IMG/VR virus record: IMGVR_UViG_3300020576_006644
Location: 1 to 64,000 of that record
Strand: one strand, 5' to 3'
From: a virus
Lineage: Duplodnaviria > Caudoviricetes
Length of the DNA stretch: 64,000 nt
How positions within the stretch are numbered: position 1 is the first letter of the stretch; each line of letters opens with the position of its first letter. The notes beneath the pieces are model-generated. The model searched no databases, was not told where the DNA came from, and saw only the letters and a list, made by a program, of their open reading frames with translations. The translations under genes were made by a program, and so were the position numbers. Below, piece after piece: positions 1 through 64,000 of the stretch.

Positions 1-1
1 C

Positions 2-106
2 GCCGCCGCCGATACCACCCCGGCCACCGAGCCTGAAGCCGTCGCCGCAGAGGAAGCGCCGGCGCAGGGTCACAAGAAGTCCAAGAAGAAGGCCGAGCCA
101 TGCTGA
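2..106 (+). CDS. 3' end of a hypothetical protein (partial)
   Basis: Open frame AAADTTPATEPE...KKKAEPC* ending at TGA 104-106, overlapping the next ATG. Confidence 0.5.
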   Translation, partial: AAADTTPATEPEAVAAEEAPAQGHKKSKKKAEPC

Positions 107-414
107 AGCTGGACGCCACCACCTTCGGGGGACTCGGGTCGCACACCGAGTTCCCCGGCCCGCACGCGGTGCAGTCGGTGGACCTTGAGACCGGCGACGC
201 CATGGTGGTGGTCCCTGGCGCCAAGCGCAGCGCCGTCCTACCGCGCGAGGCGGCCTACGGGCAGGACGAGCTGCACGCGATCGTCCGCGCCGGTATCGCC
301 GCCTGCCGCGCTGCGCGCAAGGACTGGAAGCTGGAGGATCATCCCGAGCTGGCCTTGTGGCTCGGGCAGGAAGCGGCGCCGCCGGCCAAGGAGCCGAGGA
401 AGGCCAAGTCCTGA
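100..414 (+). CDS. hypothetical protein (virion-morphogenesis region)
   Basis: 104-aa ORF with high-GC3 codon usage; TGATG coupling to the next gene. Confidence 0.6.
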   Translation: MLKLDATTFGGLGSHTEFPGPHAVQSVDLETGDAMVVVPGAKRSAVLPREAAYGQDELHAIVRAGIAACRAARKDWKLEDHPELALWLGQEAAPPAKEPRKAKS

Positions 415-662
415 TGCGGGCGATGCGCGAAAAAGGGGGTCTCAAGCGGACGCCGAGCGGCGCGGTGCAGGCGGAGTCGCGGGAGAAGCACGCCTCGCTG
501 TCCGGCGAGCGCTTCCCCGTGGCCGACAAGCGTTCTGCACTCGCGGCGCTGCGGCTGCGCGGCCACACCAAGAACCCCAAGGAGCGCAAGCGCGTCATCG
601 CCGCGGCTGCCCGGTACGCGCCGGCCGCTGCCAAGGCTGCCCGCGAGGCGGACAAGGAGTAG
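414..662 (+). CDS. small basic protein, DUF6582-like
   Basis: ATG 414 coupled to the upstream TGA; RFPVADKRSALAALRL resembles the (Y/F)P(I/V)xDKxxAxxAL motif in phage head-region proteins. Confidence 0.45.
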   Translation: MRAMREKGGLKRTPSGAVQAESREKHASLSGERFPVADKRSALAALRLRGHTKNPKERKRVIAAAARYAPAAAKAAREADKE

Positions 663-666
663 CCGC

Positions 667-1386
667 TTGTACATCCCGCGCGAGGGGCTCTCCCGCCTCA
701 TCCTCCGATCGAACGACGTGGAGCGACCTACCGCCCGCAAGGACTGCGCGGCGCGCGAGGCGGTCGCCCGTGGCCTGGCTGAGTACATGCGGCAGCTCGC
801 CTTCAGCGGCGCCGGCGGCCGGGACATCGCGTTCAAGCAGGTGGTGCCGATCTACTCGGACCCCTGGACGCCGGTGGACCTGCCGGCCGCCAACGTCCAC
901 GGTGGGATCGGGGACGCCGAGCTGGACGCCAAGGGTAGCGGGGTCTCCCCCATCCAGGCCGAGCCGCTGGAGGACGCATCGCCGGATCTGCTTACCGATC
1001 GGGACCGCCTGGGGGACCGCGCGCCGCCGCAGCACAAGGTGGCTCTCTTCTCCCCGAGCACCTTCGAGTGCGCGCTGACGGTCGAGGTGTGGGCGGCTGA
1101 CGAAGCGCAGCGCCGCATGATCGACCACATGCTGGAAGACGACTTCAACCCCACCCCCGACTGGCTGCAGGGCGGGTTTCGGCTGGAGCTGCCCCACTAC
1201 GGCGGCTCCCGCGCCGACTACCACTTCGCCTCCTCCAGCGTCTCCTCGGACGGCAAGGAGGCGCTGCAGGGCAAGTACATCGCCCGCTACGTGCTGCAGG
1301 CGAGCCTGGACCTGCGCGTACCCAAGAGCAAGCCGAAGATCATCCCGATCGTTAACAAGATTGTTACGAACGGGGTGCTCGGCTAA
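667..1386 (+). CDS. putative neck / tail-terminator protein
   Basis: 239 aa; last + strand gene before the sheath; LTVEVWAADEAQRRMIDHML is typical of tail-completion proteins. Confidence 0.5.
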   Translation: MYIPREGLSRLILRSNDVERPTARKDCAAREAVARGLAEYMRQLAFSGAGGRDIAFKQVVPIYSDPWTPVDLPAANVHGGIGDAELDAKGSGVSPIQAEPLEDASPDLLTDRDRLGDRAPPQHKVALFSPSTFECALTVEVWAADEAQRRMIDHMLEDDFNPTPDWLQGGFRLELPHYGGSRADYHFASSSVSSDGKEALQGKYIARYVLQASLDLRVPKSKPKIIPIVNKIVTNGVLG

Positions 1387-1781
1387 TCCTCTGGATTGAG
1401 GCGACGATGGATGGCCCTCCATAGTTCTGTATTTTCCTCGGCGATCACTTCCTCGATCTTCTGACCCCATCCAAAACGCGAATAAAACAGAAGCCTTAGC
1501 AAGTCGATATCACCCGCGACTGTCTTAACTTTGTACCGCGCCAATTCACGCGATACAAATTCAACGATCCAGGGTGATAGAAGCTCGTGCTCCTCTTTTT
1601 CGAGCAAACGCGACCGTGGGCGACCTTCAGAATCACGTTCGTTCATAAACTCGAAGGCGAATACGTTGGGGATGCGCGGGCCATGATTGAAAGTCATGAT
1701 GTCACCGGACCGCCATTCCTCTGGAATGGGTTGGTCCGGCATCACAATTCGTCTTTTCTTCAGTTCTTGAAGTGTCAGCAT
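1383..1781 (-). CDS. hypothetical protein (inserted - strand cassette)
   Basis: 132 aa, GAGGAG RBS, lower GC; stop overlaps the stop of 667-1386. Confidence 0.7.
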   Translation of the reverse strand: MLTLQELKKRRIVMPDQPIPEEWRSGDIMTFNHGPRIPNVFAFEFMNERDSEGRPRSRLLEKEEHELLSPWIVEFVSRELARYKVKTVAGDIDLLRLLFYSRFGWGQKIEEVIAEENTELWRAIHRRLNPED

Positions 1782-1826
1782 AGGGGGTCTCCTCGTCAGG
1801 TACCCTCCTCGATCACTCGTGGTTCG

Positions 1827-1848
1827 GCAATCCCGAACGTCCGTTCAG
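1827..1848. promoter_or_regulatory. 22-bp operator repeat (LexA-box-like) copy 1
   Basis: GCAATC-CCGAAC-GTCC-GTTCAG. Confidence 0.8.
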
Positions 1849-1882
1849 GCACCCCCGCCGCGCTCGCCGTACCATCGCCGCC

Positions 1883-3892
1883 ATGGCCAGTACCTTCGTC
1901 CGCGGCTACACGTCCATGCCACCCCTCGAAGAGATCGCAGCGATCGAGGGGATCACCGTCGTCGACAACACGGTCCCTGGCGGCCTTGGGGGCACACCCT
2001 CCAACTACGGCTGCCTCGTCGCTGAATTTGCCGACATGACCTACTGCCTGCGGGTGGACGCCACCGGCGCCGTGCAGCCGGACTTCCAGCCGCAGTTCGC
2101 CCTGTCGCAGTCGGACTTCGTAGACAAGTTCGGCGGCTTCGACTCCACCATCGGGGCCTTCGGCGTCTCCATGGGTAACGGCTACGTCGCCGCGGTCGGC
2201 AAGGTCTACGGCACCCAGCGCTTCCTCTGCCTGCCGGTGAACCTGTGCAGCGCCTACGCCGGCCGCATGTGGCGGCAGCTCCCCACCTGCAAGAGCGCCA
2301 CCGACCCGAGCCCGATCGTCCCGGTCGTGGCTGCCCAGGTCGACGCCGCCTACGAGTTCAAGACCGGCAGCTCCCGCATCCGCACCGGCGTCAAGAAGGT
2401 CTTCTCCGGCGCGCTGTACTACAACGCCGGGGTGGACGGGGCCGTGACCAACACCGGCACCCCCGCCGCCACCCAGAACTTCACCGCGGCCGGCGGCGAC
2501 TTCCAGGGCACCACGCTCGCCAGCCACGCCGTCACCAAGGGCGACATGCTGATCATCGGGGTGCTGAGCGGCCTGGGAGCGCTCGGCGCCAACGCCGCCA
2601 CCTACCGGGTGGTCTCCGTGACCAACGGCACCACGCTCGTGGTGGAGCTGCTCGACGGGTCGAACTTCGACTGGACCACCGGCACGGCGCTGCCCTGGCG
2701 CATCCATCCGGCGAGCGCCGGCGACACCGGCGGCAACAACCGGCTAACCGACGTGGCCGGCTACAACGTCGCCGCCCGGCCGCTGGACGCCACGGTTCTT
2801 GCCGCCACAACCGTGAGCCCCACCGTCTCGCCGCCGGCCCCGACCGCCACCTCCTGGTCGGCGCTGTCCGGGTTGCGGTTCCGCACGCACCCGAGCCAGC
2901 CGCTGACCTACACCGCGGCGGTTCAGGCCCCCAACGCCGCCAGCAGCGCGTCGATCGACGCGCTCTACCAGGCGGCACTCGACGGGATGCTCGGGGACAG
3001 CTACCCGGCCAGCGTCATCGGCGGCGTGGTCTGCGCTCGCAAGTCTTCGACGATCGCCACGGCCACCCGGCAGCACGTCCTTGAGTCCTTCGCCGGTGGA
3101 CACCCACGTCTGGCTTTTGTGGCGCCGCCGGTCAACGTCAACACCTCCGCGCAGGTGACGGCGCTCACCTATCCCGGTGTCGAGCCGCTGCGCTCCGACC
3201 GCCTGTTCTACTACTGGCCGCCGGTGCTGACGCTCCCCATCGTGGCGGCGGTCGGCACCTCGATCGCCACGGCGGACGGGATGACCACCACGGACGGCAA
3301 GCTGGACGTGGCGATGGACGAGTACGCCCTGGCCCTGTTCACGCGGCTGCCGCCCGAGGAGTCGCCCGGCAAGGCCACCGAGCCGGTGCCGAGCACCTTC
3401 GCGACCATCATCGACTACGCCCGCGGCATCCCGGTGCCGGACCTGGCGACCTACGAGCTGCTGAAGTCCCGCGGCATCGCCGGGATCAAGGTCGACTCGC
3501 CGCCGCCGCAGATCCAGAGCGCGGTGAACTCGCTTCTCCCGACGCAGGCGCTTGACCCCAAGGTCCCGCAGAACCGCCGGGTGTTTGCCGACTTCCTCAT
3601 CCGGTCACTCGCCGAGATCGCCAAGCCCTACTGCAAGGAGCTGGCGACCGACGCCGAGATCGACTCGCTGACCTCGGCGCTGGAGAGCTTCCTGACGAGC
3701 CTGGGCCCCCCGGGCTCAGGCTTCACCCCTCAGCGGATCGTGGCCTTCCGGATCACCAGGATCTCCACCCCCGCCGAGGAGGAGCTGGGCGTCTTCAAGT
3801 TCAAGATCGACGTGAAGATGATCCCCACCATGGACTACATCGTCCTTTCCATCACCGCCGGCCCGACGGTCTCCGTCGAGCAGGTCCAGTAA
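1883..3892 (+). CDS. contractile tail sheath protein
   Basis: 669 aa; N-terminal FVDKFGGF; C-terminal NRRVFADFL...IVAFRI...GVFKFKIDVKMIPTMDYIVL typical of sheath C-domains; precedes a tube-sized gene; TACCAT 7 nt before the ATG. Confidence 0.88.
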   Translation: MASTFVRGYTSMPPLEEIAAIEGITVVDNTVPGGLGGTPSNYGCLVAEFADMTYCLRVDATGAVQPDFQPQFALSQSDFVDKFGGFDSTIGAFGVSMGNGYVAAVGKVYGTQRFLCLPVNLCSAYAGRMWRQLPTCKSATDPSPIVPVVAAQVDAAYEFKTGSSRIRTGVKKVFSGALYYNAGVDGAVTNTGTPAATQNFTAAGGDFQGTTLASHAVTKGDMLIIGVLSGLGALGANAATYRVVSVTNGTTLVVELLDGSNFDWTTGTALPWRIHPASAGDTGGNNRLTDVAGYNVAARPLDATVLAATTVSPTVSPPAPTATSWSALSGLRFRTHPSQPLTYTAAVQAPNAASSASIDALYQAALDGMLGDSYPASVIGGVVCARKSSTIATATRQHVLESFAGGHPRLAFVAPPVNVNTSAQVTALTYPGVEPLRSDRLFYYWPPVLTLPIVAAVGTSIATADGMTTTDGKLDVAMDEYALALFTRLPPEESPGKATEPVPSTFATIIDYARGIPVPDLATYELLKSRGIAGIKVDSPPPQIQSAVNSLLPTQALDPKVPQNRRVFADFLIRSLAEIAKPYCKELATDAEIDSLTSALESFLTSLGPPGSGFTPQRIVAFRITRISTPAEEELGVFKFKIDVKMIPTMDYIVLSITAGPTVSVEQVQ

Positions 3893-3904
3893 GGAGACCC
3901 GCAG

Positions 3905-4345
3905 ATGGGCGCAAGGCTTATGGGGCAGGAGACCCTGGTGACGCTCACCGGGGACGGGCAGTACATCAAGGAGGTGTCGGCCATCAAGATGGCCAGCTTC
4001 ACCTTCAAGGGCGAGGCGGTGAAGTCGGACTATTTGGGCCAGCCGGGCCCGGTGTTCGACGAGGTCAACGACGGGGTGGACGGCAAGATCGACTTCGAGG
4101 TTGACGACCCGGCGTTCTTCGACTTCCTCACCCGGCTCATCCAGCGCAAGCAGGGACTGCCGGGCTTCCAGTTCAAGGTGAACATCAACACCCGGTTCAA
4201 CTTCCGCACCGGCGTCCGCCGCTTCTGCGTGGTCCCCGACGTGTCGTTCGGCGACCTGCCGCTGGAGATCCCCGAGCGCAAGCAGAAGGTCAAGAGCAGC
4301 TTGTCCTTCATGGCGCAGGGCGCTCGCTTCCCGCGCGGCGTGTAG
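3905..4345 (+). CDS. tail tube protein
   Basis: 146-aa beta-rich protein directly after the sheath; AAGGAG RBS. Confidence 0.78.
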   Translation: MGARLMGQETLVTLTGDGQYIKEVSAIKMASFTFKGEAVKSDYLGQPGPVFDEVNDGVDGKIDFEVDDPAFFDFLTRLIQRKQGLPGFQFKVNINTRFNFRTGVRRFCVVPDVSFGDLPLEIPERKQKVKSSLSFMAQGARFPRGV

Positions 4346-4351
4346 CGCTGC

Positions 4352-4373
4352 GTAATCCCGAACATCCGTTCAG
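4352..4373. promoter_or_regulatory. 22-bp operator repeat copy 2
   Basis: GTAATC-CCGAAC-ATCC-GTTCAG; 10 nt before the TAGGCT -10 of 4396. Confidence 0.75.
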
Positions 4374-4395
4374 GCAGATCGGGTAGGCTCCGCAC

Positions 4396-4800
4396 ATGCC
4401 CAACGACACCAAGCACTGGTACAGCATCCCCGACAAGACCATCGCCAAGGCGCTGAAGAACGGCTTCACGCGGTGCCCCACCGAGATCGCCCTGCGCCCC
4501 CAGGACGGCAACGCCGTGCAACAGGCCCTGGAGATCACCGCCAAGACCAAGAGCGTAGACTTCGCCACCCGCAAGGTCATTTCGACCCTGTGTGGGGTGA
4601 ACTACGACAAACAGCGCGACCCGGCCAAGCGCCAGGAGGTCTCCCGCGCCAGCGACAACCCGGAGCTTTTCCCCGACTACTTGTTCGGGGTGCTGCCGTC
4701 CCAGGTCGTCACCATGCTCCTTGCGTCCTTCGCGGACATAAACGACCCCGACGAAGATGAGGTCGCCGATTTCAAGAAGAGTCACTCGGTAGCGACGTAG
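4396..4800 (+). CDS. tail assembly chaperone (gpG-like)
   Basis: 134 aa between the tube and tape measure genes. Confidence 0.65.
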   Translation: MPNDTKHWYSIPDKTIAKALKNGFTRCPTEIALRPQDGNAVQQALEITAKTKSVDFATRKVISTLCGVNYDKQRDPAKRQEVSRASDNPELFPDYLFGVLPSQVVTMLLASFADINDPDEDEVADFKKSHSVAT

Positions 4801-5039
4801 GGCCGGGTGGCGAAGAACCGCCCGTCAAAGTCCCGCTGGTCATCGTCGAGGAGGACACCGGCGAGATTCAGCGGTGGCTGTACCGGGACTACGCGATGCT
4901 GGCCCGCTACGGGCACCAGCCGGTAAGCGAAGCGGCGCGGCTAACGCACAAGGAGCGCCGCGCTATGATCGATGCCCTCATGAGCCTCGTGGACGAAGAA
5001 AACGAGCAGTCGCGTCTTGCCGCTGCCGAGAGGGACTAG
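4761..5039 (+). CDS. tail assembly chaperone extension (gpT-like), -1 frame
   Basis: Frame open 4761-5039 (..QRWLYRDYAMLARYGHQPVSEAARLTHKERRAMIDAL..), ending at TAG directly before the TMP ATG; no good start codon, so a -1 frameshift is inferred. Confidence 0.55.
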   Translation, partial: GRRFQEESLGSDVGPGGEEPPVKVPLVIVEEDTGEIQRWLYRDYAMLARYGHQPVSEAARLTHKERRAMIDALMSLVDEENEQSRLAAAERD

Positions 5040-6776
5040 ATGGCTGGCAAGAAGATCCCCGTCGAGACTGTGATGACCGCCCGGGACGCCGGGGTGGCTC
5101 AGATGTGGGACAAGCTCGCCGGGGCGGCCACTCACTACACGAGCGTCGTCGGCAAGGCTGAGTCAGCCTTCTCCACCTTCCAGACCCTAGCCACCGGCGG
5201 CAGCGTCCTCGCCATCGGGGCTGGCTTCACCAGCATGGCCAAGGGTCTCATCGACGTGAACAAGGCCCTGGAGGTGACGACCAACGCGCTAGCGGGCGAC
5301 GTGCAGGTCTACAAGTTCGCCTCGAACTTCACCGACAGCATGATCCTGGCCAAGGACACCCTGCAGCAGATCAAGCGCGACGCCATCGCGCTCCCCGGCA
5401 CCGACACCGACTTCATGAAGGCGTTCACCCTGACGCTCCCGGCCCAGGCCGAGCTCGGGGTGCGGACGCTGGACGAGGCGCGCAAGCGCTCGAACCTGCT
5501 GACGGCGGTGCTGCTCACCAAGGGGGTGGACTCCGGGCAGATCGGCCGCGACGTGTCGCTCATGCTCCGCGGGCACGCCGGCGCCGATGTTCGCAGTTTC
5601 GAGGTGCTCAAGGGCCAGCTCGGGGTCAAGGACGCCGCGCAGTGGAACGCGCTCGACGCCAAGAAGCGCCTGCTCAAGCTCGACGACGTGATCAAGAAGA
5701 ACAAGGACAGCATCGACGCCTTCGGGTCGACCTGGGAGGCGGTCTCCAGCAGCTCCGAGAGCTACCTGAAGAACATGGTGCTGGCCGGCAGCGCGCCCCT
5801 TTTCGAGGTGGCCAAGAACAACCTGAAGGCCATGAACGACTACCTGGAGCCGCTCATGCCCCGCATCGAGGCGGCGCTCAGCCTCGCCGGGCAGGCCACC
5901 GTGGACTCGGGCCGCTACCTGGGGGGCAAGATCGGCGGGGCGCTCGCCGGAGCCGGCCCGCAGGGCTATGCGCTCAGCGCCGCGGGCGCGGCGGCGCCGT
6001 CCGTCCTCGACCACCTGGCGACGGCGGGTCTTGTGGTCCTAAACTTCCTGCAGCCGCTCGGGGAGGCCTTCAGCTCGCTCAGCAGCGCAGTCGTCGGCGT
6101 CGTGTCTGCAGCGCTCCCGGGGCTCGCTGCCGTGCTGGACGTGGTGGTCGGCGTCACCGGCTTTGTGCTCTCGGCGGCGGCGCGGGCGGTGACGGTGCTG
6201 TCGGACGTGATCGGCCCGGCGCTCACCACCGCCGTGCAAGCCTGGTCCCGGGCCATCGCCGTGGCGGCCGATGTCTACGTCATCGCCTACAGCAAGGTGA
6301 AGCCCGTGGTGGACGCGGCGTCGGAGGCCGTCACCCGGTTCGCCCACAAGCTGAACGAGGCCTTCGAGTGGATCGCCGCCAAGCTGCACCTGAGGTCGGG
6401 GGCTTCCTTCGGACCCGAGCAGCCGGGGCTCATCGACCGGCTAGCCGAGCAGGCGCAGGAGGCGCGCCGGCAGCTCGGCTTCGGGAGCGTGAACGCCTCT
6501 GGGGGCATCGGCGACTACATCCGCAAGCGGGAGGAGGCGCAGGCAGCGGCGGTGGCCAAGCAGGCGGCGGACCTGGCCCGCATAGCCAAGGAGGCCAGCA
6601 AGAACAAGCGCCCGCTGCTGAACCAGGACTTCCGCGGGAGCAAGTTCTCTATCGAGCAGAAGTTCGCCCAGGGCTTCGACCCAGGGCGGGTGCTGACGGC
6701 GGTGAGGGAGGACTCGGCGAGGCTGGCGCAGCGGCGGCTGTCGGCAGGCAACACCCCGCTGTTCGGTGGCGGCTAG
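5040..6776 (+). CDS. tape measure protein
   Basis: 578 aa, Ala/Gly-rich helical, canonical position after the chaperones. Confidence 0.82.
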   Translation: MAGKKIPVETVMTARDAGVAQMWDKLAGAATHYTSVVGKAESAFSTFQTLATGGSVLAIGAGFTSMAKGLIDVNKALEVTTNALAGDVQVYKFASNFTDSMILAKDTLQQIKRDAIALPGTDTDFMKAFTLTLPAQAELGVRTLDEARKRSNLLTAVLLTKGVDSGQIGRDVSLMLRGHAGADVRSFEVLKGQLGVKDAAQWNALDAKKRLLKLDDVIKKNKDSIDAFGSTWEAVSSSSESYLKNMVLAGSAPLFEVAKNNLKAMNDYLEPLMPRIEAALSLAGQATVDSGRYLGGKIGGALAGAGPQGYALSAAGAAAPSVLDHLATAGLVVLNFLQPLGEAFSSLSSAVVGVVSAALPGLAAVLDVVVGVTGFVLSAAARAVTVLSDVIGPALTTAVQAWSRAIAVAADVYVIAYSKVKPVVDAASEAVTRFAHKLNEAFEWIAAKLHLRSGASFGPEQPGLIDRLAEQAQEARRQLGFGSVNASGGIGDYIRKREEAQAAAVAKQAADLARIAKEASKNKRPLLNQDFRGSKFSIEQKFAQGFDPGRVLTAVREDSARLAQRRLSAGNTPLFGGG

Positions 6777-7024
6777 ATGGGGATGTGCCGGGAGTAGGTC
6801 CCGCGCCCCAGATACTGCAGATCGGTGATGCGTTCGCACCCGTGCTCGGGCTTCTGCGACGAGACCGAATACTCGTGCTCTATCCCGTTGATGAGGCAGT
6901 AGTTGCGGTAGACGCGTTCAGGGGTTCCGCCAGCGCGCAAGTACCTGGGGCGATTAGGGCTCAATTTGCTGTGCAGCATCGACGGGCTGAACCAGAAGTG
7001 ATACTGCTGCTTCTCGGTGGTCAC
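6773..7024 (-). CDS. hypothetical protein
   Basis: GTGA coupling at 7021-7024; CTAG stop overlap with the TMP. Confidence 0.55.
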   Translation of the reverse strand: MTTEKQQYHFWFSPSMLHSKLSPNRPRYLRAGGTPERVYRNYCLINGIEHEYSVSSQKPEHGCERITDLQYLGRGTYSRHIPI

Positions 7025-7242
7025 TGCGAACCCCCGCCGCTGAATCCCCCGCACTCACCGCCGCAGTGGACGCAGCACAAGGTCCCCGGCGGCTGCCCGC
7101 CCTGGCAAACCTCGTACTGGTTCATCGTGCAGTGGCTGTGCGGGTAGCTCCCCGTGAGTGCCGCAGCCCCGCCGATGAGGATCTCGGGGCAACCGCCGAG
7201 AGGCAGGAGCAGCCCGAGCAGGAAGGCCCTTGCCCAGGTCAT
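7021..7242 (-). CDS. small Cys-rich lipoprotein
   Basis: Signal peptide with lipobox-like LGG-C. Confidence 0.55.
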   Translation of the reverse strand: MTWARAFLLGLLLPLGGCPEILIGGAAALTGSYPHSHCTMNQYEVCQGGQPPGTLCCVHCGGECGGFSGGGSQ

Positions 7243-7589
7243 GGCTTAAGCCCCCGGCGCCGGAGCCACAGCTCGGCGCGGTCGGCGCGCAGCGGGTCGC
7301 GGCCCGGCGGCGGCATGGTGAGGACGGCAGCCCGGCCCTGCGGCGCTGGCGTGGGCTTGGACAACCGGGCCATGCTGGCGCGGACGGCAGCGGCCACCGC
7401 GTCCACCCCCTGCTCGGCGGCCACAGAGTCGAGCTGCTCCTGGTAGTCCTCACGCCCGAGGATGTCAGACACGAGGTCGACGAGCCAGGGCAGCGCCTCG
7501 GCGGCGGCGCGGAGCGCGGACCGAAAGGCTGGGCAGCCGGGGATGGCTAGCGGCAGGAGCAGGCAGAATGCGAGGGTGCTTCTCTTCAC
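7239..7589 (-). CDS. putative lipoprotein
   Basis: GTG start MKRSTLAFCLLLPLAIPG-C; AAGGAG RBS; coupled to both neighbours. Confidence 0.55.
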   Translation of the reverse strand: MKRSTLAFCLLLPLAIPGCPAFRSALRAAAEALPWLVDLVSDILGREDYQEQLDSVAAEQGVDAVAAAVRASMARLSKPTPAPQGRAAVLTMPPPGRDPLRADRAELWLRRRGLKP

Positions 7590-8380
7590 GGGGTCTCCTT
7601 TTCGAGTTTCTCCGCCCACTCGCGCAGCATCTGAACTTGGGCGGTAAGAACAATTCGTTCGGTGCGTACGTTAAGATCTGTTCCCCCACCGCCGGGTAAA
7701 CCTATAAACGGCAGCGGGAGAACATTTTTATCCGTGCGGTGCCGATGACATGCTCGGCACAGCGGGATGCAGTTGTAGTCACTAGTTTTCTGTCCAACGC
7801 CCCGCGGACCAACGTGGTCCGGGTCGCTCGGTCCAAACGCCCCGCAGTTGCAGCAATCGTGCTGGCGGACGTGCTGCAGGTACGCCGCGGAGCGGGATGG
7901 CTTCTTTGGTTTGGGCTGCGGTCGATGCTCCCAGATCCCGAACGCTGCGAGGCTATCGGCTTTTAGTTTAATCACAGGGCGATCTGGTTGTCCGCTGCGT
8001 AGAACTGTAGGCGTCCCCGGCTCGACCGCCGGCACGTTGGTGTCGGGGATGTGGAGCCTGGTAGGTGGGCGCTGGTCGCGCAGCATCGCGTCGGGAGCTG
8101 TCGACCCGAACACCGCCCGGTGCGCTTCCAGGACCGACTGAACCCCCTCTTTGTCGATGCACTGCTGGACGTTGCTGATCGCCGGCGCCTTCTTGGCCGG
8201 CTTCCCCACCCGCCTGACTTTCTTGAGGCCGAAGGGCTGCGCCTCGGTCTCCCCGTCGAGCAGCACCATATAACGCTTGCCGAGCACCGCCTCCACGACC
8301 CCGGGCTTCGGCTTGGCGTGCAGGCCCTTGCCAGCGGCGAGGCAACGCTCCCCTGGAGCGAGCAGGTCGGAGGCGCTCAC
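7586..8380 (-). CDS. DUF968/HNH-like Zn-binding nuclease domain protein
   Basis: CCNCG...DPDHVG..G.GQK.SDYNCIPLCRACH motif. Confidence 0.7.
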   Translation of the reverse strand: MSASDLLAPGERCLAAGKGLHAKPKPGVVEAVLGKRYMVLLDGETEAQPFGLKKVRRVGKPAKKAPAISNVQQCIDKEGVQSVLEAHRAVFGSTAPDAMLRDQRPPTRLHIPDTNVPAVEPGTPTVLRSGQPDRPVIKLKADSLAAFGIWEHRPQPKPKKPSRSAAYLQHVRQHDCCNCGAFGPSDPDHVGPRGVGQKTSDYNCIPLCRACHRHRTDKNVLPLPFIGLPGGGGTDLNVRTERIVLTAQVQMLREWAEKLEKETP

Positions 8381-9198
8381 TTGAGAGCCGCCAGTAAAAG
8401 GCGCGCCTCATCGCGGGCCAACCCGATACCCTCGTGGCCGTGGATATCGCAGTTGTGATCGTTCAAGAGATGGTCAGCCGCTTTGGCAAGTCGCTCAAGG
8501 ACAGAAGGCAAACCCCACGGGCGTCCTAAATTGCCGGCTAGCGCATCTCGCTCTGCTTGAATCTGCACCAGCTTGTCCCGCAGGTCCTGACACTGCACCT
8601 CCCAGGCGGCAGCTTCCCGGCGCGCGTGGTCCAGCTCTGCGGACGCTGCCCGCAATTGCGCTCTGGCGTCGTCGCGTTCCTCAGCAACGTCTATGACGCT
8701 CGTGCGCGTCTCGTCCAGGCGCAGCTCCAACTTGTCGGCCCGCTTCTGCTGCCCGGCCGCGGTCTCTTTGAGGTGCGCGATTGTCTCGCGCCAGCGGCCC
8801 CACTCCTCGGCGTACTTGCGGGTCATGTTGAGCAGCCCGGCGGACTCGCGCAGCCGCTTGACCAGCAGCGGGGCCAGCTCCTTCTCCACCGCCTCGTTGT
8901 AGTGCCGCGGGATGTCCAGCTCGCCGAGTTCCCGCCCGCTCTGGTTCATGCAGTAGCTGGCCAGCTCGCACACCGCCAAGTCGTCGAGGACCGGCAGCAG
9001 CACCTTGCGGGTGTAGCTGTTCATTCCGTCGAGCAGCCCGATGAGGCCGTGGTACTCGGCGTGGGTGAGCCGCCGCCCGGTAGCCTCGCACGCTACCGCG
9101 CCGACCGCCACCCACACGGGGACATGGCTGTAGAACTCCTCCTGCTTCCTTGCGTACCACTCACCGAGGAAGCTGCCGTCGCTCGCCCTGAATGCCAT
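8377..9198 (-). CDS. coiled-coil hypothetical protein
   Basis: 273 aa, AAGGAG RBS, heptad-rich C-terminal half. Confidence 0.65.
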   Translation of the reverse strand: MAFRASDGSFLGEWYARKQEEFYSHVPVWVAVGAVACEATGRRLTHAEYHGLIGLLDGMNSYTRKVLLPVLDDLAVCELASYCMNQSGRELGELDIPRHYNEAVEKELAPLLVKRLRESAGLLNMTRKYAEEWGRWRETIAHLKETAAGQQKRADKLELRLDETRTSVIDVAEERDDARAQLRAASAELDHARREAAAWEVQCQDLRDKLVQIQAERDALAGNLGRPWGLPSVLERLAKAADHLLNDHNCDIHGHEGIGLARDEARLLLAALK

Positions 9199-9230
9199 CT
9201 CTTCTCCTTGTTGTCGACGTGAAGTGATCC

Positions 9231-9533
9231 CTAGGGGATCACCTTGTAGCGGTGGGCCAGCTCCCGGATCTCGGGCTGCGGGTCCCGATCAGCGAGGTCT
9301 GCAAGCGCGGTACAGCCGACCGGCAAGCCGCCTGAGCAGGCCCTGGCGTAGTAGTGAGCCACGCAGACCGAGCGGTACGCGGGGAAGTCGTCACGCATCA
9401 TCTGCGCCGACAGGTTGCGGCAGCCGGCGGGGATCTTGTGCGCGGTGTCCCGGGTCGCTAGGTACAGGCCGAGACCGCCGGCGTAGCCGATGGCGACGCA
9501 GAAGAAGAGGCTGACGACCAATCCCCGCTTCAT
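9231..9533 (-). CDS. hypothetical membrane protein
   Basis: MKRGLVVSLFFCVAIGYAGGLGLYLA N-terminal TM segment; ATGA coupling. Confidence 0.55.
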   Translation of the reverse strand: MKRGLVVSLFFCVAIGYAGGLGLYLATRDTAHKIPAGCRNLSAQMMRDDFPAYRSVCVAHYYARACSGGLPVGCTALADLADRDPQPEIRELAHRYKVIP

Positions 9534-9976
9534 AAAAGCCCCCTGCGCTGCGCCCGCTGCGCCGCCTCGCGGATGGCTGGCTCGTAGGGCTTGTCGGTGC
9601 GCAGCGGCAGCCGCTCGCAGTAGTAGCCCTCGATCTCCGAGGTGAACCGGGCCGATACCGTCGAGTACTTGGCCTCGTGGAAGCCGCTCCGCGGGCAGTA
9701 CCAGAGGTCGTAGGGCAGCTCTACCATGTCCGGCAGCCCGCGGCGGCTCTCGGCCCTGAGCCGGACGCGGCCGAGGAACTTGCACAGGTCGCAGCCGGCG
9801 TGCAGGTGCTGCGGGGAGTTCGCGTCGACCTTGTCGATAGGCCGGTGGCAGCAGGGGCTGACCAGCACCATGCGCTGCACCTCCCCCTCGCACGGGGACA
9901 GGCAGCCGGGGCACAGCCAGGCACCGCCGGGTAACTCCTCCTCGGGCTGGAACCGCTTGTCGTAGGGCTGGGTCAC
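9530..9976 (-). CDS. Cys-rich hypothetical protein (start uncertain)
   Basis: 3' part of the 9530-11050 ORF; the rest of that ORF is antisense to 10187-11296. Confidence 0.45.
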   Translation of the reverse strand: MTQPYDKRFQPEEELPGGAWLCPGCLSPCEGEVQRMVLVSPCCHRPIDKVDANSPQHLHAGCDLCKFLGRVRLRAESRRGLPDMVELPYDLWYCPRSGFHEAKYSTVSARFTSEIEGYYCERLPLRTDKPYEPAIREAAQRAQRRGLL

Positions 9977-10142
9977 GACGTAGCGACCGTGCTGCGATTC
10001 ATTAGCAGCTTCTGGGGTGTAAGCAGGCACTTCAACCACGCCGAAGCTGCCCAGGACAACGGCCACTTCACTTCGGCTTTTAAGGGGATCGGTAAAATTG
10101 ACCAGTTCATCCCCCACCTCTACAGCCCGATCGTCCCGGGCA

Positions 10143-10164
10143 GCAATCCCTGACGTTTGTTCAG
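10143..10164. promoter_or_regulatory. 22-bp operator repeat copy 3
   Basis: GCAATC-CCTGAC-GTTT-GTTCAG; 10 nt before the TATCCT -10. Confidence 0.8.
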
Positions 10165-10186
10165 TGCGACCGGCTATCCTGCCGGC

Positions 10187-11296
10187 ATGCCGTTTCTCAT
10201 TGAGCAGCAGTCGAGCGGGGGCCGCCGGGTGGAGCTGGACGGACGGGCGCTGCCGCGCGCCGACTCGGTGGAGTGGGGCGGGGAGCAGCGGGCGGACGTG
10301 ACCTACCTGCCCGGCTCCCCGGATGCCGTGGGGCAGATCTACGGGCCCAAGCAGCTGCCGATGTCCCCGGAGGGGCGCTGGGGCGACAGGTACATGCGCG
10401 GCGACAGCGCGGCGTGCCTCGTCAAGGTCGACGGGCGGCAGATAGAGAACGCCCTTGAGGCGGCGCAGATCATGGACCGCATTCGCGAGGAGGGCATCCT
10501 GCTCCGGGTGGCCTACGAGTCCGAGGTCCGCTACGGGCTGCTGCTCGAATGGCGCTACCGCCCCTTCGCCGAGGGGCGGACCCTGGAGCGCATCGACTGG
10601 TCGGCCAAGTTCGAGTGGCTCTCTCGCGGGAACAAGATGCTGACGCCGGCCATCCCAAACCGCGTCGGCGCCCAGAACTTCGCCGCCAAGATGGCAATCC
10701 TGTCGGCCCAGGTGGAGACCGCCTGGCAGAACCTGCAGGGCAAGAGCGACCTCCTGCTCGCCGCCGCCGAAGCCCCGGTCGCCCGCATCCGCGGCATCGC
10801 CAACACCGCGCAGCAGGCGGCCAGCTCGCTCACCCAGCGCGCCGCAGACGCGGTCAACATCGCGCAGTCGGTGACGGGCCTTGCGAGCGAAGTCACGGCG
10901 CAGGCTTTCGAGCTCGGCGGGGCCACCGCGTCCATCGCTACCTCGGCCGCCGCCAGCTTGCAGCTCGCCGCCGACCGCACCGGCAACCTTGGGTCCATCA
11001 AAATTGATGGCGGAATCGGCGCAGACATCACGCTGGCCAGAGACCAGCAAGCCGTGCTCGACCTCTGCCGCCAGCTTGCCGACCTCGCCGACCAGATCAC
11101 AGCGGCGGCTGAAAAGGCGCTCGCCGATGTCGAGCCGTATGTGGTCTATGCGATGAGAGGTGAGACTCTGCGCGATATCGCCTTACGCGAGCTCGGAAGT
11201 AGCTCGGCTTGGCGCGATATCGCTATGGTGAACGGATTAAGCGGCTCTGAAGTTGCGCCAGGCTTGCCGCTTCTGATACCGCGTCCTCACACCTAA
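10187..11296 (+). CDS. tail tube initiator / LysM-domain baseplate protein
   Basis: N-terminal tube-like domain; C-terminal GETLRDIALRELGSSSAWRDIAMVNGL..LLIP LysM motif; TATCCT 6 nt before ATG 10187. Confidence 0.78.
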   Translation: MPFLIEQQSSGGRRVELDGRALPRADSVEWGGEQRADVTYLPGSPDAVGQIYGPKQLPMSPEGRWGDRYMRGDSAACLVKVDGRQIENALEAAQIMDRIREEGILLRVAYESEVRYGLLLEWRYRPFAEGRTLERIDWSAKFEWLSRGNKMLTPAIPNRVGAQNFAAKMAILSAQVETAWQNLQGKSDLLLAAAEAPVARIRGIANTAQQAASSLTQRAADAVNIAQSVTGLASEVTAQAFELGGATASIATSAAASLQLAADRTGNLGSIKIDGGIGADITLARDQQAVLDLCRQLADLADQITAAAEKALADVEPYVVYAMRGETLRDIALRELGSSSAWRDIAMVNGLSGSEVAPGLPLLIPRPHT

Positions 11297-11318
11297 CACG
11301 ATCTGCATGTTGCCGGCA

Positions 11319-11530
11319 ATGCTGTATACACAGCAGACGATCTGTTTATCGGCAAGTATCCGACCGGCTTAGTGTACGCAAACAAGCGCGTAGAGGTAGC
11401 AGGAGATTACAAGCGCTTGGCGTACCTGAACTATCGTACGCTGGCGCTAGAGGTAGACAAAGGCTGTCCTAAAGAGTTCCTAGCGCTCATCCAAGCGGAC
11501 CATGCGCGCATGCTGGCGCTCAAACACACG
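11319..11530 (+). pseudogene. possible frameshifted small gene
   Basis: Protein-like DDLFIGKYPTGLVYANKRVEVAGDYKRLAYLNYRTL has no in-frame ATG; ATG 11319 would join it if 2 nt of TATACACAG were removed. Confidence 0.3.
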
Positions 11531-11567
11531 TTAGGTCCGTTTCACGTTCTATTACCTTTCTCTGCTC

Positions 11568-11705
11568 CTAGTACGCTACAGGCTGCAGTACACCGCCGTC
11601 TACTTTCGCATAAAGGACCTTTGAACCGTTGCGGAATACGCGCCAGTAATACCGGCAACCTCCTTGCCGACCGATGTATATAAGGCGCATCTTTTGCTTA
11701 GCCAC
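11568..11705 (-). CDS. 45-aa hypothetical protein
   Basis: GTG start MAKQKMRLIYIGRQ..., GAGGA RBS; below the ORF-track cutoff. Confidence 0.45.
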   Translation of the reverse strand: MAKQKMRLIYIGRQGGCRYYWRVFRNGSKVLYAKVDGGVLQPVAY

Positions 11706-11707
11706 GG

Positions 11708-11884
11708 CTATTCCTCGCTATCTTCCGCGTCAGGATCGCCGATACCTTCAACCATGGCAGGATCGGGCTGCCGCAGCGGTCTGCCATCCTTGCCTAGCAG
11801 CACGGCAAAGCAATTGCCGCTGTGCTTGCCTGCGCGCTTGTCCTTAGCGCTGCCGTACTCTAGATAGAAGCTATATCCTTTCAC
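11708..11884 (-). CDS. 58-aa protein ending GDPDAEDSEE
   Basis: GTGA-coupled to 11881-12081; last 33 nt are 31/33 identical to the end of 16239-16856. Confidence 0.6.
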   Translation of the reverse strand: MKGYSFYLEYGSAKDKRAGKHSGNCFAVLLGKDGRPLRQPDPAMVEGIGDPDAEDSEE

Positions 11885-12081
11885 TGTCCACCGCCTTTTC
11901 CGTCGTAAATAACGACCTCGGAATCATCAAAGCGCTTTGTCGCAAGGATGATGCCAGATTTACCGGCTACGGAAAATAGCTTGCCTGTTTTCGTACCGTA
12001 GTCCAGAGCGGCCTGCAATGTGTCGAAATGGCTAGCAGGAAAGCTGCGCAGAGCATCGTTTGCATATGTGGTGAATTTCAC
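11881..12081 (-). CDS. hypothetical protein
   Basis: 66 aa, coupled to both neighbours. Confidence 0.55.
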   Translation of the reverse strand: MKFTTYANDALRSFPASHFDTLQAALDYGTKTGKLFSVAGKSGIILATKRFDDSEVVIYDGKGGGQ

Positions 12082-12206
12082 CGCTCACCGCCTTTTTGCA
12101 GGATGCAAGGCAAGTCAGCCTGCGGCCAAGTTTCGCGCATACCGTAGCAGAGCAAGCCTGTCACTACAAGGTACAGCAGCACGTTTAGGATCGTCTCTAT
12201 TCGCAT
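12078..12206 (-). CDS. 42-aa membrane peptide
   Basis: MRIETILNVLLYLVVTGLLCYG...; GTGA coupling. Confidence 0.4.
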   Translation of the reverse strand: MRIETILNVLLYLVVTGLLCYGMRETWPQADLPCILQKGGER

Positions 12207-12271
12207 GAGGTCGGCAGCCTGCCTGTCAAAGCGGCTGCCGGATACTTCTACTACCGGACGCTGTCTAGGAG

Positions 12272-12757
12272 CTACTTCGGAATAGCGCGGATATGGTGGC
12301 TGATACCAGCCAGCTTAACCGTAACGCTAGCCTTGCTCGGCTCTGCGGTGTACTGTAGTCCGACAGACTCCGCCACGATGGCGCTCGATTCCGCGCTGTC
12401 GACGATGCTGTCAAGCTCCGCCTTGATCTTCGCTCGCTCCGCGGCCAGATTGGCGGTCATCTCGGCGAGCTCGCTGTCGACCTCGATAAGCCGGACCATG
12501 AGCCTGGCCTGGCCTTTGGTGGCGACGATCGGCGGCTTGAGCGCCGGCAAACCGTTGGCAGTGCAAAAAGCGTAGGCGTCTGCGCTGGCCGGCGACTGCT
12601 TCTTGACTGACAGCTTGCAGAGCCGCTCCGCCAGCTTGACCGCGTCGGCTCTGATCAGATCGATCGTGTCCGCTGGCGCCGGCATATCGGCAGCCTTGCG
12701 GACGGTGAAAGACTGCGCAGGCTTCTTGGTGGCGGTGGCGCTTACTTTGGTTGCCAT
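12272..12757 (-). CDS. hypothetical protein
   Basis: 161 aa, AAAGGAG RBS. Confidence 0.7.
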   Translation of the reverse strand: MATKVSATATKKPAQSFTVRKAADMPAPADTIDLIRADAVKLAERLCKLSVKKQSPASADAYAFCTANGLPALKPPIVATKGQARLMVRLIEVDSELAEMTANLAAERAKIKAELDSIVDSAESSAIVAESVGLQYTAEPSKASVTVKLAGISHHIRAIPK

Positions 12758-13386
12758 GGTCGGATCTCCTTTTTTACGTGCGCTGGTATCTGGTCAGACT
12801 GCATGCAAACCGTCTGCCAATTGACGTGACAGGCGGTCGGATTGTGCGGCGGCTTGGCCACGGTACAGCCGTAACAAACCTCGCTGAATTTTGGACCGTC
12901 CGCAGCGGTGAGCTCCTGCAGCGGCTCAACCTCAAGGTAGGTCGCCGGAGGATCTGGAAAAATCCATTCACCGCGGAAGTCTGTTGCTCGCTTGTGCAGC
13001 GCTCGCATTTTGGCGCCGCCGATCGTGAGGTCGGCCGACTTGATCACGCCAGTTAGCTTTACAAAGCCGACCAAGCGGTAAGACCAAGCCGAGGTGTAGA
13101 CAGACCACGCGCGGTAGTAGCTGGCTTGCTCACCGTCTAGCTTGACCGCCTTTTTCTTGTCGGCTTGCTCGCTGTAGGCGCCGAACCATTCGTAATGTTG
13201 CTCGGTCTCCGAGCTATAGGCCTTGCTGGCGAAGATCGCTACGGCGCCGCGATAACTGGTAAAGCACCGACTGCCGCGACACTCAACCGACTTGAACACG
13301 CGCGAACCGTCGCGCAACTTCAAGCCTTGAACCATGCTTGCAGCGTGCTGGCTCTTATCAATGAGCGCAGGAATGATGATGCTCAC
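12742..13386 (-). CDS. hypothetical protein
   Basis: GTG start coupled to the upstream TGA. Confidence 0.6.
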   Translation of the reverse strand: MSIIIPALIDKSQHAASMVQGLKLRDGSRVFKSVECRGSRCFTSYRGAVAIFASKAYSSETEQHYEWFGAYSEQADKKKAVKLDGEQASYYRAWSVYTSAWSYRLVGFVKLTGVIKSADLTIGGAKMRALHKRATDFRGEWIFPDPPATYLEVEPLQELTAADGPKFSEVCYGCTVAKPPHNPTACHVNWQTVCMQSDQIPAHVKKEIRPWQPK

Positions 13387-13766
13387 TTCGGCACCTTGCT
13401 TTCCTTCCACTCACCAGTGACAGGATCGCGCCAGAGGCTGGCGCAGTCTTCCACGGCGCCAAAGTACTGCCAATCCTCGCTGTCACTGGCGTTTATCACG
13501 CTGTGGATCAACAGGATCGCGGTGTGCTCGCCTTTACCATAGCAATCGCGGATGAGCGGATACAGCGCCGTGACTGGCCGATCTTTGCCGTACTCGTCCG
13601 GATTGCTGTAGGTCACTCGGACAAAGCGAGCGGACTTACTCGGCTCATCCATCGTGAAGCGGTGACACCACACACCGCTTACGCGCTTGCACATGGCCGC
13701 CAGATTGGCAAGTCCGACCATGCGCACGCGCGAGTCAGATTGAGTCTTAGGAGTGGTCACAGCCAT
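13383..13766 (-). CDS. hypothetical protein
   Basis: 127 aa, AAGGAG RBS. Confidence 0.6.
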   Translation of the reverse strand: MAVTTPKTQSDSRVRMVGLANLAAMCKRVSGVWCHRFTMDEPSKSARFVRVTYSNPDEYGKDRPVTALYPLIRDCYGKGEHTAILLIHSVINASDSEDWQYFGAVEDCASLWRDPVTGEWKESKVPK

Positions 13767-14284
13767 ACTCCTTTGATGCTGTAACCTGCACGGTACTTAG
13801 TGAGGCTCTCATCTCTGGCCGCGCGCCTGGCGTCGCCGCAAGTGTGCAAGTGGTGTTTGTACTCCTTGCAGCCGACGCAAGCCGAGCGAGCGGCATTCTC
13901 TGCAGCGTTGAGCGCGTCAAGCCGCTTGCGAGCTCGCTTGATCGTGGCGGTCGGCGCGTCTTTCGTGCTGCAGCCATGCAGACAGTAGCTCAGATGATGG
14001 CCGATCTCAAAGGCACGATCGGTGCCGATACCGGCGCCTTTCACCGTCCAGTAGCCGTCAACGTCCTTGCAAGGCCAGTCAAGCGCGGCGGCGACGCGCG
14101 ACGTGATACAGAGCATGTCTTCTTTCGTGTGAAAGAAGACGCGCGCATACCATGTCATGTTGGTACGCGAAATTTTCTTGACCTGGACGTATACTTTCGC
14201 GCCAGGCTTGATCAGCTTGCGCAGGTACTCGATCGCTTCCTTGCGCTCGCCTTCAGTCTTTTTGTTTCGCATGATTTTATTCAT
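13757..14284 (-). CDS. conserved phage hypothetical protein
   Basis: LRKLIKPGAKVY..SRTNM..VKGAGIGTDRAFEIGHHLS resembles a family of small phage early proteins; GGAGG RBS. Confidence 0.65.
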   Translation of the reverse strand: MNKIMRNKKTEGERKEAIEYLRKLIKPGAKVYVQVKKISRTNMTWYARVFFHTKEDMLCITSRVAAALDWPCKDVDGYWTVKGAGIGTDRAFEIGHHLSYCLHGCSTKDAPTATIKRARKRLDALNAAENAARSACVGCKEYKHHLHTCGDARRAARDESLTKYRAGYSIKGVWL

Positions 14285-14510
14285 CCTCCGGTTGTAACGC
14301 CATGTCTTCTCTGATCTTGATCAACTTCGCAAACTCAGCCAGATTATCATCAATAAGATCGCAGATTTTGGAGTATTTTTCTGCGGCAACGATCTTGTGC
14401 GCTAGAGGACACAGTACGTTCGCGTACTGCACTTCAAGGTGTTTATTGGCATCTTTCACGTTGTCGTGAATTACGCCGTCGAATGTCTCGATCTTTGTTA
14501 CTTGTCGCAT
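14277..14510 (-). CDS. hypothetical protein, first gene of the leftward sigma54 unit
   Basis: ATG 14 nt after the -12 GC. Confidence 0.6.
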   Translation of the reverse strand: MRQVTKIETFDGVIHDNVKDANKHLEVQYANVLCPLAHKIVAAEKYSKICDLIDDNLAEFAKLIKIREDMALQPEDE

Positions 14511-14523
14511 GTCTAAACAACCT

Positions 14524-14540
14524 AGCATCCACCATGCCAA
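14524..14540 (-). promoter_or_regulatory. sigma54 (-24/-12) promoter, leftward
   Basis: TTGGCATGGTGGATGCT = GG-N10-GC. Confidence 0.7.
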
Positions 14541-14600
14541 GCGCCGGCTATGGATCGCGTGCGCGCGTACCTATAGAAAACGCCAGCACGGCAAACCTAG

Positions 14601-14728
14601 ATCCTCAGTTTTCTGAGACTACTGAACGCAGTTTCAGCTACATAACTTCCGAGTGTAAAAGTTGGCACAGTATTTGACCAGCGACACGATTCTAGGAAAC
14701 TGAGACCACGTATCAGAAAACTGTGGAT
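14601..14728. repeat. inverted repeat pair (15/16) in the divergent promoter region
   Basis: ATCCTCAGTTTTCTGA (14601-14616) and TCAGAAAACTGTGGAT (14713-14728). Confidence 0.7.
14622..14637 (-). promoter_or_regulatory. LexA-box-like palindrome
   Basis: Minus strand CTGAAA-CTGC-GTTCAG; lacks the GCAAT flank. Confidence 0.45.
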
Positions 14729-14767
14729 TAGTTGCTCTGTGTACAGGCTGCACCGACGTGCGGCAAC

Positions 14768-14784
14768 TTGGCACGGTAGATGCT
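14768..14784 (+). promoter_or_regulatory. sigma54 (-24/-12) promoter, rightward
   Basis: TTGGCACGGTAGATGCT = GG-N10-GC; ATG 14 nt after the GC, mirroring the leftward promoter. Confidence 0.72.
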
Positions 14785-14797
14785 ATGTTAGTTTGGC

Positions 14798-15613
14798 ATG
14801 TCTACTAGAAAAACGATCGTGGAAGCGTTCGCGAACCTGACTTGGTGTCTGGCGTGGTCTGACCATGTAGAGGAACACGGTTGTTACAACCTGTCAGGCT
14901 GCAAGATCGAAGAACATGCGCCAGAGCTACCTAAACAGGCTTTGCCGCTGGCTGAGACGGCGCTTGCCAAGGTCGAGCAACGGCTAGCGAGCGACAGCAC
15001 TTTCCAGCATGCCGCGCAAGAGGCTAAAAAGTGGCTGAAAGAGCACAGCGAACCGGCAGACCATGCCGCTATTCTGGCGGAGTGCGAAGCGTCCAATCTC
15101 TGCGCGGCGCTCCTAGTCGCTGCTAAGGCGGACGCCGAAAAGGATCAAGATTCGGTCTCAGCTGAGTTTGAGGAACCGACTGTAGAAGCAATCAACCTGT
15201 ACGACGATCCTGATTATGCCAAGCGTTTTGGCGACTGCCTAGGCTTCCAGCTTCCTGGCCACGGCGTAGCGTGGTCCGACGATCACGCAGAAATACCGCT
15301 TCCAGACATGTACGACTGCACCGCAGCGGATGAACTGCGTTACATAGCGGACAATTGCCGCGCGTTTAATCTGGCCAATATCGAGCGGTTCCGCTGCAAT
15401 GCAAGCTGGCAAGCGGTGCAGTGCTGGCGGACCGATCGCGGATGGATGTACGACGGTCCGGCTAGCTGCGGACCTAAGGACGTGCGGACATCTGGCCGCG
15501 GACCTAGCTGGTCAGGCTTAGTCTCGTCTGCTTTTGTCGCTGCACTGCTTCGCAAGTTGCGCGATCGGCGCGTCAACATTCAGAGGATCGAGCTCACACC
15601 GCGCGACAAGTAG
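14798..15613 (+). CDS. hypothetical protein
   Basis: 271-aa ORF after the sigma54 promoter. Confidence 0.7.
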   Translation: MSTRKTIVEAFANLTWCLAWSDHVEEHGCYNLSGCKIEEHAPELPKQALPLAETALAKVEQRLASDSTFQHAAQEAKKWLKEHSEPADHAAILAECEASNLCAALLVAAKADAEKDQDSVSAEFEEPTVEAINLYDDPDYAKRFGDCLGFQLPGHGVAWSDDHAEIPLPDMYDCTAADELRYIADNCRAFNLANIERFRCNASWQAVQCWRTDRGWMYDGPASCGPKDVRTSGRGPSWSGLVSSAFVAALLRKLRDRRVNIQRIELTPRDK

Positions 15614-15614
15614 C

Positions 15615-15631
15615 CTGGCACTCACCTTGCA
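15615..15631 (+). promoter_or_regulatory. sigma54 promoter
   Basis: CTGGCACTCACCTTGCA, near-consensus TGGCAC-N5-TTGCA, intergenic. Confidence 0.75.
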
Positions 15632-15643
15632 AGGATGCAGATC

Positions 15644-16057
15644 ATGATCAACAAACACTACTACCAAGTGTGGCGCAAGCGCGGCGAAACCGCGACAAGT
15701 GCCGCAAGGCTTGCCAAAGGTTCGCAGGCAATCGCGGACGGTAAGATCATCGTCTCTGAGGAAAGCGACAATATGTCTTGCCAGTGCGATTATGATGGCT
15801 GGCGCTGCTCGGAGTGCAAAGACTACCGGCGCCGCAACCATGAGGATCTGAAGCAGGTCAACCGGCGCCACAAGTGCCAGTGCAGGTACACGTTGTGCTT
15901 GGTCGCCAAGTCAGCCGACGGCGAGTATTGCACCTCGCTTGGCGGAGTGTGTGTTGACAACCTGACAGATGAGTACCTTAACCAGTGCGCAGCAGAACTT
16001 GCCGAGGAACTGCTCTATGAAATGCGGCCTACTCCAGAGCACTGGATGGCGCTCTAA
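15644..16057 (+). CDS. Cys-rich hypothetical protein
   Basis: ATG 13 nt after the -12 GC (alternative start 15635). Confidence 0.65.
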   Translation: MINKHYYQVWRKRGETATSAARLAKGSQAIADGKIIVSEESDNMSCQCDYDGWRCSECKDYRRRNHEDLKQVNRRHKCQCRYTLCLVAKSADGEYCTSLGGVCVDNLTDEYLNQCAAELAEELLYEMRPTPEHWMAL

Positions 16058-16242
16058 TGGCTCAGCAATCAGGATACGTACCGTGCGCTTGCCGTGACTG
16101 CATGGAAATTGCAATCGCGGACCGTTCAAAGCTGGCCTACTGCCATGATTGCGAGTCGGCCGGCTGTCCAGACTATCAAGGTCAGCCTGGCATGTCGCAA
16201 GAGTGCCAAGCGCCAGGCGCTTATGGAGGCGACGAATCATGA
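16057..16242 (+). CDS. small Zn-finger-like protein
   Basis: CACRDC...CHDC; TAATG coupling. Confidence 0.6.
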   Translation: MAQQSGYVPCACRDCMEIAIADRSKLAYCHDCESAGCPDYQGQPGMSQECQAPGAYGGDES

Positions 16243-16856
16243 CGATCCTTTACATGTTCCAGGCGGCTCTCTACTGCGAAGATTGCGGCAAGAAGCTGCG
16301 CGCCGACCTCGACAAGCAAGGCAAGACTCCGGCAGATCCTGACGATGAAACGACGTACGACAGCGACGACTATCCTAAGGAGTGCCTAGCTGGCGAGTCT
16401 GACAGCGTGAGTTTCTGCGAAGGTGGCGCAGACTGCGAAGGTGCCATCACGTTGAAGTCCGGCCACAAGATCGGCGCTTGGCTTGAGGAAGATCTGACCG
16501 ATGAAGGTGTGAAAAGCCTTCAAGAGTCGCTTGGCAGCAAAGATCTTGATCCTGTACTCCGCAAGGAGTACGAAAAGATCGCCAAGTCGCTTTACGTCAA
16601 GTACGACTCCAAAGCCGTGCGAGAAGCTAAGGACGAGCATGGCAAGCTACCGCAGTACAGCAGCGTAGGCGGATACACGATCGGCTACTACAGCGCAGGC
16701 GGCGACATGTTCTGCGCGGAGTGCGCAGCAGATCCTGACAATGAGGTGTCGGAGATTGACGCCTACTTCGAAGGTCCGACCGTGCATTGCGATGGCTGTA
16801 ATGTTGAGATAGAGTCTGCGTATGGAGATCCTGACGCGGAAGACAGCGAGGAATAG
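16239..16856 (+). CDS. acidic Cys-rich protein ending GDPDAEDSEE
   Basis: GGAGG RBS, ATGA coupling, CxxC motifs, very D/E-rich. Confidence 0.7.
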   Translation: MTILYMFQAALYCEDCGKKLRADLDKQGKTPADPDDETTYDSDDYPKECLAGESDSVSFCEGGADCEGAITLKSGHKIGAWLEEDLTDEGVKSLQESLGSKDLDPVLRKEYEKIAKSLYVKYDSKAVREAKDEHGKLPQYSSVGGYTIGYYSAGGDMFCAECAADPDNEVSEIDAYFEGPTVHCDGCNVEIESAYGDPDAEDSEE

Positions 16857-16858
16857 GT

Positions 16859-17044
16859 ATGCGAATATGTCCTAAGTGTGGCTGCATCGCACAAGTTGTA
16901 ATTATTAAAAAAGCACGCGTGCGATGTGTGCTTAACGCAGACGGATCGGTAGGTAAATTGTTATCCGCTTCACGTGAAGGTGCTGAATACATCGCTTACG
17001 AGTGCAGCGGTAAACATATATGGACCGATACCTCGCAAGCCTAA
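16859..17044 (+). CDS. small Zn-ribbon protein
   Basis: CPKCG...ECSGKH. Confidence 0.55.
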   Translation: MRICPKCGCIAQVVIIKKARVRCVLNADGSVGKLLSASREGAEYIAYECSGKHIWTDTSQA

Positions 17045-17062
17045 GTAGCGTACACTGCGCCG

Positions 17063-24721: not shown

Positions 24722-24942
24722 ACCTTCGCTCCTTGTTTGTGGTTCCGGGTATCGTCACGCCAGCCGGCGCGTCTGAGCAAGGCCATATGGTTCTGCCGCG
24801 CGTGGTTGTCGCTCGGGGTCTTGGACGAGAAAACCTTCCGCCCGTCCGGCGCGACCCAGGCAACGTGGTGCCCGCGCATCTCCAGCTTCCAACCCTGCCG
24901 CGTGGCGCTGCGCTGCAGATCGCCCCATCCCTTGATCGTCAT
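24718..24942 (-). CDS. HicA-like (dsRBD-fold) protein
   Basis: QGWKLEMRGHHVAWVAPDGRKVFSSKTPSD; AAGGAG RBS. Confidence 0.6.
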   Translation of the reverse strand: MTIKGWGDLQRSATRQGWKLEMRGHHVAWVAPDGRKVFSSKTPSDNHARQNHMALLRRAGWRDDTRNHKQGAKV

Positions 24943-24988
24943 CGACTTGCTCCTTTAGAGGCACCATCTCCTGACCGCGAGCCGGTCG

Positions 24989-25010
24989 GCAATCCCGAAC
25001 GTCCGTTCAG
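24989..25010. promoter_or_regulatory. 22-bp operator repeat copy 5
   Basis: GCAATC-CCGAAC-GTCC-GTTCAG (identical to copy 1). Confidence 0.8.
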
Positions 25011-25034
25011 CGGTTGCGGTAGGATGGTCGGCAG

Positions 25035-26276
25035 ATGGCCGACTTCCCCTCCCGAGACGAGCTGCGCAGGACGTGGCTCGTCGCCGCGCTCAACCCGCCA
25101 GGCGGCGTCCGTCCGCAGATCACCCGGGCCGCCATCGAGACGCCGGGGACCGACATGTCCTCTATTCGCGAGGGCGCGGCGGCCTGCGGGGACGAGGTGG
25201 CCGGCTCCACGACCAGCGCGGTGGCCAGCTGGTGGATCGACTCGGCGCAGGACGAGCAGCTCGATAAGCGCGTGCTCGATGTCATCGGCCTTGTCCGCCA
25301 CGACGCCGGCGTCTCGCGCGGGACGGTGCAGTTCCGACTGACGACAGCGCTCGTGGCCGATCTGCTCATCCCCCGCGGGACCACGCTGTCCACCCCCGAC
25401 GGCATCGAGTTCGTCACCACGCTCGCGGCCACCTTCCCCAAGGCGACGGTCGGCCCGCTGTCGGTCCCGGTCCGCAGCGCCAGGGCCGGCAGCACCGTGC
25501 TCGCCGCCATCGGCAGCATCAACTCCATCGCCTCGGTCATCCCGGGGGCGCCGGCCGACCTCGTGGTCACAAACGAGCTGGCCACGAGCCCCGGGACCGA
25601 CGCCGAGACCGACCCGAGCCTCCGCAGCGCCTACCGGAACTACTTCAGGACGGCGACCAAGGGCACGCTGGCAGCTCTCGAAGAGGGAGCCAAGCGCTAC
25701 CGTGATCCGGCCAACGGCGGCGGAGTCATCGCCGCCACGGCGCTTGAGTACTACGACCTGCTCGGGCGCCAGACTAAACAGGTGCTGCTGGCCATCGCCG
25801 ACCAGTACACCGACCAGTACGTGCAGACCAACAGCGTCCCGCCGACCTACGCCGCCCGCAGCCAGGCGCTGGCCGGGGAGGTGCTGGCGTTCCTGCGCGA
25901 TGTCCGCGCCGCCGGCATCTACGTGGGGGTCTTCGTCTGCCGCGTCATCCTACAGCCGGTCGAGCTGGTGCTCACCTTCACCGCCGGGGCCGACCCGTTC
26001 GAGGTCTCGGTGGCCGCTCGCAGCGCCATGGTCAACTACATCAACGCGCTGCCGCCCGGGGCCGCGTTTATCCGCAGCGCGGCGGCGGACGCGCTACGCA
26101 TCGTCCCCGGGGTGGTCGTCACCGGCCGGGAAATAGCCTACCCACCGGGTGACATTGTGCCGCGCGTGCTGGAGAAGCTCGGGACGGACCTGCGCTTCGT
26201 CACCGCCAACAGCACCGCCGTAGACAAGCCGCTGCCGACGCTGTACTCGGCGGACGGCTATATCGTGGGGGGCTGA
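25035..26276 (+). CDS. baseplate J/gp47-like protein
   Basis: GTVQF, IPRGT, VTNELATSPGTDAETDPSLR, KGTLAALE motifs. Confidence 0.88.
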   Translation: MADFPSRDELRRTWLVAALNPPGGVRPQITRAAIETPGTDMSSIREGAAACGDEVAGSTTSAVASWWIDSAQDEQLDKRVLDVIGLVRHDAGVSRGTVQFRLTTALVADLLIPRGTTLSTPDGIEFVTTLAATFPKATVGPLSVPVRSARAGSTVLAAIGSINSIASVIPGAPADLVVTNELATSPGTDAETDPSLRSAYRNYFRTATKGTLAALEEGAKRYRDPANGGGVIAATALEYYDLLGRQTKQVLLAIADQYTDQYVQTNSVPPTYAARSQALAGEVLAFLRDVRAAGIYVGVFVCRVILQPVELVLTFTAGADPFEVSVAARSAMVNYINALPPGAAFIRSAAADALRIVPGVVVTGREIAYPPGDIVPRVLEKLGTDLRFVTANSTAVDKPLPTLYSADGYIVGG

Positions 26277-26280
26277 CCTC

Positions 26281-26631
26281 GTGGCCATTACCATCATCGC
26301 CCCGCCGAGCACCCAGCAGATCACCCGGAGCGAGGACCTCCAGGTCTTTGTCACCGCGGACACCCCGGCGCTCCAACGCGTCATCCTCACCATCAAGTTC
26401 CCGGGCCTCGGGCGCAGCGAGCAGGCCAACAACAGCGACGCCATCTCGCCGCCGCCCAACGACACCGGCTACACCCCGCCCTACACCTCGTCGCTCCGGG
26501 CGCCGTTCACCGACGGATCAGGGACCGGCTACCAATTCATCATCCGCCGAGACTTCGGCTGGCCTGACAACCCCCAGGTTCAGGTCGTCGCCTACGACAC
26601 GGCGGGCGGCACGGCGGTCTTCCCGGTCTAG
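26281..26631 (+). CDS. putative virion protein
   Basis: 116-aa beta-rich ORF after gpJ. Confidence 0.55.
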   Translation: MAITIIAPPSTQQITRSEDLQVFVTADTPALQRVILTIKFPGLGRSEQANNSDAISPPPNDTGYTPPYTSSLRAPFTDGSGTGYQFIIRRDFGWPDNPQVQVVAYDTAGGTAVFPV

Positions 26632-26918
26632 CTGCAACCCAGGCAGGGGATATTGCCGCTGCGCCGGCAGAATCCGCAGTAGCTGGGGTCAGATTCGTAG
26701 CCCCGGTACCCGCGTCCGCTGCACTGGCCACAGTGCACGACCTTGGCGCCATGGCAAAAGTCGCACTCGCTGGCCTTCAACTTCTCTGAGACCAGCGCCG
26801 TTACCGCCTCCCTCACTGTCAACAGCGCCCCACCAAGTTCAGCACCGTTGATAACCCCAGCATCATAGTCAGTCAACGCCTGCTGCAGCGTGCGCAGATC
26901 GTCGAGGTCGGCGCTCAT
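26628..26918 (-). CDS. DnaJ-like Zn-finger protein
   Basis: CDFCHG, CGQCSGRG, CGFC..SG repeats. Confidence 0.55.
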   Translation of the reverse strand: MSADLDDLRTLQQALTDYDAGVINGAELGGALLTVREAVTALVSEKLKASECDFCHGAKVVHCGQCSGRGYRGYESDPSYCGFCRRSGNIPCLGCS

Positions 26919-27337
26919 TCTCCGGCCGCCCCGCTCTCGCAGCCCGCGCAAGGCGGCGGCGGGACCTCGATAACCGCCTCGCGCAGGCGGCGACAGCACT
27001 CCGGGCACTCGGCGGCGCGGGCGGCGGCGATAAGCCGCTCGGCCACAAGGCGCGCCTGGGAGGGGGTCCAGATCGGCTGGACGCGGTGAGCGTCATCCAG
27101 GTCCGCCCCGGGCCCGGCCACCATCACGGCGCGGGTTGGGGAGACCACCACACCGATGTCCGTGAGCGTCGGCGGCATGGGGATGACGGTGATCTCGACC
27201 GGCGGCGGAGCAGGTGGCGCGTAGCCGTAGCCGCCACCGGGGGTCCACTTGGTTATGGCCGAGTCGGCAGCCGCAGCCCGCCGGGCGAAAAAGCTGGCGA
27301 TGGGGATAATCGGGGTCTCTCGGGTAGGGTCAAGCAT
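26915..27337 (-). CDS. hypothetical protein
   Basis: 140 aa downstream of operator copy 6. Confidence 0.55.
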   Translation of the reverse strand: MLDPTRETPIIPIASFFARRAAAADSAITKWTPGGGYGYAPPAPPPVEITVIPMPPTLTDIGVVVSPTRAVMVAGPGADLDDAHRVQPIWTPSQARLVAERLIAAARAAECPECCRRLREAVIEVPPPPCAGCESGAAGE

Positions 27338-27370
27338 GTCACGAACCCTTAGAGGGAGCCGCGACGAGAT

Positions 27371-27392
27371 GCAATCCTGAACGTGCGCTCAG
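27371..27392. promoter_or_regulatory. 22-bp operator repeat copy 6
   Basis: GCAATC-CTGAAC-GTGC-GCTCAG. Confidence 0.78.
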
Positions 27393-27419
27393 TGGGCCGC
27401 CGGGGCTATCCTCCGGGGT

Positions 27420-28646
27420 ATGCCGCTCCTGCCGCTGCCGTCCCCGCTCCCTGACCCAAACCCCGAGGCTCGGGAGTTCCTTCTGACCGCCGACTTCGGT
27501 GAGCCGCCGCCCCCGCCGGATGTCGACTACTTCCTGCGCATGCTCGACCGCGACCTGCCGTCGGCCTACGTGCAGAGCCTCAAGGCCGGCGGCGGCTACG
27601 AGCTCCTGCGCGGGGACGCCGCGGTCGCCGCCCGGGTCGCCCGCATGGTGTCGAGCTGGGATCGAGCGACGCTGGCCGGCTACGCCACCATCGGGCAGAA
27701 GGCCAGGGGCTGGGTGTACCTGTACCGAGCGACCGCGGCGGCCGGGCCGGGTAAGGTCAAGGCCGGGACGATCGTGGGGACCAAGGACCGCCGCGGCTTC
27801 CGCACCCAGAGCGACGTGGAGTTCGGGGACAGCGACGTGGGACCGTTCCCGGTGGCGGTCGAAGCGGTGCTCCCGGGCATCGAGTACAACGTCGACGGCG
27901 AGCAGCCGGTGGCCTACGGGGACGCCATCCCCGGGGAGATCGACACGATCTGGCTGCTCCTGGAGGAGCCGGACCTGTGGGACACCTCGATCAAGGTCCG
28001 CAACCCCGGGCCGATGGAGGGCGGGCAGGAGCCGCAGCTGGAGCAGCTCGCCCGGGACCGCGGCATCGCCCCGCGGCTGGAAGGTGAGAGCGTGGACGCC
28101 TTCCGCCTGCGGATAAAGAGCATCATCCGCGCGCTCACCCCCACCGGTATCGAGGCCAGCATCAACTCGATCCTGCGGCGCTGGTCCCCCTACTTCTCCT
28201 GCGCCGTCATCGACAGCTGGGACTGGCAGCTGCAGACCGGCTACGACTGCCCGATCCCGGCGGCCAGCCACTTCCCGCCGACCACCTTCGTCTACGACGA
28301 CCCGCGCCCGCCGGAGCCGCAGAACCGCTGGCTCACCCACGAGGGGGCAAACGGCGGGGAGTTCTACCTCGTCCTGCCGCAGCTCCCCTGCCTCCAAGAC
28401 CAGGCGTTCTTCCTCGCCGACCCGGCCGTCACCCCTGCCGACCGGGCGACCCCGGGAACCGACGGCGGGCGCCGCGCCGCGTCCTTCTTGAGCCTCCCTG
28501 CCGACCTCCCCGCCGAGGTCCTGCGCTGGGGTCTGGGGGCCGGAGACGCGGCGGCGGCCGGCACCTACTCGGCGTGCGTCAAGCTGGCAAACGACCTGCG
28601 GGCCGGAGGGGTCGGGGTGCAGCCGCTGCTCGACGGGTTGGCTTAG
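27420..28646 (+). CDS. baseplate wedge protein (gpJ/gpI-like)
   Basis: VKAGTIV, VAVEAVLPGIEYN, GESVDAFRLRI..TPTGIE, RAGGVGV motifs. Confidence 0.7.
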   Translation: MPLLPLPSPLPDPNPEAREFLLTADFGEPPPPPDVDYFLRMLDRDLPSAYVQSLKAGGGYELLRGDAAVAARVARMVSSWDRATLAGYATIGQKARGWVYLYRATAAAGPGKVKAGTIVGTKDRRGFRTQSDVEFGDSDVGPFPVAVEAVLPGIEYNVDGEQPVAYGDAIPGEIDTIWLLLEEPDLWDTSIKVRNPGPMEGGQEPQLEQLARDRGIAPRLEGESVDAFRLRIKSIIRALTPTGIEASINSILRRWSPYFSCAVIDSWDWQLQTGYDCPIPAASHFPPTTFVYDDPRPPEPQNRWLTHEGANGGEFYLVLPQLPCLQDQAFFLADPAVTPADRATPGTDGGRRAASFLSLPADLPAEVLRWGLGAGDAAAAGTYSACVKLANDLRAGGVGVQPLLDGLA

Positions 28647-29038
28647 CTCGGAGGTAGCAGCATCGCCGGCGGCAGCTGCCCGGTGCAGTCCGGCAGCTCG
28701 GCGGCGTGGTCGGTGAGGTGACGCAGCAGGGCGTTGACCAGCTCGATGCGGACGGCCGACTCCACCGCGGCGATCTCCTCCCGCGGGCAGCCGATCATCT
28801 CCAGGTAGGTGCGCAGGTAGGCGGACGGCATTGCCCCGAACAGCGCCGGCGCCTTCTCGACGAAGGCCTGGATGCCCTTGTGCAGCACCTCGGTCCCGCC
28901 GGCGAGCCGCCCGCGAGCGTGAGCCTGGATGATGCCGATGAGCGCCCCCTGCTCGTGGCGGACGGCGGTGGAGATGTACCAGGCGATCCAGTCCTGCACC
29001 GGGTCGGTTAGGACGGGCTCGGCGGCTGGCGCGGTCAC
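28643..29038 (-). CDS. hypothetical protein
   Basis: 131 aa, GTGA coupling, TTAG stop overlap. Confidence 0.55.
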   Translation of the reverse strand: MTAPAAEPVLTDPVQDWIAWYISTAVRHEQGALIGIIQAHARGRLAGGTEVLHKGIQAFVEKAPALFGAMPSAYLRTYLEMIGCPREEIAAVESAVRIELVNALLRHLTDHAAELPDCTGQLPPAMLLPPS

Positions 29039-29724
29039 GAGGCCACCTCAGCCTGGGCCGGGTCGACTTTCTCGGCAGCATCCCGCAGCGCGTCCCGGCG
29101 CCGCTTGGCGATGAGCGCCTCCTCCTGGGCTTCCAGCAGCACCCGATGCCGCGGGAACTGCCTGGTGGTGGCGAGGCCGAAGGTGAAGCGGACGCTGCAC
29201 TCCTCGGCGATCTCTCGCAGGTTCTGCTGGGCGAACTGCTCAACGAGGTGCAGCGGGTCGGCGGCGGGCGGCTGGTCGGCCGCGTAGATATCCGGCTCCA
29301 GCACCGGCGCCGGCAGCACCAGCACGAATTCGTCCCCGCCCATGCGGTAGACGGTGTCGTGCGCCCGCCGGAACCGGGTGAGCAGCCAAGCGACGATCTC
29401 CTTGAGCGCCTCGTCGCCCGCCGCCCAGCCGTGGGCCTTGTTGATCAGCTTGAAGTCGTCGAGGTCGATGAAGACGACCACGCAGGGGTAACACCGCAGG
29501 GCCTCGCGCATCCGCCGCTCGCCGGCCGCCCGCGAGAAGGCCCCGGTGAGGTAGTCGAAGTCCACCCGGTCCACCACCTCGTCGAACTTGCGCCGCAGGG
29601 CGGCCAGCTCCTCCCCGAGCAGGTCGAGCTGCTTCCACTTGCGGACGAAAAGCCAGGCCAGGGCGGCGAGCGAGAGGATCATAACGACAAGAGCGGCGAT
29701 CTGGATGGTCTGCATGCCGATCAT
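29035..29724 (-). CDS. membrane-anchored GGDEF diguanylate cyclase
   Basis: N-terminal TM and coiled coil, DYLTG, FIDLDDFKLIN..G..AGD, RAHD I-site, GGDEF (alternative start 29715). Confidence 0.9.
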   Translation of the reverse strand: MIGMQTIQIAALVVMILSLAALAWLFVRKWKQLDLLGEELAALRRKFDEVVDRVDFDYLTGAFSRAAGERRMREALRCYPCVVVFIDLDDFKLINKAHGWAAGDEALKEIVAWLLTRFRRAHDTVYRMGGDEFVLVLPAPVLEPDIYAADQPPAADPLHLVEQFAQQNLREIAEECSVRFTFGLATTRQFPRHRVLLEAQEEALIAKRRRDALRDAAEKVDPAQAEVAS

Positions 29725-29748
29725 CGTGCCCGCGATGGCGGCGGCTCG

Positions 29749-29770
29749 GCAATCCCGAACATTCGTTCAG
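29749..29770. promoter_or_regulatory. 22-bp operator repeat copy 7
   Basis: GCAATC-CCGAAC-ATTC-GTTCAG. Confidence 0.8.
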
Positions 29771-29793
29771 CGGTCCGCGGTAGGATGCGCCGC

Positions 29794-30969
29794 ATGGCCG
29801 GACGCCCCTTTGACCGCGACATCTTCCGCACCCTGGAGGGATTCACCGAGGTGGACATGAACCGCACCACCGGGGAGGGCGCCAACGCGGGCCTCATGCA
29901 CCTGCTCCGGTCGGTCGGCGGCCCGCAGGCGACCCTGGCGAACACCGACACGCTCGCCAGCTTCTTCGGCTTCTACGGTGCCGGGTTCCTGGTGACGCCG
30001 CTGTCGCCGGCGACCACCACGGTCCGCATCCTGGCGGGCCTTGGGGCCAAGCGCGACGACGGGGACCTGCCGACCAATATCGACGGCGTGGCGGGGCTCA
30101 GCGAGCTGTCCGACGTGAAGCCGATCGTGCTGCGCAACCACAAGGACGTGCCGGTCCCGGTGCCGCCGGCCGCCCCGAACAGTCGCTACGACATCATCGA
30201 GGTGGCGCTGCGCCGGGACGTGTACGACGTGAACGCCACCGCGTTTTTGTCGCTGCCGGCCGGGTCGCGGGTGGACCTGCCGGTCTCGAAGACGCTCTCC
30301 TACGCGCTCGACACCCTGCCGGTCGGCTACGTGACCGACCCGACCAACAGCACGCAGCCCATCGGCTACAAGATCGGGCAGGCTTCCGCCGCCCCGAGCC
30401 CGCCTCCGACGAGCCCCGGCTACGTGAAGATCGCCCAGATCCTGGTGCAGAACGTCGTGGACAACCCCACCGGGACCATCCGGCAGGAGCACATCGCCGA
30501 CTTCCGCCCGATGCTGTTCCTCGGCGGGTCAGCCAGCTTCTCGGTGTCCTGCAGCTTCGAGCTGGCCGGCGGGGTGCCCACGATCCTGCACGCCGCGGTG
30601 CCGCCCGGCATCCGGGTGGCGGTCGCCCGCGGGCCGTTCGTCCCCGGCCCCGCCATCCCCGACTTCTACTTCTTCGTCCTCAACAACCTGCGCGACTGCG
30701 AAATGACCGTGCAGAGCCCGCTGCTCGGGGCCATCAACCCCACGACCAGCTTCCAGTTTGTCCGCGGCGAGCAACTTCCCAACTCCGTGGTCAACGGGCC
30801 GTTCAAGCTCCTCATCGACGACCCTACCGTCACCTTCCCAGCGCAGGCCACGCCGCTCTTGCAGCCGGTCTTCGCCCTGTACGGAATCGTGACCAACTGG
30901 ACCGGATTAACTTTTGCCGACTCGGCGGACGCCACCCTCTACTACAGCGTGCGCGGGGAGATGACCTGA
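29794..30969 (+). CDS. baseplate / tail-fibre attachment protein, paralog A
   Basis: RYDIIEV, PGYVKIAQILV, IADFRP motifs; TAGGAT 7 nt before the ATG. Confidence 0.65.
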   Translation: MAGRPFDRDIFRTLEGFTEVDMNRTTGEGANAGLMHLLRSVGGPQATLANTDTLASFFGFYGAGFLVTPLSPATTTVRILAGLGAKRDDGDLPTNIDGVAGLSELSDVKPIVLRNHKDVPVPVPPAAPNSRYDIIEVALRRDVYDVNATAFLSLPAGSRVDLPVSKTLSYALDTLPVGYVTDPTNSTQPIGYKIGQASAAPSPPPTSPGYVKIAQILVQNVVDNPTGTIRQEHIADFRPMLFLGGSASFSVSCSFELAGGVPTILHAAVPPGIRVAVARGPFVPGPAIPDFYFFVLNNLRDCEMTVQSPLLGAINPTTSFQFVRGEQLPNSVVNGPFKLLIDDPTVTFPAQATPLLQPVFALYGIVTNWTGLTFADSADATLYYSVRGEMT

Positions 30970-30970
30970 G

Positions 30971-32152
30971 ATGGAGCCCTTTGACCAGGATGTGCTAGCC
31001 CCGGCGGAGCGCCCCTCAACCGAGGCCCTCAACCGCGGGTTCACCGCCGAGCGGCTGGCCCTGTCGTTCTTCTACCAGCAGCTCCTGGCGGTGCGAACCG
31101 CCACCGCCAATGACCGGGCCAAGCTCCAGACGGCGTTCATCGGCGAGGGCTTCAAGGTCCGCCCGAGCAGCCCGGCCAGCTTCGTCATCGAGGTCTCGGC
31201 GGGTATGGGCTACTACTACGACCCGAGCGTGCCGCTGGTCATCGCGCAGGACTCGATCGTCGGCCGCTTCGAGGGGGTCAGCAACGTCTCCCCCTGGCGC
31301 CCGATCGTGCTCGGCTCCAGCGTGACGATGACCGTTCCGGCCCCGCCGCCCGCTGGGCAGTCCCGCTACGACATCATCGAGGTGCGACCTCGCCGCGACC
31401 TCGCCGACTATGGACAGCTCCTGCGCTTCGACCAGGCGGTCAACGATTTCGTCCCCAAGTCCGCCCCGGCCTTCCTGCGCTTCGGCTCCACACAGACCGA
31501 GGTGGGGCAGGTGGTGGCCCCGGTGCTCAGCACCGCCCCGCTCAGCTACAAGATCGGCACACCGGCACCTACGGGGACGCAGCTCTCACCCGATGTCACC
31601 CCAGGCTACGTGCTGGTCGCACGCATTCTCGTCACCAACGGGGCAACCAGCATCGGAACCGGCCAGATCGTCGACACCCGGCCGCAGGTGGGGCCGGTCC
31701 GCGTGTCCGGCACGTTCACCATGAAGTCGACGGGTGGCGCACCATTCGCCCCCACCGGCGTGAATATCCAGGCTCCGCCGGGCATCAACGTCGCTGTTGT
31801 AGGGGAGACGCCAACCGGAGCGCAGGCCCGCATCGTGATTGCGACCGGGGGCGGCGTCACGGCGGTTGTTCCGCAGGTGCAGCTCCTGCAGCCAAATCCG
31901 ATATCAGGGTACACCTACAACGCGCCGATGGTCCGCCTGGTCGAAGCAAACGCGATTGTAGATAACGTGTTTGCGACGACTTTAGCGGACCCTACAAAGA
32001 CAACACCGTCTGGAAATTTTGCGGAGGGGACAGTCTATTCCGACGTGATCGTGCAGAGCACGACATGGGACCCCATTGCGCAGGAGTTCATCAATCCGCC
32101 TGCTGGGATCACCCCGATCACATATTATTTCACCGTAGACCTGTTCTACTGA
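30971..32152 (+). CDS. baseplate / tail-fibre attachment protein, paralog B
   Basis: RYDIIEV, PGYVLVARILV, IVDTRP; colinear similarity to paralog A. Confidence 0.65.
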   Translation: MEPFDQDVLAPAERPSTEALNRGFTAERLALSFFYQQLLAVRTATANDRAKLQTAFIGEGFKVRPSSPASFVIEVSAGMGYYYDPSVPLVIAQDSIVGRFEGVSNVSPWRPIVLGSSVTMTVPAPPPAGQSRYDIIEVRPRRDLADYGQLLRFDQAVNDFVPKSAPAFLRFGSTQTEVGQVVAPVLSTAPLSYKIGTPAPTGTQLSPDVTPGYVLVARILVTNGATSIGTGQIVDTRPQVGPVRVSGTFTMKSTGGAPFAPTGVNIQAPPGINVAVVGETPTGAQARIVIATGGGVTAVVPQVQLLQPNPISGYTYNAPMVRLVEANAIVDNVFATTLADPTKTTPSGNFAEGTVYSDVIVQSTTWDPIAQEFINPPAGITPITYYFTVDLFY

Positions 32153-32155
32153 ACG

Positions 32156-32860
32156 CTACTCCGGCGTACCCGGGTTGACGGGCTCGGCGAACGTGCTGAG
32201 CGGAACCTCGTCTCCGATCTCGTAGAAGCTGAGCGTGTCGTTGATGTCGTCCCAGGCCTTGGTGCAGTACTTGCCGGGGATGTAGACCCATACGTCGGTG
32301 TGGACGGGGATCTTCTTGTAGGCGCGGAAGCCCTTGGCCTGGGTGTCGTACACGACGAGGTAGGGCTGCAGGTTGGACTCGTTGGCGGCCTTGGGGAGGG
32401 CCTGCACCCAGCTGTCGCGCGGGACGAGCGGGCACGTCCAGCTCCCGGTCTCGTAGTAGCCGTTGAGCGGCAGGCTCGCCTTGAACTGCGCCCAGCCGGG
32501 GAGGCAGCGCCACTTCTGGTCGGCGGTCCAGTAGAAGAGGCACTTGGCGCGGAGCTGGTTGTCGAAGTGGGGCTTGTAGCCGCTCGGCTCGGAGTTCTCC
32601 CACATCCACAGCGGGCCGTTGAGGTAGGTCGCGTAGTCCGGCTCGCCGGGGCTGTTGGGGTTGGACCACCACCAGAACTCCACGTCGTCGAGCTTGCTGA
32701 TCCGCACCGGCGGCTTGGTGATCATGTCCGGCGGCGGCTGCAGGTCTGGGGTAATCGCCATGTCGGCGACCTGCTGGGGCGGCCCATCGGTGAAGTGGAC
32801 GGTCGGCGCGCAGCCGACGAGAAGGACCGTAAGGAGGGCGGGAAGATTCAAGACGTGCAT
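32156..32860 (-). CDS. lipoprotein (myxobacterial-type Cys-containing)
   Basis: LLVG-C lipobox, PDL/PPDM linker, HFDNQLRAKC..DQKWRCLP; AAGGAG RBS. Confidence 0.7.
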   Translation of the reverse strand: MHVLNLPALLTVLLVGCAPTVHFTDGPPQQVADMAITPDLQPPPDMITKPPVRISKLDDVEFWWWSNPNSPGEPDYATYLNGPLWMWENSEPSGYKPHFDNQLRAKCLFYWTADQKWRCLPGWAQFKASLPLNGYYETGSWTCPLVPRDSWVQALPKAANESNLQPYLVVYDTQAKGFRAYKKIPVHTDVWVYIPGKYCTKAWDDINDTLSFYEIGDEVPLSTFAEPVNPGTPE

Positions 32861-32936
32861 AGTAGTTCTCCTTTTCGCGTGTCTCGCAGATGATTCCGCT
32901 GCTTGGAGAACTACTAGTGCTTTTGCGTGCTGCGGC

Positions 32937-32958
32937 GCAATCCCTGACGTTTGTTCAG
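32937..32958. promoter_or_regulatory. 22-bp operator repeat copy 8
   Basis: GCAATC-CCTGAC-GTTT-GTTCAG; contains the TGA of 32955-33623. Confidence 0.8.
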
Positions 32959-33623
32959 GGTGTTTGATCGTACGTGCTGATGTATGACACAGGCCCGGTG
33001 GCCGGAGATGTGACAACCGTAGCCGCGTACACATCCCCCATCTGCACGTACTTGAACGCCGTGCAGATGCCGCCCATGGGTGTGCGGTAGTAGACGGTCG
33101 CCCCGGCGGCGGGCTTTGTCGATATGCTCCCGCGCGTGTAGTAGCGGCCGTCCCCGCCGATGAACTTGGCGAGGCCCCCGGACAGCGGGTTCATGGACAA
33201 GCCGTCGTCGCCACTGGTCAAGATCACCCGCGGGATCGTGCAGGACGAGTCGGTGAAGAAGACCTGATAGGCCTTGGGGGCGCAGTGGCCGGCGGCGAGC
33301 GTGCAGTAGAAGCCCCGGCAGGCGTCAAACCAAGTGTCGTTGAAGCCGCCGGCGCGCACCGTCCCGTCGGAGAAAAGCAGCCACTGCTGCCGGAGACACA
33401 CCCCGTTTCGCGGCTGCTGCAGCGGGATCTGGGTGGGGATCAGGTCCGGCGGCGGGGTGAGGTCGGCCAGCGCCAGGTCTCGGCCGGCGAGGTCGATGGA
33501 GGTGATGAGCGGGTGGACGCCGACCGCGGCGGCGCGGGCGCGGATGGCCGGCGAGTCTTCGCGGTGGCAGCCGACAAGGGCGGCGAGCAGCGGCAGGGCC
33601 AGGAGCAGGTGCGGGGTCTTCAT
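32955..33623 (-). CDS. lipoprotein, related to 32156-32860
   Basis: LVG-C lipobox, DLA..DLTPPPDL linker, WFDAC..C..C.P..FFTDSSCT. Confidence 0.7.
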   Translation of the reverse strand: MKTPHLLLALPLLAALVGCHREDSPAIRARAAAVGVHPLITSIDLAGRDLALADLTPPPDLIPTQIPLQQPRNGVCLRQQWLLFSDGTVRAGGFNDTWFDACRGFYCTLAAGHCAPKAYQVFFTDSSCTIPRVILTSGDDGLSMNPLSGGLAKFIGGDGRYYTRGSISTKPAAGATVYYRTPMGGICTAFKYVQMGDVYAATVVTSPATGPVSYISTYDQTP

Positions 33624-33658
33624 GAGGGTCTCCTTAAAGTGGCTGTAGGATACACAGC

Positions 33659-34468
33659 ATGCCCACCGCCTCCATTCTGGTCAACGCGCTGGCGACCCCG
33701 CGGGCGGTGCCGGTCAACTCCGTCGTCACCCTGTCCGAGGCTGCCGGTGGGTGGCTGAGCTACAACTGGACTCTGCTGGACCAGCCCGAGGGGGCGGCGG
33801 ACGCGCTGGTGGGCCCGACCACGGCCACCCCGACCATCACCCCCAAGAAGGAGGGAACCTACCTCATCCTCTTGGTGGTGAACGCCGGGACCAACACCGA
33901 GCAGCGGGTGATGGCTGTCTTCTACGTGCTGCGGCTGCTCGACGGGCGCCGCAACCCCGCCGCCGGCGAGACGCTTGAGCAGAACATGGTCCGCGGGTGG
34001 GCGGAGAACGTCAACCAGCAGCTCACCGACATATCGGACCTGCGCAAGGACGCCGGGCGCCAGGCCGGGGTCATCAACTTCAACGGCTCGGCGGCCAACA
34101 GCTCGGTCCTGTATGTCGCCGGGACCCAGCAGCTGCTCGCCACGCTCCCCGGCTCGTTCTACCTGCCGACCATGGGCAAGGCACTCGCGAACTCCGCCGC
34201 CACCCTGCACGGGGACCTGTACCTGCTCGACCGCGGGGTCATAAACCTCACGGCGCCGGTGGCAGGCGAGGTGATCTGGGCCCGCATCCACGGGGTGGCT
34301 TACAACGTGCCTATAGGCGGCACCACCTTCGGGGACCCCATCTACCTCTCCAACACCGGGCTCCTCGACACCGCTCCCGGCGCCACCTCCAGGCAGGTCG
34401 GCATCGTGGTGCAGGCGCGCCTTGGGGACTGCGACGTGGAGTTCGACGGTCACAGGCAGGGGTTCTGA
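33659..34468 (+). CDS. putative virion protein (PKD/Ig-like N-terminus)
   Basis: SYNWTLLDQPEG..PKKEGTYLILLVVN; C-terminal GDPIYLSNTG; TAGGAT 7 nt before the ATG. Confidence 0.6.
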   Translation: MPTASILVNALATPRAVPVNSVVTLSEAAGGWLSYNWTLLDQPEGAADALVGPTTATPTITPKKEGTYLILLVVNAGTNTEQRVMAVFYVLRLLDGRRNPAAGETLEQNMVRGWAENVNQQLTDISDLRKDAGRQAGVINFNGSAANSSVLYVAGTQQLLATLPGSFYLPTMGKALANSAATLHGDLYLLDRGVINLTAPVAGEVIWARIHGVAYNVPIGGTTFGDPIYLSNTGLLDTAPGATSRQVGIVVQARLGDCDVEFDGHRQGF

Positions 34469-34890
34469 TGCCCATCTTCCGCCGCATCGCTGTGCTGCAG
34501 CGCGCCAGCGCCCACCTGCCGCTGAACGCCCCTCCCGACCCGCGCCGCACCATCGAGGTCCGGGCTGGGGAGGACAGCGATTTCTACTTCGAGTTGCTCG
34601 ATGATGGCGGCACCCCGGTGCAGACCGTCACCGGCGACGCCGTGCAGATCACCGTACGACCGACCCCCACCGTCGACGATGAGCGCGTCTTTCGCATCGA
34701 CCTTGCCCCGGCACCGCTGGAGGGCCCCAACATCTGGCACCTGCTCCTGGCCGCCGAGCTGACCCGTCGGAAGTCGACGGAATTTACCCGCGGCTTCTAC
34801 GCTCTCACCCGCATAGCCAGCGACGGGAGACGCGACTACATCATCGAGACGAGCCCCTTCCGCCTCTTCGGTTCGCCCGGGGCCCGCTAG
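34468..34890 (+). CDS. putative virion protein (BppU-N-like)
   Basis: TGATG coupling; IEVRAGEDSDFYFELLDDGGTPV. Confidence 0.5.
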   Translation: MPIFRRIAVLQRASAHLPLNAPPDPRRTIEVRAGEDSDFYFELLDDGGTPVQTVTGDAVQITVRPTPTVDDERVFRIDLAPAPLEGPNIWHLLLAAELTRRKSTEFTRGFYALTRIASDGRRDYIIETSPFRLFGSPGAR

Positions 34891-35420
34891 TCCTCCTCGG
34901 GCTTGGGCCTCCGGTGCGCCCGCGGCTGGGTGGTTCCCCAGGGGCTCGCCAAGACCTTGGGCAGCTTCTCCCCGGGCTTTCTCGACATTCCGCGCTGGAA
35001 GGCCTCGACCGCCCGCAGCTCCAGCTGGCGAATCCTCTCGCGGGTGACGCCGAAAAAGGGCGACAGCGACCGCAGGATCATGGTCCGGTCCCCGGAGTCC
35101 ACGACCTCGGCCACGTCCAGCGCACAGCTGTAGGGGAGCTCGGCCGGGTCCTCGGCGGTCTGCCGCACCTCGGCTGTCTCGCAGTCGATGTCGACGAGCA
35201 AACTGTGGCGGCATGTCGCATAGCGACAAGGGCGGGCGGCGTTCTTGCCGCCGGGCATGCAGTCCGCCCTTGTCGTGGGTCGCCAAACAGGAAGCCGCCG
35301 CCGCGGCTTGGCGGCGGTAGGTGGCGGCGCTGGCGGAGCCCGGCGGCGGACCGGCCGGCGCGTGGACAGGCCGGACCGGCGAACGAGGATGATGACGTAG
35401 GAGGGCTCGGGCTCTTGCAT
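34887..35420 (-). CDS. sigma70 region-4-like HTH protein with Cys cluster
   Basis: RPTTRADC..RPC..C.H.L..SCALDVAE..GVTRERIRQLE. Confidence 0.75.
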   Translation of the reverse strand: MQEPEPSYVIILVRRSGLSTRRPVRRRAPPAPPPTAAKPRRRLPVWRPTTRADCMPGGKNAARPCRYATCRHSLLVDIDCETAEVRQTAEDPAELPYSCALDVAEVVDSGDRTMILRSLSPFFGVTRERIRQLELRAVEAFQRGMSRKPGEKLPKVLASPWGTTQPRAHRRPKPEED

Positions 35421-35474
35421 GAGCCCAGAGGATGCGATGCGCAGGCTGTAGGGTCAACGTGCGCGTGAGATGGC

Positions 35475-36419
35475 TTACCCGCGCGTGGTGCCCAGCGCCG
35501 CAGCCACGCGGCCCGGATCTACCATCTGCAGGAGCAGAGAGATTTTGTCAGTCACGGTCATTCCGCTAGAGAACTCTCGGGCCACCTCGGGGAAGTAGTC
35601 GATGCACAGCGCCACGAGATCTGAATCCCTGACCTGCTCAAGTCGCCTGCGAAGGGCAGGGCGGTCCAACCTAGCTATCGGGGCTGGCACCGGCGAAGGA
35701 TTGTCACCCGCGGGCTGCGCAAACGCCTCAGCCACGGGCTCAATAAAAAGCCGCTCAGCCGCAGCCGCCTTCTCGACGTGGCTTGCTTGCGCAAAGCTGG
35801 CCTCCAGGCGCCGCCACTGCACCGACACCTCGGGCTCCGCCAGCTCCTTGGCCGCCCGCGCCGGGTCGCTGACCGCGTAGGCTGGGATCAGGCTCCGCGG
35901 GCCGTGGGCCAGCCACAGGATGCGGCTGTTGCCGCGCTCCACCCAGATGCCGGACCAGTCAGCCCCGGTCACACCGTCGACCAGCTTGCCGTCATAGTCG
36001 TCGAGCACGTTCCCGGTGATCTGACACCGGGGCAGCTTAGCGGTCGACGAGGAGATGGCGGCCGGCTGCACCACCAAAAGCCCCTTCCAGGTCGAGCGCT
36101 GGGCGGGCCGCTCCTTGAGGTCCTTGACGAGCGCCCGCGTCTCCGCCAGATCCGGCTGGCCGTTGCGCAGGACCACCCACGGCATCCCGCGGACGATCCG
36201 GCTCACCGCTGCGCGGGCGTCGGAGTCACCGGCCAGTGCCCGCTCCACCTCGTCGGCCTTGGCACCGCCGCCCTTGCACTCGGCGATGATGGTGGCGGCG
36301 CGCCCGATGGGGATGCCGAGCGCCTCCCCCAGGTCCTTGGCGCCGACGTGCGCCGCGCCCTCCGGGGTCCAGCCCTGCTTCTCCCACGCCTCTTTCTCTT
36401 TTTCGTTCAGGTCGAGCAT
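35475..36419 (-). CDS. hypothetical protein with C-terminal EAD-like helical domain
   Basis: LRRRLEQVRDSDLVALCIDYFPEVAREFSSGMTVTDKISLLL; AAGGAG RBS. Confidence 0.6.
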   Translation of the reverse strand: MLDLNEKEKEAWEKQGWTPEGAAHVGAKDLGEALGIPIGRAATIIAECKGGGAKADEVERALAGDSDARAAVSRIVRGMPWVVLRNGQPDLAETRALVKDLKERPAQRSTWKGLLVVQPAAISSSTAKLPRCQITGNVLDDYDGKLVDGVTGADWSGIWVERGNSRILWLAHGPRSLIPAYAVSDPARAAKELAEPEVSVQWRRLEASFAQASHVEKAAAAERLFIEPVAEAFAQPAGDNPSPVPAPIARLDRPALRRRLEQVRDSDLVALCIDYFPEVAREFSSGMTVTDKISLLLQMVDPGRVAAALGTTRG

Positions 36420-36449
36420 CTGTGATCTCCTTGTGTGCGTTCAATAAAA

Positions 36450-36527
36450 CCCTTGGATTGGAGCGCCATGCCATACCCGGCCAAGCCTCGCCGGGCCGTA
36501 CGTAACCCAACAGCAGCCCACCTCAAC
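36450..36527 (-). ncRNA. orphan GGY-NN pentamer array 4
   Basis: Minus strand: 12 in-phase triplets (9 GGY), then TCC AA TCCAAGGG; directly downstream of TTGCGC-17-TAGGTA. Confidence 0.7.
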
Positions 36528-36558
36528 GATCTCTACCTACGCCGGGTGCAAGTAGCGC

Positions 36559-36580
36559 GCAATACCAGACGTTTGTTCAG
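36559..36580. promoter_or_regulatory. 22-bp operator repeat copy 9
   Basis: GCAATA-CCAGAC-GTTT-GTTCAG; contains the TGA of 36577-37074. Confidence 0.78.
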
Positions 36581-37074
36581 CGCGGAGCACGCTCCCCGAC
36601 CTCATCGACGGTCCACCGCGGGGCCTTGAGCGAACTGCCCTTAGCAAGGCGCACGATCAGAAACCTGTACGGGTGCATCTCGACGGCGATCTTGAGCTTC
36701 GCCCAGCTGTCGTCGCGGAGGAAACCCTTGACCTCGTGAAATTCGATGATACCAGCGACGGTGACGACCCTAAAATCGGGGACGTAGAACGTGGAGTCGG
36801 CGAGTCGCAGGTGCTCAGGGTGTGCGTCTACGCGCCGAAACTCGCCGATGCGCTGCCGCGCCTTCAGGTGCTCAAAGTACGCGGCCTCGGTCTTGTTCAG
36901 CTTCGAGGGGCGCTCGTAGGCGATCACAGGGGGCGCCTGCATGATCTCAGCGAGCGGTGCCGGCTCCTGCTTTCGCTGGGTAGGGCAGGGGCTGTGGACC
37001 GCCGCTCCGCTCAGCATCACCGTGCTGTCCCCGGTCTTGAACGGCTGACCGCACAGCCCGCAATGCGTGTTCAC
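36577..37074 (-). CDS. PD-(D/E)XK nuclease (DUF1064-like)
   Basis: NKTEAAY..FYVPDF..EFHEVKG. Confidence 0.75.
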   Translation of the reverse strand: MNTHCGLCGQPFKTGDSTVMLSGAAVHSPCPTQRKQEPAPLAEIMQAPPVIAYERPSKLNKTEAAYFEHLKARQRIGEFRRVDAHPEHLRLADSTFYVPDFRVVTVAGIIEFHEVKGFLRDDSWAKLKIAVEMHPYRFLIVRLAKGSSLKAPRWTVDEVGERAPR

Positions 37075-37442
37075 CGGCGCACCCCCAGCTTCCGGGTGAC
37101 GAGCCCCGACTGAAACAGCGTCAGGTCGTTGCGGATGACGGGGATGCCGAGCCGCTCGGCCTCGGCCAGTTCAGCCAGGGTCCCCTTGCTCGTCTCCCAC
37201 CCGGGGCAGGCGTAGACGACATCGCACCGCCTCATGAGCTCCAGCGTCCCGGCGTACATCCCGGCCTCGTCGATGCCGTTTTCGGCGGGGCCACCCAGCT
37301 TGTGCGGGATGACCGGGAAGACGTTCTTCCCGCAGGCGGCGAGCTGCACCCCGACCTCGCGGGCGATGCGGCAGTTCTCCTCGACGCCGGCTGGGGTGGG
37401 GGCCGTGTAGCGGCCGGCGACGTAGACCAAGATCATCTTCAT
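37071..37442 (-). CDS. DUF4406/DUF1937 (nucleoside deoxyribosyltransferase-like) protein
   Basis: VYVAGRY..PH..RCDVVYACPGWETSKGTLAELAEAERLGIPV. Confidence 0.75.
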   Translation of the reverse strand: MKMILVYVAGRYTAPTPAGVEENCRIAREVGVQLAACGKNVFPVIPHKLGGPAENGIDEAGMYAGTLELMRRCDVVYACPGWETSKGTLAELAEAERLGIPVIRNDLTLFQSGLVTRKLGVRR

Positions 37443-39127
37443 TTTTGGGCTCCGAGCTGGATGTGTTGATCGAAGGGTATCCCCCTCGACATCTTCTCGT
37501 CGTGCGAGAGAACAACCACCAAATTGTCCTTGGCTTCCTCGACGAGCAAAGCGGCTATCCCGTCAAGGCCTTCATCGTCTAAACCATTAAGCGCCTCGTC
37601 GATGACGAGGTAGGGCAGCGCCAGCCGGTTCCGGTCCGAAGCGGCCAGAACCTGCCGCCGGGCCAGCAGCAGAGCCAGGTCGACCCGCCGCAGCTGCCCG
37701 GTGGAGTAGCGCCCGACCTCCGCCATCTCCTCCGGGCCTTCGTCCGGCCGCGCGCCGAGCACCCGCGAGACCTCGCGGACCTTGCCGCCGGCGGTCTCCG
37801 AGGTCCTGGCGATCTGGATGCGGGAGCCCGGCCATGCCCGCGCCAGCTTGGCGTTGGCCAGCTGCTCGACCACCTGGAAGGCCCGCTCAAGGAGGCCGGC
37901 ACGAGCACCGCGGGGACCGAGCATCCGCTCGGCCAGCTCCAGCGCCTGCCGCTCCTCATCCGCCCGGGCGAGATCCTGCTCGACCAGCTCCAGCCCAACC
38001 CTGGTCTGCTCGACCTTCTCCCGCGCCTGCGCCTCGGTCGCCCCCAGCCGCTGCCGCTCCTCGGCCGTAGCGATGCGGCGGGTAAGGTCCTTGACGGCGG
38101 CGTCTGCGGCGTCCCAGCGGCGCCGGAGGTCGGCTATCTCGGCGCGCAACTCGGCGCCGCGGATCTCCTGGTCGGAGGCGGCGCGGGCGCGCAGGGCCTG
38201 GACCTCGACGGCGAGCTGGTCGCTCAGCCTGCCGGCCTCTTCCCGGCGGCTGAGGATCTCGGCGCGGGCGCGTGCTGCCTCTGCCGGGTCCCCGAGCGGC
38301 CGGCGGCAGGTCGGGCAGGTCCCGTCCCCGCAGCGGCGCAGCTCGTCCGAGGCCTGCTGCTCCCGATAGCGGGCGTCCCGCAGCTGCTGCTCGACCGCCT
38401 GCAGCTCTGGACACGCCACCGGCGTCCGCAGCTGCTGATCCAGCTGGGCGACCCGCTGGTGGAGCGCCGCTCGCCGGCTCTCCAGCTTGACGCACTCCCC
38501 GCGCAGCACCGCCGGGTCATCCGCGGTGTCCGGCAGCGCCAGCACCCGCTGCAGCTCCTGCTCGGCCAGCTCAAGGTCGCGAGTCGCTCCGCTGTGGCGC
38601 GCGGCGGCGACGCGGAGTTCCCCCGCTTCATGCGCCTTTTGCCTGAACCGGCAGAGTGTCAGTCCATCGTCGAAGCCGGCGAGCGTGGGGACGAGCAGCT
38701 CGGTCAGGCGCTTGCGCTCCGCGTCGGTCCCGCAGCTGTAGGCGCTCGGGTCGTCGTGGCGCCACACGAGTAGGTCCGCCCACAGCTCCGCCGGCCCGTA
38801 CCGCTCGACCATGTAGGCCTCGGCCTTGGTCGCCGAGTCGCAGTCCACCTTCTTACCGGCGAGCGCCAGCGCCACCCGCACCTGCTGCCCAGCCTTCCCG
38901 CGGGACCGGACCGCCCGCAGGTCTCCCAGCTCGAAGTCCACCTCGCCACCCTGGCGCAGCGCGTCCCCGCGCGAGCCGGTGTGGCCGAACATGGCCAGCA
39001 GCGGGGCGTCGGCCGCCATAGATGTCTTAGCGCAGCCGTTCGGCCCGGTTAGAAGCACCAGCCCGCGCTCCGGCAGCTCAAGGCTGCGCGTGACCTTCCC
39101 GCCGTAGTTTTTGACCTCAATTCGCAT
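37439..39127 (-). CDS. sbcC: SbcC/Rad50-like ATPase
   Basis: GPNGCAKT Walker A, CPTC Zn hook, YSTGQ signature, LVIDE Walker B, LSH. Confidence 0.88.
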   Translation of the reverse strand: MRIEVKNYGGKVTRSLELPERGLVLLTGPNGCAKTSMAADAPLLAMFGHTGSRGDALRQGGEVDFELGDLRAVRSRGKAGQQVRVALALAGKKVDCDSATKAEAYMVERYGPAELWADLLVWRHDDPSAYSCGTDAERKRLTELLVPTLAGFDDGLTLCRFRQKAHEAGELRVAAARHSGATRDLELAEQELQRVLALPDTADDPAVLRGECVKLESRRAALHQRVAQLDQQLRTPVACPELQAVEQQLRDARYREQQASDELRRCGDGTCPTCRRPLGDPAEAARARAEILSRREEAGRLSDQLAVEVQALRARAASDQEIRGAELRAEIADLRRRWDAADAAVKDLTRRIATAEERQRLGATEAQAREKVEQTRVGLELVEQDLARADEERQALELAERMLGPRGARAGLLERAFQVVEQLANAKLARAWPGSRIQIARTSETAGGKVREVSRVLGARPDEGPEEMAEVGRYSTGQLRRVDLALLLARRQVLAASDRNRLALPYLVIDEALNGLDDEGLDGIAALLVEEAKDNLVVVLSHDEKMSRGIPFDQHIQLGAQK

Positions 39128-39214
39128 CGAAGAAACCCATCCTGTACAGACCCCACATTCCCGCGAGGGTAGCCACGCCAGCACCCGTCAAGTAGCCGAG
39201 CCAAAAGTCATGGC

Positions 39215-40351
39215 TCACCGCAGGCACTCCAGAGCGATCTGCACCGCTCGAACCTTGACCGCCTGGCTCACCCCCGGCTGCGCCGACGCCCACTCCTGCA
39301 GCGCATCCTCGACCTGCACGGCCCCCTGGACTGCCTCCACCACCTCGGTCTGCTGCTTGACGGTGGAGACCAGCTCGGTCTTCCAGCCGACTACACCCTC
39401 CCACTCGGAGATAATCGTTTCCGCCTCGCGCTGTTCGGCTTCGCTCATACAGCGGATGCTGAAAAACAGATCACAAGCGTCCAGTTCTTCCCGCGTATTG
39501 AGGTAGGTGAAGCCCTCTTCCCCGCCGTATTCGACTCGCTTCAGCTCCGCTAAGTCCTCAGTAATGAAACGTGGCCCCGGTACGTCGTGAAACTCGGTGA
39601 TTCCGCCTCCGTCAAGCACACACAGCTTGCCGACCTCCGGCTGGTCGCCAAAGTTTGCCTGGCACAGTGCGCCCACTTGTACGATGTTGATAACCCCTAA
39701 CACGCCTTCATGAATTACGTGCTGGTGGAAGTCACCACTTGCGAACACACGTAAATTGCAGTTCTTGGGAGCTTTTAGGCCAAGCTCGAAAATCTGCTCC
39801 ACGCTAATGATGTTTCGCCCGCTGGTCAAAAACGGCGATGTGCCTGGACCAACGATGCCGACATGCCCCAGGATTGACCAGTCACCCTTCCCGGCGCGCT
39901 CCAGCAGCTCGGTGAAGTACTCCACCGGAGGGCGGGGTGAGAACGGCGCCAGGATCACCCCGTCTTCCAGGTAGGTCGGTTCGTCCACCACGATGCAGTT
40001 CTTGGTCCCGACGAGCGCAGCAAGGGCGTTGTTGCCGGGTTCGTCGCTGCTCCGGTCGTGGTTGCCGGGGATGACGTAGACCGGGACCGGAGATCCGGCG
40101 ATGGCGTCGGCCGCCACCCCGATCACCTCGGGACTCGGCTTGCCGGTGTTGAACAGGTCCCCGAGCACCGCCACCCGGTCGCAGCCGATCTTGCCGGCGA
40201 GCTGCAGCCCGCGAGCGAAGGTGTCCCCGACCAGTCGGCAACGGAGGTTCACCCCGGCGGTGACGGGTCCGCCAAGCACTCGGTGGTTTTCTAGATGTAC
40301 ATCGCTAAGGAGCGCGATCCGCAAGGTAGTATTCTCCCTTTTTGCGATCAA
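39215..40351 (-). CDS. sbcD: SbcD/Mre11-like metallophosphoesterase (start may be TTG 40324)
   Basis: SDVH, GDLF, GNHD, GH, GDFH motifs; adjacent to SbcC. Confidence 0.88.
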   Translation of the reverse strand: MIAKRENTTLRIALLSDVHLENHRVLGGPVTAGVNLRCRLVGDTFARGLQLAGKIGCDRVAVLGDLFNTGKPSPEVIGVAADAIAGSPVPVYVIPGNHDRSSDEPGNNALAALVGTKNCIVVDEPTYLEDGVILAPFSPRPPVEYFTELLERAGKGDWSILGHVGIVGPGTSPFLTSGRNIISVEQIFELGLKAPKNCNLRVFASGDFHQHVIHEGVLGVINIVQVGALCQANFGDQPEVGKLCVLDGGGITEFHDVPGPRFITEDLAELKRVEYGGEEGFTYLNTREELDACDLFFSIRCMSEAEQREAETIISEWEGVVGWKTELVSTVKQQTEVVEAVQGAVQVEDALQEWASAQPGVSQAVKVRAVQIALECLR

Positions 40352-41027
40352 ATTTTACTAAACCGGACGCATACATTTTAATTACTAACCTAAATGCAGA
40401 TTCGTGGGCTATTCGATGGGTAGAGCTGTTGCACTTCCATAGGTTTACAATCCTATTATCTTTTTTAATTCCATTAATGTGGTGTATAACTTCTTTCCTA
40501 TCTATGTATCTTCCTAAATACTCTTCCATAACCAAAATATGCTCATACACATAACCACTTCTATGCGCTCTAGGGTGTGAACGATCTAATATAGCGGTAT
40601 AGCCATTAGAATCAGTGCGTCCTCCCTTCCACTGTGTCGCCATCGACTTGTATTTCCCGAAAGCGGGATTTTTGCTACCTTTTTTTGCTAACGCACCTTT
40701 CGGGCATTTAGTGCCTAAGCGTGGGTTAGGATTGTTGGCGAAAAATTCTTTGACTCTAATGCTTTGGGCTGTTTTTTGTTCTTCAGTCCGTGGGCTTTTC
40801 CAACCTTTTGAATGACCCTTTATCCATATATTCCACACCCGTCCCCTTTTTGATACATTTGAACCACACCCACATTTACAAAGAGGAGGTGGACCAATAG
40901 ACGGATAACGATGTCCTCGCACAAAAAGTAAATAACCGGGAGACTTTTTATCTTTTGGCGTAAATTCACCACACCCGCATGCGCATAGGCGTGGTTCGTG
41001 TGATTTACGACGAGTAGAAGCTAACAT
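40305..41027 (-). mobile_element. free-standing HNH homing endonuclease
   Basis: AT-rich; YVYEHILVME..LGR..EVIHHINGIKKDNRIVNL; CxCGCG repeats. Confidence 0.85.
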
Positions 41028-41079
41028 TTGAAAAAATTACATTCACATTGAAAACCAATGCAAGCAAAAAGGGAGAAAA

Positions 41080-41225
41080 CGCCGCCGCGCGCCTTCCTGG
41101 GCTCCTGTCAGCCCTTTCCAGCGCAGGCGGCGAGTGTCAGAGGATCGGCGGTGATTCATGAGGGCCCAACTGAAAACCCCGTCCCGGTGCATCCACCGGG
41201 CACCACGCCCGCCGACCCCCTGACT
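41080..41225 (-). other. structured intergenic RNA / terminator candidate
   Basis: Minus-strand stem GTCAGGGGGTCGGCGG / CCGCCGATCCTCTGAC enclosing a hairpin, then a GC stem and T-tract. Confidence 0.4.
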
Positions 41226-41234
41226 GCAGGCCGG

Positions 41235-42113
41235 CTAGACGCCGACTGACATCTCCGGCGGCGGCGCGCCCTGCCACACCTTGACCTCGGCGTCCTTCTC
41301 CAGCTCGGCGACCATCATCCCGAACTCCTCAGTGATGAGCCGGTCGAGGTCGTGGATGTTCAGCTCGAAGAGGAAGGACCCGCCGACCTTGACGAGCTTG
41401 AGCCGCACCTCGACCTCGCGCTCCGGGCGGCCCTCGATGAGCGGCAGCCGGACCTTGAACCGCGGGTAGATGGTGGTCTTGGCGGTCGCGCCCTCCTTGA
41501 GCTGCGCCGTGAACAGCCGGGTCTTCGGGTCGCGGGAGACCTTGAGCACCCGGTTCTCCTCGATCTCCAGGTCGCTGGCCATGGCCAGGAGGTTCGCCGC
41601 CGTGGCGTCACCCGAGGGGACTACCCGGTCGGCCCAGTCGTCAATGAGGTCGGCGAACTCGTTCTGCCCGACCTGCTGGTTCCACAGCCGGACATCGGCA
41701 CTGCGGGCACAGGCGACGAACGCCCGGTGCCGGTTCCACCCCAGGCTCTCGGAATTCTCGCTGAAGTCCACGACGGTAGTGAAGCCGATGTCGCCGAGCC
41801 CCGAGGTCGGGGAGACGGCAAAGATCACCGTCCCCGGTAGCGCGAAGCGCTTGGTGAACTCGGCGAGGTCCTGCACGCGGGCGAGCTTGAGCGAGGCGCG
41901 GGCGACCAGCGGCCGCTTGTATGCCTTGCGCTCCGCGCTGGTCAGCTCCATGTGCCACTCCACGCCCCCGTGCCGGCCGATGGCCCGGACGATGGGCTCC
42001 TGCATCGAGGAGTCGATGTCCACGCGCTTGTCGATGGAGACGGAAAAGATGCCGGCATCGACCAGGGCCTTGGCCCCGGTCTCGGTCGTCTCGACGGTGT
42101 TGATCTGGGTCAT
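41235..42113 (-). CDS. DUF2303 (YfdQ-like) protein
   Basis: VVDFS..GWNRHRA..W..QNEFADLIDD..P.F...LPLIEG..VRL. Confidence 0.7.
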   Translation of the reverse strand: MTQINTVETTETGAKALVDAGIFSVSIDKRVDIDSSMQEPIVRAIGRHGGVEWHMELTSAERKAYKRPLVARASLKLARVQDLAEFTKRFALPGTVIFAVSPTSGLGDIGFTTVVDFSENSESLGWNRHRAFVACARSADVRLWNQQVGQNEFADLIDDWADRVVPSGDATAANLLAMASDLEIEENRVLKVSRDPKTRLFTAQLKEGATAKTTIYPRFKVRLPLIEGRPEREVEVRLKLVKVGGSFLFELNIHDLDRLITEEFGMMVAELEKDAEVKVWQGAPPPEMSVGV

Positions 42114-42153
42114 GCTGTCCTTGTTCGAAATGTTCTAGGGGTTGAGGTAGCGG

Positions 42154-42504
42154 CTACTCGCCGGCTTCGAGGCGGGAGACGCTGGCGAGCCGCCCGCCCT
42201 TCTTGGCGACCTTCTCGCCGAACACGGCGATCTTGCCGGTGGGGGCGAAGACCGAGACGATGGCGGCGGCGCCGGAGACCTTGGGCAGGGTGGCGTTGAA
42301 GCTGGTCGCGAGGTCCGCCCGCTCCTGCTCAAGGTTGGGGATGATGCCGATGGTGATGCTGACGCTGGCGGCGGCGTCCTGCTTCATGGCCATCTGCATG
42401 GCGAGCTCGATGCGCTCGTCGAGCTGCTGGCGGCGGTCGGGGGAAAGGGTGCGGAGCCACACAAGCGTGGCGCTGTCCTCGGGGATGTTCACTTCGGTGG
42501 GCAT
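42154..42504 (-). CDS. hypothetical protein (typical DUF2303 partner)
   Basis: 116 aa, ASVSITIGIIP; GAGGA RBS. Confidence 0.6.
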   Translation of the reverse strand: MPTEVNIPEDSATLVWLRTLSPDRRQQLDERIELAMQMAMKQDAAASVSITIGIIPNLEQERADLATSFNATLPKVSGAAAIVSVFAPTGKIAVFGEKVAKKGGRLASVSRLEAGE

Positions 42505-42643
42505 GGTTCCTCACTCGGATCGGCAAAAAGGCGCTCCCGAAGGAGCAGGAGAAGGGCAGCCGCGCCACCGGCGACCGGCAGGCGACAAGGAGGGAAACGC
42601 CACCCGGAGGCCCCTGGCGGCGCGGCTGCCCTAGGTGGAGATG

Positions 42644-43480
42644 CTACACCGGGCCGTCGTCGGCCGGGCCCACGCTGCGAGCCGGCAGCGTGCGGGCGGC
42701 CACCTGGCGGGGAGCGGCGGCGTGGGTCGTGGCTGCGACGTGCTGCACCGGGGCTGCCTGCGCGGGCGGGAAGCTGCCGCGGTCGAGCGCCTTCTGGTAG
42801 GCCTTCTCCTGCTGATCGTAGGTCAGGCAGCGGGCCTCGGCCGCGAGGTCCGGGGCGTTGGCGATCCAGTCGGCGACCTGCTGCGGGTCGGTGTGCAGCG
42901 GCGAGGGGCGGAGCCGGTTCTTGTACTCCCAGCGCTTGCCGCTGCCCTTGGGCGGGACGCTGATCGAAAGGTCGAAGCCGGCAGCGCTCGGGTCGAAGCT
43001 GTTGACCCCCTGCGCCAGCATGTCGCGGCTGTGCTTGGCGAAGGCGTAGTTGGCCTCGTGGATGACCGGCCCGCGCTCCTCGTCGTTGCGGAGGATGAGA
43101 CAGACGAGGTCCACCTGCCGAGCCTCCATCTGCTTGACGATCTCCAGGTCGAGCGGGTTTCCCTGGGCGATGTCGCGCATCTGCTCGTGGACGAGGCACC
43201 GCCCGCCCGGCACCCGCATCTCCAGGGGGCACAAGATGCCGAACCACTGCCCGTTGGGGAGCTGGTAGAGGTGGCGGGAGATCTTCACCATGGGCTTGCG
43301 GCCCTGCGGCGCGGGCAGCGGGCGCCCGACGAACTCGTAGACGCCGGGGTAGTCGGGGTTCTTCCCGCCGGTGCGCCAGTACTTCTTGGCGCTGCTCGTG
43401 GCGCTGGACTCGAAGTCCGCGGCGTCCGGCAGGGCGTAGGCAGTGAGGTCTGTTCCGGGGCTCTGATTTTCTTGGGTCAC
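42644..43480 (-). CDS. putative ssDNA-binding protein (gp32-like)
   Basis: RHLYQ..CPL..CLVHE Zn site, FDPSAAGFDLSI..G.G..WEY; located in the replication cluster. Confidence 0.6.
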   Translation of the reverse strand: MTQENQSPGTDLTAYALPDAADFESSATSSAKKYWRTGGKNPDYPGVYEFVGRPLPAPQGRKPMVKISRHLYQLPNGQWFGILCPLEMRVPGGRCLVHEQMRDIAQGNPLDLEIVKQMEARQVDLVCLILRNDEERGPVIHEANYAFAKHSRDMLAQGVNSFDPSAAGFDLSISVPPKGSGKRWEYKNRLRPSPLHTDPQQVADWIANAPDLAAEARCLTYDQQEKAYQKALDRGSFPPAQAAPVQHVAATTHAAAPRQVAARTLPARSVGPADDGPV

Positions 43481-43517
43481 GTTGGTCTCCTGATCTTCCT
43501 GATTGCTGATCGGCCCT

Positions 43518-44150
43518 CTAGACGGGGCCCTCATCCTCGGCGTTGCCGCCGAGTCCTGTTGTAATCGTCCGCTGTGACGGCGCGCGGGTGTCCGGAGGGG
43601 CGAAGCCGCTGAAGCGCGGGTCAGCCGGCAGCAGCTGCTCCTGCCGCACCCCGCCACTCGGCCAGCTGCGCCCGAGCTGCGCCAGCCGCACCGTGGGGTC
43701 CAGGTTCTGCAGCTCCTGCCGCGTGTTCCGGGCGGACTCGGCCACCATGTCGGCCTCGGTGCAGACGGCGCGGTAGTCCGCCCGCAGGGCCTCGTAGCGG
43801 GCCTCCGCCATGGCCTCCTGCATCACCGCGGCATCCCGGCGCGGGGCCAGCACCTCGTCGGTCCGCATGAGCGCCTGCACCTGCGCCTCGGTCGGAGGCT
43901 TGGGGTCCTTGAGGTTACCCTTGGCATCCTTGACCGGCTCCGCCCCCTCCTCCAGCTGCAGCCGGGCGGCCTGGTAGAGGAACGCCTCCTCCTTCTCCCG
44001 GTGTTCCTTGGCGGCGGCAAACAGGAACTGCGCCTCGGCGAGCTGGCGCCCGACCTCACTTATGCGAGCCGGCACAGACATGAGGGCGGCGCCGATCTGG
44101 GTGTGGTCGAGCCACTGCGGCGCGGGCGGGAGCTGGGGGGTCTGGCTCAT
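43518..44150 (-). CDS. coiled-coil protein (UvsY-like recombination mediator?)
   Basis: KPPTEAQVQALM..D motif; AAGGAG RBS. Confidence 0.45.
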   Translation of the reverse strand: MSQTPQLPPAPQWLDHTQIGAALMSVPARISEVGRQLAEAQFLFAAAKEHREKEEAFLYQAARLQLEEGAEPVKDAKGNLKDPKPPTEAQVQALMRTDEVLAPRRDAAVMQEAMAEARYEALRADYRAVCTEADMVAESARNTRQELQNLDPTVRLAQLGRSWPSGGVRQEQLLPADPRFSGFAPPDTRAPSQRTITTGLGGNAEDEGPV

Positions 44151-44197
44151 CTGCGGTCTCCTTGTGTGAGCTGTACCTAGAGGGTTTTCAAAATCCT

Positions 44198-44219
44198 GCA
44201 ATCCTGGACGTTCGTTCAG
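44198..44219. promoter_or_regulatory. 22-bp operator repeat copy 10
   Basis: GCAATC-CTGGAC-GTTC-GTTCAG; contains the TGA of the polymerase gene. Confidence 0.8.
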
Positions 44220-47020
44220 GCCGTGAGCAGCCCCATCCGGCCCCGCCGCGGGTCGCGGCGAGCCTCCAGCAGCCCCAGCTTCTTAGACTCGGCGAGCGCC
44301 GCCGCCAGGGTCTCGGGGGGCTTGTACTTCTTGGCAAGACCAAGGTTCGGACCGGCCTTGCAGTCGGCCTGCAGCGGGAACACGCGACCGTCCGGCAGCC
44401 GCCCAATCTCCCAGCTGGTCATCACGTCCTCGGTCATCCGCGCCGCCAGCGGGAGGATGGACTTGTGAACGACCGATATGATGGAGTCGTATATGCAGAT
44501 AACGGGGCGCCAGAGGTGCTGCAGATTCTCCCGCAGGATGTACTCAGTAATCTTCGCGTGCGACGCAAGAACCAGCAGCCCAGAATAGCTTCCTTGCACA
44601 ACTGTGTTGAAAACACCGTTCTCCGCCTTGCGCCTCTGCCGGTTATCCCGCGAGTCCAGGTTCCACAGCGGGCGCTTCTGCGCTACGCGCCCCTTCCAGA
44701 TGTTGTAGGTGTATCCGGTACGCCTCGCCCGCTCCAGCATCTCCCGCTTCTTCGCGTTCACCCTCGGGTAGCGACTCTCAATGGAGTCGAAGATGATCTT
44801 CCCCTCTTCCGGCGGCAGCTTGAGTCTCGTCGCAAAGGTGAAGTCGGTCCCCCCGTACGGAATCATGAAGTTGCCGACCTTTGCCTGTCGCCGCGGGATG
44901 CGCTTGCCGGCTTTCTCTAATACGAAGTCGATAGTCCCCTGGTGGATATCCCGGCCGTTCACATAGGCGTCAATCAAGACCGGCTCATCGCACAAAACGG
45001 CCATCCCGCGCATCTCTATCTGGCTGAGGTCCGTCTCCTTTATGAGGTAGTCCTCTGGGGCGGCGATGCAGGCGCGGATGCGGCGGCTCTCCTCGTCGGT
45101 TCCATACCAGTCGCAGGCGGCGCAGCCCTTCCCGTGGCACTCGTCGCAGTCCTCGGGGGACTTGAGCGAAAACAGGTTCGGCCGCACGCACGCTGGCCTT
45201 CCGGTCTCCGCCCCGTCGAGGAGATAGGACGGGTGGACGCAGTTGTCGGCGCGCAGGTAGGTGAGAAACTCCTCCCCCTTCTCAAGGGGCACGTCCTGCG
45301 CCGTAAACGACTGGTACAGCGCCGCGCAGGGGTGGAGGTGCGCGATGGCGTCGACCGCCTCCTTATCCAGGGCGTCTTTATTGTGCTTGGTCTTCTTAGG
45401 GACCGGGAGCCCCAGGCCGCCAAGCTCGCGCGGGGTGTAGAAGAACCGGGCCACTTGGTCGCGGCTGCCGAAGTCCAGCTTCTCGAACTCCGGGGTGAGG
45501 TGCGCCCGCAGCTGCGGCTCGATCTGCGCCTTACACGATTTGGCGTAGCCGATGAGTCCCTCGATCGCCGGCCGCGCCATGGGGACCCCCCAATGCTCGC
45601 TGCGGGCGTAGCTGCGGCTCGCCGGTCCCGTCACCTCTTCGTAAAGGAGATCCAGGCCCGGGTCCGCCACGATCTGCGGCCAGAGCAGCTCGTCGAGAAG
45701 CCCCGTAGCCACGCAGTCGCGGGCGTTGTAGAGCGAGAGGCGGTGCCGCGGGACCAGGGCGTAGCGGTAGCTGTCCTCCCCGTCGTCGATGAGGCGGTTA
45801 TCCTTGGAGTCGTAAATCTCCCGCAGCTTCTTGCGGGCGTAGGGGTCGGGGCAGTCGTCAAAGAGCGCCAGCTGGGTAGGCTTCCAGGCCCTGACCTGCT
45901 TCTTGACCGCCTCCAGCTCTCCGGCGAACTCGTCCTTGTAGCCACCCATCCCCACCATCTCGCTCATGGTGTCGAGGTTGGCCTTGGGGACGGCGCAGTC
46001 GAGCAGCTTCCGCGGCAGCCGCACGTCGCGGCGGTCCCCGGCGATCGGGGTCCCGAAATAGCACATGGCGGCCCGCTCATCGTAACTCCCCTGCTCGATG
46101 AACAGCATGGCCGGGTCGCGCAGCAGGCCTACCATCTCGGCCTGCATTTCCGGCTTCTCGCAGGCGGGGCGGTCCCACACGAACGCCTCGTTGCTGCCCC
46201 GCACGCATGCCGCCGCCGAGATGACCCGGAAGTCGTCGTCGTGCAGCTTCCCGCGACTCTCCACGTCCCAGGAGACGCCGCGGCGCTCCATCCGGCCGCC
46301 GACATCGACGAGTGATAGGCTGCCCTCGTGCAGCACCCGTGCCGCCTCTGCGGCTTCCTCCGCGCTGGCGATGACCGAGTAGGTCCCCGCCTCAAGGAAC
46401 TTGAGCCGCTCCTCGAAGAAGCTGTCCGACGTCGTCAGCGCCCACGCAAGATCGGTCTCCCACGCGGCCCTGGCGTGCCGGCCGTCGAGCTGCGCCGGGT
46501 TCATGAGGATCAGCGCCGGCACCCGCCCGTGGGGCAGGCGCACCCAGGCAAAGCCCCGGCGGACCGAGCGGGTGGATACGGCCCGCCCCAGCACCCCCCA
46601 GCACGCCAGCTCCCCGAGCAGCAAGATGCGAGACGGGGCGATCTGTTCGGCGTAGCTGCGCAGGTACGGCCTGCACGAGGCCGCGTGCTTCGGCTCCGCC
46701 CGGTCCTCCCCGTCCGGCCCCGGGTAGCAGCCCACCGCGTAGGCGCTAGCCACCGGCCCCGTCCAGTGCTTGCGCACCGACCGCAGGAGGTTCGCCCCGC
46801 GGGGACCGTCGGCGATGACCTTCCCGGTGATGTTCTCCAGCTGGCTCGGGTGCGAGCCGACCGTGAGGAGACCCCCCGCTTCCCCGGCCGGCGGCAGGCA
46901 GCGGTTTGTCGTCCGCTCCCCGAGCTGGCAGCGGCTGCACTGCGGATTTCGCCGCAGCGGGCCGGCGAGGTCCAGCGCCTGCGGCGGCAGCCCGGTGGGG
47001 AACAGCGGAAGGGTCTTCAC
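44216..47020 (-). CDS. polA: family A DNA polymerase with N-terminal UDG (family 4)-like and 3'-5' exonuclease domains
   Basis: CSRCQL..C.PYL..ILLLG (UDG4), WDVES and YNARD (exonuclease), DLSQIEMR (motif A), RRQAKVGNFMIPYG (B), IYDSI (C). Confidence 0.92.
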   Translation of the reverse strand: MKTLPLFPTGLPPQALDLAGPLRRNPQCSRCQLGERTTNRCLPPAGEAGGLLTVGSHPSQLENITGKVIADGPRGANLLRSVRKHWTGPVASAYAVGCYPGPDGEDRAEPKHAASCRPYLRSYAEQIAPSRILLLGELACWGVLGRAVSTRSVRRGFAWVRLPHGRVPALILMNPAQLDGRHARAAWETDLAWALTTSDSFFEERLKFLEAGTYSVIASAEEAAEAARVLHEGSLSLVDVGGRMERRGVSWDVESRGKLHDDDFRVISAAACVRGSNEAFVWDRPACEKPEMQAEMVGLLRDPAMLFIEQGSYDERAAMCYFGTPIAGDRRDVRLPRKLLDCAVPKANLDTMSEMVGMGGYKDEFAGELEAVKKQVRAWKPTQLALFDDCPDPYARKKLREIYDSKDNRLIDDGEDSYRYALVPRHRLSLYNARDCVATGLLDELLWPQIVADPGLDLLYEEVTGPASRSYARSEHWGVPMARPAIEGLIGYAKSCKAQIEPQLRAHLTPEFEKLDFGSRDQVARFFYTPRELGGLGLPVPKKTKHNKDALDKEAVDAIAHLHPCAALYQSFTAQDVPLEKGEEFLTYLRADNCVHPSYLLDGAETGRPACVRPNLFSLKSPEDCDECHGKGCAACDWYGTDEESRRIRACIAAPEDYLIKETDLSQIEMRGMAVLCDEPVLIDAYVNGRDIHQGTIDFVLEKAGKRIPRRQAKVGNFMIPYGGTDFTFATRLKLPPEEGKIIFDSIESRYPRVNAKKREMLERARRTGYTYNIWKGRVAQKRPLWNLDSRDNRQRRKAENGVFNTVVQGSYSGLLVLASHAKITEYILRENLQHLWRPVICIYDSIISVVHKSILPLAARMTEDVMTSWEIGRLPDGRVFPLQADCKAGPNLGLAKKYKPPETLAAALAESKKLGLLEARRDPRRGRMGLLTA

Positions 47021-47023
47021 GGC

Positions 47024-47266
47024 CTAGCTCTCGCTGTACCCGCGCTCGATAGCACGGCGCTTCCACTCGGCGGCGTCCACGATGAACTCGGCGATCATGC
47101 GTTCAATGGGGGCGTGCCGATCTGGAGTCACGAGGACAATTTCATCCGCAGACAGCTGAACCCCACGGGTCACAATCTTCCAGATCTTGTCCTGAAGGAC
47201 AGCGGCGATCTCAGCCTCGCGAATCGCCGTCTCCCCCACCCGCCGGCGCTGCTCGTCGGTCAGCAT
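47024..47266 (-). CDS. hypothetical protein
   Basis: 80 aa, in operon. Confidence 0.55.
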   Translation of the reverse strand: MLTDEQRRRVGETAIREAEIAAVLQDKIWKIVTRGVQLSADEIVLVTPDRHAPIERMIAEFIVDAAEWKRRAIERGYSES

Positions 47267-47269
47267 GGG

Positions 47270-48547
47270 CTACCGCCGCCCGGCCAGCGCCGCCGCCTGC
47301 GCCTCGCGCCGCGCCCGCACCTTGACAACCGAGGCCTCGATCACCTCGGGCAGCTCCCCGAGCCCGAAGAACAGGTCCAGCTGCGGGATGGCGACCCCGC
47401 GGAGGCCGGCGCGCTCATGGATCTTGGCCATCCACTGCACCGCCGCGACCACCCCCTCGTCGGTCCGCAGGTTGACCCCCGGCGCCGGCGGGTTGCCCGG
47501 CTTGAACTTGGGGTCCTTGGCGTACTCCTCGACGAGCGGGTAGCCGTAGTAGAGGCGGATGTGCGCCGAGTCGAGGAACTGAGCGTCGCTGGGATTGCGC
47601 TTGCTGTCGAGAGGGTGGATGTCGACCGGCATCGGCGGGTTGCTCAGCAGGTCCACCATTTCGTCGAGCGCATCCCCGGTCGGCTCCACGCGCTGCTCGG
47701 GCTGCTGCACCGCGGTGGCCGGTGGCTTGACCTGCACGATCGAGGCCTTGGGCAGCTCGTCGATCTTCCCGCTGAGCGCCGCCATGTCAGCCTGGAACGC
47801 CGCGGTAGCCACCGGGTCCGGGGTCGTCGGCTGCGCCGGGAGCATGCCCGCCTTGGCGAGAGCCGCCTGCCCCACCGCCTTGACATACGCTTCTTCTGGG
47901 GACAGCTGCTGCGCCGCCTGCTTGACCGCTGCAGCCGCAGCCTCATCCGCCGCGATCTGCTCCCGGGTGCGCCGCTTGCGCTTGGGCTGCTCGGGCTGCG
48001 CTTGCGCCACCGGCACGCCGGCGATGGTGGCCGGCTTGGGCTCGCTGAGGAGCGGGTCGCTGCTGGTCGGCTGCGGCTCGTTCTTGAACGGTGAAGTCGG
48101 CCCCTTGTCGTCCAGCGGGCGCAGCTCGGCGGCCTGCGCGCCCGTCACCTGCTCGCCGATCTGGAGCAGGACGTTCTGCACGATGGAAAAGGCGTCCGGG
48201 TCACCAGGGTTCAGCAGCTCGGGAACCTCGATGTCCAGCTTCCCGGCGATGCTGAGGATGTCTCCCGACAGGTCGCGGACCCGCTTGCGGAGCGTCTCCT
48301 CGCGCTGACTGGTCGGCTGCCCGCAATCCTGCCCCGCACCCAGCAGCGATTGGTCGAACTCAACCTGCAGACCACCGCCGAGGAGATCGACGAGCATCGC
48401 CACCAGGGACGTTCCGTTGCCCCCGCCGATGATCTCGACCGCCATACCGTCAACGTGCTGCCGCCACTTGAGCCGGGTCTCCAGCTGGCCACCGGCCACC
48501 AGCTTGGTGAGAATAAAGCCCCCATCGGGGTGAAGAGTAATCGCCAT
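47270..48547 (-). CDS. hypothetical protein
   Basis: 425 aa, AGGAGG RBS, KRKRRTREQIAADEA low-complexity segment. Confidence 0.7.
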   Translation of the reverse strand: MAITLHPDGGFILTKLVAGGQLETRLKWRQHVDGMAVEIIGGGNGTSLVAMLVDLLGGGLQVEFDQSLLGAGQDCGQPTSQREETLRKRVRDLSGDILSIAGKLDIEVPELLNPGDPDAFSIVQNVLLQIGEQVTGAQAAELRPLDDKGPTSPFKNEPQPTSSDPLLSEPKPATIAGVPVAQAQPEQPKRKRRTREQIAADEAAAAAVKQAAQQLSPEEAYVKAVGQAALAKAGMLPAQPTTPDPVATAAFQADMAALSGKIDELPKASIVQVKPPATAVQQPEQRVEPTGDALDEMVDLLSNPPMPVDIHPLDSKRNPSDAQFLDSAHIRLYYGYPLVEEYAKDPKFKPGNPPAPGVNLRTDEGVVAAVQWMAKIHERAGLRGVAIPQLDLFFGLGELPEVIEASVVKVRARREAQAAALAGRR

Positions 48548-48601
48548 GTTCTAGTCCTCCTGTTTGTTTAACCGTTCCCTATGTTTTCAGGGCTGCAGTT
48601 C

Positions 48602-48623
48602 GCAATCCCTGACGTTTGTTCAG
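48602..48623. promoter_or_regulatory. 22-bp operator repeat copy 11
   Basis: GCAATC-CCTGAC-GTTT-GTTCAG; contains the TGA of the primase gene. Confidence 0.8.
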
Positions 48624-49519
48624 TGCTTCGCCGCCTCACGAGCCGCCTCGAAGAGGCGGTCGGGGTCTATCTCGTCTGGGTCCGTCCCGCCCGGCAGCCG
48701 CAGGGCCGAGAATCTTCCGCTGCCGCCCTGACACAGGGACAGCATGCGGAGCTGCTGGGCAAGCCCCCAGCCGGCCAGCCACGCATCTCCGTCCAGCGCG
48801 AAGACGACTGGGCGCCGGGCCTCCAGCAGCATGAGCTGTTGTTCCGAGCTCGGCATACCTAGCGCGCCAGCGGCGTCCCCGCGGTCCATGAGGAACATCG
48901 CGTCCATGGACCCCTCGACGATGACCAGCGGCTCCTCGGTCTCCCGGTGCAGGTGCTCCCCGCCGAAAAGGAGTAAGCCCCTTTGCAGTCCGGTACTATA
49001 AAGGTAAGGAAGCGGGTGCTTCTTCTGCCAGCTCCTGCCGATGAAGCCGAGAAGCTGTCCGTCCGGCGCCCGCAGCGGGATGATCACCCGCCCGTACCAC
49101 TTGCTCCCAGGTACCAACACCGCCCCGATCCCGTACCGGCGGCGCTTGGGTTCGTCTATCCCGCGCCGGTTGAGGAACGCCCGCGCCTCCGCGCCGTTCC
49201 GTGATGACTTCCCCGGCTCCTCGTCGAGCAGGTAGAAGCCGGCAGGCAGCTCGGTAGACTCCTTCGCCCCGTCGTCCGCTAGGTGGTCGAGCTGCCTCCG
49301 CACCGGATCGTCGATGAGGTCGAGATAGCCAGCGGCCCGCCCGCGCAGCCCGCAGCGCTTGCAGTGATAGAAGCCGGTGGGGGAGTGGAAACTCCAGCTT
49401 TTTTTGGTGTCTGTCTTGCCCGCTCGCTCGGGGCAGGCCAGACAATTAGCGCGCAGCCAACGCGAGTTTCCGCTGGCCTTAGCGTCTGCAACCATTGAGG
49501 CGACGAGGGGGTGGCTCAT
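48620..49519 (-). CDS. DNA primase (Zn finger + TOPRIM)
   Basis: CLAC..YHCKRC, RVIIP..GFIGR, IVEGSMDA, ALDGD, DPD. Confidence 0.88.
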   Translation of the reverse strand: MSHPLVASMVADAKASGNSRWLRANCLACPERAGKTDTKKSWSFHSPTGFYHCKRCGLRGRAAGYLDLIDDPVRRQLDHLADDGAKESTELPAGFYLLDEEPGKSSRNGAEARAFLNRRGIDEPKRRRYGIGAVLVPGSKWYGRVIIPLRAPDGQLLGFIGRSWQKKHPLPYLYSTGLQRGLLLFGGEHLHRETEEPLVIVEGSMDAMFLMDRGDAAGALGMPSSEQQLMLLEARRPVVFALDGDAWLAGWGLAQQLRMLSLCQGGSGRFSALRLPGGTDPDEIDPDRLFEAAREAAKH

Positions 49520-50145
49520 ATCGGCCCTTGAAGCGCTGTTCGGGCGATTCCAAGCAGAAGATCGCGAAAGGGAATCGGGGTGGCAGCTCGCTGCCACCCG
49601 CTCATGCGCTGGCAGATACCCGTTTTGACGGCCCGCCGCCGCTCCTCCGTGCTGTGAAAGCCCTGATCGAGTCTCACTGTCGCGGCTGATTTTCCCCACA
49701 GGAGTTCAGGCAGCTCACACCACGCGGAATAGAGCCACGTCGCCTTACGTGCTTTATGGCCGTAGTGCCCTTGTTCAACACAGCAAGTCCAGCCGATCCC
49801 GTCGCCTGCCGGAACCCAGCCGCCAATACGCGGTGGTTTGTCTAACTTAAACGCGGGCCACGCAGCCGAGGCCTCGGGATGCTCAAGAACACCACCCCAC
49901 TTGCGCACGGCATCCAGCGCCGACGCAAAACAACCTCCGTCGTCGCCCTTAATCTTCCGCACCTTGCAAGACGGACCGCCGTACCAATACCGACCCCAAC
50001 GCTGGCAGGGCGAGTGACAAACCACCGGATGGGGTCCCGCATACCGTCGCGCGTCTCGCTTTTCGTCCCACGGGTCTACGTCATCGAGGCCTATGTAGCA
50101 CCCGTTCGGCTGGACGTACAGAGCTGCGACAATAGGGTGGCTCAC
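49516..50145 (-). CDS. conserved phage protein, possibly C5-methyltransferase-like
   Basis: AALYV..RDARRYAGPHPVVCHSPCQRWG..VLEHP..YGHKARKATWL. Confidence 0.45.
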   Translation of the reverse strand: MSHPIVAALYVQPNGCYIGLDDVDPWDEKRDARRYAGPHPVVCHSPCQRWGRYWYGGPSCKVRKIKGDDGGCFASALDAVRKWGGVLEHPEASAAWPAFKLDKPPRIGGWVPAGDGIGWTCCVEQGHYGHKARKATWLYSAWCELPELLWGKSAATVRLDQGFHSTEERRRAVKTGICQRMSGWQRAATPIPFRDLLLGIARTALQGPI

Positions 50146-50324
50146 GCCTGTTTCTCCGCCGCCTTCTTATCGCGGTAGCGCTTCTGCTGCCGGGCCAGCT
50201 TCTCCCTGTATTTCTTGTCCTCGCACTCGTGGCAACGCTTGGGAAGAACCCCGGACGGCTTGTGAATGACATTCCGCGGACGGGAAGGTCTCCCGCAATT
50301 TTCGATACACATCTGCACGGTCAC
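50142..50324 (-). CDS. small Zn-finger protein
   Basis: CIENCG..RCHEC; coupled at both ends. Confidence 0.5.
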   Translation of the reverse strand: MTVQMCIENCGRPSRPRNVIHKPSGVLPKRCHECEDKKYREKLARQQKRYRDKKAAEKQA

Positions 50325-51805
50325 ACCCCCGGCCAGAACTGGTGCTGCTTGGTTTTCCACCCGCGAGGATTCTCCACCCACGGGTAGGGGTCGTCCTTGA
50401 TGCGGACCACCTGCGCGCACTCGTAATATTTGGGGAGCGCTGGAGTAGAGCTGCCCATCTGCCCCCCCTGGCGCCCCTTGTCGAAGTAGTAGACGTTCCC
50501 GTGCTGGATGGGGTGCCAGTTGAGGGTCAAGCACCAGTCCGCGATCCGTTTCTTGCGAACAGAATCCGCTGCCTCCTCCCCGGTGAGCACCTTGAACCGT
50601 GCCATGTTCCGGGCGCCCTTGGCCTGGCTGAGCGTGGCCACCACCCGGCAGAGGCTCGGGTTCTCCGTCGGGTCCTCCTGTCCCCCTTTTGCCTGGAAGG
50701 CGAAGTAGGCGTACAGGAGCCCGAAGCCCTGGTAGGTGTTCTGCGTGTCCTTCTTGGCCAGCTTGTCGAGGCCCGGGAAGTCGATCTTGGTGTAGTTGAC
50801 GTGCTCGTCGGCGTCGATGTAGATGAGGTCCGCACGCTGCCCGGCCCGCCGCTCCTCCTCCGCCACGATCTCGAACAGCTCGTTGGCCGTCGTCACCGTC
50901 GACTTGAAGTGGTGGAGCTTCGGGGCCACGATCTGCTTGTTGTCGAGCAGCCACTTGTACCGGACCTGCATCTCCTCGTCCCATTCGGGCTGATCCACCG
51001 CCGCGTCCATCGGCACCCCGGTGAGGTTCGACACCATGCGCAGCACCTCGTCGCCGCGGACCACCTCCCCTGTGAGGTAGATCGCGAACTGCTTGCGCCG
51101 GGCGGCCGAGCAGGCGTGGTGGTTTGCGAGCATGCTCTTGCCCTCCCCCGAGTATCCGACGGCGAAGCCGAACTTTCCCTTCTGCGGACCCCCTCGCATG
51201 AGGCCGTCGAGCTCCGGCACCCCGAACGGCACGCGCGGGAGCCGAGCCAGCGCCAGGGCCCGGCCGATGTCGTCGACAGTGACCGAGCTGTCCCCGAAGG
51301 TAGCCTTCCCGACGCCGACCACGTCCAGCGCCGCGGTCGCGGCTCGCAGCTTGGCGTCGGCGATGTCCCGCCTCTCGGGGTCGTTCGTGGAGCTGGCCTC
51401 CACGGCGTGCTTGACCTGCAGCTGCCGCAGCTGCCGCTTGATGCTGGGTGCCACCTCGGCGACCGCCTGGTCCTCGGCCACCTCGCACGGGGCCGAGACG
51501 AGGTAGTCGTAGCAGGCCGCGGCCCTGGCCCTGGTGATGCGACCCGCCTCGGTGCTCTTTCGCTGCACGCGCTGCAGCACGATCGTGATCCCCCCGCACC
51601 GAGCCGGGTGCCGCCCCTCCTTGGCTATCTCCCCCACCGCCTCGACGATGAGCCGCGCCTCGTCGGCCCCGAGCAGTTCCGCCACCCAGAACTTCCCCGC
51701 CCGCTCCCAAAAGGTCTCGGAGACCACGGCGAGCCGCACCGCCTCGCGCTCCAGCTCGGGGCGCAGCTCGTAGGGGATGCGGGTTGGGTCGGCGGTGAGG
51801 CTCAT
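50321..51805 (-). CDS. DnaB-like replicative helicase
   Basis: FGVPELDGLMRGG..GYSGEGKS, YLTGE, IYID, TLSQ, ADS.RK.RIAD. Confidence 0.85.
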   Translation of the reverse strand: MSLTADPTRIPYELRPELEREAVRLAVVSETFWERAGKFWVAELLGADEARLIVEAVGEIAKEGRHPARCGGITIVLQRVQRKSTEAGRITRARAAACYDYLVSAPCEVAEDQAVAEVAPSIKRQLRQLQVKHAVEASSTNDPERRDIADAKLRAATAALDVVGVGKATFGDSSVTVDDIGRALALARLPRVPFGVPELDGLMRGGPQKGKFGFAVGYSGEGKSMLANHHACSAARRKQFAIYLTGEVVRGDEVLRMVSNLTGVPMDAAVDQPEWDEEMQVRYKWLLDNKQIVAPKLHHFKSTVTTANELFEIVAEEERRAGQRADLIYIDADEHVNYTKIDFPGLDKLAKKDTQNTYQGFGLLYAYFAFQAKGGQEDPTENPSLCRVVATLSQAKGARNMARFKVLTGEEAADSVRKKRIADWCLTLNWHPIQHGNVYYFDKGRQGGQMGSSTPALPKYYECAQVVRIKDDPYPWVENPRGWKTKQHQFWPGV

Positions 51806-51809
51806 GAGG

Positions 51810-52688
51810 TCAGCGCACCATACCCGCGTGGGCCGCCAAAGAACGAGGCTTGACTTCTGCTGGCTTGAGCCAGCAGCCCCACACCCAGGTCCCTTGCTCG
51901 GCCATGGTCGCCATCCGCCGCTCGATGCCCGCCGCCGCGGTTCGCTCCCGCAGGTCCAGCGCTCGCAGGTCTTCGCCGGCAAGGCACGCACCCACCGACC
52001 CGATCGCCCGCTCGCAGCTCTCCCGGTTCGAGAAGCCCAGCCGGTAGATCGCCGCCTCCCGGGCCTTGGCCGCGTCGTAGGCCGGGGTGATGCCTAACTT
52101 CTTCGCCCAGGTCTCCCCAGGCCGGGCGGCGCCGGCGGTGAGGTCTGCGGCGGTGTGGCTGTACACGCGCAGGGTATCCGCCCGCAGGAGCCGACCCGGG
52201 TTAAAGATCGCGCCGATCGCCGGGAAGCTGCCGGAGGGCCGCCAGCTCGTCGCGCCCATCACCCCGAGCTTGGCCGCCACCGACCAGAGCAGCCAGCTGT
52301 GCGGGGCGACCTCGCGCGGCAGCTTCCCACCGCCGACAACTTCCTCCAGCTCGCCCCACGCCTCCCCGGCCATCACCGCAGCGGCGGCCACCAGCTTCCC
52401 GCGCTCGGCCGCCGCCCGGCCCTCCCCCTTCCGGGCGGCCAGGGCCATCATCCGCACGCGCGGCAGGAGCAGCGGCGGGCAGTGCAGCTGCGCGAAGCTG
52501 AGGTATGCCTCGACGAGGAAGGCCACCCGCTGCCCCTCGGTCCAGCTCCTGTCCAGCATCGGTGGGTGCGGGGCGCGGACCACCACCGGGTGCAGCTCAG
52601 GAAGAAGGTCCGGCCAGTGCGCGCGGGCGTACAGCACGGCGTCGGCCCCGACGAGGCGGCTAGAAGTCGTCATCGTCAAAGTCCTCAT
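51810..52688 (-). CDS. hypothetical protein (start uncertain)
   Basis: ORF upstream of the helicase. Confidence 0.5.
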   Translation of the reverse strand: MRTLTMTTSSRLVGADAVLYARAHWPDLLPELHPVVVRAPHPPMLDRSWTEGQRVAFLVEAYLSFAQLHCPPLLLPRVRMMALAARKGEGRAAAERGKLVAAAAVMAGEAWGELEEVVGGGKLPREVAPHSWLLWSVAAKLGVMGATSWRPSGSFPAIGAIFNPGRLLRADTLRVYSHTAADLTAGAARPGETWAKKLGITPAYDAAKAREAAIYRLGFSNRESCERAIGSVGACLAGEDLRALDLRERTAAAGIERRMATMAEQGTWVWGCWLKPAEVKPRSLAAHAGMVR

Positions 52689-53115
52689 CGCTGTCGTCCA
52701 ACTCCCCGTCGTCCTCTAGATCGTCCTCTAGATCGTCGTCTTCATCTTCATCGTCCCAGAGATCGTCGTCGTTGAGCAGGCAGGTGTTGCACTTACTGGA
52801 CATGATGCACCCACCACATACCTCGTCGTCGCAGACACTGCAGACCTCGGTATCCTCATCGTCAAGAAGTTTCTCCCCGCAGCAGTCGCAGTATCTTCCA
52901 GGTTCATCCGTCTCGTCGTCGTCAGCTATTTCCTCGTCTGGGTCTTCGCAGTCCTTGCACTCCCCGAGTGCGCAGCAGCCACGGCAGCAGACCCCGCCGC
53001 ACTCGTGGCACGTCTCAGCCTCCCCCTCTTCGAGGATGTCGCGGCAGCAGGCGCAGGTGGTCGGCTCCCGCTTGCTATTATCGGTGGCCAGCTCCTGACT
53101 CTCCCCGCCGCTCAC
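52660..53115 (-). CDS. Cys-rich, highly acidic protein
   Basis: Two CxxC-rich repeats and a poly-D/E tail. Confidence 0.55.
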   Translation of the reverse strand: MSGGESQELATDNSKREPTTCACCRDILEEGEAETCHECGGVCCRGCCALGECKDCEDPDEEIADDDETDEPGRYCDCCGEKLLDDEDTEVCSVCDDEVCGGCIMSSKCNTCLLNDDDLWDDEDEDDDLEDDLEDDGELDDSDEDFDDDDF

Positions 53116-53672
53116 AAGGCACCCCCCTCGACGCTGCGCAGCTTGGCGAAGTGCTTCCAGGCTACCTCCTGCAAAATGACCGCCACCAGTAACTCCGGGC
53201 AGCCTACGGGAACAAAGGACAAGATCCCACCCTCGGAACGGCCGACGAACCACTTTGGGACGGCGCGGCGGCGGGTAGGGCCGCTCGACTTCCCTTCATT
53301 GGGACGCACGTCTTCGATCCGCACGTAGCGGCAGTCGGAGCTGCCGTAGTAGCCCTTGACCACCGGGAGCGCAAGCCGCAGCCGCGCGAGCCGGGGCTTG
53401 GCAGCTGCCGGGTCGACATCGCACAGCCCGCCGGTGACGAGCCGGTTGAAGGCCCGCTCGGTGGTGCGAGCGGAGAAGGCGGCCTTGGCCGACAGCTGCC
53501 CCAGGTCGTAGGTCCCGCCGTCGCGCCAGGCCAGGGCGAAGGCGTCGCACTGCAGCTTCTCGTTGGCGGCCTTGTCGAAGCCTCGCGAGAGCAGGTACTC
53601 CCGCGCCTGCCGCCGCGTCCCGGCCGACAGCCGGAAGCTGACCCCGTTTGTCTTTCCCGTGTACCCGTTCAT
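53112..53672 (-). CDS. hypothetical protein
   Basis: AGGAGG RBS before MNGYTG. Confidence 0.55.
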   Translation of the reverse strand: MNGYTGKTNGVSFRLSAGTRRQAREYLLSRGFDKAANEKLQCDAFALAWRDGGTYDLGQLSAKAAFSARTTERAFNRLVTGGLCDVDPAAAKPRLARLRLALPVVKGYYGSSDCRYVRIEDVRPNEGKSSGPTRRRAVPKWFVGRSEGGILSFVPVGCPELLVAVILQEVAWKHFAKLRSVEGGAL

Positions 53673-53683
53673 CGTCCCCTCCT

Positions 53684-55153
53684 TTATCTGGAAAACAGCT
53701 CGCAGTTGTCGCAGTTCCCGCAGGGCTTTCCGGCCTCCTCGCTGAAGTAGGAGCGCAGGAGCTGCGAGCGGCACCTTCGGGAGCGCAGGAACTCGTCGAG
53801 CTGCCGCAGGAGCCCGAGCTGCCGCTCCTTGCTCTGCTCGAACTTGTCCTCGGTAAACCCGTACCTCTCGGAGTACCTGTTCTGGGTGAGGTCCTTCCCC
53901 GAGGTGATGAGCCACTTGCGGGTCCGGTAGTCCTTCCCCGAGTCGTACAGCGCCACGGCCACCGACGGCTTGCCATCCCGGCCCCCGCGCCCGGCCATCT
54001 GGTAGAAGTCCTCGATGCTCTTGGGCAGCCCGTGCATGACGACCACTCGCACGTCGCTCCGGTCCACCCCCATCCCGAAGGCGCAGGTGGCCACCACCAC
54101 GTCGAGCTTCTTGCCGAAGAACAGCTCCTCGACCTCCCGCCGCTGACCCTTGCCCGTCATCCCGGCGTGGTAGTGTCGCGCCTCCCGGCCCTGCCGACGC
54201 AGGTAGTCGGCGATGTCCTCAGCATCCTGGCGCCGGAGCGTGTAGACGATCCCCGCCCCGCCGGCCGCAAGGTGCTTGTCGAGCAGGTTCCGAACCGCGA
54301 TGATCTTGCTGCCCCCCTCGCAAGCGCGGACGCGGTAGCTGAGGTTTGGGCGGTCGCAGGACAGTCGGATCACCCGCGCGTTGCGCATCCTGAAGCGCTC
54401 GCGGATGTCTTCGACGGTGTCCTCTGTGGCGCTCGCCGTCATGGCGATCCACTGCGTCTGCATTCCGATGTTGCGCCGGTCGAGCAGGTCGCGGGCGAAG
54501 CGATAGGCCGGACGGTACGATAACCCGGCCTCATGCCCAGCAACGTGGCACTCATCCAGAGCGACGAGCCACGGGGGGTTCGCTCGAAGTTGCGCGGCAA
54601 AGCGCGGGTCGTCGAAGCGCTCCGGCGCCGCGTAGATGAGGGAAGCCCCCGGCATGGCGGCAATGGCGACAGTCAGCTCTCCTGGGGTGTACTGCGAGGT
54701 GATGGCGATTGCCGGGATGCCACGGTCTAGCGCCTGCGTCACCTGATCCCGCATGAGCGAGATGAGCGGGGACATCACCAAAACTGGCCTGTCCACCCGC
54801 ATCACCGATGGCACCTGGAAGCAGGCCGTCTTGCCAAACGATGTGGGCGCTATGCCTACAATGTCCTCACCCGCCACCACGGCGTCGATGATCTGCTGCT
54901 GCCCCGGCCGGAACCGGGGGAAGCCCCACACACTGCGCAGCGCCGACAGCGGATCGGAGAACGGTCCCGGCTTTGGCGGCAGCTCCAGCGAGAAAACCGG
55001 CTCCGCTGGTGGCGCTGCCGCCGCTTTCTTGGCCTTCGGTGCCTTGACCGCCAAGCCCGACCCGCCGCAGGCCGGGCAGCTCGCCATGAGCAGGGGGTTC
55101 CCCGCACACTGGAGGCATTTTTTGCGGGAGGCTGCTGGCTTGGTGGCGGTCAC
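53684..55153 (-). CDS. recQ: RecQ-family helicase
   Basis: FRPGQ, PTSFGKT, SPLISLMRDQ, DECH, MTASA, DRPNL, ATCAFGMGVD, QMAGRGGRDG, CR..L..YF..CGNCDNC. Confidence 0.92.
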   Translation of the reverse strand: MTATKPAASRKKCLQCAGNPLLMASCPACGGSGLAVKAPKAKKAAAAPPAEPVFSLELPPKPGPFSDPLSALRSVWGFPRFRPGQQQIIDAVVAGEDIVGIAPTSFGKTACFQVPSVMRVDRPVLVMSPLISLMRDQVTQALDRGIPAIAITSQYTPGELTVAIAAMPGASLIYAAPERFDDPRFAAQLRANPPWLVALDECHVAGHEAGLSYRPAYRFARDLLDRRNIGMQTQWIAMTASATEDTVEDIRERFRMRNARVIRLSCDRPNLSYRVRACEGGSKIIAVRNLLDKHLAAGGAGIVYTLRRQDAEDIADYLRRQGREARHYHAGMTGKGQRREVEELFFGKKLDVVVATCAFGMGVDRSDVRVVVMHGLPKSIEDFYQMAGRGGRDGKPSVAVALYDSGKDYRTRKWLITSGKDLTQNRYSERYGFTEDKFEQSKERQLGLLRQLDEFLRSRRCRSQLLRSYFSEEAGKPCGNCDNCELFSR

Positions 55154-55161
55154 AGTTGTCC

Positions 55162-55419
55162 CTATTTATTCAGCAGCAAGCAGATTCGTTTACTAATCCA
55201 CATAGAGCTGACTCGCCGCCATCCGCTGGACTTGTACTTTTCAATCAACAGATCGGCCATTTTTTCATCGGTTGAAGCGAGAGAGACAGTCCGTTTACCC
55301 AGCGCGAGGGCCTTGTTAACGCGCGCTATTTCTTCGTTTATCCGCTTGCTAGAAACGGCTGCTTTCTCTGCCGCGTCCGGTGAATACGCAGCCACCTTTT
55401 TCACACGTTTTGGGGTCAT
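55162..55419 (-). CDS. hypothetical protein
   Basis: 85 aa downstream of operator copy 12. Confidence 0.5.
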   Translation of the reverse strand: MTPKRVKKVAAYSPDAAEKAAVSSKRINEEIARVNKALALGKRTVSLASTDEKMADLLIEKYKSSGWRRVSSMWISKRICLLLNK

Positions 55420-55454
55420 CGAGTTCCAGCTATCTCATCCGATCGCCACGACCC

Positions 55455-55476
55455 GCAAGCCGGGACGTTTGTTCAG
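55455..55476. promoter_or_regulatory. 22-bp operator repeat copy 12
   Basis: GCAAGC-CGGGAC-GTTT-GTTCAG; abuts the stop of 55477-55878. Confidence 0.7.
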
Positions 55477-55878
55477 CTACCAGCAACCGCCGGTGCAAAC
55501 CGAAGGATTCTTAGCCTTGCAGTAAGGGCGGTGATTCACGGCGATATCGTCATCCCGCCGCTTCTTCAGCTCCGCCAAGCAGGCCCCACACTTAGTGACC
55601 GCGTCCTTCCCGCCGATCAGGTCCGCCAGCTTGTGGCCACAGGGAAGCCCGGTCCCTTCCAGCTTGGTCAGCCACTCGTCGGCGATCTTGATAATGGATT
55701 CCGGGGTCTTCTTCTGCAGATCGACAATCTCGTTTTCTAAAGCGAGAATTTCGCAGTCGGCGTGATGTGGGAATGGATCTGGCTGCGGGTGTACTGCACC
55801 AGTTAGCTTCCGACACACCGTGCACAAGTACCCGCGGAAGTCACCACTTCCCCACCGGGTTTCTACAACGATCTTCAT
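55477..55878 (-). CDS. Cys/His-rich hypothetical protein
   Basis: 133 aa, AGGAG RBS. Confidence 0.6.
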   Translation of the reverse strand: MKIVVETRWGSGDFRGYLCTVCRKLTGAVHPQPDPFPHHADCEILALENEIVDLQKKTPESIIKIADEWLTKLEGTGLPCGHKLADLIGGKDAVTKCGACLAELKKRRDDDIAVNHRPYCKAKNPSVCTGGCW

Positions 55879-55889
55879 GAGTCGAACTC

Positions 55890-56729
55890 CTATACAAGCC
55901 CCGGCGGCAGCTCGACGACCACATCCTCACCTTCGAGGAAGTCCAGGTTGAACAGACCCCACGGGGCGTAGACCGCGAGATTTATCTTCGCGATGATGAC
56001 CATCACCTCGTCGATGTCCTGCCCGTACAGGCGCAAGCAGCGGTTGCTCGCGTGCAGCAGCATCCGGGCCGAGCCCATGGCCGGGTCGCAGACGCTCTTG
56101 GGTCGCGTGTCCTCCCGGCCGCCGATCTGCGTCCGCACCATGAGCTCGCAGATGGGATGCGGGGTCGGGAAGAACTTGTGCGGGCCGCCGCCGTAGCGGA
56201 TGGCGCCGAGCTCACCCAGGTAGTCGCTCGGCCGGCGCAGCCATTGCCCGAGGTCCACCTGACGGTACAGCTGCTCGGACAGATCGTCGGAGAGCCCAGG
56301 GTCCGCGCTGTGGACGCCCAGACCCCAGCCGAGGAACCGGGCGAAGTCCCGGTAGCTCGTCCACTGCCCGCCGCTCTTGTCGCACAGCTCCAGCCACTTT
56401 TCCGTCTGCCGCAGCACCGCAGGGTCGGCGTTATCAAAGTCGACCTGCGGGATGGGGTCGCCGGGCAGTCCGCGCAGATCGACGACCCGGGCGAGGTAGC
56501 CCCACCTGTCGGGGAAGCCGGTCTGGCTCCCGGCCTCGGCGTGCAGCGCCTGGACCAGCAGCCGCAGCCACCCCTTGAGCCGCCAGGGCTTCACCTCGTC
56601 GCCGATCATCGGCATGCGCCCGGTCCGCAGGAGGTGCCCGACGGCAGATAAGGGGTCCGCGCCGAGAGCAATTGCTGTGGCGGTCAGCTGGGCCTGGGCG
56701 GTGATCTGCTCAATCATTTCTCCGCGCAC
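55890..56729 (-). CDS. N6-adenine methyltransferase-like protein (HsdM-type, no NPPY motif seen)
   Basis: FFPTPHPICELM, VCDPAMGSARML, LYGQDID. Confidence 0.7.
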   Translation of the reverse strand: MRGEMIEQITAQAQLTATAIALGADPLSAVGHLLRTGRMPMIGDEVKPWRLKGWLRLLVQALHAEAGSQTGFPDRWGYLARVVDLRGLPGDPIPQVDFDNADPAVLRQTEKWLELCDKSGGQWTSYRDFARFLGWGLGVHSADPGLSDDLSEQLYRQVDLGQWLRRPSDYLGELGAIRYGGGPHKFFPTPHPICELMVRTQIGGREDTRPKSVCDPAMGSARMLLHASNRCLRLYGQDIDEVMVIIAKINLAVYAPWGLFNLDFLEGEDVVVELPPGLV

Positions 56730-56980
56730 CCTTCTGCCGGCAGCGCCGGCGCCTGCTTGAAAGCCACCCCGGCCTTTATCCCCTCGCGGCCCGCAAGAAA
56801 GATGTCCATCTCCCTTAAGACCGTCTCCTCCATCTCTCCGTGGCAGTAGGCCCGAAAGACGTAGGTAGTCCGCAGGATTCCAGCCGCATGCTGGGTGAAC
56901 AGGTCGACCTGCCTCCCGCAGCGCCCGCAGGTCGGGATAGGGAGCATGCAGCTCTCGGGGAGCGGTTCGAGGTGGAGCAT
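56714..56980 (-). CDS. hypothetical protein
   Basis: PTCGRCG..AYCHG. Confidence 0.5.
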   Translation of the reverse strand: MLHLEPLPESCMLPIPTCGRCGRQVDLFTQHAAGILRTTYVFRAYCHGEMEETVLREMDIFLAGREGIKAGVAFKQAPALPAEGCAEK

Positions 56981-56984
56981 CGGG

Positions 56985-57362
56985 CTACTTGACCTCGGCC
57001 CCCAGCTTGAACTCCACCGCATGCTCGGTCACTTTCCCGTCCACCACGCGCAACCCGCTGTGGCTGTCTCCGTCCTCCCAGGTCAGCAGCAGGTCTGCCG
57101 AACCCCAGGTGGCGGCGAGCGCCTTGCGCAGGTTGTCCTCGCTGCGGCCAGAACCCTCGCCGCGCCAGCGCACCCGGGTTATCTCCAGCTCCTCGGTCCG
57201 CCCCGGCAGTTCTTCGACCTCTATGACGCTTCCATCGTCCTCAAGGAAGTTTGCCTCGGGCAGCTGGCCCTCCAGCTCGTCACGCAACTTTTTGCGTACC
57301 TGCGCGTTTATGCGCAGCCGCTCCTCGCCCAGGTAGTCGATGCTTCCGATGTTGTAGGCCAT
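56985..57362 (-). CDS. hypothetical protein
   Basis: 125 aa, AAGGAG RBS. Confidence 0.6.
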   Translation of the reverse strand: MAYNIGSIDYLGEERLRINAQVRKKLRDELEGQLPEANFLEDDGSVIEVEELPGRTEELEITRVRWRGEGSGRSEDNLRKALAATWGSADLLLTWEDGDSHSGLRVVDGKVTEHAVEFKLGAEVK

Positions 57363-57376
57363 GGCCTTCTCCTTGT

Positions 57377-57958
57377 TCAGAACAGGTTCTGCTGCGCTGG
57401 CGCCGGCTTCTGCAGCTCGCCAATCGGGATGTGGATTTTTATCGGCGCTGCCGAGTTCCGCCAGGTGTGAGCCGTGCCCCCGTCTGCAGGAACCGACCCG
57501 CGGCCGAAGGTCTGAGCAATTACAATGTCAACCACACCCACTCGAAGGTTGCGCGCGTAAAAGCCATCATCGTGGAAAAACTGTGCGCCATTCTCATCGG
57601 CGTCAGAAAGATCCTCAAAGCTGCTCTGCCGACCCACCGCTTGCAGGACATGCGAAAAGTTCTTGTGATAGTAGGTCGCCGTGTTGCCCACGTCGGTATT
57701 TGGATAACTGACGGTCCCGCGCGAACCCCACACCGCGCACGGGAACCACAGCGTCAAGCTGTCCACCTCCCCCGCGAGCCACAAGTCTACAGCGCAGTGG
57801 TCCCCATAAGGAGCGCCGCCGCTCACCAGATCCCACGGGCGCGGGATGTTTTGCAGCTGCTGGCGGACCACATCTACCATCCCGAGATAGATCGGGTAGC
57901 TGAGCCGCGCCGCATCCGTCTTCCGCCCCGCGGTGCCAATGACAGCTACGCGGGTCAT
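57377..57958 (-). CDS. SLOG-superfamily (YspA/DprA-like) protein
   Basis: VAVIGTAGR, LVSGGAPYGD, FYARN, GGTAHTW. Confidence 0.65.
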   Translation of the reverse strand: MTRVAVIGTAGRKTDAARLSYPIYLGMVDVVRQQLQNIPRPWDLVSGGAPYGDHCAVDLWLAGEVDSLTLWFPCAVWGSRGTVSYPNTDVGNTATYYHKNFSHVLQAVGRQSSFEDLSDADENGAQFFHDDGFYARNLRVGVVDIVIAQTFGRGSVPADGGTAHTWRNSAAPIKIHIPIGELQKPAPAQQNLF

Positions 57959-58197
57959 GAGTTCGGCACTTCCGGCGCGTCAGCCCTCCGGGACGGCACC
58001 ACGCGCAGCCGCAGCTTGCACGGGCCGCCATGCGCTCCAGCTGGTATCGACATGTTGACGAACCCGTGGTAGCGGCGGAACTTCCACCAGTGCAGCCAGC
58101 GGCCGAGCTGCCACCACCGCGGCTCCCAGACCTGGACCCGCTGCGGACCCGACCCGGTGAGCAGCTCTACACCGTCCCAATCGGTTTTCTTGGTCAC
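57955..58197 (-). CDS. hypothetical protein
   Basis: GTGA/ATGA coupling. Confidence 0.45.
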   Translation of the reverse strand: MTKKTDWDGVELLTGSGPQRVQVWEPRWWQLGRWLHWWKFRRYHGFVNMSIPAGAHGGPCKLRLRVVPSRRADAPEVPNS

Positions 58198-58724
58198 TTC
58201 CAATCCTCCGGCGGCGGAACGGGACCAAACCACGGCCCGCTGACATCTTCCACGGACCGCACGACACCGCCATGCAGGAAGACGAGTCGGTTGCTGGACG
58301 GGGCAACCTCCCAAAGCCGGTGCTGCCGCCAGTACCAGCCCGCTTCGGTCGGCACCTCGACGCGCGGGTAGAGCGGCTTCTCATACTGCACCACGACCTT
58401 GGGCACCTCCCCGGTCAGCTTCTTCTCGACCCGATCGAGCGCCTCCATGAACGTGGCGATGGCACCGGGATTACGGAAAGCCAGCACCACGAGAGGACTG
58501 TGCGAGGAGGTTGCTTCTCGGGGTACTAGTTTGCCGGGCTCTCCTGGTTCGCGGAGCGGGACCAGCTCAACACCTGGAATCTGCGGCGCGTTCTCCGGGT
58601 CGAGCGGGTCCTTGCACCAGCAGTTACCGACGCGAACCATCCGGTCGCCAAGGATGACGACAACCCCGACGAGATCACCGCCGTCCTCCTTACCGCCGAC
58701 GAAGAAAGTGGGCGGAACGGTCAC
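58194..58724 (-). CDS. hypothetical protein
   Basis: 176 aa, PTEAGWYW motif. Confidence 0.55.
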   Translation of the reverse strand: MTVPPTFFVGGKEDGGDLVGVVVILGDRMVRVGNCWCKDPLDPENAPQIPGVELVPLREPGEPGKLVPREATSSHSPLVVLAFRNPGAIATFMEALDRVEKKLTGEVPKVVVQYEKPLYPRVEVPTEAGWYWRQHRLWEVAPSSNRLVFLHGGVVRSVEDVSGPWFGPVPPPEDWK

Positions 58725-59071
58725 GACGACTTCCTTTTTATGGCGGTTATTCCGCGACCAACAGGCACGCCGCGAAGCTGCGCAGAGAAGCCGGCCATCA
58801 GACGGTCAACCGAGGCGTCCGCTTCTTCTGCAATCTTGTTGAGCCCAGCGTCGTCCGCCACGTCCTTGTAATCCCGCTCCAGCTTCTTGAGAGGAACGCT
58901 GCGGCGGACATTGACGCGGCCGACGCGCCGCAGCCGCACCACATCCCCCTTACGGCTGGTGTCCAGGGCGTAGACGTACCAGACGAGCCCTTGCAGGTCT
59001 TCCTTGTACTTACCCAAATGCTTCTGGGCCGCCGGGTCCTTGGCGAGCCACGCCGGGCTAGAGCTTTCCAT
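58721..59071 (-). CDS. hypothetical protein
   Basis: 116 aa, AGGAG RBS. Confidence 0.55.
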   Translation of the reverse strand: MESSSPAWLAKDPAAQKHLGKYKEDLQGLVWYVYALDTSRKGDVVRLRRVGRVNVRRSVPLKKLERDYKDVADDAGLNKIAEEADASVDRLMAGFSAQLRGVPVGRGITAIKRKSS

Positions 59072-59390
59072 CGCGAATCTCCTGGGCGAGCTGGGCCTGC
59101 AGCATCATCTCGATGGCGCTGAAGTCGGTCTCCATGACGACCTTCCCCACAAAGCGGTCGACGCCCGGATCGAACCCAGGAACGAAGAGGCCGCCCTTGA
59201 GGCGGAGTTGGTCGATCGGTAGGTACTGACGGACCACGGCCTCCTTGGTCGTGAACCGGCTCGCCAGCGCCGCCCGCACCCGGGCAGCGATTGCCGGGTC
59301 CTGGTAGGCGACCCAATACGTGGTTCCCACGAACAGCTCGACCGCGCCGGGCCGACAGAGCGTCCCGACCGGATAGTGCATCACCTGCAT
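59058..59390 (-). CDS. hypothetical protein
   Basis: 110 aa, AGGAGG RBS, downstream of operator copy 13. Confidence 0.6.
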   Translation of the reverse strand: MQVMHYPVGTLCRPGAVELFVGTTYWVAYQDPAIAARVRAALASRFTTKEAVVRQYLPIDQLRLKGGLFVPGFDPGVDRFVGKVVMETDFSAIEMMLQAQLAQEIRDGKL

Positions 59391-59436
59391 GGTTTGTCCC
59401 TCCTGGGGAAGATCTGCTCAGATCACGGTCGGGCTG

Positions 59437-59458
59437 GCAATACTGGACGTTCGGTCAG
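59437..59458. promoter_or_regulatory. 22-bp operator repeat copy 13
   Basis: GCAATA-CTGGAC-GTTC-GGTCAG; contains the TGA of 59455-59991. Confidence 0.75.
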
Positions 59459-59991
59459 GCCTGACTGTTCGGCGGGGCCCATACCAAGGCGAAAGAGTCA
59501 AGTGCCTGCGCCTGCCTGTCGGTGGTCTTACCTGCGCAGGCTGAGTGCATCCGATAAAAGGCGCAGCGCACACGGATAGCAGGATCATGTGGGGTGACGG
59601 ACACAGTACGAACAGGCTTATCGCGCAACGGCAATGCGCACACCGGACACGCGCCGTCTAATCCCGGTTCATGGGTCGGAACTTCCTGATCAGGGCAGTC
59701 AAAATAGCCGATACTCGGCTCGACCTTGTAGGGTTTGGTCAAAAGGATCGAGGTCAGCACGTAACCTTTGCCGTTTTGCTCCAAGCCCCAACTCAAGCTG
59801 TCGTTGTCGAGCACTACTTCAGTGTAGTGTCCGCACTCATCGGCTTTAATGCGGTCAGTCCTGGTGCCCGACCACCACCGCCCGCGAGCACGCCAGAAGA
59901 CGTACTCACTGTTCGCCACCGCCCGTAAATGGTCCTCTATTTTGTGCTGCCTTTTGGGTCCGAAATAATTCTCCACATACGCGCAAGCCAT
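59455..59991 (-). CDS. hypothetical protein
   Basis: 178 aa, GAGGT RBS. Confidence 0.55.
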   Translation of the reverse strand: MACAYVENYFGPKRQHKIEDHLRAVANSEYVFWRARGRWWSGTRTDRIKADECGHYTEVVLDNDSLSWGLEQNGKGYVLTSILLTKPYKVEPSIGYFDCPDQEVPTHEPGLDGACPVCALPLRDKPVRTVSVTPHDPAIRVRCAFYRMHSACAGKTTDRQAQALDSFALVWAPPNSQA

Positions 59992-60062
59992 GGTTCACCT
60001 CTGGATGTTAAGGACGCGATCGGGGCAGAAATTGGCGAAAATATTTTAGTGATCTCGTTCGG

Positions 60063-60539
60063 TCAGGCCGGGCGGCGCTCCGCGTCCCAGCTGAAGAACT
60101 CCACCCGACCGTTGACGGTAAGCCGACAACGGAACCGCTCGTCAAAGCCGCGCGGCAGGCTGTCACCCTCCACCACGATGAGGTCCGACCGCAGTCCCGC
60201 CACCGCACCGCACTGTCTCGTGACGGTCAGAGTCGGGTTGGTCTTGTCCCACCCAGCGACGCACAGCCGCACGCGAGTGACCGATTCCAGGAGGCCATCG
60301 GGTAGCTTTTCGCACACCGACTGTAGGAAGCGCTCTGCCGCCCGCGGGAAATTCTGAGCGATGAACAGCACCCGCAGCTTGGGGTTCTTGACGATCTCGT
60401 TGGCGATCTGCTGGAGGGTCACGGTTCGTTCCTTTACCCACGCCTTGAATTTACTTTGCACTGCGGCCAGCTCCGCACGTGCAGCGTCGTTCTCTTCCAC
60501 CAGGGCTACAAGATCTTGAACAGAAATTTCTTCACTCAC
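60063..60539 (-). CDS. hypothetical protein
   Basis: GTGA coupling; stop lies in a half-operator CGTTCGGTCAG. Confidence 0.5.
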   Translation of the reverse strand: MSEEISVQDLVALVEENDAARAELAAVQSKFKAWVKERTVTLQQIANEIVKNPKLRVLFIAQNFPRAAERFLQSVCEKLPDGLLESVTRVRLCVAGWDKTNPTLTVTRQCGAVAGLRSDLIVVEGDSLPRGFDERFRCRLTVNGRVEFFSWDAERRPA

Positions 60540-61150
60540 CGCTTCTCCTCCCGCTTCGCCGCCGCCAGCGCCTGCCGGTGCGCACAGACCTCGCAACCTT
60601 CACCCTGACCCATCTTGTGGCCGTGCATCTTCTCCGAGACCCGGATCGCCAGCTCGTACACGGTGCCTTCGCCGATCAGGTCAAACGTGAGCCCCGCCTC
60701 GGCTGGCGTGCGAGCGGCGCGGAAGATGTGATCCCACACCCGCTTGCGCAGCGCCCACTCCTTGGCCGGGACAGCAGTGTCCGACGAGTTCTGGTAGTGG
60801 AAGTCCCTGAACTTGGTCTTCGGGAGCAGCTTGTCGAGGGTGTCGCCGCCGAAACCGAAGAACTGCACGAGCAGCACGTCCTCCCGATCGATCTGCGTCG
60901 GGTAGACAACGGCGCTGCAGGCCGGGTTCTCCAGGGCCGCGCCGTCGATCACGGCGAACCGCTCCCCACGCTTGAACATCTCGCGGAGGCCGTCGGTAAA
61001 CGCGCCGAAGTCGAAGTCCTTCGGAGACCACTCCGCAGCAACATTCGAGATGAACTCGTCCCACAGGTGCTTTCGCATCCGGCCGAGGAACGGCAGGAGC
61101 TGGTGGAGCGTCCCCTTGTAGAGGTAGGCGTCGTAGATCTTGGTGCTCAT
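60536..61150 (-). CDS. conserved phage hypothetical protein
   Basis: MSTKIYDAY..DFHYQNSSD..EW..RKRVWD. Confidence 0.65.
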   Translation of the reverse strand: MSTKIYDAYLYKGTLHQLLPFLGRMRKHLWDEFISNVAAEWSPKDFDFGAFTDGLREMFKRGERFAVIDGAALENPACSAVVYPTQIDREDVLLVQFFGFGGDTLDKLLPKTKFRDFHYQNSSDTAVPAKEWALRKRVWDHIFRAARTPAEAGLTFDLIGEGTVYELAIRVSEKMHGHKMGQGEGCEVCAHRQALAAAKREEKR

Positions 61151-61638
61151 GGAAAACAACCCATCTTCATTTGACTAGCGATAACCATGTCGGTTATTTC
61201 AAACCACTTGTCTAACATCCCATTATCGTCTTGTTGATGTCTGAATGCGCGTATCATCCCTGAGTCGCTAACAGCATCAAACTTCTTGGCATCAAAAGCA
61301 CCCATCTTCATGGCGTTATACGCTTGAATTTCGTTAAGCAACATATAGGCCCTAGGCTTATTTATGTCTCTGTACCTAGTAATCCCATATTGGCATACAT
61401 CCACTACACACGCTTCTTGTTCAAGGCGTATCATGAGGACTTTATGGTCCCCCTTGGACATAGCGATAACCCCCGCAAGCCATTTGCGTGCTTTGGCCTC
61501 TTGTCCTTTACAACTTGCTAGAAAGTAACTCGCTATGGCCGGACCAGCCCAGCAGTTGTTTGCAATTTCGTGCTCTTGAGCTGTCTCATAAGCCTTACAT
61601 TCCCTCCGTTCTTTAGCGGAATAAAACTCTTCAAGCAT
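61147..61638 (-). CDS. hypothetical protein
   Basis: 163 aa, AT-rich. Confidence 0.6.
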   Translation of the reverse strand: MLEEFYSAKERRECKAYETAQEHEIANNCWAGPAIASYFLASCKGQEAKARKWLAGVIAMSKGDHKVLMIRLEQEACVVDVCQYGITRYRDINKPRAYMLLNEIQAYNAMKMGAFDAKKFDAVSDSGMIRAFRHQQDDNGMLDKWFEITDMVIASQMKMGCFP

Positions 61639-61650
61639 AGCTGCAATCCC

Positions 61651-63396
61651 TTAGTTAAAGTAGAACGGTAGACCCTGCTGTAACCACTTGATAGTGACCT
61701 CGTCGGCTTGCTCTCCTTCGCGCATCGCGTCGAATGACACCTTGCAGCGGCCAAAACCCCCGGCTTCCTTCATCCCCTCCTCCATCGCGCGGCAGACCTT
61801 TTCGACCAGGGCGAAATTCGTCTTCTTCTGCCCGATGCGCTTGATGGCGAAACCGTCGGAGAGATCGAAATAGAGCCGCAGCTTTCCAGCGCACTTGTCC
61901 CGCAGGAAGTCCTGACCGGCCACGATACCGGCACCCTCGATGTGGTCCAGGGCGAGGTAGATCGCCTTGCGCGCCTTCTTCTCCGCGGTCTGAAGGGTGT
62001 CCTGGGGATCGATGACGACGCGCAGCTCAGTGCCGTTGGCCGCCGCTACCTTGCCGCGGGCGATCAGCTTCCGGGCGAGGCCGCCGTTGCCGTCCGCGCC
62101 GAACAGCGCCACCGGGATGTCAGCGATCGGGTGCGCGAGGACCTGCTCAACGAAGCCGGCAACTTGCCGCTTGGTGTTGCCGACCGGGTACTCTAGCGGC
62201 GCCGCCGGGTAGGGACTCGGCTTGGCTCCGCCGAGCAGCGGTGTCAGTGTTTTTTTGACCAGCTTGCGGGCCGCCGGGAGCATCGTCGGCTGCTTGAGCT
62301 GCGTGGCCACCGGCACACCAGCAGCGGCCAGGGCCTCGCTGGCGATCATCATGTAGGGGTCGAGGCCGCGGGCGGCCCAGCCTTGCAGCAGATCCCGAGC
62401 CCGCGGCGCGTCGGCGATCATGGCGGCGTTGTGAAGATTGCAGGCCACCATGTCCAGCTCCACCGCGTCGGGGAGCACCATGTGGCGGTAGCGCGCTTTG
62501 ATGTTTCCCGGGGAGCTGAGGGCACCGACACGGGTGGACTCGCTGTCCGGCCTGCCGCCGACCAGGGACCGCCCGACCGCGGCGACCTTGGCGATGGTGG
62601 CGGCACTCTTGAGGTCCTTGTCCGCGAGCGCCTGGGTGATAGCGGCTTTGGCCGGCTCGGCGATCTGCGCCTTAAAGGAGGGGAGTGGGCGGTACGCCTG
62701 CATACGGCGCTTGCGCACCGGGTTCCTGCAGGCGGCGATCTGGGCGTCCACCTGATCGAGCAGCTTCTGGACCTTCTCCACTGGGAGCGTCTTTCTCGGC
62801 TTGCCGGTGGGGCTGTCGATGCGGACCGGCTGGTCGATGACCCCGCGCTTGAGCTTCTCCCGAAACAGCTTGATCTCCGCCACCAGCGCCTCGTTCCAGG
62901 ACAACGCACCAGACCGGCACCACCCGTGCTGCCCGAACATCGGCTGCTCATAGTCCTTCACGTCGAGCTTGAGCCCGGCCACCTCTAACTCGCCGGCGAG
63001 CTTGGCGAGGGCTGCGGCCGGGCTCGGCTCACTGAGCAGCGGCGACAGGTAGCTGAGCCCCTGCATTCGCATGTAGCCCTTGTGCCTGCGGCAAGCCGAT
63101 CGCCCGTAGATCATGTCCTGGACGAAGTACAACCTCGCCCTGGCGGCATCGGTAGTGGTTCGCCACGTCTTACCCACCCCGAGAAACAGGAGCGGATAGA
63201 AGGTGTGGAGCATCTGCCACAGGTCTGAGTTGATGAACAGCTTTCGGTGGCGGGTGAATAGTTTCTCTCGCGTGTCGGCGCGCTTCTGCGCGGCCTCGGC
63301 GAGGTCTTTTTGACGCTTAGTTCGGTCTTCTCCAGCGACTACAAAACACACCGCTGGCATTGACCCGTTGACAGCAGGGTCCAGGTTCGAGTACAT
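61651..63396 (-). CDS. divergent PolA-superfamily palm-domain protein (putative)
   Basis: VELDMVACNL (motif A-like), ARKLVKKTLTPLLGG (B-like), LDHIEG, DLSDGF (C-like). Confidence 0.45.
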   Translation of the reverse strand: MYSNLDPAVNGSMPAVCFVVAGEDRTKRQKDLAEAAQKRADTREKLFTRHRKLFINSDLWQMLHTFYPLLFLGVGKTWRTTTDAARARLYFVQDMIYGRSACRRHKGYMRMQGLSYLSPLLSEPSPAAALAKLAGELEVAGLKLDVKDYEQPMFGQHGWCRSGALSWNEALVAEIKLFREKLKRGVIDQPVRIDSPTGKPRKTLPVEKVQKLLDQVDAQIAACRNPVRKRRMQAYRPLPSFKAQIAEPAKAAITQALADKDLKSAATIAKVAAVGRSLVGGRPDSESTRVGALSSPGNIKARYRHMVLPDAVELDMVACNLHNAAMIADAPRARDLLQGWAARGLDPYMMIASEALAAAGVPVATQLKQPTMLPAARKLVKKTLTPLLGGAKPSPYPAAPLEYPVGNTKRQVAGFVEQVLAHPIADIPVALFGADGNGGLARKLIARGKVAAANGTELRVVIDPQDTLQTAEKKARKAIYLALDHIEGAGIVAGQDFLRDKCAGKLRLYFDLSDGFAIKRIGQKKTNFALVEKVCRAMEEGMKEAGGFGRCKVSFDAMREGEQADEVTIKWLQQGLPFYFN

Positions 63397-63542
63397 CTTT
63401 ACCTACGAGGCAGCGGGTCGGAATCTACCAAGATCTTCGGCTCGGTGTAAAGGGTCAAACGACCAAAAGTCCCCTTCAGCAAGGGCAGCGGTTATGGCCC
63501 CGGCGGTAGCGCGAGTTGCCGCCGGGGCTGATCGCCTCCCTC

Positions 63543-64000
63543 CTAGGGCTTGGTCCAGGTGATGAGTACCGTCGAAACGTCGGTCCCCTCCTTGGAGAAG
63601 GTCCCCGCCGGCAGCTCCTCGATTTCCCCGCCGATCGCCAGGGCCTCGCGCAGCCCCTTATAAAGGGCGGTCTCGCGGAAGGTCACGCCGGCCGAGGCAA
63701 TTGCAGCCAGCCGGCCACCGGGGCGGAGGAACTTCATCGCGTGCAGGATGTGGCGAGCCTCCTGCCCCTTGGAGAACGGCGGGTTCATGACCACCGCGTC
63801 GTAGGTCGCCTCTGGCATCTTTTGAAGAAAATCGCCGCCTTGCGTGCAGAACCCCGCCACGATTAACTTTGCGGCCCGAGCTGGGTCCTGCTCGTAGCAA
63901 TAAACCTGAGGGGTGATCGCCTTCGCCTCCGCCGCGATGCGGCCAAGCCCGGCGGACGGCTCCAGCACAAGATCGCCTGCCCGAACAGCCCAGGCCACCA
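63543..64000 (-). CDS. DNA adenine methyltransferase (partial, 5' end outside the window)
   Basis: VLEPSAGLG motif I and VMNPPF motif IV. Confidence 0.85.
   Translation of the reverse strand, partial: VAWAVRAGDLVLEPSAGLGRIAAEAKAITPQVYCYEQDPARAAKLIVAGFCTQGGDFLQKMPEATYDAVVMNPPFSKGQEARHILHAMKFLRPGGRLAAIASAGVTFRETALYKGLREALAIGGEIEELPAGTFSKEGTDVSTVLITWTKP

What the first reader, a model, noticed from the sequence alone, without database searches (positions are those of the whole stretch)
1827..59458. Thirteen co-oriented 22-bp operators resembling the myxobacterial LexA box
The consensus GCAATC-CYGRAC-RTBY-GTTCAG occurs at 1827, 4352, 10143, 21591, 24989, 27371, 29749, 32937, 36559, 44198, 48602, 55455 and 59437. 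All copies share one orientation and lie at gene boundaries; half-sites occur near 22436-22451 and 60056-60066. The 16-bp core is an imperfect CTGAAC-N4-GTTCAG palindrome. All 13 spacers fit the RYBY of the M. xanthus LexA consensus CTRHAMRYBYGTTCAGS (recalled from the literature), though the left half-sites deviate. On the - strand the box ends 2 bp before TTGC (TTAC in copy 2), a likely -35 for leftward genes. In 7 cases it also lies 1-21 nt upstream of a + strand -10. Inference: most transcription units are wired directly to the host SOS repressor, or to a phage LexA-like protein, rather than to one repressor switch.
Basis: partly seen in the sequence, partly recalled or inferred. Interest (0 to 1): 0.85.

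Follow-up and report, generated by a model that had tools for sequence, protein, structure and literature searches.

The report
SOS-box operators fused to phage promoters
An uncultured 113-kb phage carries about 27 copies of a myxobacterial-type LexA (SOS) operator welded to its promoters and encodes its own cleavage-proof LexA look-alike, so much of its gene expression seems to run on borrowed SOS-repressor specificity.

Summary
In detail: all 13 copies sit at the stated coordinates, against 0 expected by chance. The window is the first 64 kb of a complete 112.6-kb phage genome with terminal repeats. That genome has about 14 more copies, on both strands. Orientation follows the neighbouring gene and is not a genome-wide polarity.

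The 22-mer is a composite. A 16-bp imperfect palindrome lies 2 bp from a TTGC -35 ("A-type" promoter, box centre about -46.5, often leaderless). At 9-10 sites the same box also covers the -35 region of an opposite, leaderless "B-type" promoter for virion genes.

The boxes closely resemble real lexA-promoter boxes of Myxococcota. A matrix built only from those host boxes finds 12 phage hits, against 0-2 in shuffled sequence.

Outside the window the phage encodes a 184-aa protein with a LexA DNA-binding domain. Its recognition helix (RSTNGVNDH) is identical to that of Myxococcus LexA, and it has no S24 peptidase. It lies beside a double-ended box.

The closest precedent is GIL01 gp6 with host LexA. 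Which protein binds, and whether it activates or represses, is untested. Unchecked notes of this scan report similar boxes next to -35 elements in other putative myxophage DNA.

The parts
1827..1848 (-). Box 1 (GCAATC + CCGAAC-GTCC-GTTCAG). The A-type promoter faces the leftward ORF 1383-1781. The B-type -10 TACCAT (1870-1875) precedes a leaderless ATG at 1883.
4352..4373 (-). Box 2, the GTAATC variant (TTAC). It is the only copy with no leftward gene. The B-type -10 TAGGCT (4384-4389) precedes a leaderless ATG at 4396.
10143..10164 (-). Box 3. The A-type promoter serves the leftward operon starting at 9530-10066. The B-type -10 TATCCT (10175-10180) precedes ATG 10187.
21591..21612 (-). Box 4. 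The A-type promoter serves the leftward gene 19826-21544 (phrog_1735). The B-type -10 TATCCT lies 1 nt after the box, the same spacing as in host lexA promoters, and precedes ATG 21627.
24989..25010 (-). Box 5. The A-type promoter serves 24718-24942. The B-type -10 TAGGAT (25020-25025) precedes ATG 25035 (baseplate wedge, Baseplate_J).
27371..27392 (-). Box 6. The A-type promoter serves the leaderless gene 26915-27337 (ATG 33 nt after GATTGC). The B-type -10 TATCCT (27407-27412) precedes ATG 27420.
29749..29770 (-). Box 7. The A-type promoter serves 29035-29724/29715. The B-type -10 TAGGAT (29781-29786) precedes ATG 29794.
32937..32958 (-). Box 8, A-type only, serving 32156-32860. The box contains the stop codon of the upstream leftward gene 32955-33623.
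36559..36580 (-). Box 9, A-type only, serving 35475-36419. It overlaps the stop of 36577-37074.
44198..44219 (-). Box 10, A-type only (-10 TAGGTA), serving 43518-44150. It overlaps the stop of the PolA/UDG gene 44216-47020. The box differs by 1 nt from a Myxococcota lexA box (L074).
48602..48623 (-). Box 11, A-type only (-10 TAGGGA), serving 47270-48547 and the downstream PolA operon.
55455..55476 (-). Box 12 (GCAAGC variant), A-type, upstream of the RecQ-like helicase gene 53684-55153.
59437..59458 (-). Box 13, A-type, serving 59058-59390.
22436..22457 (+). Degenerate copy in the opposite orientation (AAAAAC-ATAC-GTTCAG-TATTTA), pointing at the rightward gene at 22554/22614-23171. It resembles the copy at genome position 79596.
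60052..60066 (-). Remnant half-site CGTTCGGTCAGG, identical to the distal half of box 13, about 65 nt upstream of the leftward ORF 59455-59991.

Best explanation
The 22-mer is a composite promoter-operator cassette. A 16-bp imperfect palindrome of the Myxococcota SOS-box type acts as an operator for a dimer of a LexA-family winged helix-turn-helix protein. One half is strongly conserved (GTTCAG) and the other is degenerate. The box is fused 2 bp from a TTGC -35 element, the same -35 type as in host lexA promoters.

The box appears in two geometries. In A-type promoters the order is box, GA, TTGCnn, an 18-nt spacer, a weak TAnnnn -10, and often an ATG 6-8 nt later. The box centre is then near -46.5 at invariant spacing. 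These promoters drive early or middle genes: the PolA operon, RecQ, helicases, an RNA ligase, Dam, a DnaJ-kinase and the LexA-like gene itself. In B-type promoters, on the other side of the same box, a strong TAGGAT/TATCCT -10 with no -35 lies 1-21 nt (mostly 10 nt) beyond GTTCAG. A leaderless ATG follows 6-9 nt later. The box then covers about -38 to -23. These promoters drive virion genes.

Inferred mechanism. The phage's own truncated LexA homologue (N-terminal HTH, LexA wHTH, helical hairpin, no S24 peptidase) has the Myxococcus LexA recognition helix and occupies these boxes. It stimulates A-type promoters in a class-II-like manner, as GIL01 gp6 does at -43.5, and occludes B-type promoters. 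Host LexA should recognise the same boxes, at least at the start of infection.

Shown: the sites, the two geometries, their conservation in relatives, the likeness to host boxes, the protein's domain and its helix identity. Inferred: who binds in vivo, and the sign of regulation.
For: - Sites: 13 copies in the window with 0 expected. About 27 copies genome-wide, with orientation tied to the flanking gene.
- A-type geometry: positions 1-22 are highly conserved, a TA signal sits at positions 43-44, and ATG follows 33 nt after GATTGC in about 10 sites.
- B-type geometry: TAnnnT then ATG 6-9 nt later at 9-10 sites. These genes include the baseplate wedge and portal. A-type genes include RecQ, PolA and others.
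- Host comparison: 28 of 31 Myxococcota lexA upstream regions have a GTTCAG box arranged as TTGCGY/TTGACA, box, 1 nt, TAnnnT, leaderless ATG. Examples are CTGGACGTTTGTTCAGG and CTGTACGTTTGTTCAGG. A matrix from the host boxes gives 12 phage hits against 0-2 in shuffles, and 10 of the 12 lie on the phage boxes. The published consensus with up to 1 mismatch gives 11 hits against 0.
- Phage protein P0001: PF01726 at 33.7 bits (cut-off 23.7), PDB LexA DNA-binding domain at E 1e-4, and the top 9 Foldseek hits are all LexA at 1.6-2.2 A. No S24 domain is found in the genome. The helix RSTNGVNDH is identical to Myxococcus LexA and differs in five other phyla or classes sampled.
- Autoregulation: the gene sits on a double-ended box that serves two back-to-back A-type promoters.
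- Conservation: the box, -35, spacer and -10 are conserved in relatives while upstream flanks diverge.
- Precedent: GIL01 gp6, PMC6182141.
Against: - No binding or expression data exist.
- No site fits the published M. xanthus consensus perfectly, and 8 of 13 window sites have G where that consensus has H.
- The host is not identified. No cultured relative and no prophage copy were found.
- A centre at -46.5 is 3-5 bp further upstream than typical class II activators.
- The fixed 2-bp spacing could reflect copying of one cassette and not a functional constraint.
- If the uncleavable phage protein represses B-type late promoters, something else must relieve that repression, and it is unidentified.
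- In relatives the LexA-like gene diverges to 60% identity while the boxes stay the same. This neither supports nor excludes the phage protein as the binder.
Confidence: 0.55

Rival explanations
1. Host LexA alone is the functional binder. The boxes would make about 27 phage promoters SOS-dependent, repressed until RecA-stimulated LexA cleavage. The phage LexA-like protein would have another job, for example holding the host SOS regulon shut.
For: The boxes match real Myxococcota lexA boxes and share their polarity. B-type promoters have the box over the -35 region, and copy 4 has exactly the host lexA spacing. Two unrelated complete IMG/VR phages without any PF01726 gene each carry one identical composite site with ATG 33 nt downstream. 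GIL01 uses host LexA in this way (PMC6182141).
Against: The phage has no integrase and no S24 repressor and looks virulent, so blanket repression by a host protein is hard to rationalise. At A-type promoters the box lies upstream of the -35 at a fixed distance, a poor position for steric repression. The phage keeps a DNA-binding domain with the same helix on a double-ended box, conserved in all relatives seen. The single sites in unrelated phages are at about the frequency expected by chance (my estimate).
Confidence: 0.25
2. The palindrome is read by another factor, either a different phage regulator or a host protein, and its likeness to SOS boxes is convergent. The cassette would simply be this phage family's own promoter class.
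For: There is no perfect match to the published consensus. Few canonical sigma-70-type promoters are recognisable elsewhere in the intergenic DNA, so this is the main recognisable promoter class. Other HTH genes exist in the phage group, for example an HTH_31 protein in L009 and L012.
Against: An independent host-derived matrix recovers the sites. The only LexA-domain gene in the genome sits on the strongest, double-ended site and carries the matching recognition helix. No sigma-70 region 2 was found. No phage-type RNA polymerase was found either, but that search's control was uninformative.
Confidence: 0.1
3. The element acts at the RNA or DNA level and not as an operator. It could be a hairpin terminator or processing site at gene ends, or a replication, packaging or recombination signal, which would explain the one-strand bias in the window.
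For: In 5 window copies the box contains the stop codon of the upstream leftward gene. All 13 window copies lie on one strand.
Against: The strand bias vanishes genome-wide and follows gene direction. The two halves do not covary: the distal half is fixed while the proximal half varies without compensation, and no U-tract follows. The adjacent -35, -10 and start codons are at fixed distances.
Confidence: 0.03

Closest known systems
Bacillus thuringiensis phage GIL01: host LexA (with gp7) plus gp6, a phage-encoded truncated LexA homologue (PMC6182141, PMC4551915)
   Same: The phage promoters carry LexA-type boxes. The phage encodes a LexA DNA-binding-domain-only protein. gp6 binds a palindrome centred at -43.5, next to or over the -35, and activates transcription. 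The interplay of host LexA and its phage homologue times late genes.
   Different: GIL01 is a 15-kb temperate tectivirus with three promoters, whereas this is a 113-kb phage with terminal repeats, about 27 sites and no integrase. The gp6 site (GaCACAC-GTGTGaC) differs from the host SOS box. Here the box is of the host SOS type and the recognition helix is identical to host-type LexA. This protein also has an extra N-terminal HTH and a C-terminal helical hairpin. Here one box serves two opposite promoter geometries.
Myxococcus xanthus / Myxococcota SOS box and self-repressed lexA promoter (CTRHAMRYBYGTTCAGS; PMC9705874)
   Same: Both have a conserved GTTCAG half, a degenerate other half, the ACGT-rich centre, TTGC/TTGA -35 elements, TAnnnT -10 elements and leaderless starts. 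Box polarity relative to B-type promoters equals that in lexA promoters.
   Different: In host lexA promoters the box fills the spacer between -35 and -10 (centre about -21.5). In the phage it is centred at about -46.5 (A-type) or about -30.5 (B-type). M. xanthus has only about 5 directly LexA-repressed genes in 9 Mb, whereas the phage has about 27 boxes in 0.11 Mb.
Lambda OR2 (CI represses PR and activates PRM from one operator)
   Same: One dimer site lies between divergent promoters, near -42 to -46 for one and over the -35 region of the other. This suggests one bound protein could favour one direction and block the other.
   Different: There is no sequence or family relationship. Lambda has a single control region, not a genome-wide cassette. 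The function here is inferred only.
Stoperators of cluster A mycobacteriophages (L5 gp71 sites)
   Same: Many copies of one short site are spread through a phage genome, at gene boundaries, with orientation tied to the direction of transcription.
   Different: Stoperators are asymmetric 13-bp sites inside transcription units that block elongation. Here the sites are palindromic and fused to promoter elements.

Membership tests
LexA operator (SOS box), Myxococcota type | Sequence fits the consensus CTRHAMRYBYGTTCAGS | tested here: inconclusive
   Of 25 sites, 0 are perfect, 9 have 1 mismatch, 11 have 2 and 5 have 3-4. Genome-wide, hits with up to 1 mismatch number 11 against 0 in shuffles. Natural Myxococcota lexA boxes also break the published consensus, for example CTGGAC....
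LexA operator (SOS box), Myxococcota type | Resembles boxes actually found in lexA promoters of the clade, scored with a matrix built independently of the phage | tested here: met
   A matrix from 28 lexA-upstream boxes gives 12 phage hits against 0-2 in 10 Markov shuffles, and 10 of the 12 lie on the phage boxes. Caveat: the host boxes were collected by requiring GTTCAG.
LexA operator (SOS box), Myxococcota type | Overlaps core promoter elements so that bound LexA blocks RNA polymerase | tested here: inconclusive
   This is met for B-type promoters, where the box covers about -38 to -23. It is not met for A-type promoters, where the box covers about -54 to -39, upstream of the -35.
LexA operator (SOS box), Myxococcota type | Bound by LexA, with DNA-damage-inducible expression | not testable with these tools
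   This needs EMSA or ChIP and expression data. The host is unknown.
LexA repressor family (protein P0001, genome 75362-75916, minus strand) | N-terminal LexA winged-HTH DNA-binding domain | tested here: met
   PF01726 scores 33.7 bits against a cut-off of 23.7. PDB LexA DNA-binding domain matches at E 1.4e-4. The AF2 model's top 9 Foldseek hits are all LexA at rmsd 1.6-2.2 A. The helix RSTNGVNDH equals that of Myxococcus LexA.
LexA repressor family (protein P0001, genome 75362-75916, minus strand) | C-terminal S24 peptidase/dimerisation domain with a self-cleavage site | tested here: not met
   There is no PF00717 hit anywhere in the genome. Only about 50 residues follow the wHTH, and they are predicted as a helical hairpin. 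The protein is therefore a truncated LexA homologue, not a LexA repressor.
GIL01 gp6-type activator | Truncated LexA homologue encoded by a phage | tested here: met
GIL01 gp6-type activator | Palindromic site overlapping the -35 (centre -43.5), class II activation | tested here: inconclusive
   The centre is about -46.5 and the box abuts the -35 (2 bp away) at invariant spacing in 25 of 25 sites. Activation itself was not tested.
GIL01 gp6-type activator | Sequence relationship to gp6 or betatectivirus context | tested here: not met
   tblastn of P0001 against 50,697 phage records gives no match at E up to 1e-3. The genome is a 113-kb tailed phage.
Phage single-subunit RNA polymerase promoter | Phage encodes a T7-type RNA polymerase, and promoters are co-oriented with genes | tested here: inconclusive
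   There is no PF00940 hit, but the control genomes were silent too. The sites carry ordinary -35/-10 elements.

The most novel reading that the evidence does not exclude
A virulent-type myxophage times its whole programme by SOS-operator mimicry. Host LexA, present at injection, keeps the leaderless late (B-type) promoters shut. It is later removed, either by cleavage triggered by replication-generated RecA filaments or by titration onto about 27 boxes on each replicating genome. Meanwhile the phage's uncleavable LexA look-alike activates early and middle (A-type) promoters from -46.5 and holds the host SOS regulon closed.
Probability: 0.15. Interest if true: 0.85.

Novelty: new variant of a known kind. 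Interest (0 to 1): 0.65.

Why it matters
If correct, this is the second known case, after GIL01 gp6, of a phage-encoded truncated LexA acting on phage promoters. It would be the first case where the phage copy keeps the host repressor's recognition helix. It would also be the first where one SOS-type box is built genome-wide into two fixed promoter geometries (early/middle and late).

It offers a directly testable system for three questions: how LexA-family domains can activate as well as repress, how a phage might uncouple itself from or exploit the host SOS response, and how promoters and leaderless genes are organised in Myxococcota and their phages. It also gives a sequence signature (box, GA, TTGC) for finding related phages and predicting Myxococcota hosts in metagenomes.

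Tried and rejected
- Close relatives or a host via DNA or protein similarity. There is no DNA match in 50,697 phage records. P0001 has no tblastn match there. PolA reaches at most 26% identity to cultured phages. No LexA-like relatives were found in IMG/VR or GTDB genomes by pattern plus tblastn.
- The 22-mer in bacterial genomes gave 45 scattered hits across unrelated phyla. By my estimate that is about the chance level, so it gives no host clue.
- Host inference from the phage MFS/PTR2 transporter gave at most 39% identity in 101 Myxococcota genomes, which is not diagnostic.
- Cluster look-ups for taxonomy returned no organism names.
- ECF-sigma or phage-sigma promoter reading: the spacing does not fit, and no sigma-70 region 2 is present in the genome.
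- T7-type RNA polymerase promoter reading: no PF00940 hit, but the control was uninformative.
- Terminator or RNA hairpin reading: no covariation and no U-tract.
- Temperate lifestyle with a CI/LexA-type cleavable repressor: no tyrosine integrase and no S24 domain.
- The idea that GATTGC is a separate site for the protein's extra N-terminal HTH is not needed. GATTGC occurs on whichever side has an A-type promoter, and on both sides at the double-ended site. TTGC is also the -35 type of host lexA promoters. The idea is not excluded.
- Two extra host-matrix hits (14621 minus strand, genome 94980 plus strand) lie in a shared repeat of about 97 bp and are probably not operators.

Full report
**Observation**

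All are on the + strand, and none appeared in 100 shuffles. The window is the first 64 kb of a single-contig 112,623-bp virus record. IMG/VR classes it as having direct terminal repeats, and CheckV estimates it 100% complete. GC content is 65%. Its genes include two Baseplate_J proteins, a PolA fused to a UDG-like domain and an SbcC-like ATPase.

A matrix built from the 13 copies finds about 14 more between 64 and 112 kb, on both strands. The co-orientation is therefore a property of the window, not of the genome.

**Anatomy**

I called genes by codon statistics and related each site to its neighbours. Read as CTGAAC-N4-GTYCRG-GATTGC, nearly every copy points at a gene that starts 31-76 nt beyond GATTGC.

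In the window those genes are leftward, which is why all copies there sit on the + strand. Beyond 64 kb many of the genes are rightward, and the motif flips with them.

An alignment of 25 sites gives the following:
- Positions 1-22 are strongly conserved, and T19 and T20 are invariant.
- The interval that follows shows little conservation.
- A TA signal appears at positions 43-44.

This amounts to TTGCnn, an 18-nt spacer and a weak -10. In about 10 sites an ATG lies 33 nt after GATTGC, which is 6-8 nt after that hexamer, so these genes are leaderless. I call this the A-type promoter. The box covers about -54 to -39, centred near -46.5, always 2 bp from the -35.

On the other side of the box, 9-10 sites have a good TAnnnT hexamer (TAGGAT, TATCCT, TAGGCT or TACCAT). 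It lies 1, 9, 10, 10, 10, 10, 10, 14 or 21 nt after GTTCAG, and an ATG follows 6-9 nt later. I call this the B-type promoter. It is leaderless, has no -35, and the box covers roughly -38 to -23. By my estimate the chance of such a -10 plus ATG pairing is below 1% per site.

The two classes drive different genes:
- B-type genes are virion genes, including the baseplate wedge and a weak portal match.
- A-type genes are early or middle functions: a RecQ-like helicase, the PolA operon, a second helicase, an RNA ligase, a Dam methylase and a DnaJ-kinase.

Box 2 (4352) is the only copy with no leftward gene, and it is the one with TTAC in place of TTGC. The site at genome 75949-75976 has GATTGC on both sides and serves two back-to-back A-type promoters.

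About 36 of about 85 gene starts that have an upstream gap or a divergent neighbour carry a box. Few other intergenic sigma-70-like promoters are recognisable.

**What the box resembles**

In that organism only lexA, recA2 and pafBC-cyaA are directly repressed by LexA (PMC9705874).

I used the lexA promoter oligonucleotide from that paper to fetch a Myxococcus lexA locus. I then sampled 101 genomes of its phylum with the phage wHTH as query.

Twenty-eight of 31 lexA upstream regions contain a GTTCAG box in a stereotyped promoter. The order is TTGCGY or TTGACA, the 16-bp box, 1 nt, TAnnnT, then an ATG 6-12 nt later.

Several points follow:
- TTGC -35 elements, TAGGnT-like -10 elements and leaderless starts are host-typical features.
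- Some host boxes, such as CTGGACGTTTGTTCAGG and CTGTACGTTTGTTCAGG, are within 1-2 nt of phage boxes.
- A matrix built only from the 28 host boxes gives 12 hits in the phage against 0-2 in Markov shuffles. Ten of the 12 coincide with the phage boxes.
- Against the published consensus no phage site is perfect: 9 have 1 mismatch and 11 have 2. Genome-wide, hits with up to 1 mismatch number 11 against 0 in shuffles.
- The better match is always in the orientation with GTTCAG distal to GCAATC. This is the same polarity, relative to B-type promoters, as in host lexA promoters.
- The two halves do not covary and no U-tract follows, which argues against an RNA hairpin.

**The phage's own LexA-like protein**

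I tested that lead.

Genome 75362-75916 on the minus strand encodes a 184-aa protein, P0001. The evidence for its domain is:
- It matches LexA_DNA_bind above the curated cut-off.
- It matches solved LexA DNA-binding domains.
- Its AF2 model (pLDDT 73) has an N-terminal three-helix HTH, a wHTH at residues 73-133 and a C-terminal helical hairpin.
- The nine best Foldseek hits are all LexA, at 1.6-2.2 A.

It is the only PF01726 match in the genome, and the genome has no S24 peptidase.

Its recognition helix, RSTNGVNDH, is identical to that of Myxococcus LexA. All 30 sampled Myxococcota LexAs carry [RK]STNGV[NSA]DH. LexAs from Actinobacteriota, Acidobacteriota, Chloroflexota, Krumholzibacteriia and a gammaproteobacterium have different helices. 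One of the two Acidobacteriota sequences, L106, comes from the unpublished genome G107. The point also stands on L098 alone.

The same helix occurs in more than 100 metagenomic LexA or DNA-binding-domain-only representatives of unknown taxonomy. A Myxococcota host is therefore inferred, not shown.

**Relatives**

Homologues of P0001 (50-96% identity) occur only in metagenomes. Their contigs (L007-L013) carry the same cassette. The double-ended site upstream of the LexA-like gene and the site at its 3' end are identical, and there are further copies.

Alignments of orthologous intergenic regions show that the box, -35, spacer, -10 and start are conserved while the upstream flanks are unalignable.

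In L009 the neighbouring genes are 90-99% identical to this phage, but the LexA-like protein is only 60% identical, with an identical C-terminal 45 residues.

**Mechanism**

The palindrome, its asymmetry and its match to host boxes identify it with good confidence as an operator for a LexA-family dimer. Both the host-type LexA and the phage protein should recognise it.

Geometry suggests opposite effects on the two promoter classes:
- At B-type promoters the box sits on the -35 region with variable spacing, as expected for steric repression.
- At A-type promoters it abuts the -35 at an invariant 2 bp and the -10 is weak, as expected for an activator contact. This is close to GIL01 gp6, a truncated LexA homologue that activates from a palindrome centred at -43.5 (PMC6182141).

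The phage has no tyrosine integrase, no S24 repressor and no sigma factor. That makes a lambda-like or GIL01-like lysogenic switch unlikely.

I therefore favour a reading in which the phage's uncleavable LexA look-alike is the main reader of a genome-wide early/late switch (confidence 0.55). Host LexA alone is the main rival (0.25). Who binds, and with what sign, is inference.

**Comparison and novelty**

This is not a member of the LexA repressor family proper, because the S24 domain is absent. It has no detectable sequence relationship to gp6-type phages in the cultured collection.

It works most like the GIL01 LexA/gp6 system but differs in four ways:
- scale, with about 27 sites;
- use of the host-type box by the phage protein;
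- the dual A/B geometry;
- the protein's extra domains.

I rate it a new variant of a known kind.

Unchecked notes of this scan describe the same regulon from overlapping windows of this genome (e1-5843343, e1-5843333). They also describe CTGAAC-N4-GTTCAG boxes next to -35 elements or in arrays in other putative myxophage DNA (e1-5853437, e1-3420616, e1-5686840). I did not test the latter.

Noticed in passing
window 14561-14727 (minus strand) and genome 94920-95086 (L002:10920-11086, plus strand): A repeat of about 97 bp, roughly 95% identical, is shared by the two low-GC islands. It contains CTGAA-N7-TTCAG and TCTCAG-AAAA-CTGAGG hairpins. It produced two false 'SOS box' hits with the host matrix. 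It may be a structured RNA or a regulatory element of the islands.
   Followed up: partly
genome 75362-75916 (L001:11362-11916) compared with L009:10001-10606: The LexA-like gene is a mosaic hot-spot. Neighbouring genes are 90-99% identical between this phage and L009, yet this protein is only 60% identical. Its last ~45 residues and the flanking boxes are identical.
   Followed up: partly
L004:1666-1723 and L005:1786-1842: Two unrelated, complete IMG/VR phages (46.7 kb and 37 kb, GC 68-69%) have no LexA_DNA_bind gene. Each carries a single box-GGGATTGC composite with an ATG 33 nt downstream. The count is near chance, but the arrangement looks like an A-type promoter.
   Followed up: partly
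L067-L096 (Myxococcota lexA loci): lexA promoters across sampled Myxococcota are stereotyped: aaaTGTTGCGY or TTGACA, a 16-bp box ending in GTTCAG, 1 nt, TAnnnT, and an ATG 6-12 nt later, so lexA is often leaderless. Two box flavours occur, CTGxAC-GTTT-GTTCAG and xTACAC-AGGT-GTTCAG.
   Followed up: partly
window 44216-47020 (minus strand): The DNA polymerase A gene carries an N-terminal uracil-DNA-glycosylase-superfamily domain (weak Pfam match, just below cut-off).
   Followed up: no
genome 71131-72519 (L001:7131-8519, minus strand): The phage encodes a 462-aa MFS/PTR2-type transporter, conserved in relatives L009 and L012. The best Myxococcota match is only 39% identical. This is unusual cargo for a phage.
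   Followed up: partly
genome 100508-101359 (L002:16508-17359, minus strand): A 283-aa protein with a phosphopantetheine-attachment (carrier protein) domain lies divergent from the portal-like gene, 216 bp from box 101576.
   Followed up: no
genome 64862-65920 (L001:862-1920, plus strand): A DnaJ domain fused to a protein-kinase-like domain lies directly behind the A-type box at 64807 and is leaderless.
   Followed up: no
window 11300-17000 and 40000-41200: These stretches have lower GC (54-60%) and contain no boxes. Earlier notes of the scan call the first one a GGG/CCC-free island. Its genes must use another promoter class.
   Followed up: no

What the first reader, a model, noticed from the sequence alone, without database searches (positions are those of the whole stretch)
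36450..36580. Orphan GGY-NN array 13 kb away, under an operator-linked promoter
The minus strand reads GGT GG GCT GC TGT TG GGT TA CGT AC GGC CC GGC GA GGC TT GGC CG GGT AT GGC AT GGC GC TCC AA TCCAAGGG, with the same 3' tag as arrays 1-3. It starts just after TTGCGC-17-TAGGTA next to operator copy 9, which supports the GGY strand being the RNA. Its decoded target is GCx ATx ATx CGx AAx TCx GGx GTx TAx CAx GCx CCx (A-I/M-I/M-R-K/N-S-G-V-Y-Q/H-A-P if in codon register). I found no convincing match in this window by eye, so it may be a trans-acting guide against the host or another element.
Basis: partly seen in the sequence, partly recalled or inferred. Interest (0 to 1): 0.72.

Follow-up and report, generated by a model that had tools for sequence, protein, structure and literature searches.

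The report
Remote VIPR guide RNA against rival resolvase
The five-base repeat is a real guide-RNA gene of the phage's VIPR system (a CRISPR-like phage weapon published in 2026), and its code spells the catalytic motif of a rival version of the DNA-resolvase gene next door, so it is a new example of a known system, not a new one.

Summary
Array 4 (36450-36527, minus strand) is one of only three strong GGY-NN arrays in this complete 112.6-kb phage genome, and all three end in TCCAAGGG. The system is already in print as VIPR (Vipr protein plus vrRNA, one-base-skip code; bioRxiv 2026). The 22554 protein is a Vipr homologue: a profile gives E 1e-12 to the solved SUSP1 Vipr, and the predicted fold is RAMP.

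New here is the target. Read in guide sense, two bases in three, the array spells (D/E)-G-A-W-Y-T-P-D-F-R-I-I-A. That is the conserved catalytic segment of DUF1064-type Holliday-junction resolvases, the family of the gene directly upstream (36577-37074).
- One clade of metagenomic DUF1064 proteins (about 41% identical to the phage's own) must match 20-23 of 24 guide positions whatever codons they use.
- Shuffled guides reach at most 19.
- The phage's own copy (STFYVPDFRVVT) matches 14 of 24, and its close relatives 14-17.

The array follows a 22-nt element present 12 times in the window, always on the gene strand.

Target DNA could not be fetched, so the match is shown only at protein level. 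Expression and silencing are inferred. This scan has already reported guides lying beside their own mismatched gene copy in other phages.

The parts
36559..36580 (-). 22-nt conserved promoter-associated element (CTGAACAAACGTCTGGTATTGC), overlapping the stop codon of the resolvase gene
   Evidence: 12 copies in the window, all on the minus strand, against 0.01 expected; contexts listed
36534..36562 (-). Putative promoter TTGCGC-17-TAGGTA. The same TTGCGN-17/18-TAGnnn layout follows other copies of the element
   Evidence: Sequence; aligned contexts; fails the strict sigma-70 consensus scan, so it is inferred
36463..36527 (-). Guide part of vrRNA 4: 13 pentamers with NN = GA GG GC TG TA AC CC GA TT CG AT AT GC
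   Evidence: It spells (D/E)GAWYTPDFRIIA and matches a DUF1064 clade at 20-23 of 24 positions
36450..36462 (-). 3' tail TCCAA-TCCAAGGG, shared with arrays 1-3 and followed by UUUUAUU
   Evidence: All four ATCCAAGG sites in the genome lie at array ends; alignment
36577..37074 (-). The phage's own DUF1064 / Holliday-junction-resolvase-like gene, directly upstream of the array
   Evidence: phrog_190 E 1e-13 and weak Pfam DUF1064; homologues carry PF06356 or are annotated DUF1064
36761..36795 (-). The phage's own, mismatched copy of the target site (STFYVPDFRVVT, in frame): 14 of 24 guide positions. Its Arg codon is AGG
35475..36419 (-). 314-aa ORF whose 5' leader holds the array. It has its own AAGGAG ribosome-binding site, and the gene is rare among relatives
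22554..23171 (+). vipr gene (RAMP protein that should bind the array)
   Evidence: Single sequence E 7.6e-6 and profile E 1.1e-12 to PDB 36pp 'SUSP1 Vipr protein', with R143 and the G-loop GDFRP conserved; model pLDDT 86.5 matches Csm3/Cas7 RAMPs
22307..22384 (+). Array 1 with the same tail, a TTGACA-18-TAGTAT promoter and a 14-bp intrinsic terminator. It fixes the polarity of the arrays
23188..23290 (+). Array 3 with the same tail. Its guide spells the rival version of the adjacent wedge gene

Best explanation
Array 4 is a vrRNA gene of this phage's VIPR system, placed 13.3 kb from vipr. It is probably transcribed on the minus strand from a promoter that belongs to a 12-copy family of conserved elements. 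The RNA would be about 80 nt of GGY-NN repeats plus the shared tail, made either as a short RNA or as the processed leader of the 314-aa gene's mRNA. Vipr protomers would bind one GGY each and present the NN pairs. By the published one-base-skip rule these pair with the template strand of a DUF1064 resolvase gene, across the codons for (D/E)GAWYTPDFRIIA, which include the PD of the PD-(D/E)xK active site. A distinct clade of such genes in uncultured elements fits; the phage's own copy next door does not (10 mismatches). The likely effect is transcriptional silencing of a competitor's resolvase during co-infection, while the phage's own mismatched gene stays active. Shown: the array, the tail, the Vipr homology, and the statistical match to the family and clade at protein level. 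Inferred: transcription, Vipr loading, silencing, and that the target elements meet this phage in one cell.
For: The code and system are in print. In 79 IMG/VR loci fetched only as resolvase homologues, all three 18/24 hits and 9 of the 12 17/24 hits fall in frame on the xTxYTPDFxVIx motif. At protein level, counting the minimum and maximum over synonymous codons, P0197 and P0196 score 22-23/24, P0188 21-23, and the P0023 cluster 20-22. In 1000 shuffled guides the mean is 16 and the maximum 19. All 15 tree rows that are guaranteed at least 20/24 form one clade with support 100, separate from the phage's own clade. The extra 5' unit GA matches the preceding E/D. P0197 aligns with the phage's own protein over its full length at 41% identity, including the N-terminal Cys motif. 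The best hit in the phage's own genome is 17/24, and the homologous site scores 14/24. Array 3 obeys the same rule on the neighbouring wedge gene: 25-27/34 against rival versions, 21-24 against the phage's own.
Against: No target DNA was seen. Gapped patterns with 16-24 fixed bases found no match of 80% or more in IMG/VR, GTDB genomes or JGI metagenomes. Three 5' units have imperfect GGY. No terminator follows the tail, and the promoter is weak by sigma-70 consensus. The tail shows no predicted structure comparable to the SUSP1 pseudoknot. The hosts of the target elements are unknown, so co-occurrence with this phage is not shown.
Confidence: 0.75

Rival explanations
1. Array 4 is a decaying leftover of a former VIPR site and no longer acts as a guide.
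For: Three of the 5' units have degenerate GGY and the tail unit is duplicated. There is no terminator. Contig lengths suggest that in two relatives vipr and the resolvase gene share one short contig (3,539 and 10,935 bp), so vipr may once have sat here.
Against: GGY conformity equals that of array 3. The tail and the upstream 22-nt element are intact. The guide still spells natural DUF1064 versions at 22-23 of 24 positions, which drift would erode quickly.
Confidence: 0.12
2. The array is mainly a cis-acting Vipr-binding leader that controls expression of the downstream 314-aa gene, in the way array 2 may control vipr.
For: The array lies in the 5' leader, 30 nt from the downstream ribosome-binding site. 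In arrays 2 and 3 the tail overlaps ribosome-binding sites.
Against: A purely structural binding site has no need for NN pairs that spell a gene motif, yet they do (about 9 sd above the shuffles). The downstream gene has its own AAGGAG site well clear of the tail.
Confidence: 0.08
3. The repeat is a chance G-rich periodic tract or a coding artefact.
For: The genome is high in G+C, and an overlapping 94-aa ORF is listed.
Against: Array 4 scores above all 40 surrogates, shares the tail with the other arrays, and lies between genes.
Confidence: 0.01

Closest known systems
VIPR systems (Vipr protein plus vrRNA), described for Escherichia phage SUSP1 and a Pseudomonas fulva prophage: bioRxiv 10.64898/2026.04.26.720920 and 10.64898/2026.04.26.720927
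   Same: GGY/NN pentamer tract of 9-16 units with a constant 3' tail. A small RAMP protein with a G-loop. The target is read two bases in three, in codon register, in a gene of a competing mobile element. No self-target reaches 80%.
   Different: The Vipr is only distantly related to the SUSP1 protein (profile E 1e-12). The conserved tail is short (ATCCAAGGG) with no predicted pseudoknot. No vap gene is evident. The VIPR type was not assigned. The guide lies 13 kb from vipr, inside an mRNA leader.
Solo (orphan) vrRNAs of satellites and VIPR-null phages: bioRxiv 10.64898/2026.10.15.759431
   Same: A stand-alone vrRNA gene outside the vipr locus, aimed at a competitor.
   Different: That paper calls an array solo only if no vipr lies within 20 kb. 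Here the phage has vipr 13.3 kb away. The published solo guides target vipr, vrRNAs, satellites or host repeats; this one targets a resolvase. The words allele and resolvase do not occur in either paper searched, and the uses of 'adjacent' shown concern other matters, so neither describes a guide beside its own resistant gene copy.
Class 1 CRISPR crRNA with a Cas7 backbone
   Same: A RAMP filament on a guide RNA, with periodic flipped bases; the fold matches Csm3.
   Different: Five-base period with three bases hidden per unit. No repeat-spacer array, no cas1/cas2, and phage-encoded.

Membership tests
VIPR vrRNA | Tandem GGY-NN (YNNGG) pentamers, at least 4 units and typically 9-16 | tested here: met
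   12-13 units, 9 with perfect GGY, and the third base always a pyrimidine. Array 4 scores above all 40 surrogates.
VIPR vrRNA | Constant 3' tail shared by the vrRNAs of one system | tested here: met
   ATCCAAGG(G/A) ends all four arrays, and these are its only four sites in the genome.
VIPR vrRNA | Structured (pseudoknot) tail, as in the SUSP1 clade | tested here: inconclusive
   No stable fold was predicted (z +0.85). The paper describes the pseudoknot for the SUSP1 clade only.
VIPR vrRNA | A Vipr protein available in the same genome | tested here: met
   The only PDB hit is the SUSP1 Vipr, E 1.1e-12 over the full length, with R143 and GDFRP conserved. The fold is RAMP.
VIPR vrRNA | A natural target fitting the one-base-skip rule at 80% or more of NN positions, in codon register | tested here: met
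   Met at protein level only: a DUF1064 clade is guaranteed 20-23 of 24 positions whatever codons it uses, against a null maximum of 19. Target DNA could not be fetched.
VIPR vrRNA | No self-target at 80% or more | tested here: met
   The genome maximum is 17/24, and the phage's own resolvase site scores 14/24.
VIPR vrRNA | Made as a small RNA of about 100 nt that co-purifies with Vipr | not testable with these tools
   Only a predicted promoter is available; no terminator was found.
VIPR locus | An accessory vap gene beside vipr | not tested
   vipr is flanked by arrays and baseplate genes. No candidate vap was examined.
Solo vrRNA as defined in 10.64898/2026.10.15.759431 | [quoted passage not shown] | tested here: not met
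   vipr lies 13.3 kb away on the same genome. 'Remote vrRNA of a VIPR-positive phage' is the better description.
DUF1064 (PF06356) resolvase-like nuclease (the gene upstream) | Match to the family model, and a YxPDF...E-x-K-G motif | tested here: met
   The Pfam score is below the cut-off (19.4 against 24.7 bits), but phrog_190 gives E 1e-13. Homologues carry PF06356. The PDF and EVKG motifs are invariant.

The most novel reading that the evidence does not exclude
Each VIPR guide in this phage group is genetically linked to a resistant version of the essential gene that it silences in co-infecting relatives: resolvase here, wedge protein at array 3. Guide plus immune gene copy would then act as a poison-antidote, gene-drive-like module, and the vipr cassette itself may move between such sites, since in two relatives it appears to sit next to the resolvase gene.
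Probability: 0.3. Interest if true: 0.65.

Novelty: new member of a known kind. Interest (0 to 1): 0.4.

Why it matters
It extends VIPR from the enterobacterial and Pseudomonas examples to a large high-GC uncultured phage. It names a new class of target: the catalytic motif of a Holliday-junction resolvase, where escape mutations are costly. It also adds a case of a guide sitting beside the phage's own mismatched copy of the target gene. That linkage is not described in the two of the three preprints whose text was searched for it. It would explain how such guides spread and how the phage avoids silencing itself.

Tried and rejected
- **Rfam:** no family in the window.
- **Self-targeting:** nothing above background in the 112.6-kb genome. 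The top hit, 17/24 at genome position 66015 in a 340-aa gene, is chance level, and that gene has no relatives in IMG/VR.
- **Exact gapped patterns:** patterns with 24, 21, 18 and 16 fixed bases found no match of 80% or more in IMG/VR, GTDB genomes or JGI metagenomes.
- **Close relatives' DNA:** not obtainable.
  - No match in GenBank phages by blastn.
  - IMG/VR has only a relative whose baseplate J protein is 42% identical, and it lacks a DUF1064 gene.
  - The metagenome scan with the SbcC-like protein found nothing.
  - The genome search draws no relatives for a virus record.
- **GenBank phages and PLSDB plasmids:** they hold only homologues under 50% identical to the target clade.
- **Array 1:**
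- **Downstream genes and vipr:** PADLOC found no defence family for vipr, the resolvase, the 123-aa gene, or the downstream 314-aa and 335-aa genes. The ESM Atlas gave only a weak EAD7-like C-terminus for the 314-aa protein.
- **Host:** not identified.

Full report
**What is there**

The window is the first 64 kb of a complete 112,623-bp virus record with direct terminal repeats. It is a high-GC tailed phage with baseplate genes. Array 4 lies in the 157-nt gap between two minus-strand genes: a resolvase-like gene (36577-37074) and a 314-aa ORF (35475-36419).

On the minus strand the gap reads as pentamers: (GTT.ga) GGT.gg GCT.gc TGT.tg GGT.ta CGT.ac GGC.cc GGC.ga GGC.tt GGC.cg GGT.at GGC.at GGC.gc, then TCC.aa TCC.aa GGG. 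The periodicity is not chance.
- GGYNN x4 occurs 11 times in the window against 0.7 expected.
- A caller run over the whole genome gives three outliers, scoring 7.8, 7.3 and 4.5 (array 4). The largest score in 40 Markov surrogates is 3.5.
- All four ATCCAAGG sites in the genome lie at the 3' ends of arrays 1-4.

**What kind of thing it is**

A literature search shows that this is the VIPR system. A small RAMP protein, Vipr, polymerises on a vrRNA made of 9-16 GGY/NN repeats plus a 3' tail. The NN pairs bind DNA while skipping every third base, mostly the wobble positions of genes in competing phages, and this represses transcription. Solo vrRNAs are also in print.

The 205-aa protein at 22554 is a Vipr.
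- Its only significant PDB match is 'SUSP1 Vipr protein' (36pp): E 7.6e-6 for the single sequence and 1.1e-12 over the full length for a 40-sequence profile. The thumb arginine and the G-loop GDFRP (GDWRP in SUSP1) are conserved.
- An AlphaFold model (pLDDT 86.5) matches Csm3/Cas7 RAMPs.

**Polarity and expression**

Array 1 has a TTGACA-18-TAGTAT promoter and a 14-bp intrinsic terminator on the GGY strand. This fixes the GGY strand as the RNA strand.

Array 4 points the same way as its neighbouring genes. It follows a 22-nt element, CTGAACAWACGTYNNGGATTGC, that occurs 12 times in the window, always on the minus strand, against 0.01 expected. The end of that element supplies a TTGCGN box, followed 17-18 nt later by TAGnnn.

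The pair TTGCGC/TAGGTA fails a strict sigma-70 scan, and no terminator follows the tail. Transcription is therefore inferred, and the RNA may be the processed leader of the 314-aa gene's mRNA. The phage has no S24 repressor or tyrosine integrase, so 'operator' is unproven.

**The target**

No site in the phage's own genome exceeds background (best 17/24). To look for relatives I had fetched 79 IMG/VR loci holding homologues of the upstream gene. When these were scanned with the guide, all three 18/24 hits and 9 of the 12 17/24 hits fell in frame on the motif xTxYTPDFxVIx of that gene, out of 1.76 million positions scored.

In guide sense the array spells (D/E)-G-A-(W/C)-Y-T-P-(D/E)-(F/L)-R-(I/M)-(I/M)-A. 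This is the PD segment of the PD-(D/E)xK-type DUF1064 nuclease.

Two protein searches gave 279 family members. I scored each by the minimum and maximum match possible over synonymous codons.

| Protein | Peptide at the site | Match (of 24) |
|---|---|---|
| P0197, P0196 | E GAWYTPDFRVIA | 22-23 |
| P0188 | E GSWYTPDFRIIA | 21-23 |
| P0023 cluster (ten members from JGI, ENA and Logan) | E GSWYTPDFRVIA | 20-22 |

All of these exceed the 80% criterion used in the papers, whatever codons they use.

On a quick maximum-likelihood tree, the 15 rows guaranteed at least 20/24 form one clade (support 100). The phage's own clade is separate (support 99). P0197 aligns with the phage's own protein end to end at 41% identity, including the N-terminal Cys motif.

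**Self-immunity**

The phage's own site (36761-36795, STFYVPDFRVVT) matches 14 of 24 positions. It carries Val in place of the family's usual Thr and uses an AGG arginine codon. Relatives that are 74-94% identical carry STFY[IV]PDFR.. and can match at most 16-17.

**Same rule at another array**

Array 3, read antisense, spells ..PWGGVTTIS.VEVY. Rival versions of the wedge gene (269 aa, one of them on a 33.4-kb contig with no Vipr on record) match 25-27 of 34 positions; the phage's own copy matches 21-24.

**Limits**

The host, the expression of the RNA, Vipr loading and silencing are all untested.

**A lead**

Proteins that are neighbours in this phage share 'longest contig' lengths in relatives. 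For example, the resolvase and the 123-aa gene share 1932, 1830 and 1237 bp. By the same logic, Vipr P0280 and resolvase P0001 share 3,539 bp, and Vipr P0282 and resolvase P0004 share 10,935 bp. That is shorter than the 14.5 kb that separates the two genes here. In some relatives vipr may therefore sit at the resolvase site.

**Verdict**

This is a genuine guide RNA of a known system, with a newly identified target and a notable link to the phage's own resistant gene copy. Earlier notes of this scan report the same 'guide beside its own mismatched gene' pattern in several other phages.

Noticed in passing
window 1827-59458, minus strand (12 sites); further copies at genome positions 68350, 75970 and 110179: A 22-nt element, CTGAACAWACGTYNNGGATTGC, containing a GAAC-N4-GTTC-like half-palindrome and followed by TAGnnn 17-18 nt after its TTGC end. 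It occurs 12 times in the window, all on one strand. It is probably a phage promoter class or a regulator site. No S24 repressor or integrase gene is present in the phage.
   Followed up: partly
relatives' contigs of 3,539 bp (P0280 with P0001) and 10,935 bp (P0282 with P0004): Equal 'longest contig' lengths suggest that in two relatives vipr and the resolvase gene lie on one short contig, much closer together than the 14.5 kb seen here. The vipr cassette may occupy different sites in sister phages.
   Followed up: partly
window 35475-36419 (-): The 314-aa gene downstream of array 4 has only one other cluster member (a 118-aa fragment), while the neighbouring resolvase has about 18. The slot after the array therefore looks variable. 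Only a weak EAD7-like C-terminus was found.
   Followed up: partly
window 22307-22316, 23188-23197, 36518-36537: Arrays 1, 3 and 4 all begin with GGYAG followed by (G/A)GTGG. In array 4 the two are separated by an in-phase 10-nt insert. This may be a 5' handle or a start-site motif.
   Followed up: no
window 22538-22553 and 23282-23300: The shared tail CCAAGG(A/G) doubles as, or abuts, the ribosome-binding sites of vipr and of the wedge gene. Vipr binding could therefore also control the translation of those genes.
   Followed up: no
window 23301-24131 (+) against P0438 and P0447-P0450: Relatives carry a 269-aa wedge protein with GLGPWGGVTTISLVEVY, where this phage has GISPFGGVVTISILECY. Array 3 matches the relatives' version better: 25-27 of 34 positions against 21-24.
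   Followed up: partly
L083 6901-8394 (genome positions 66901-68394): The phage encodes an adenylosuccinate synthetase (PurA) homologue, PF00709 E 6e-57, next to a DnaJ-kinase-like ORF.
   Followed up: no
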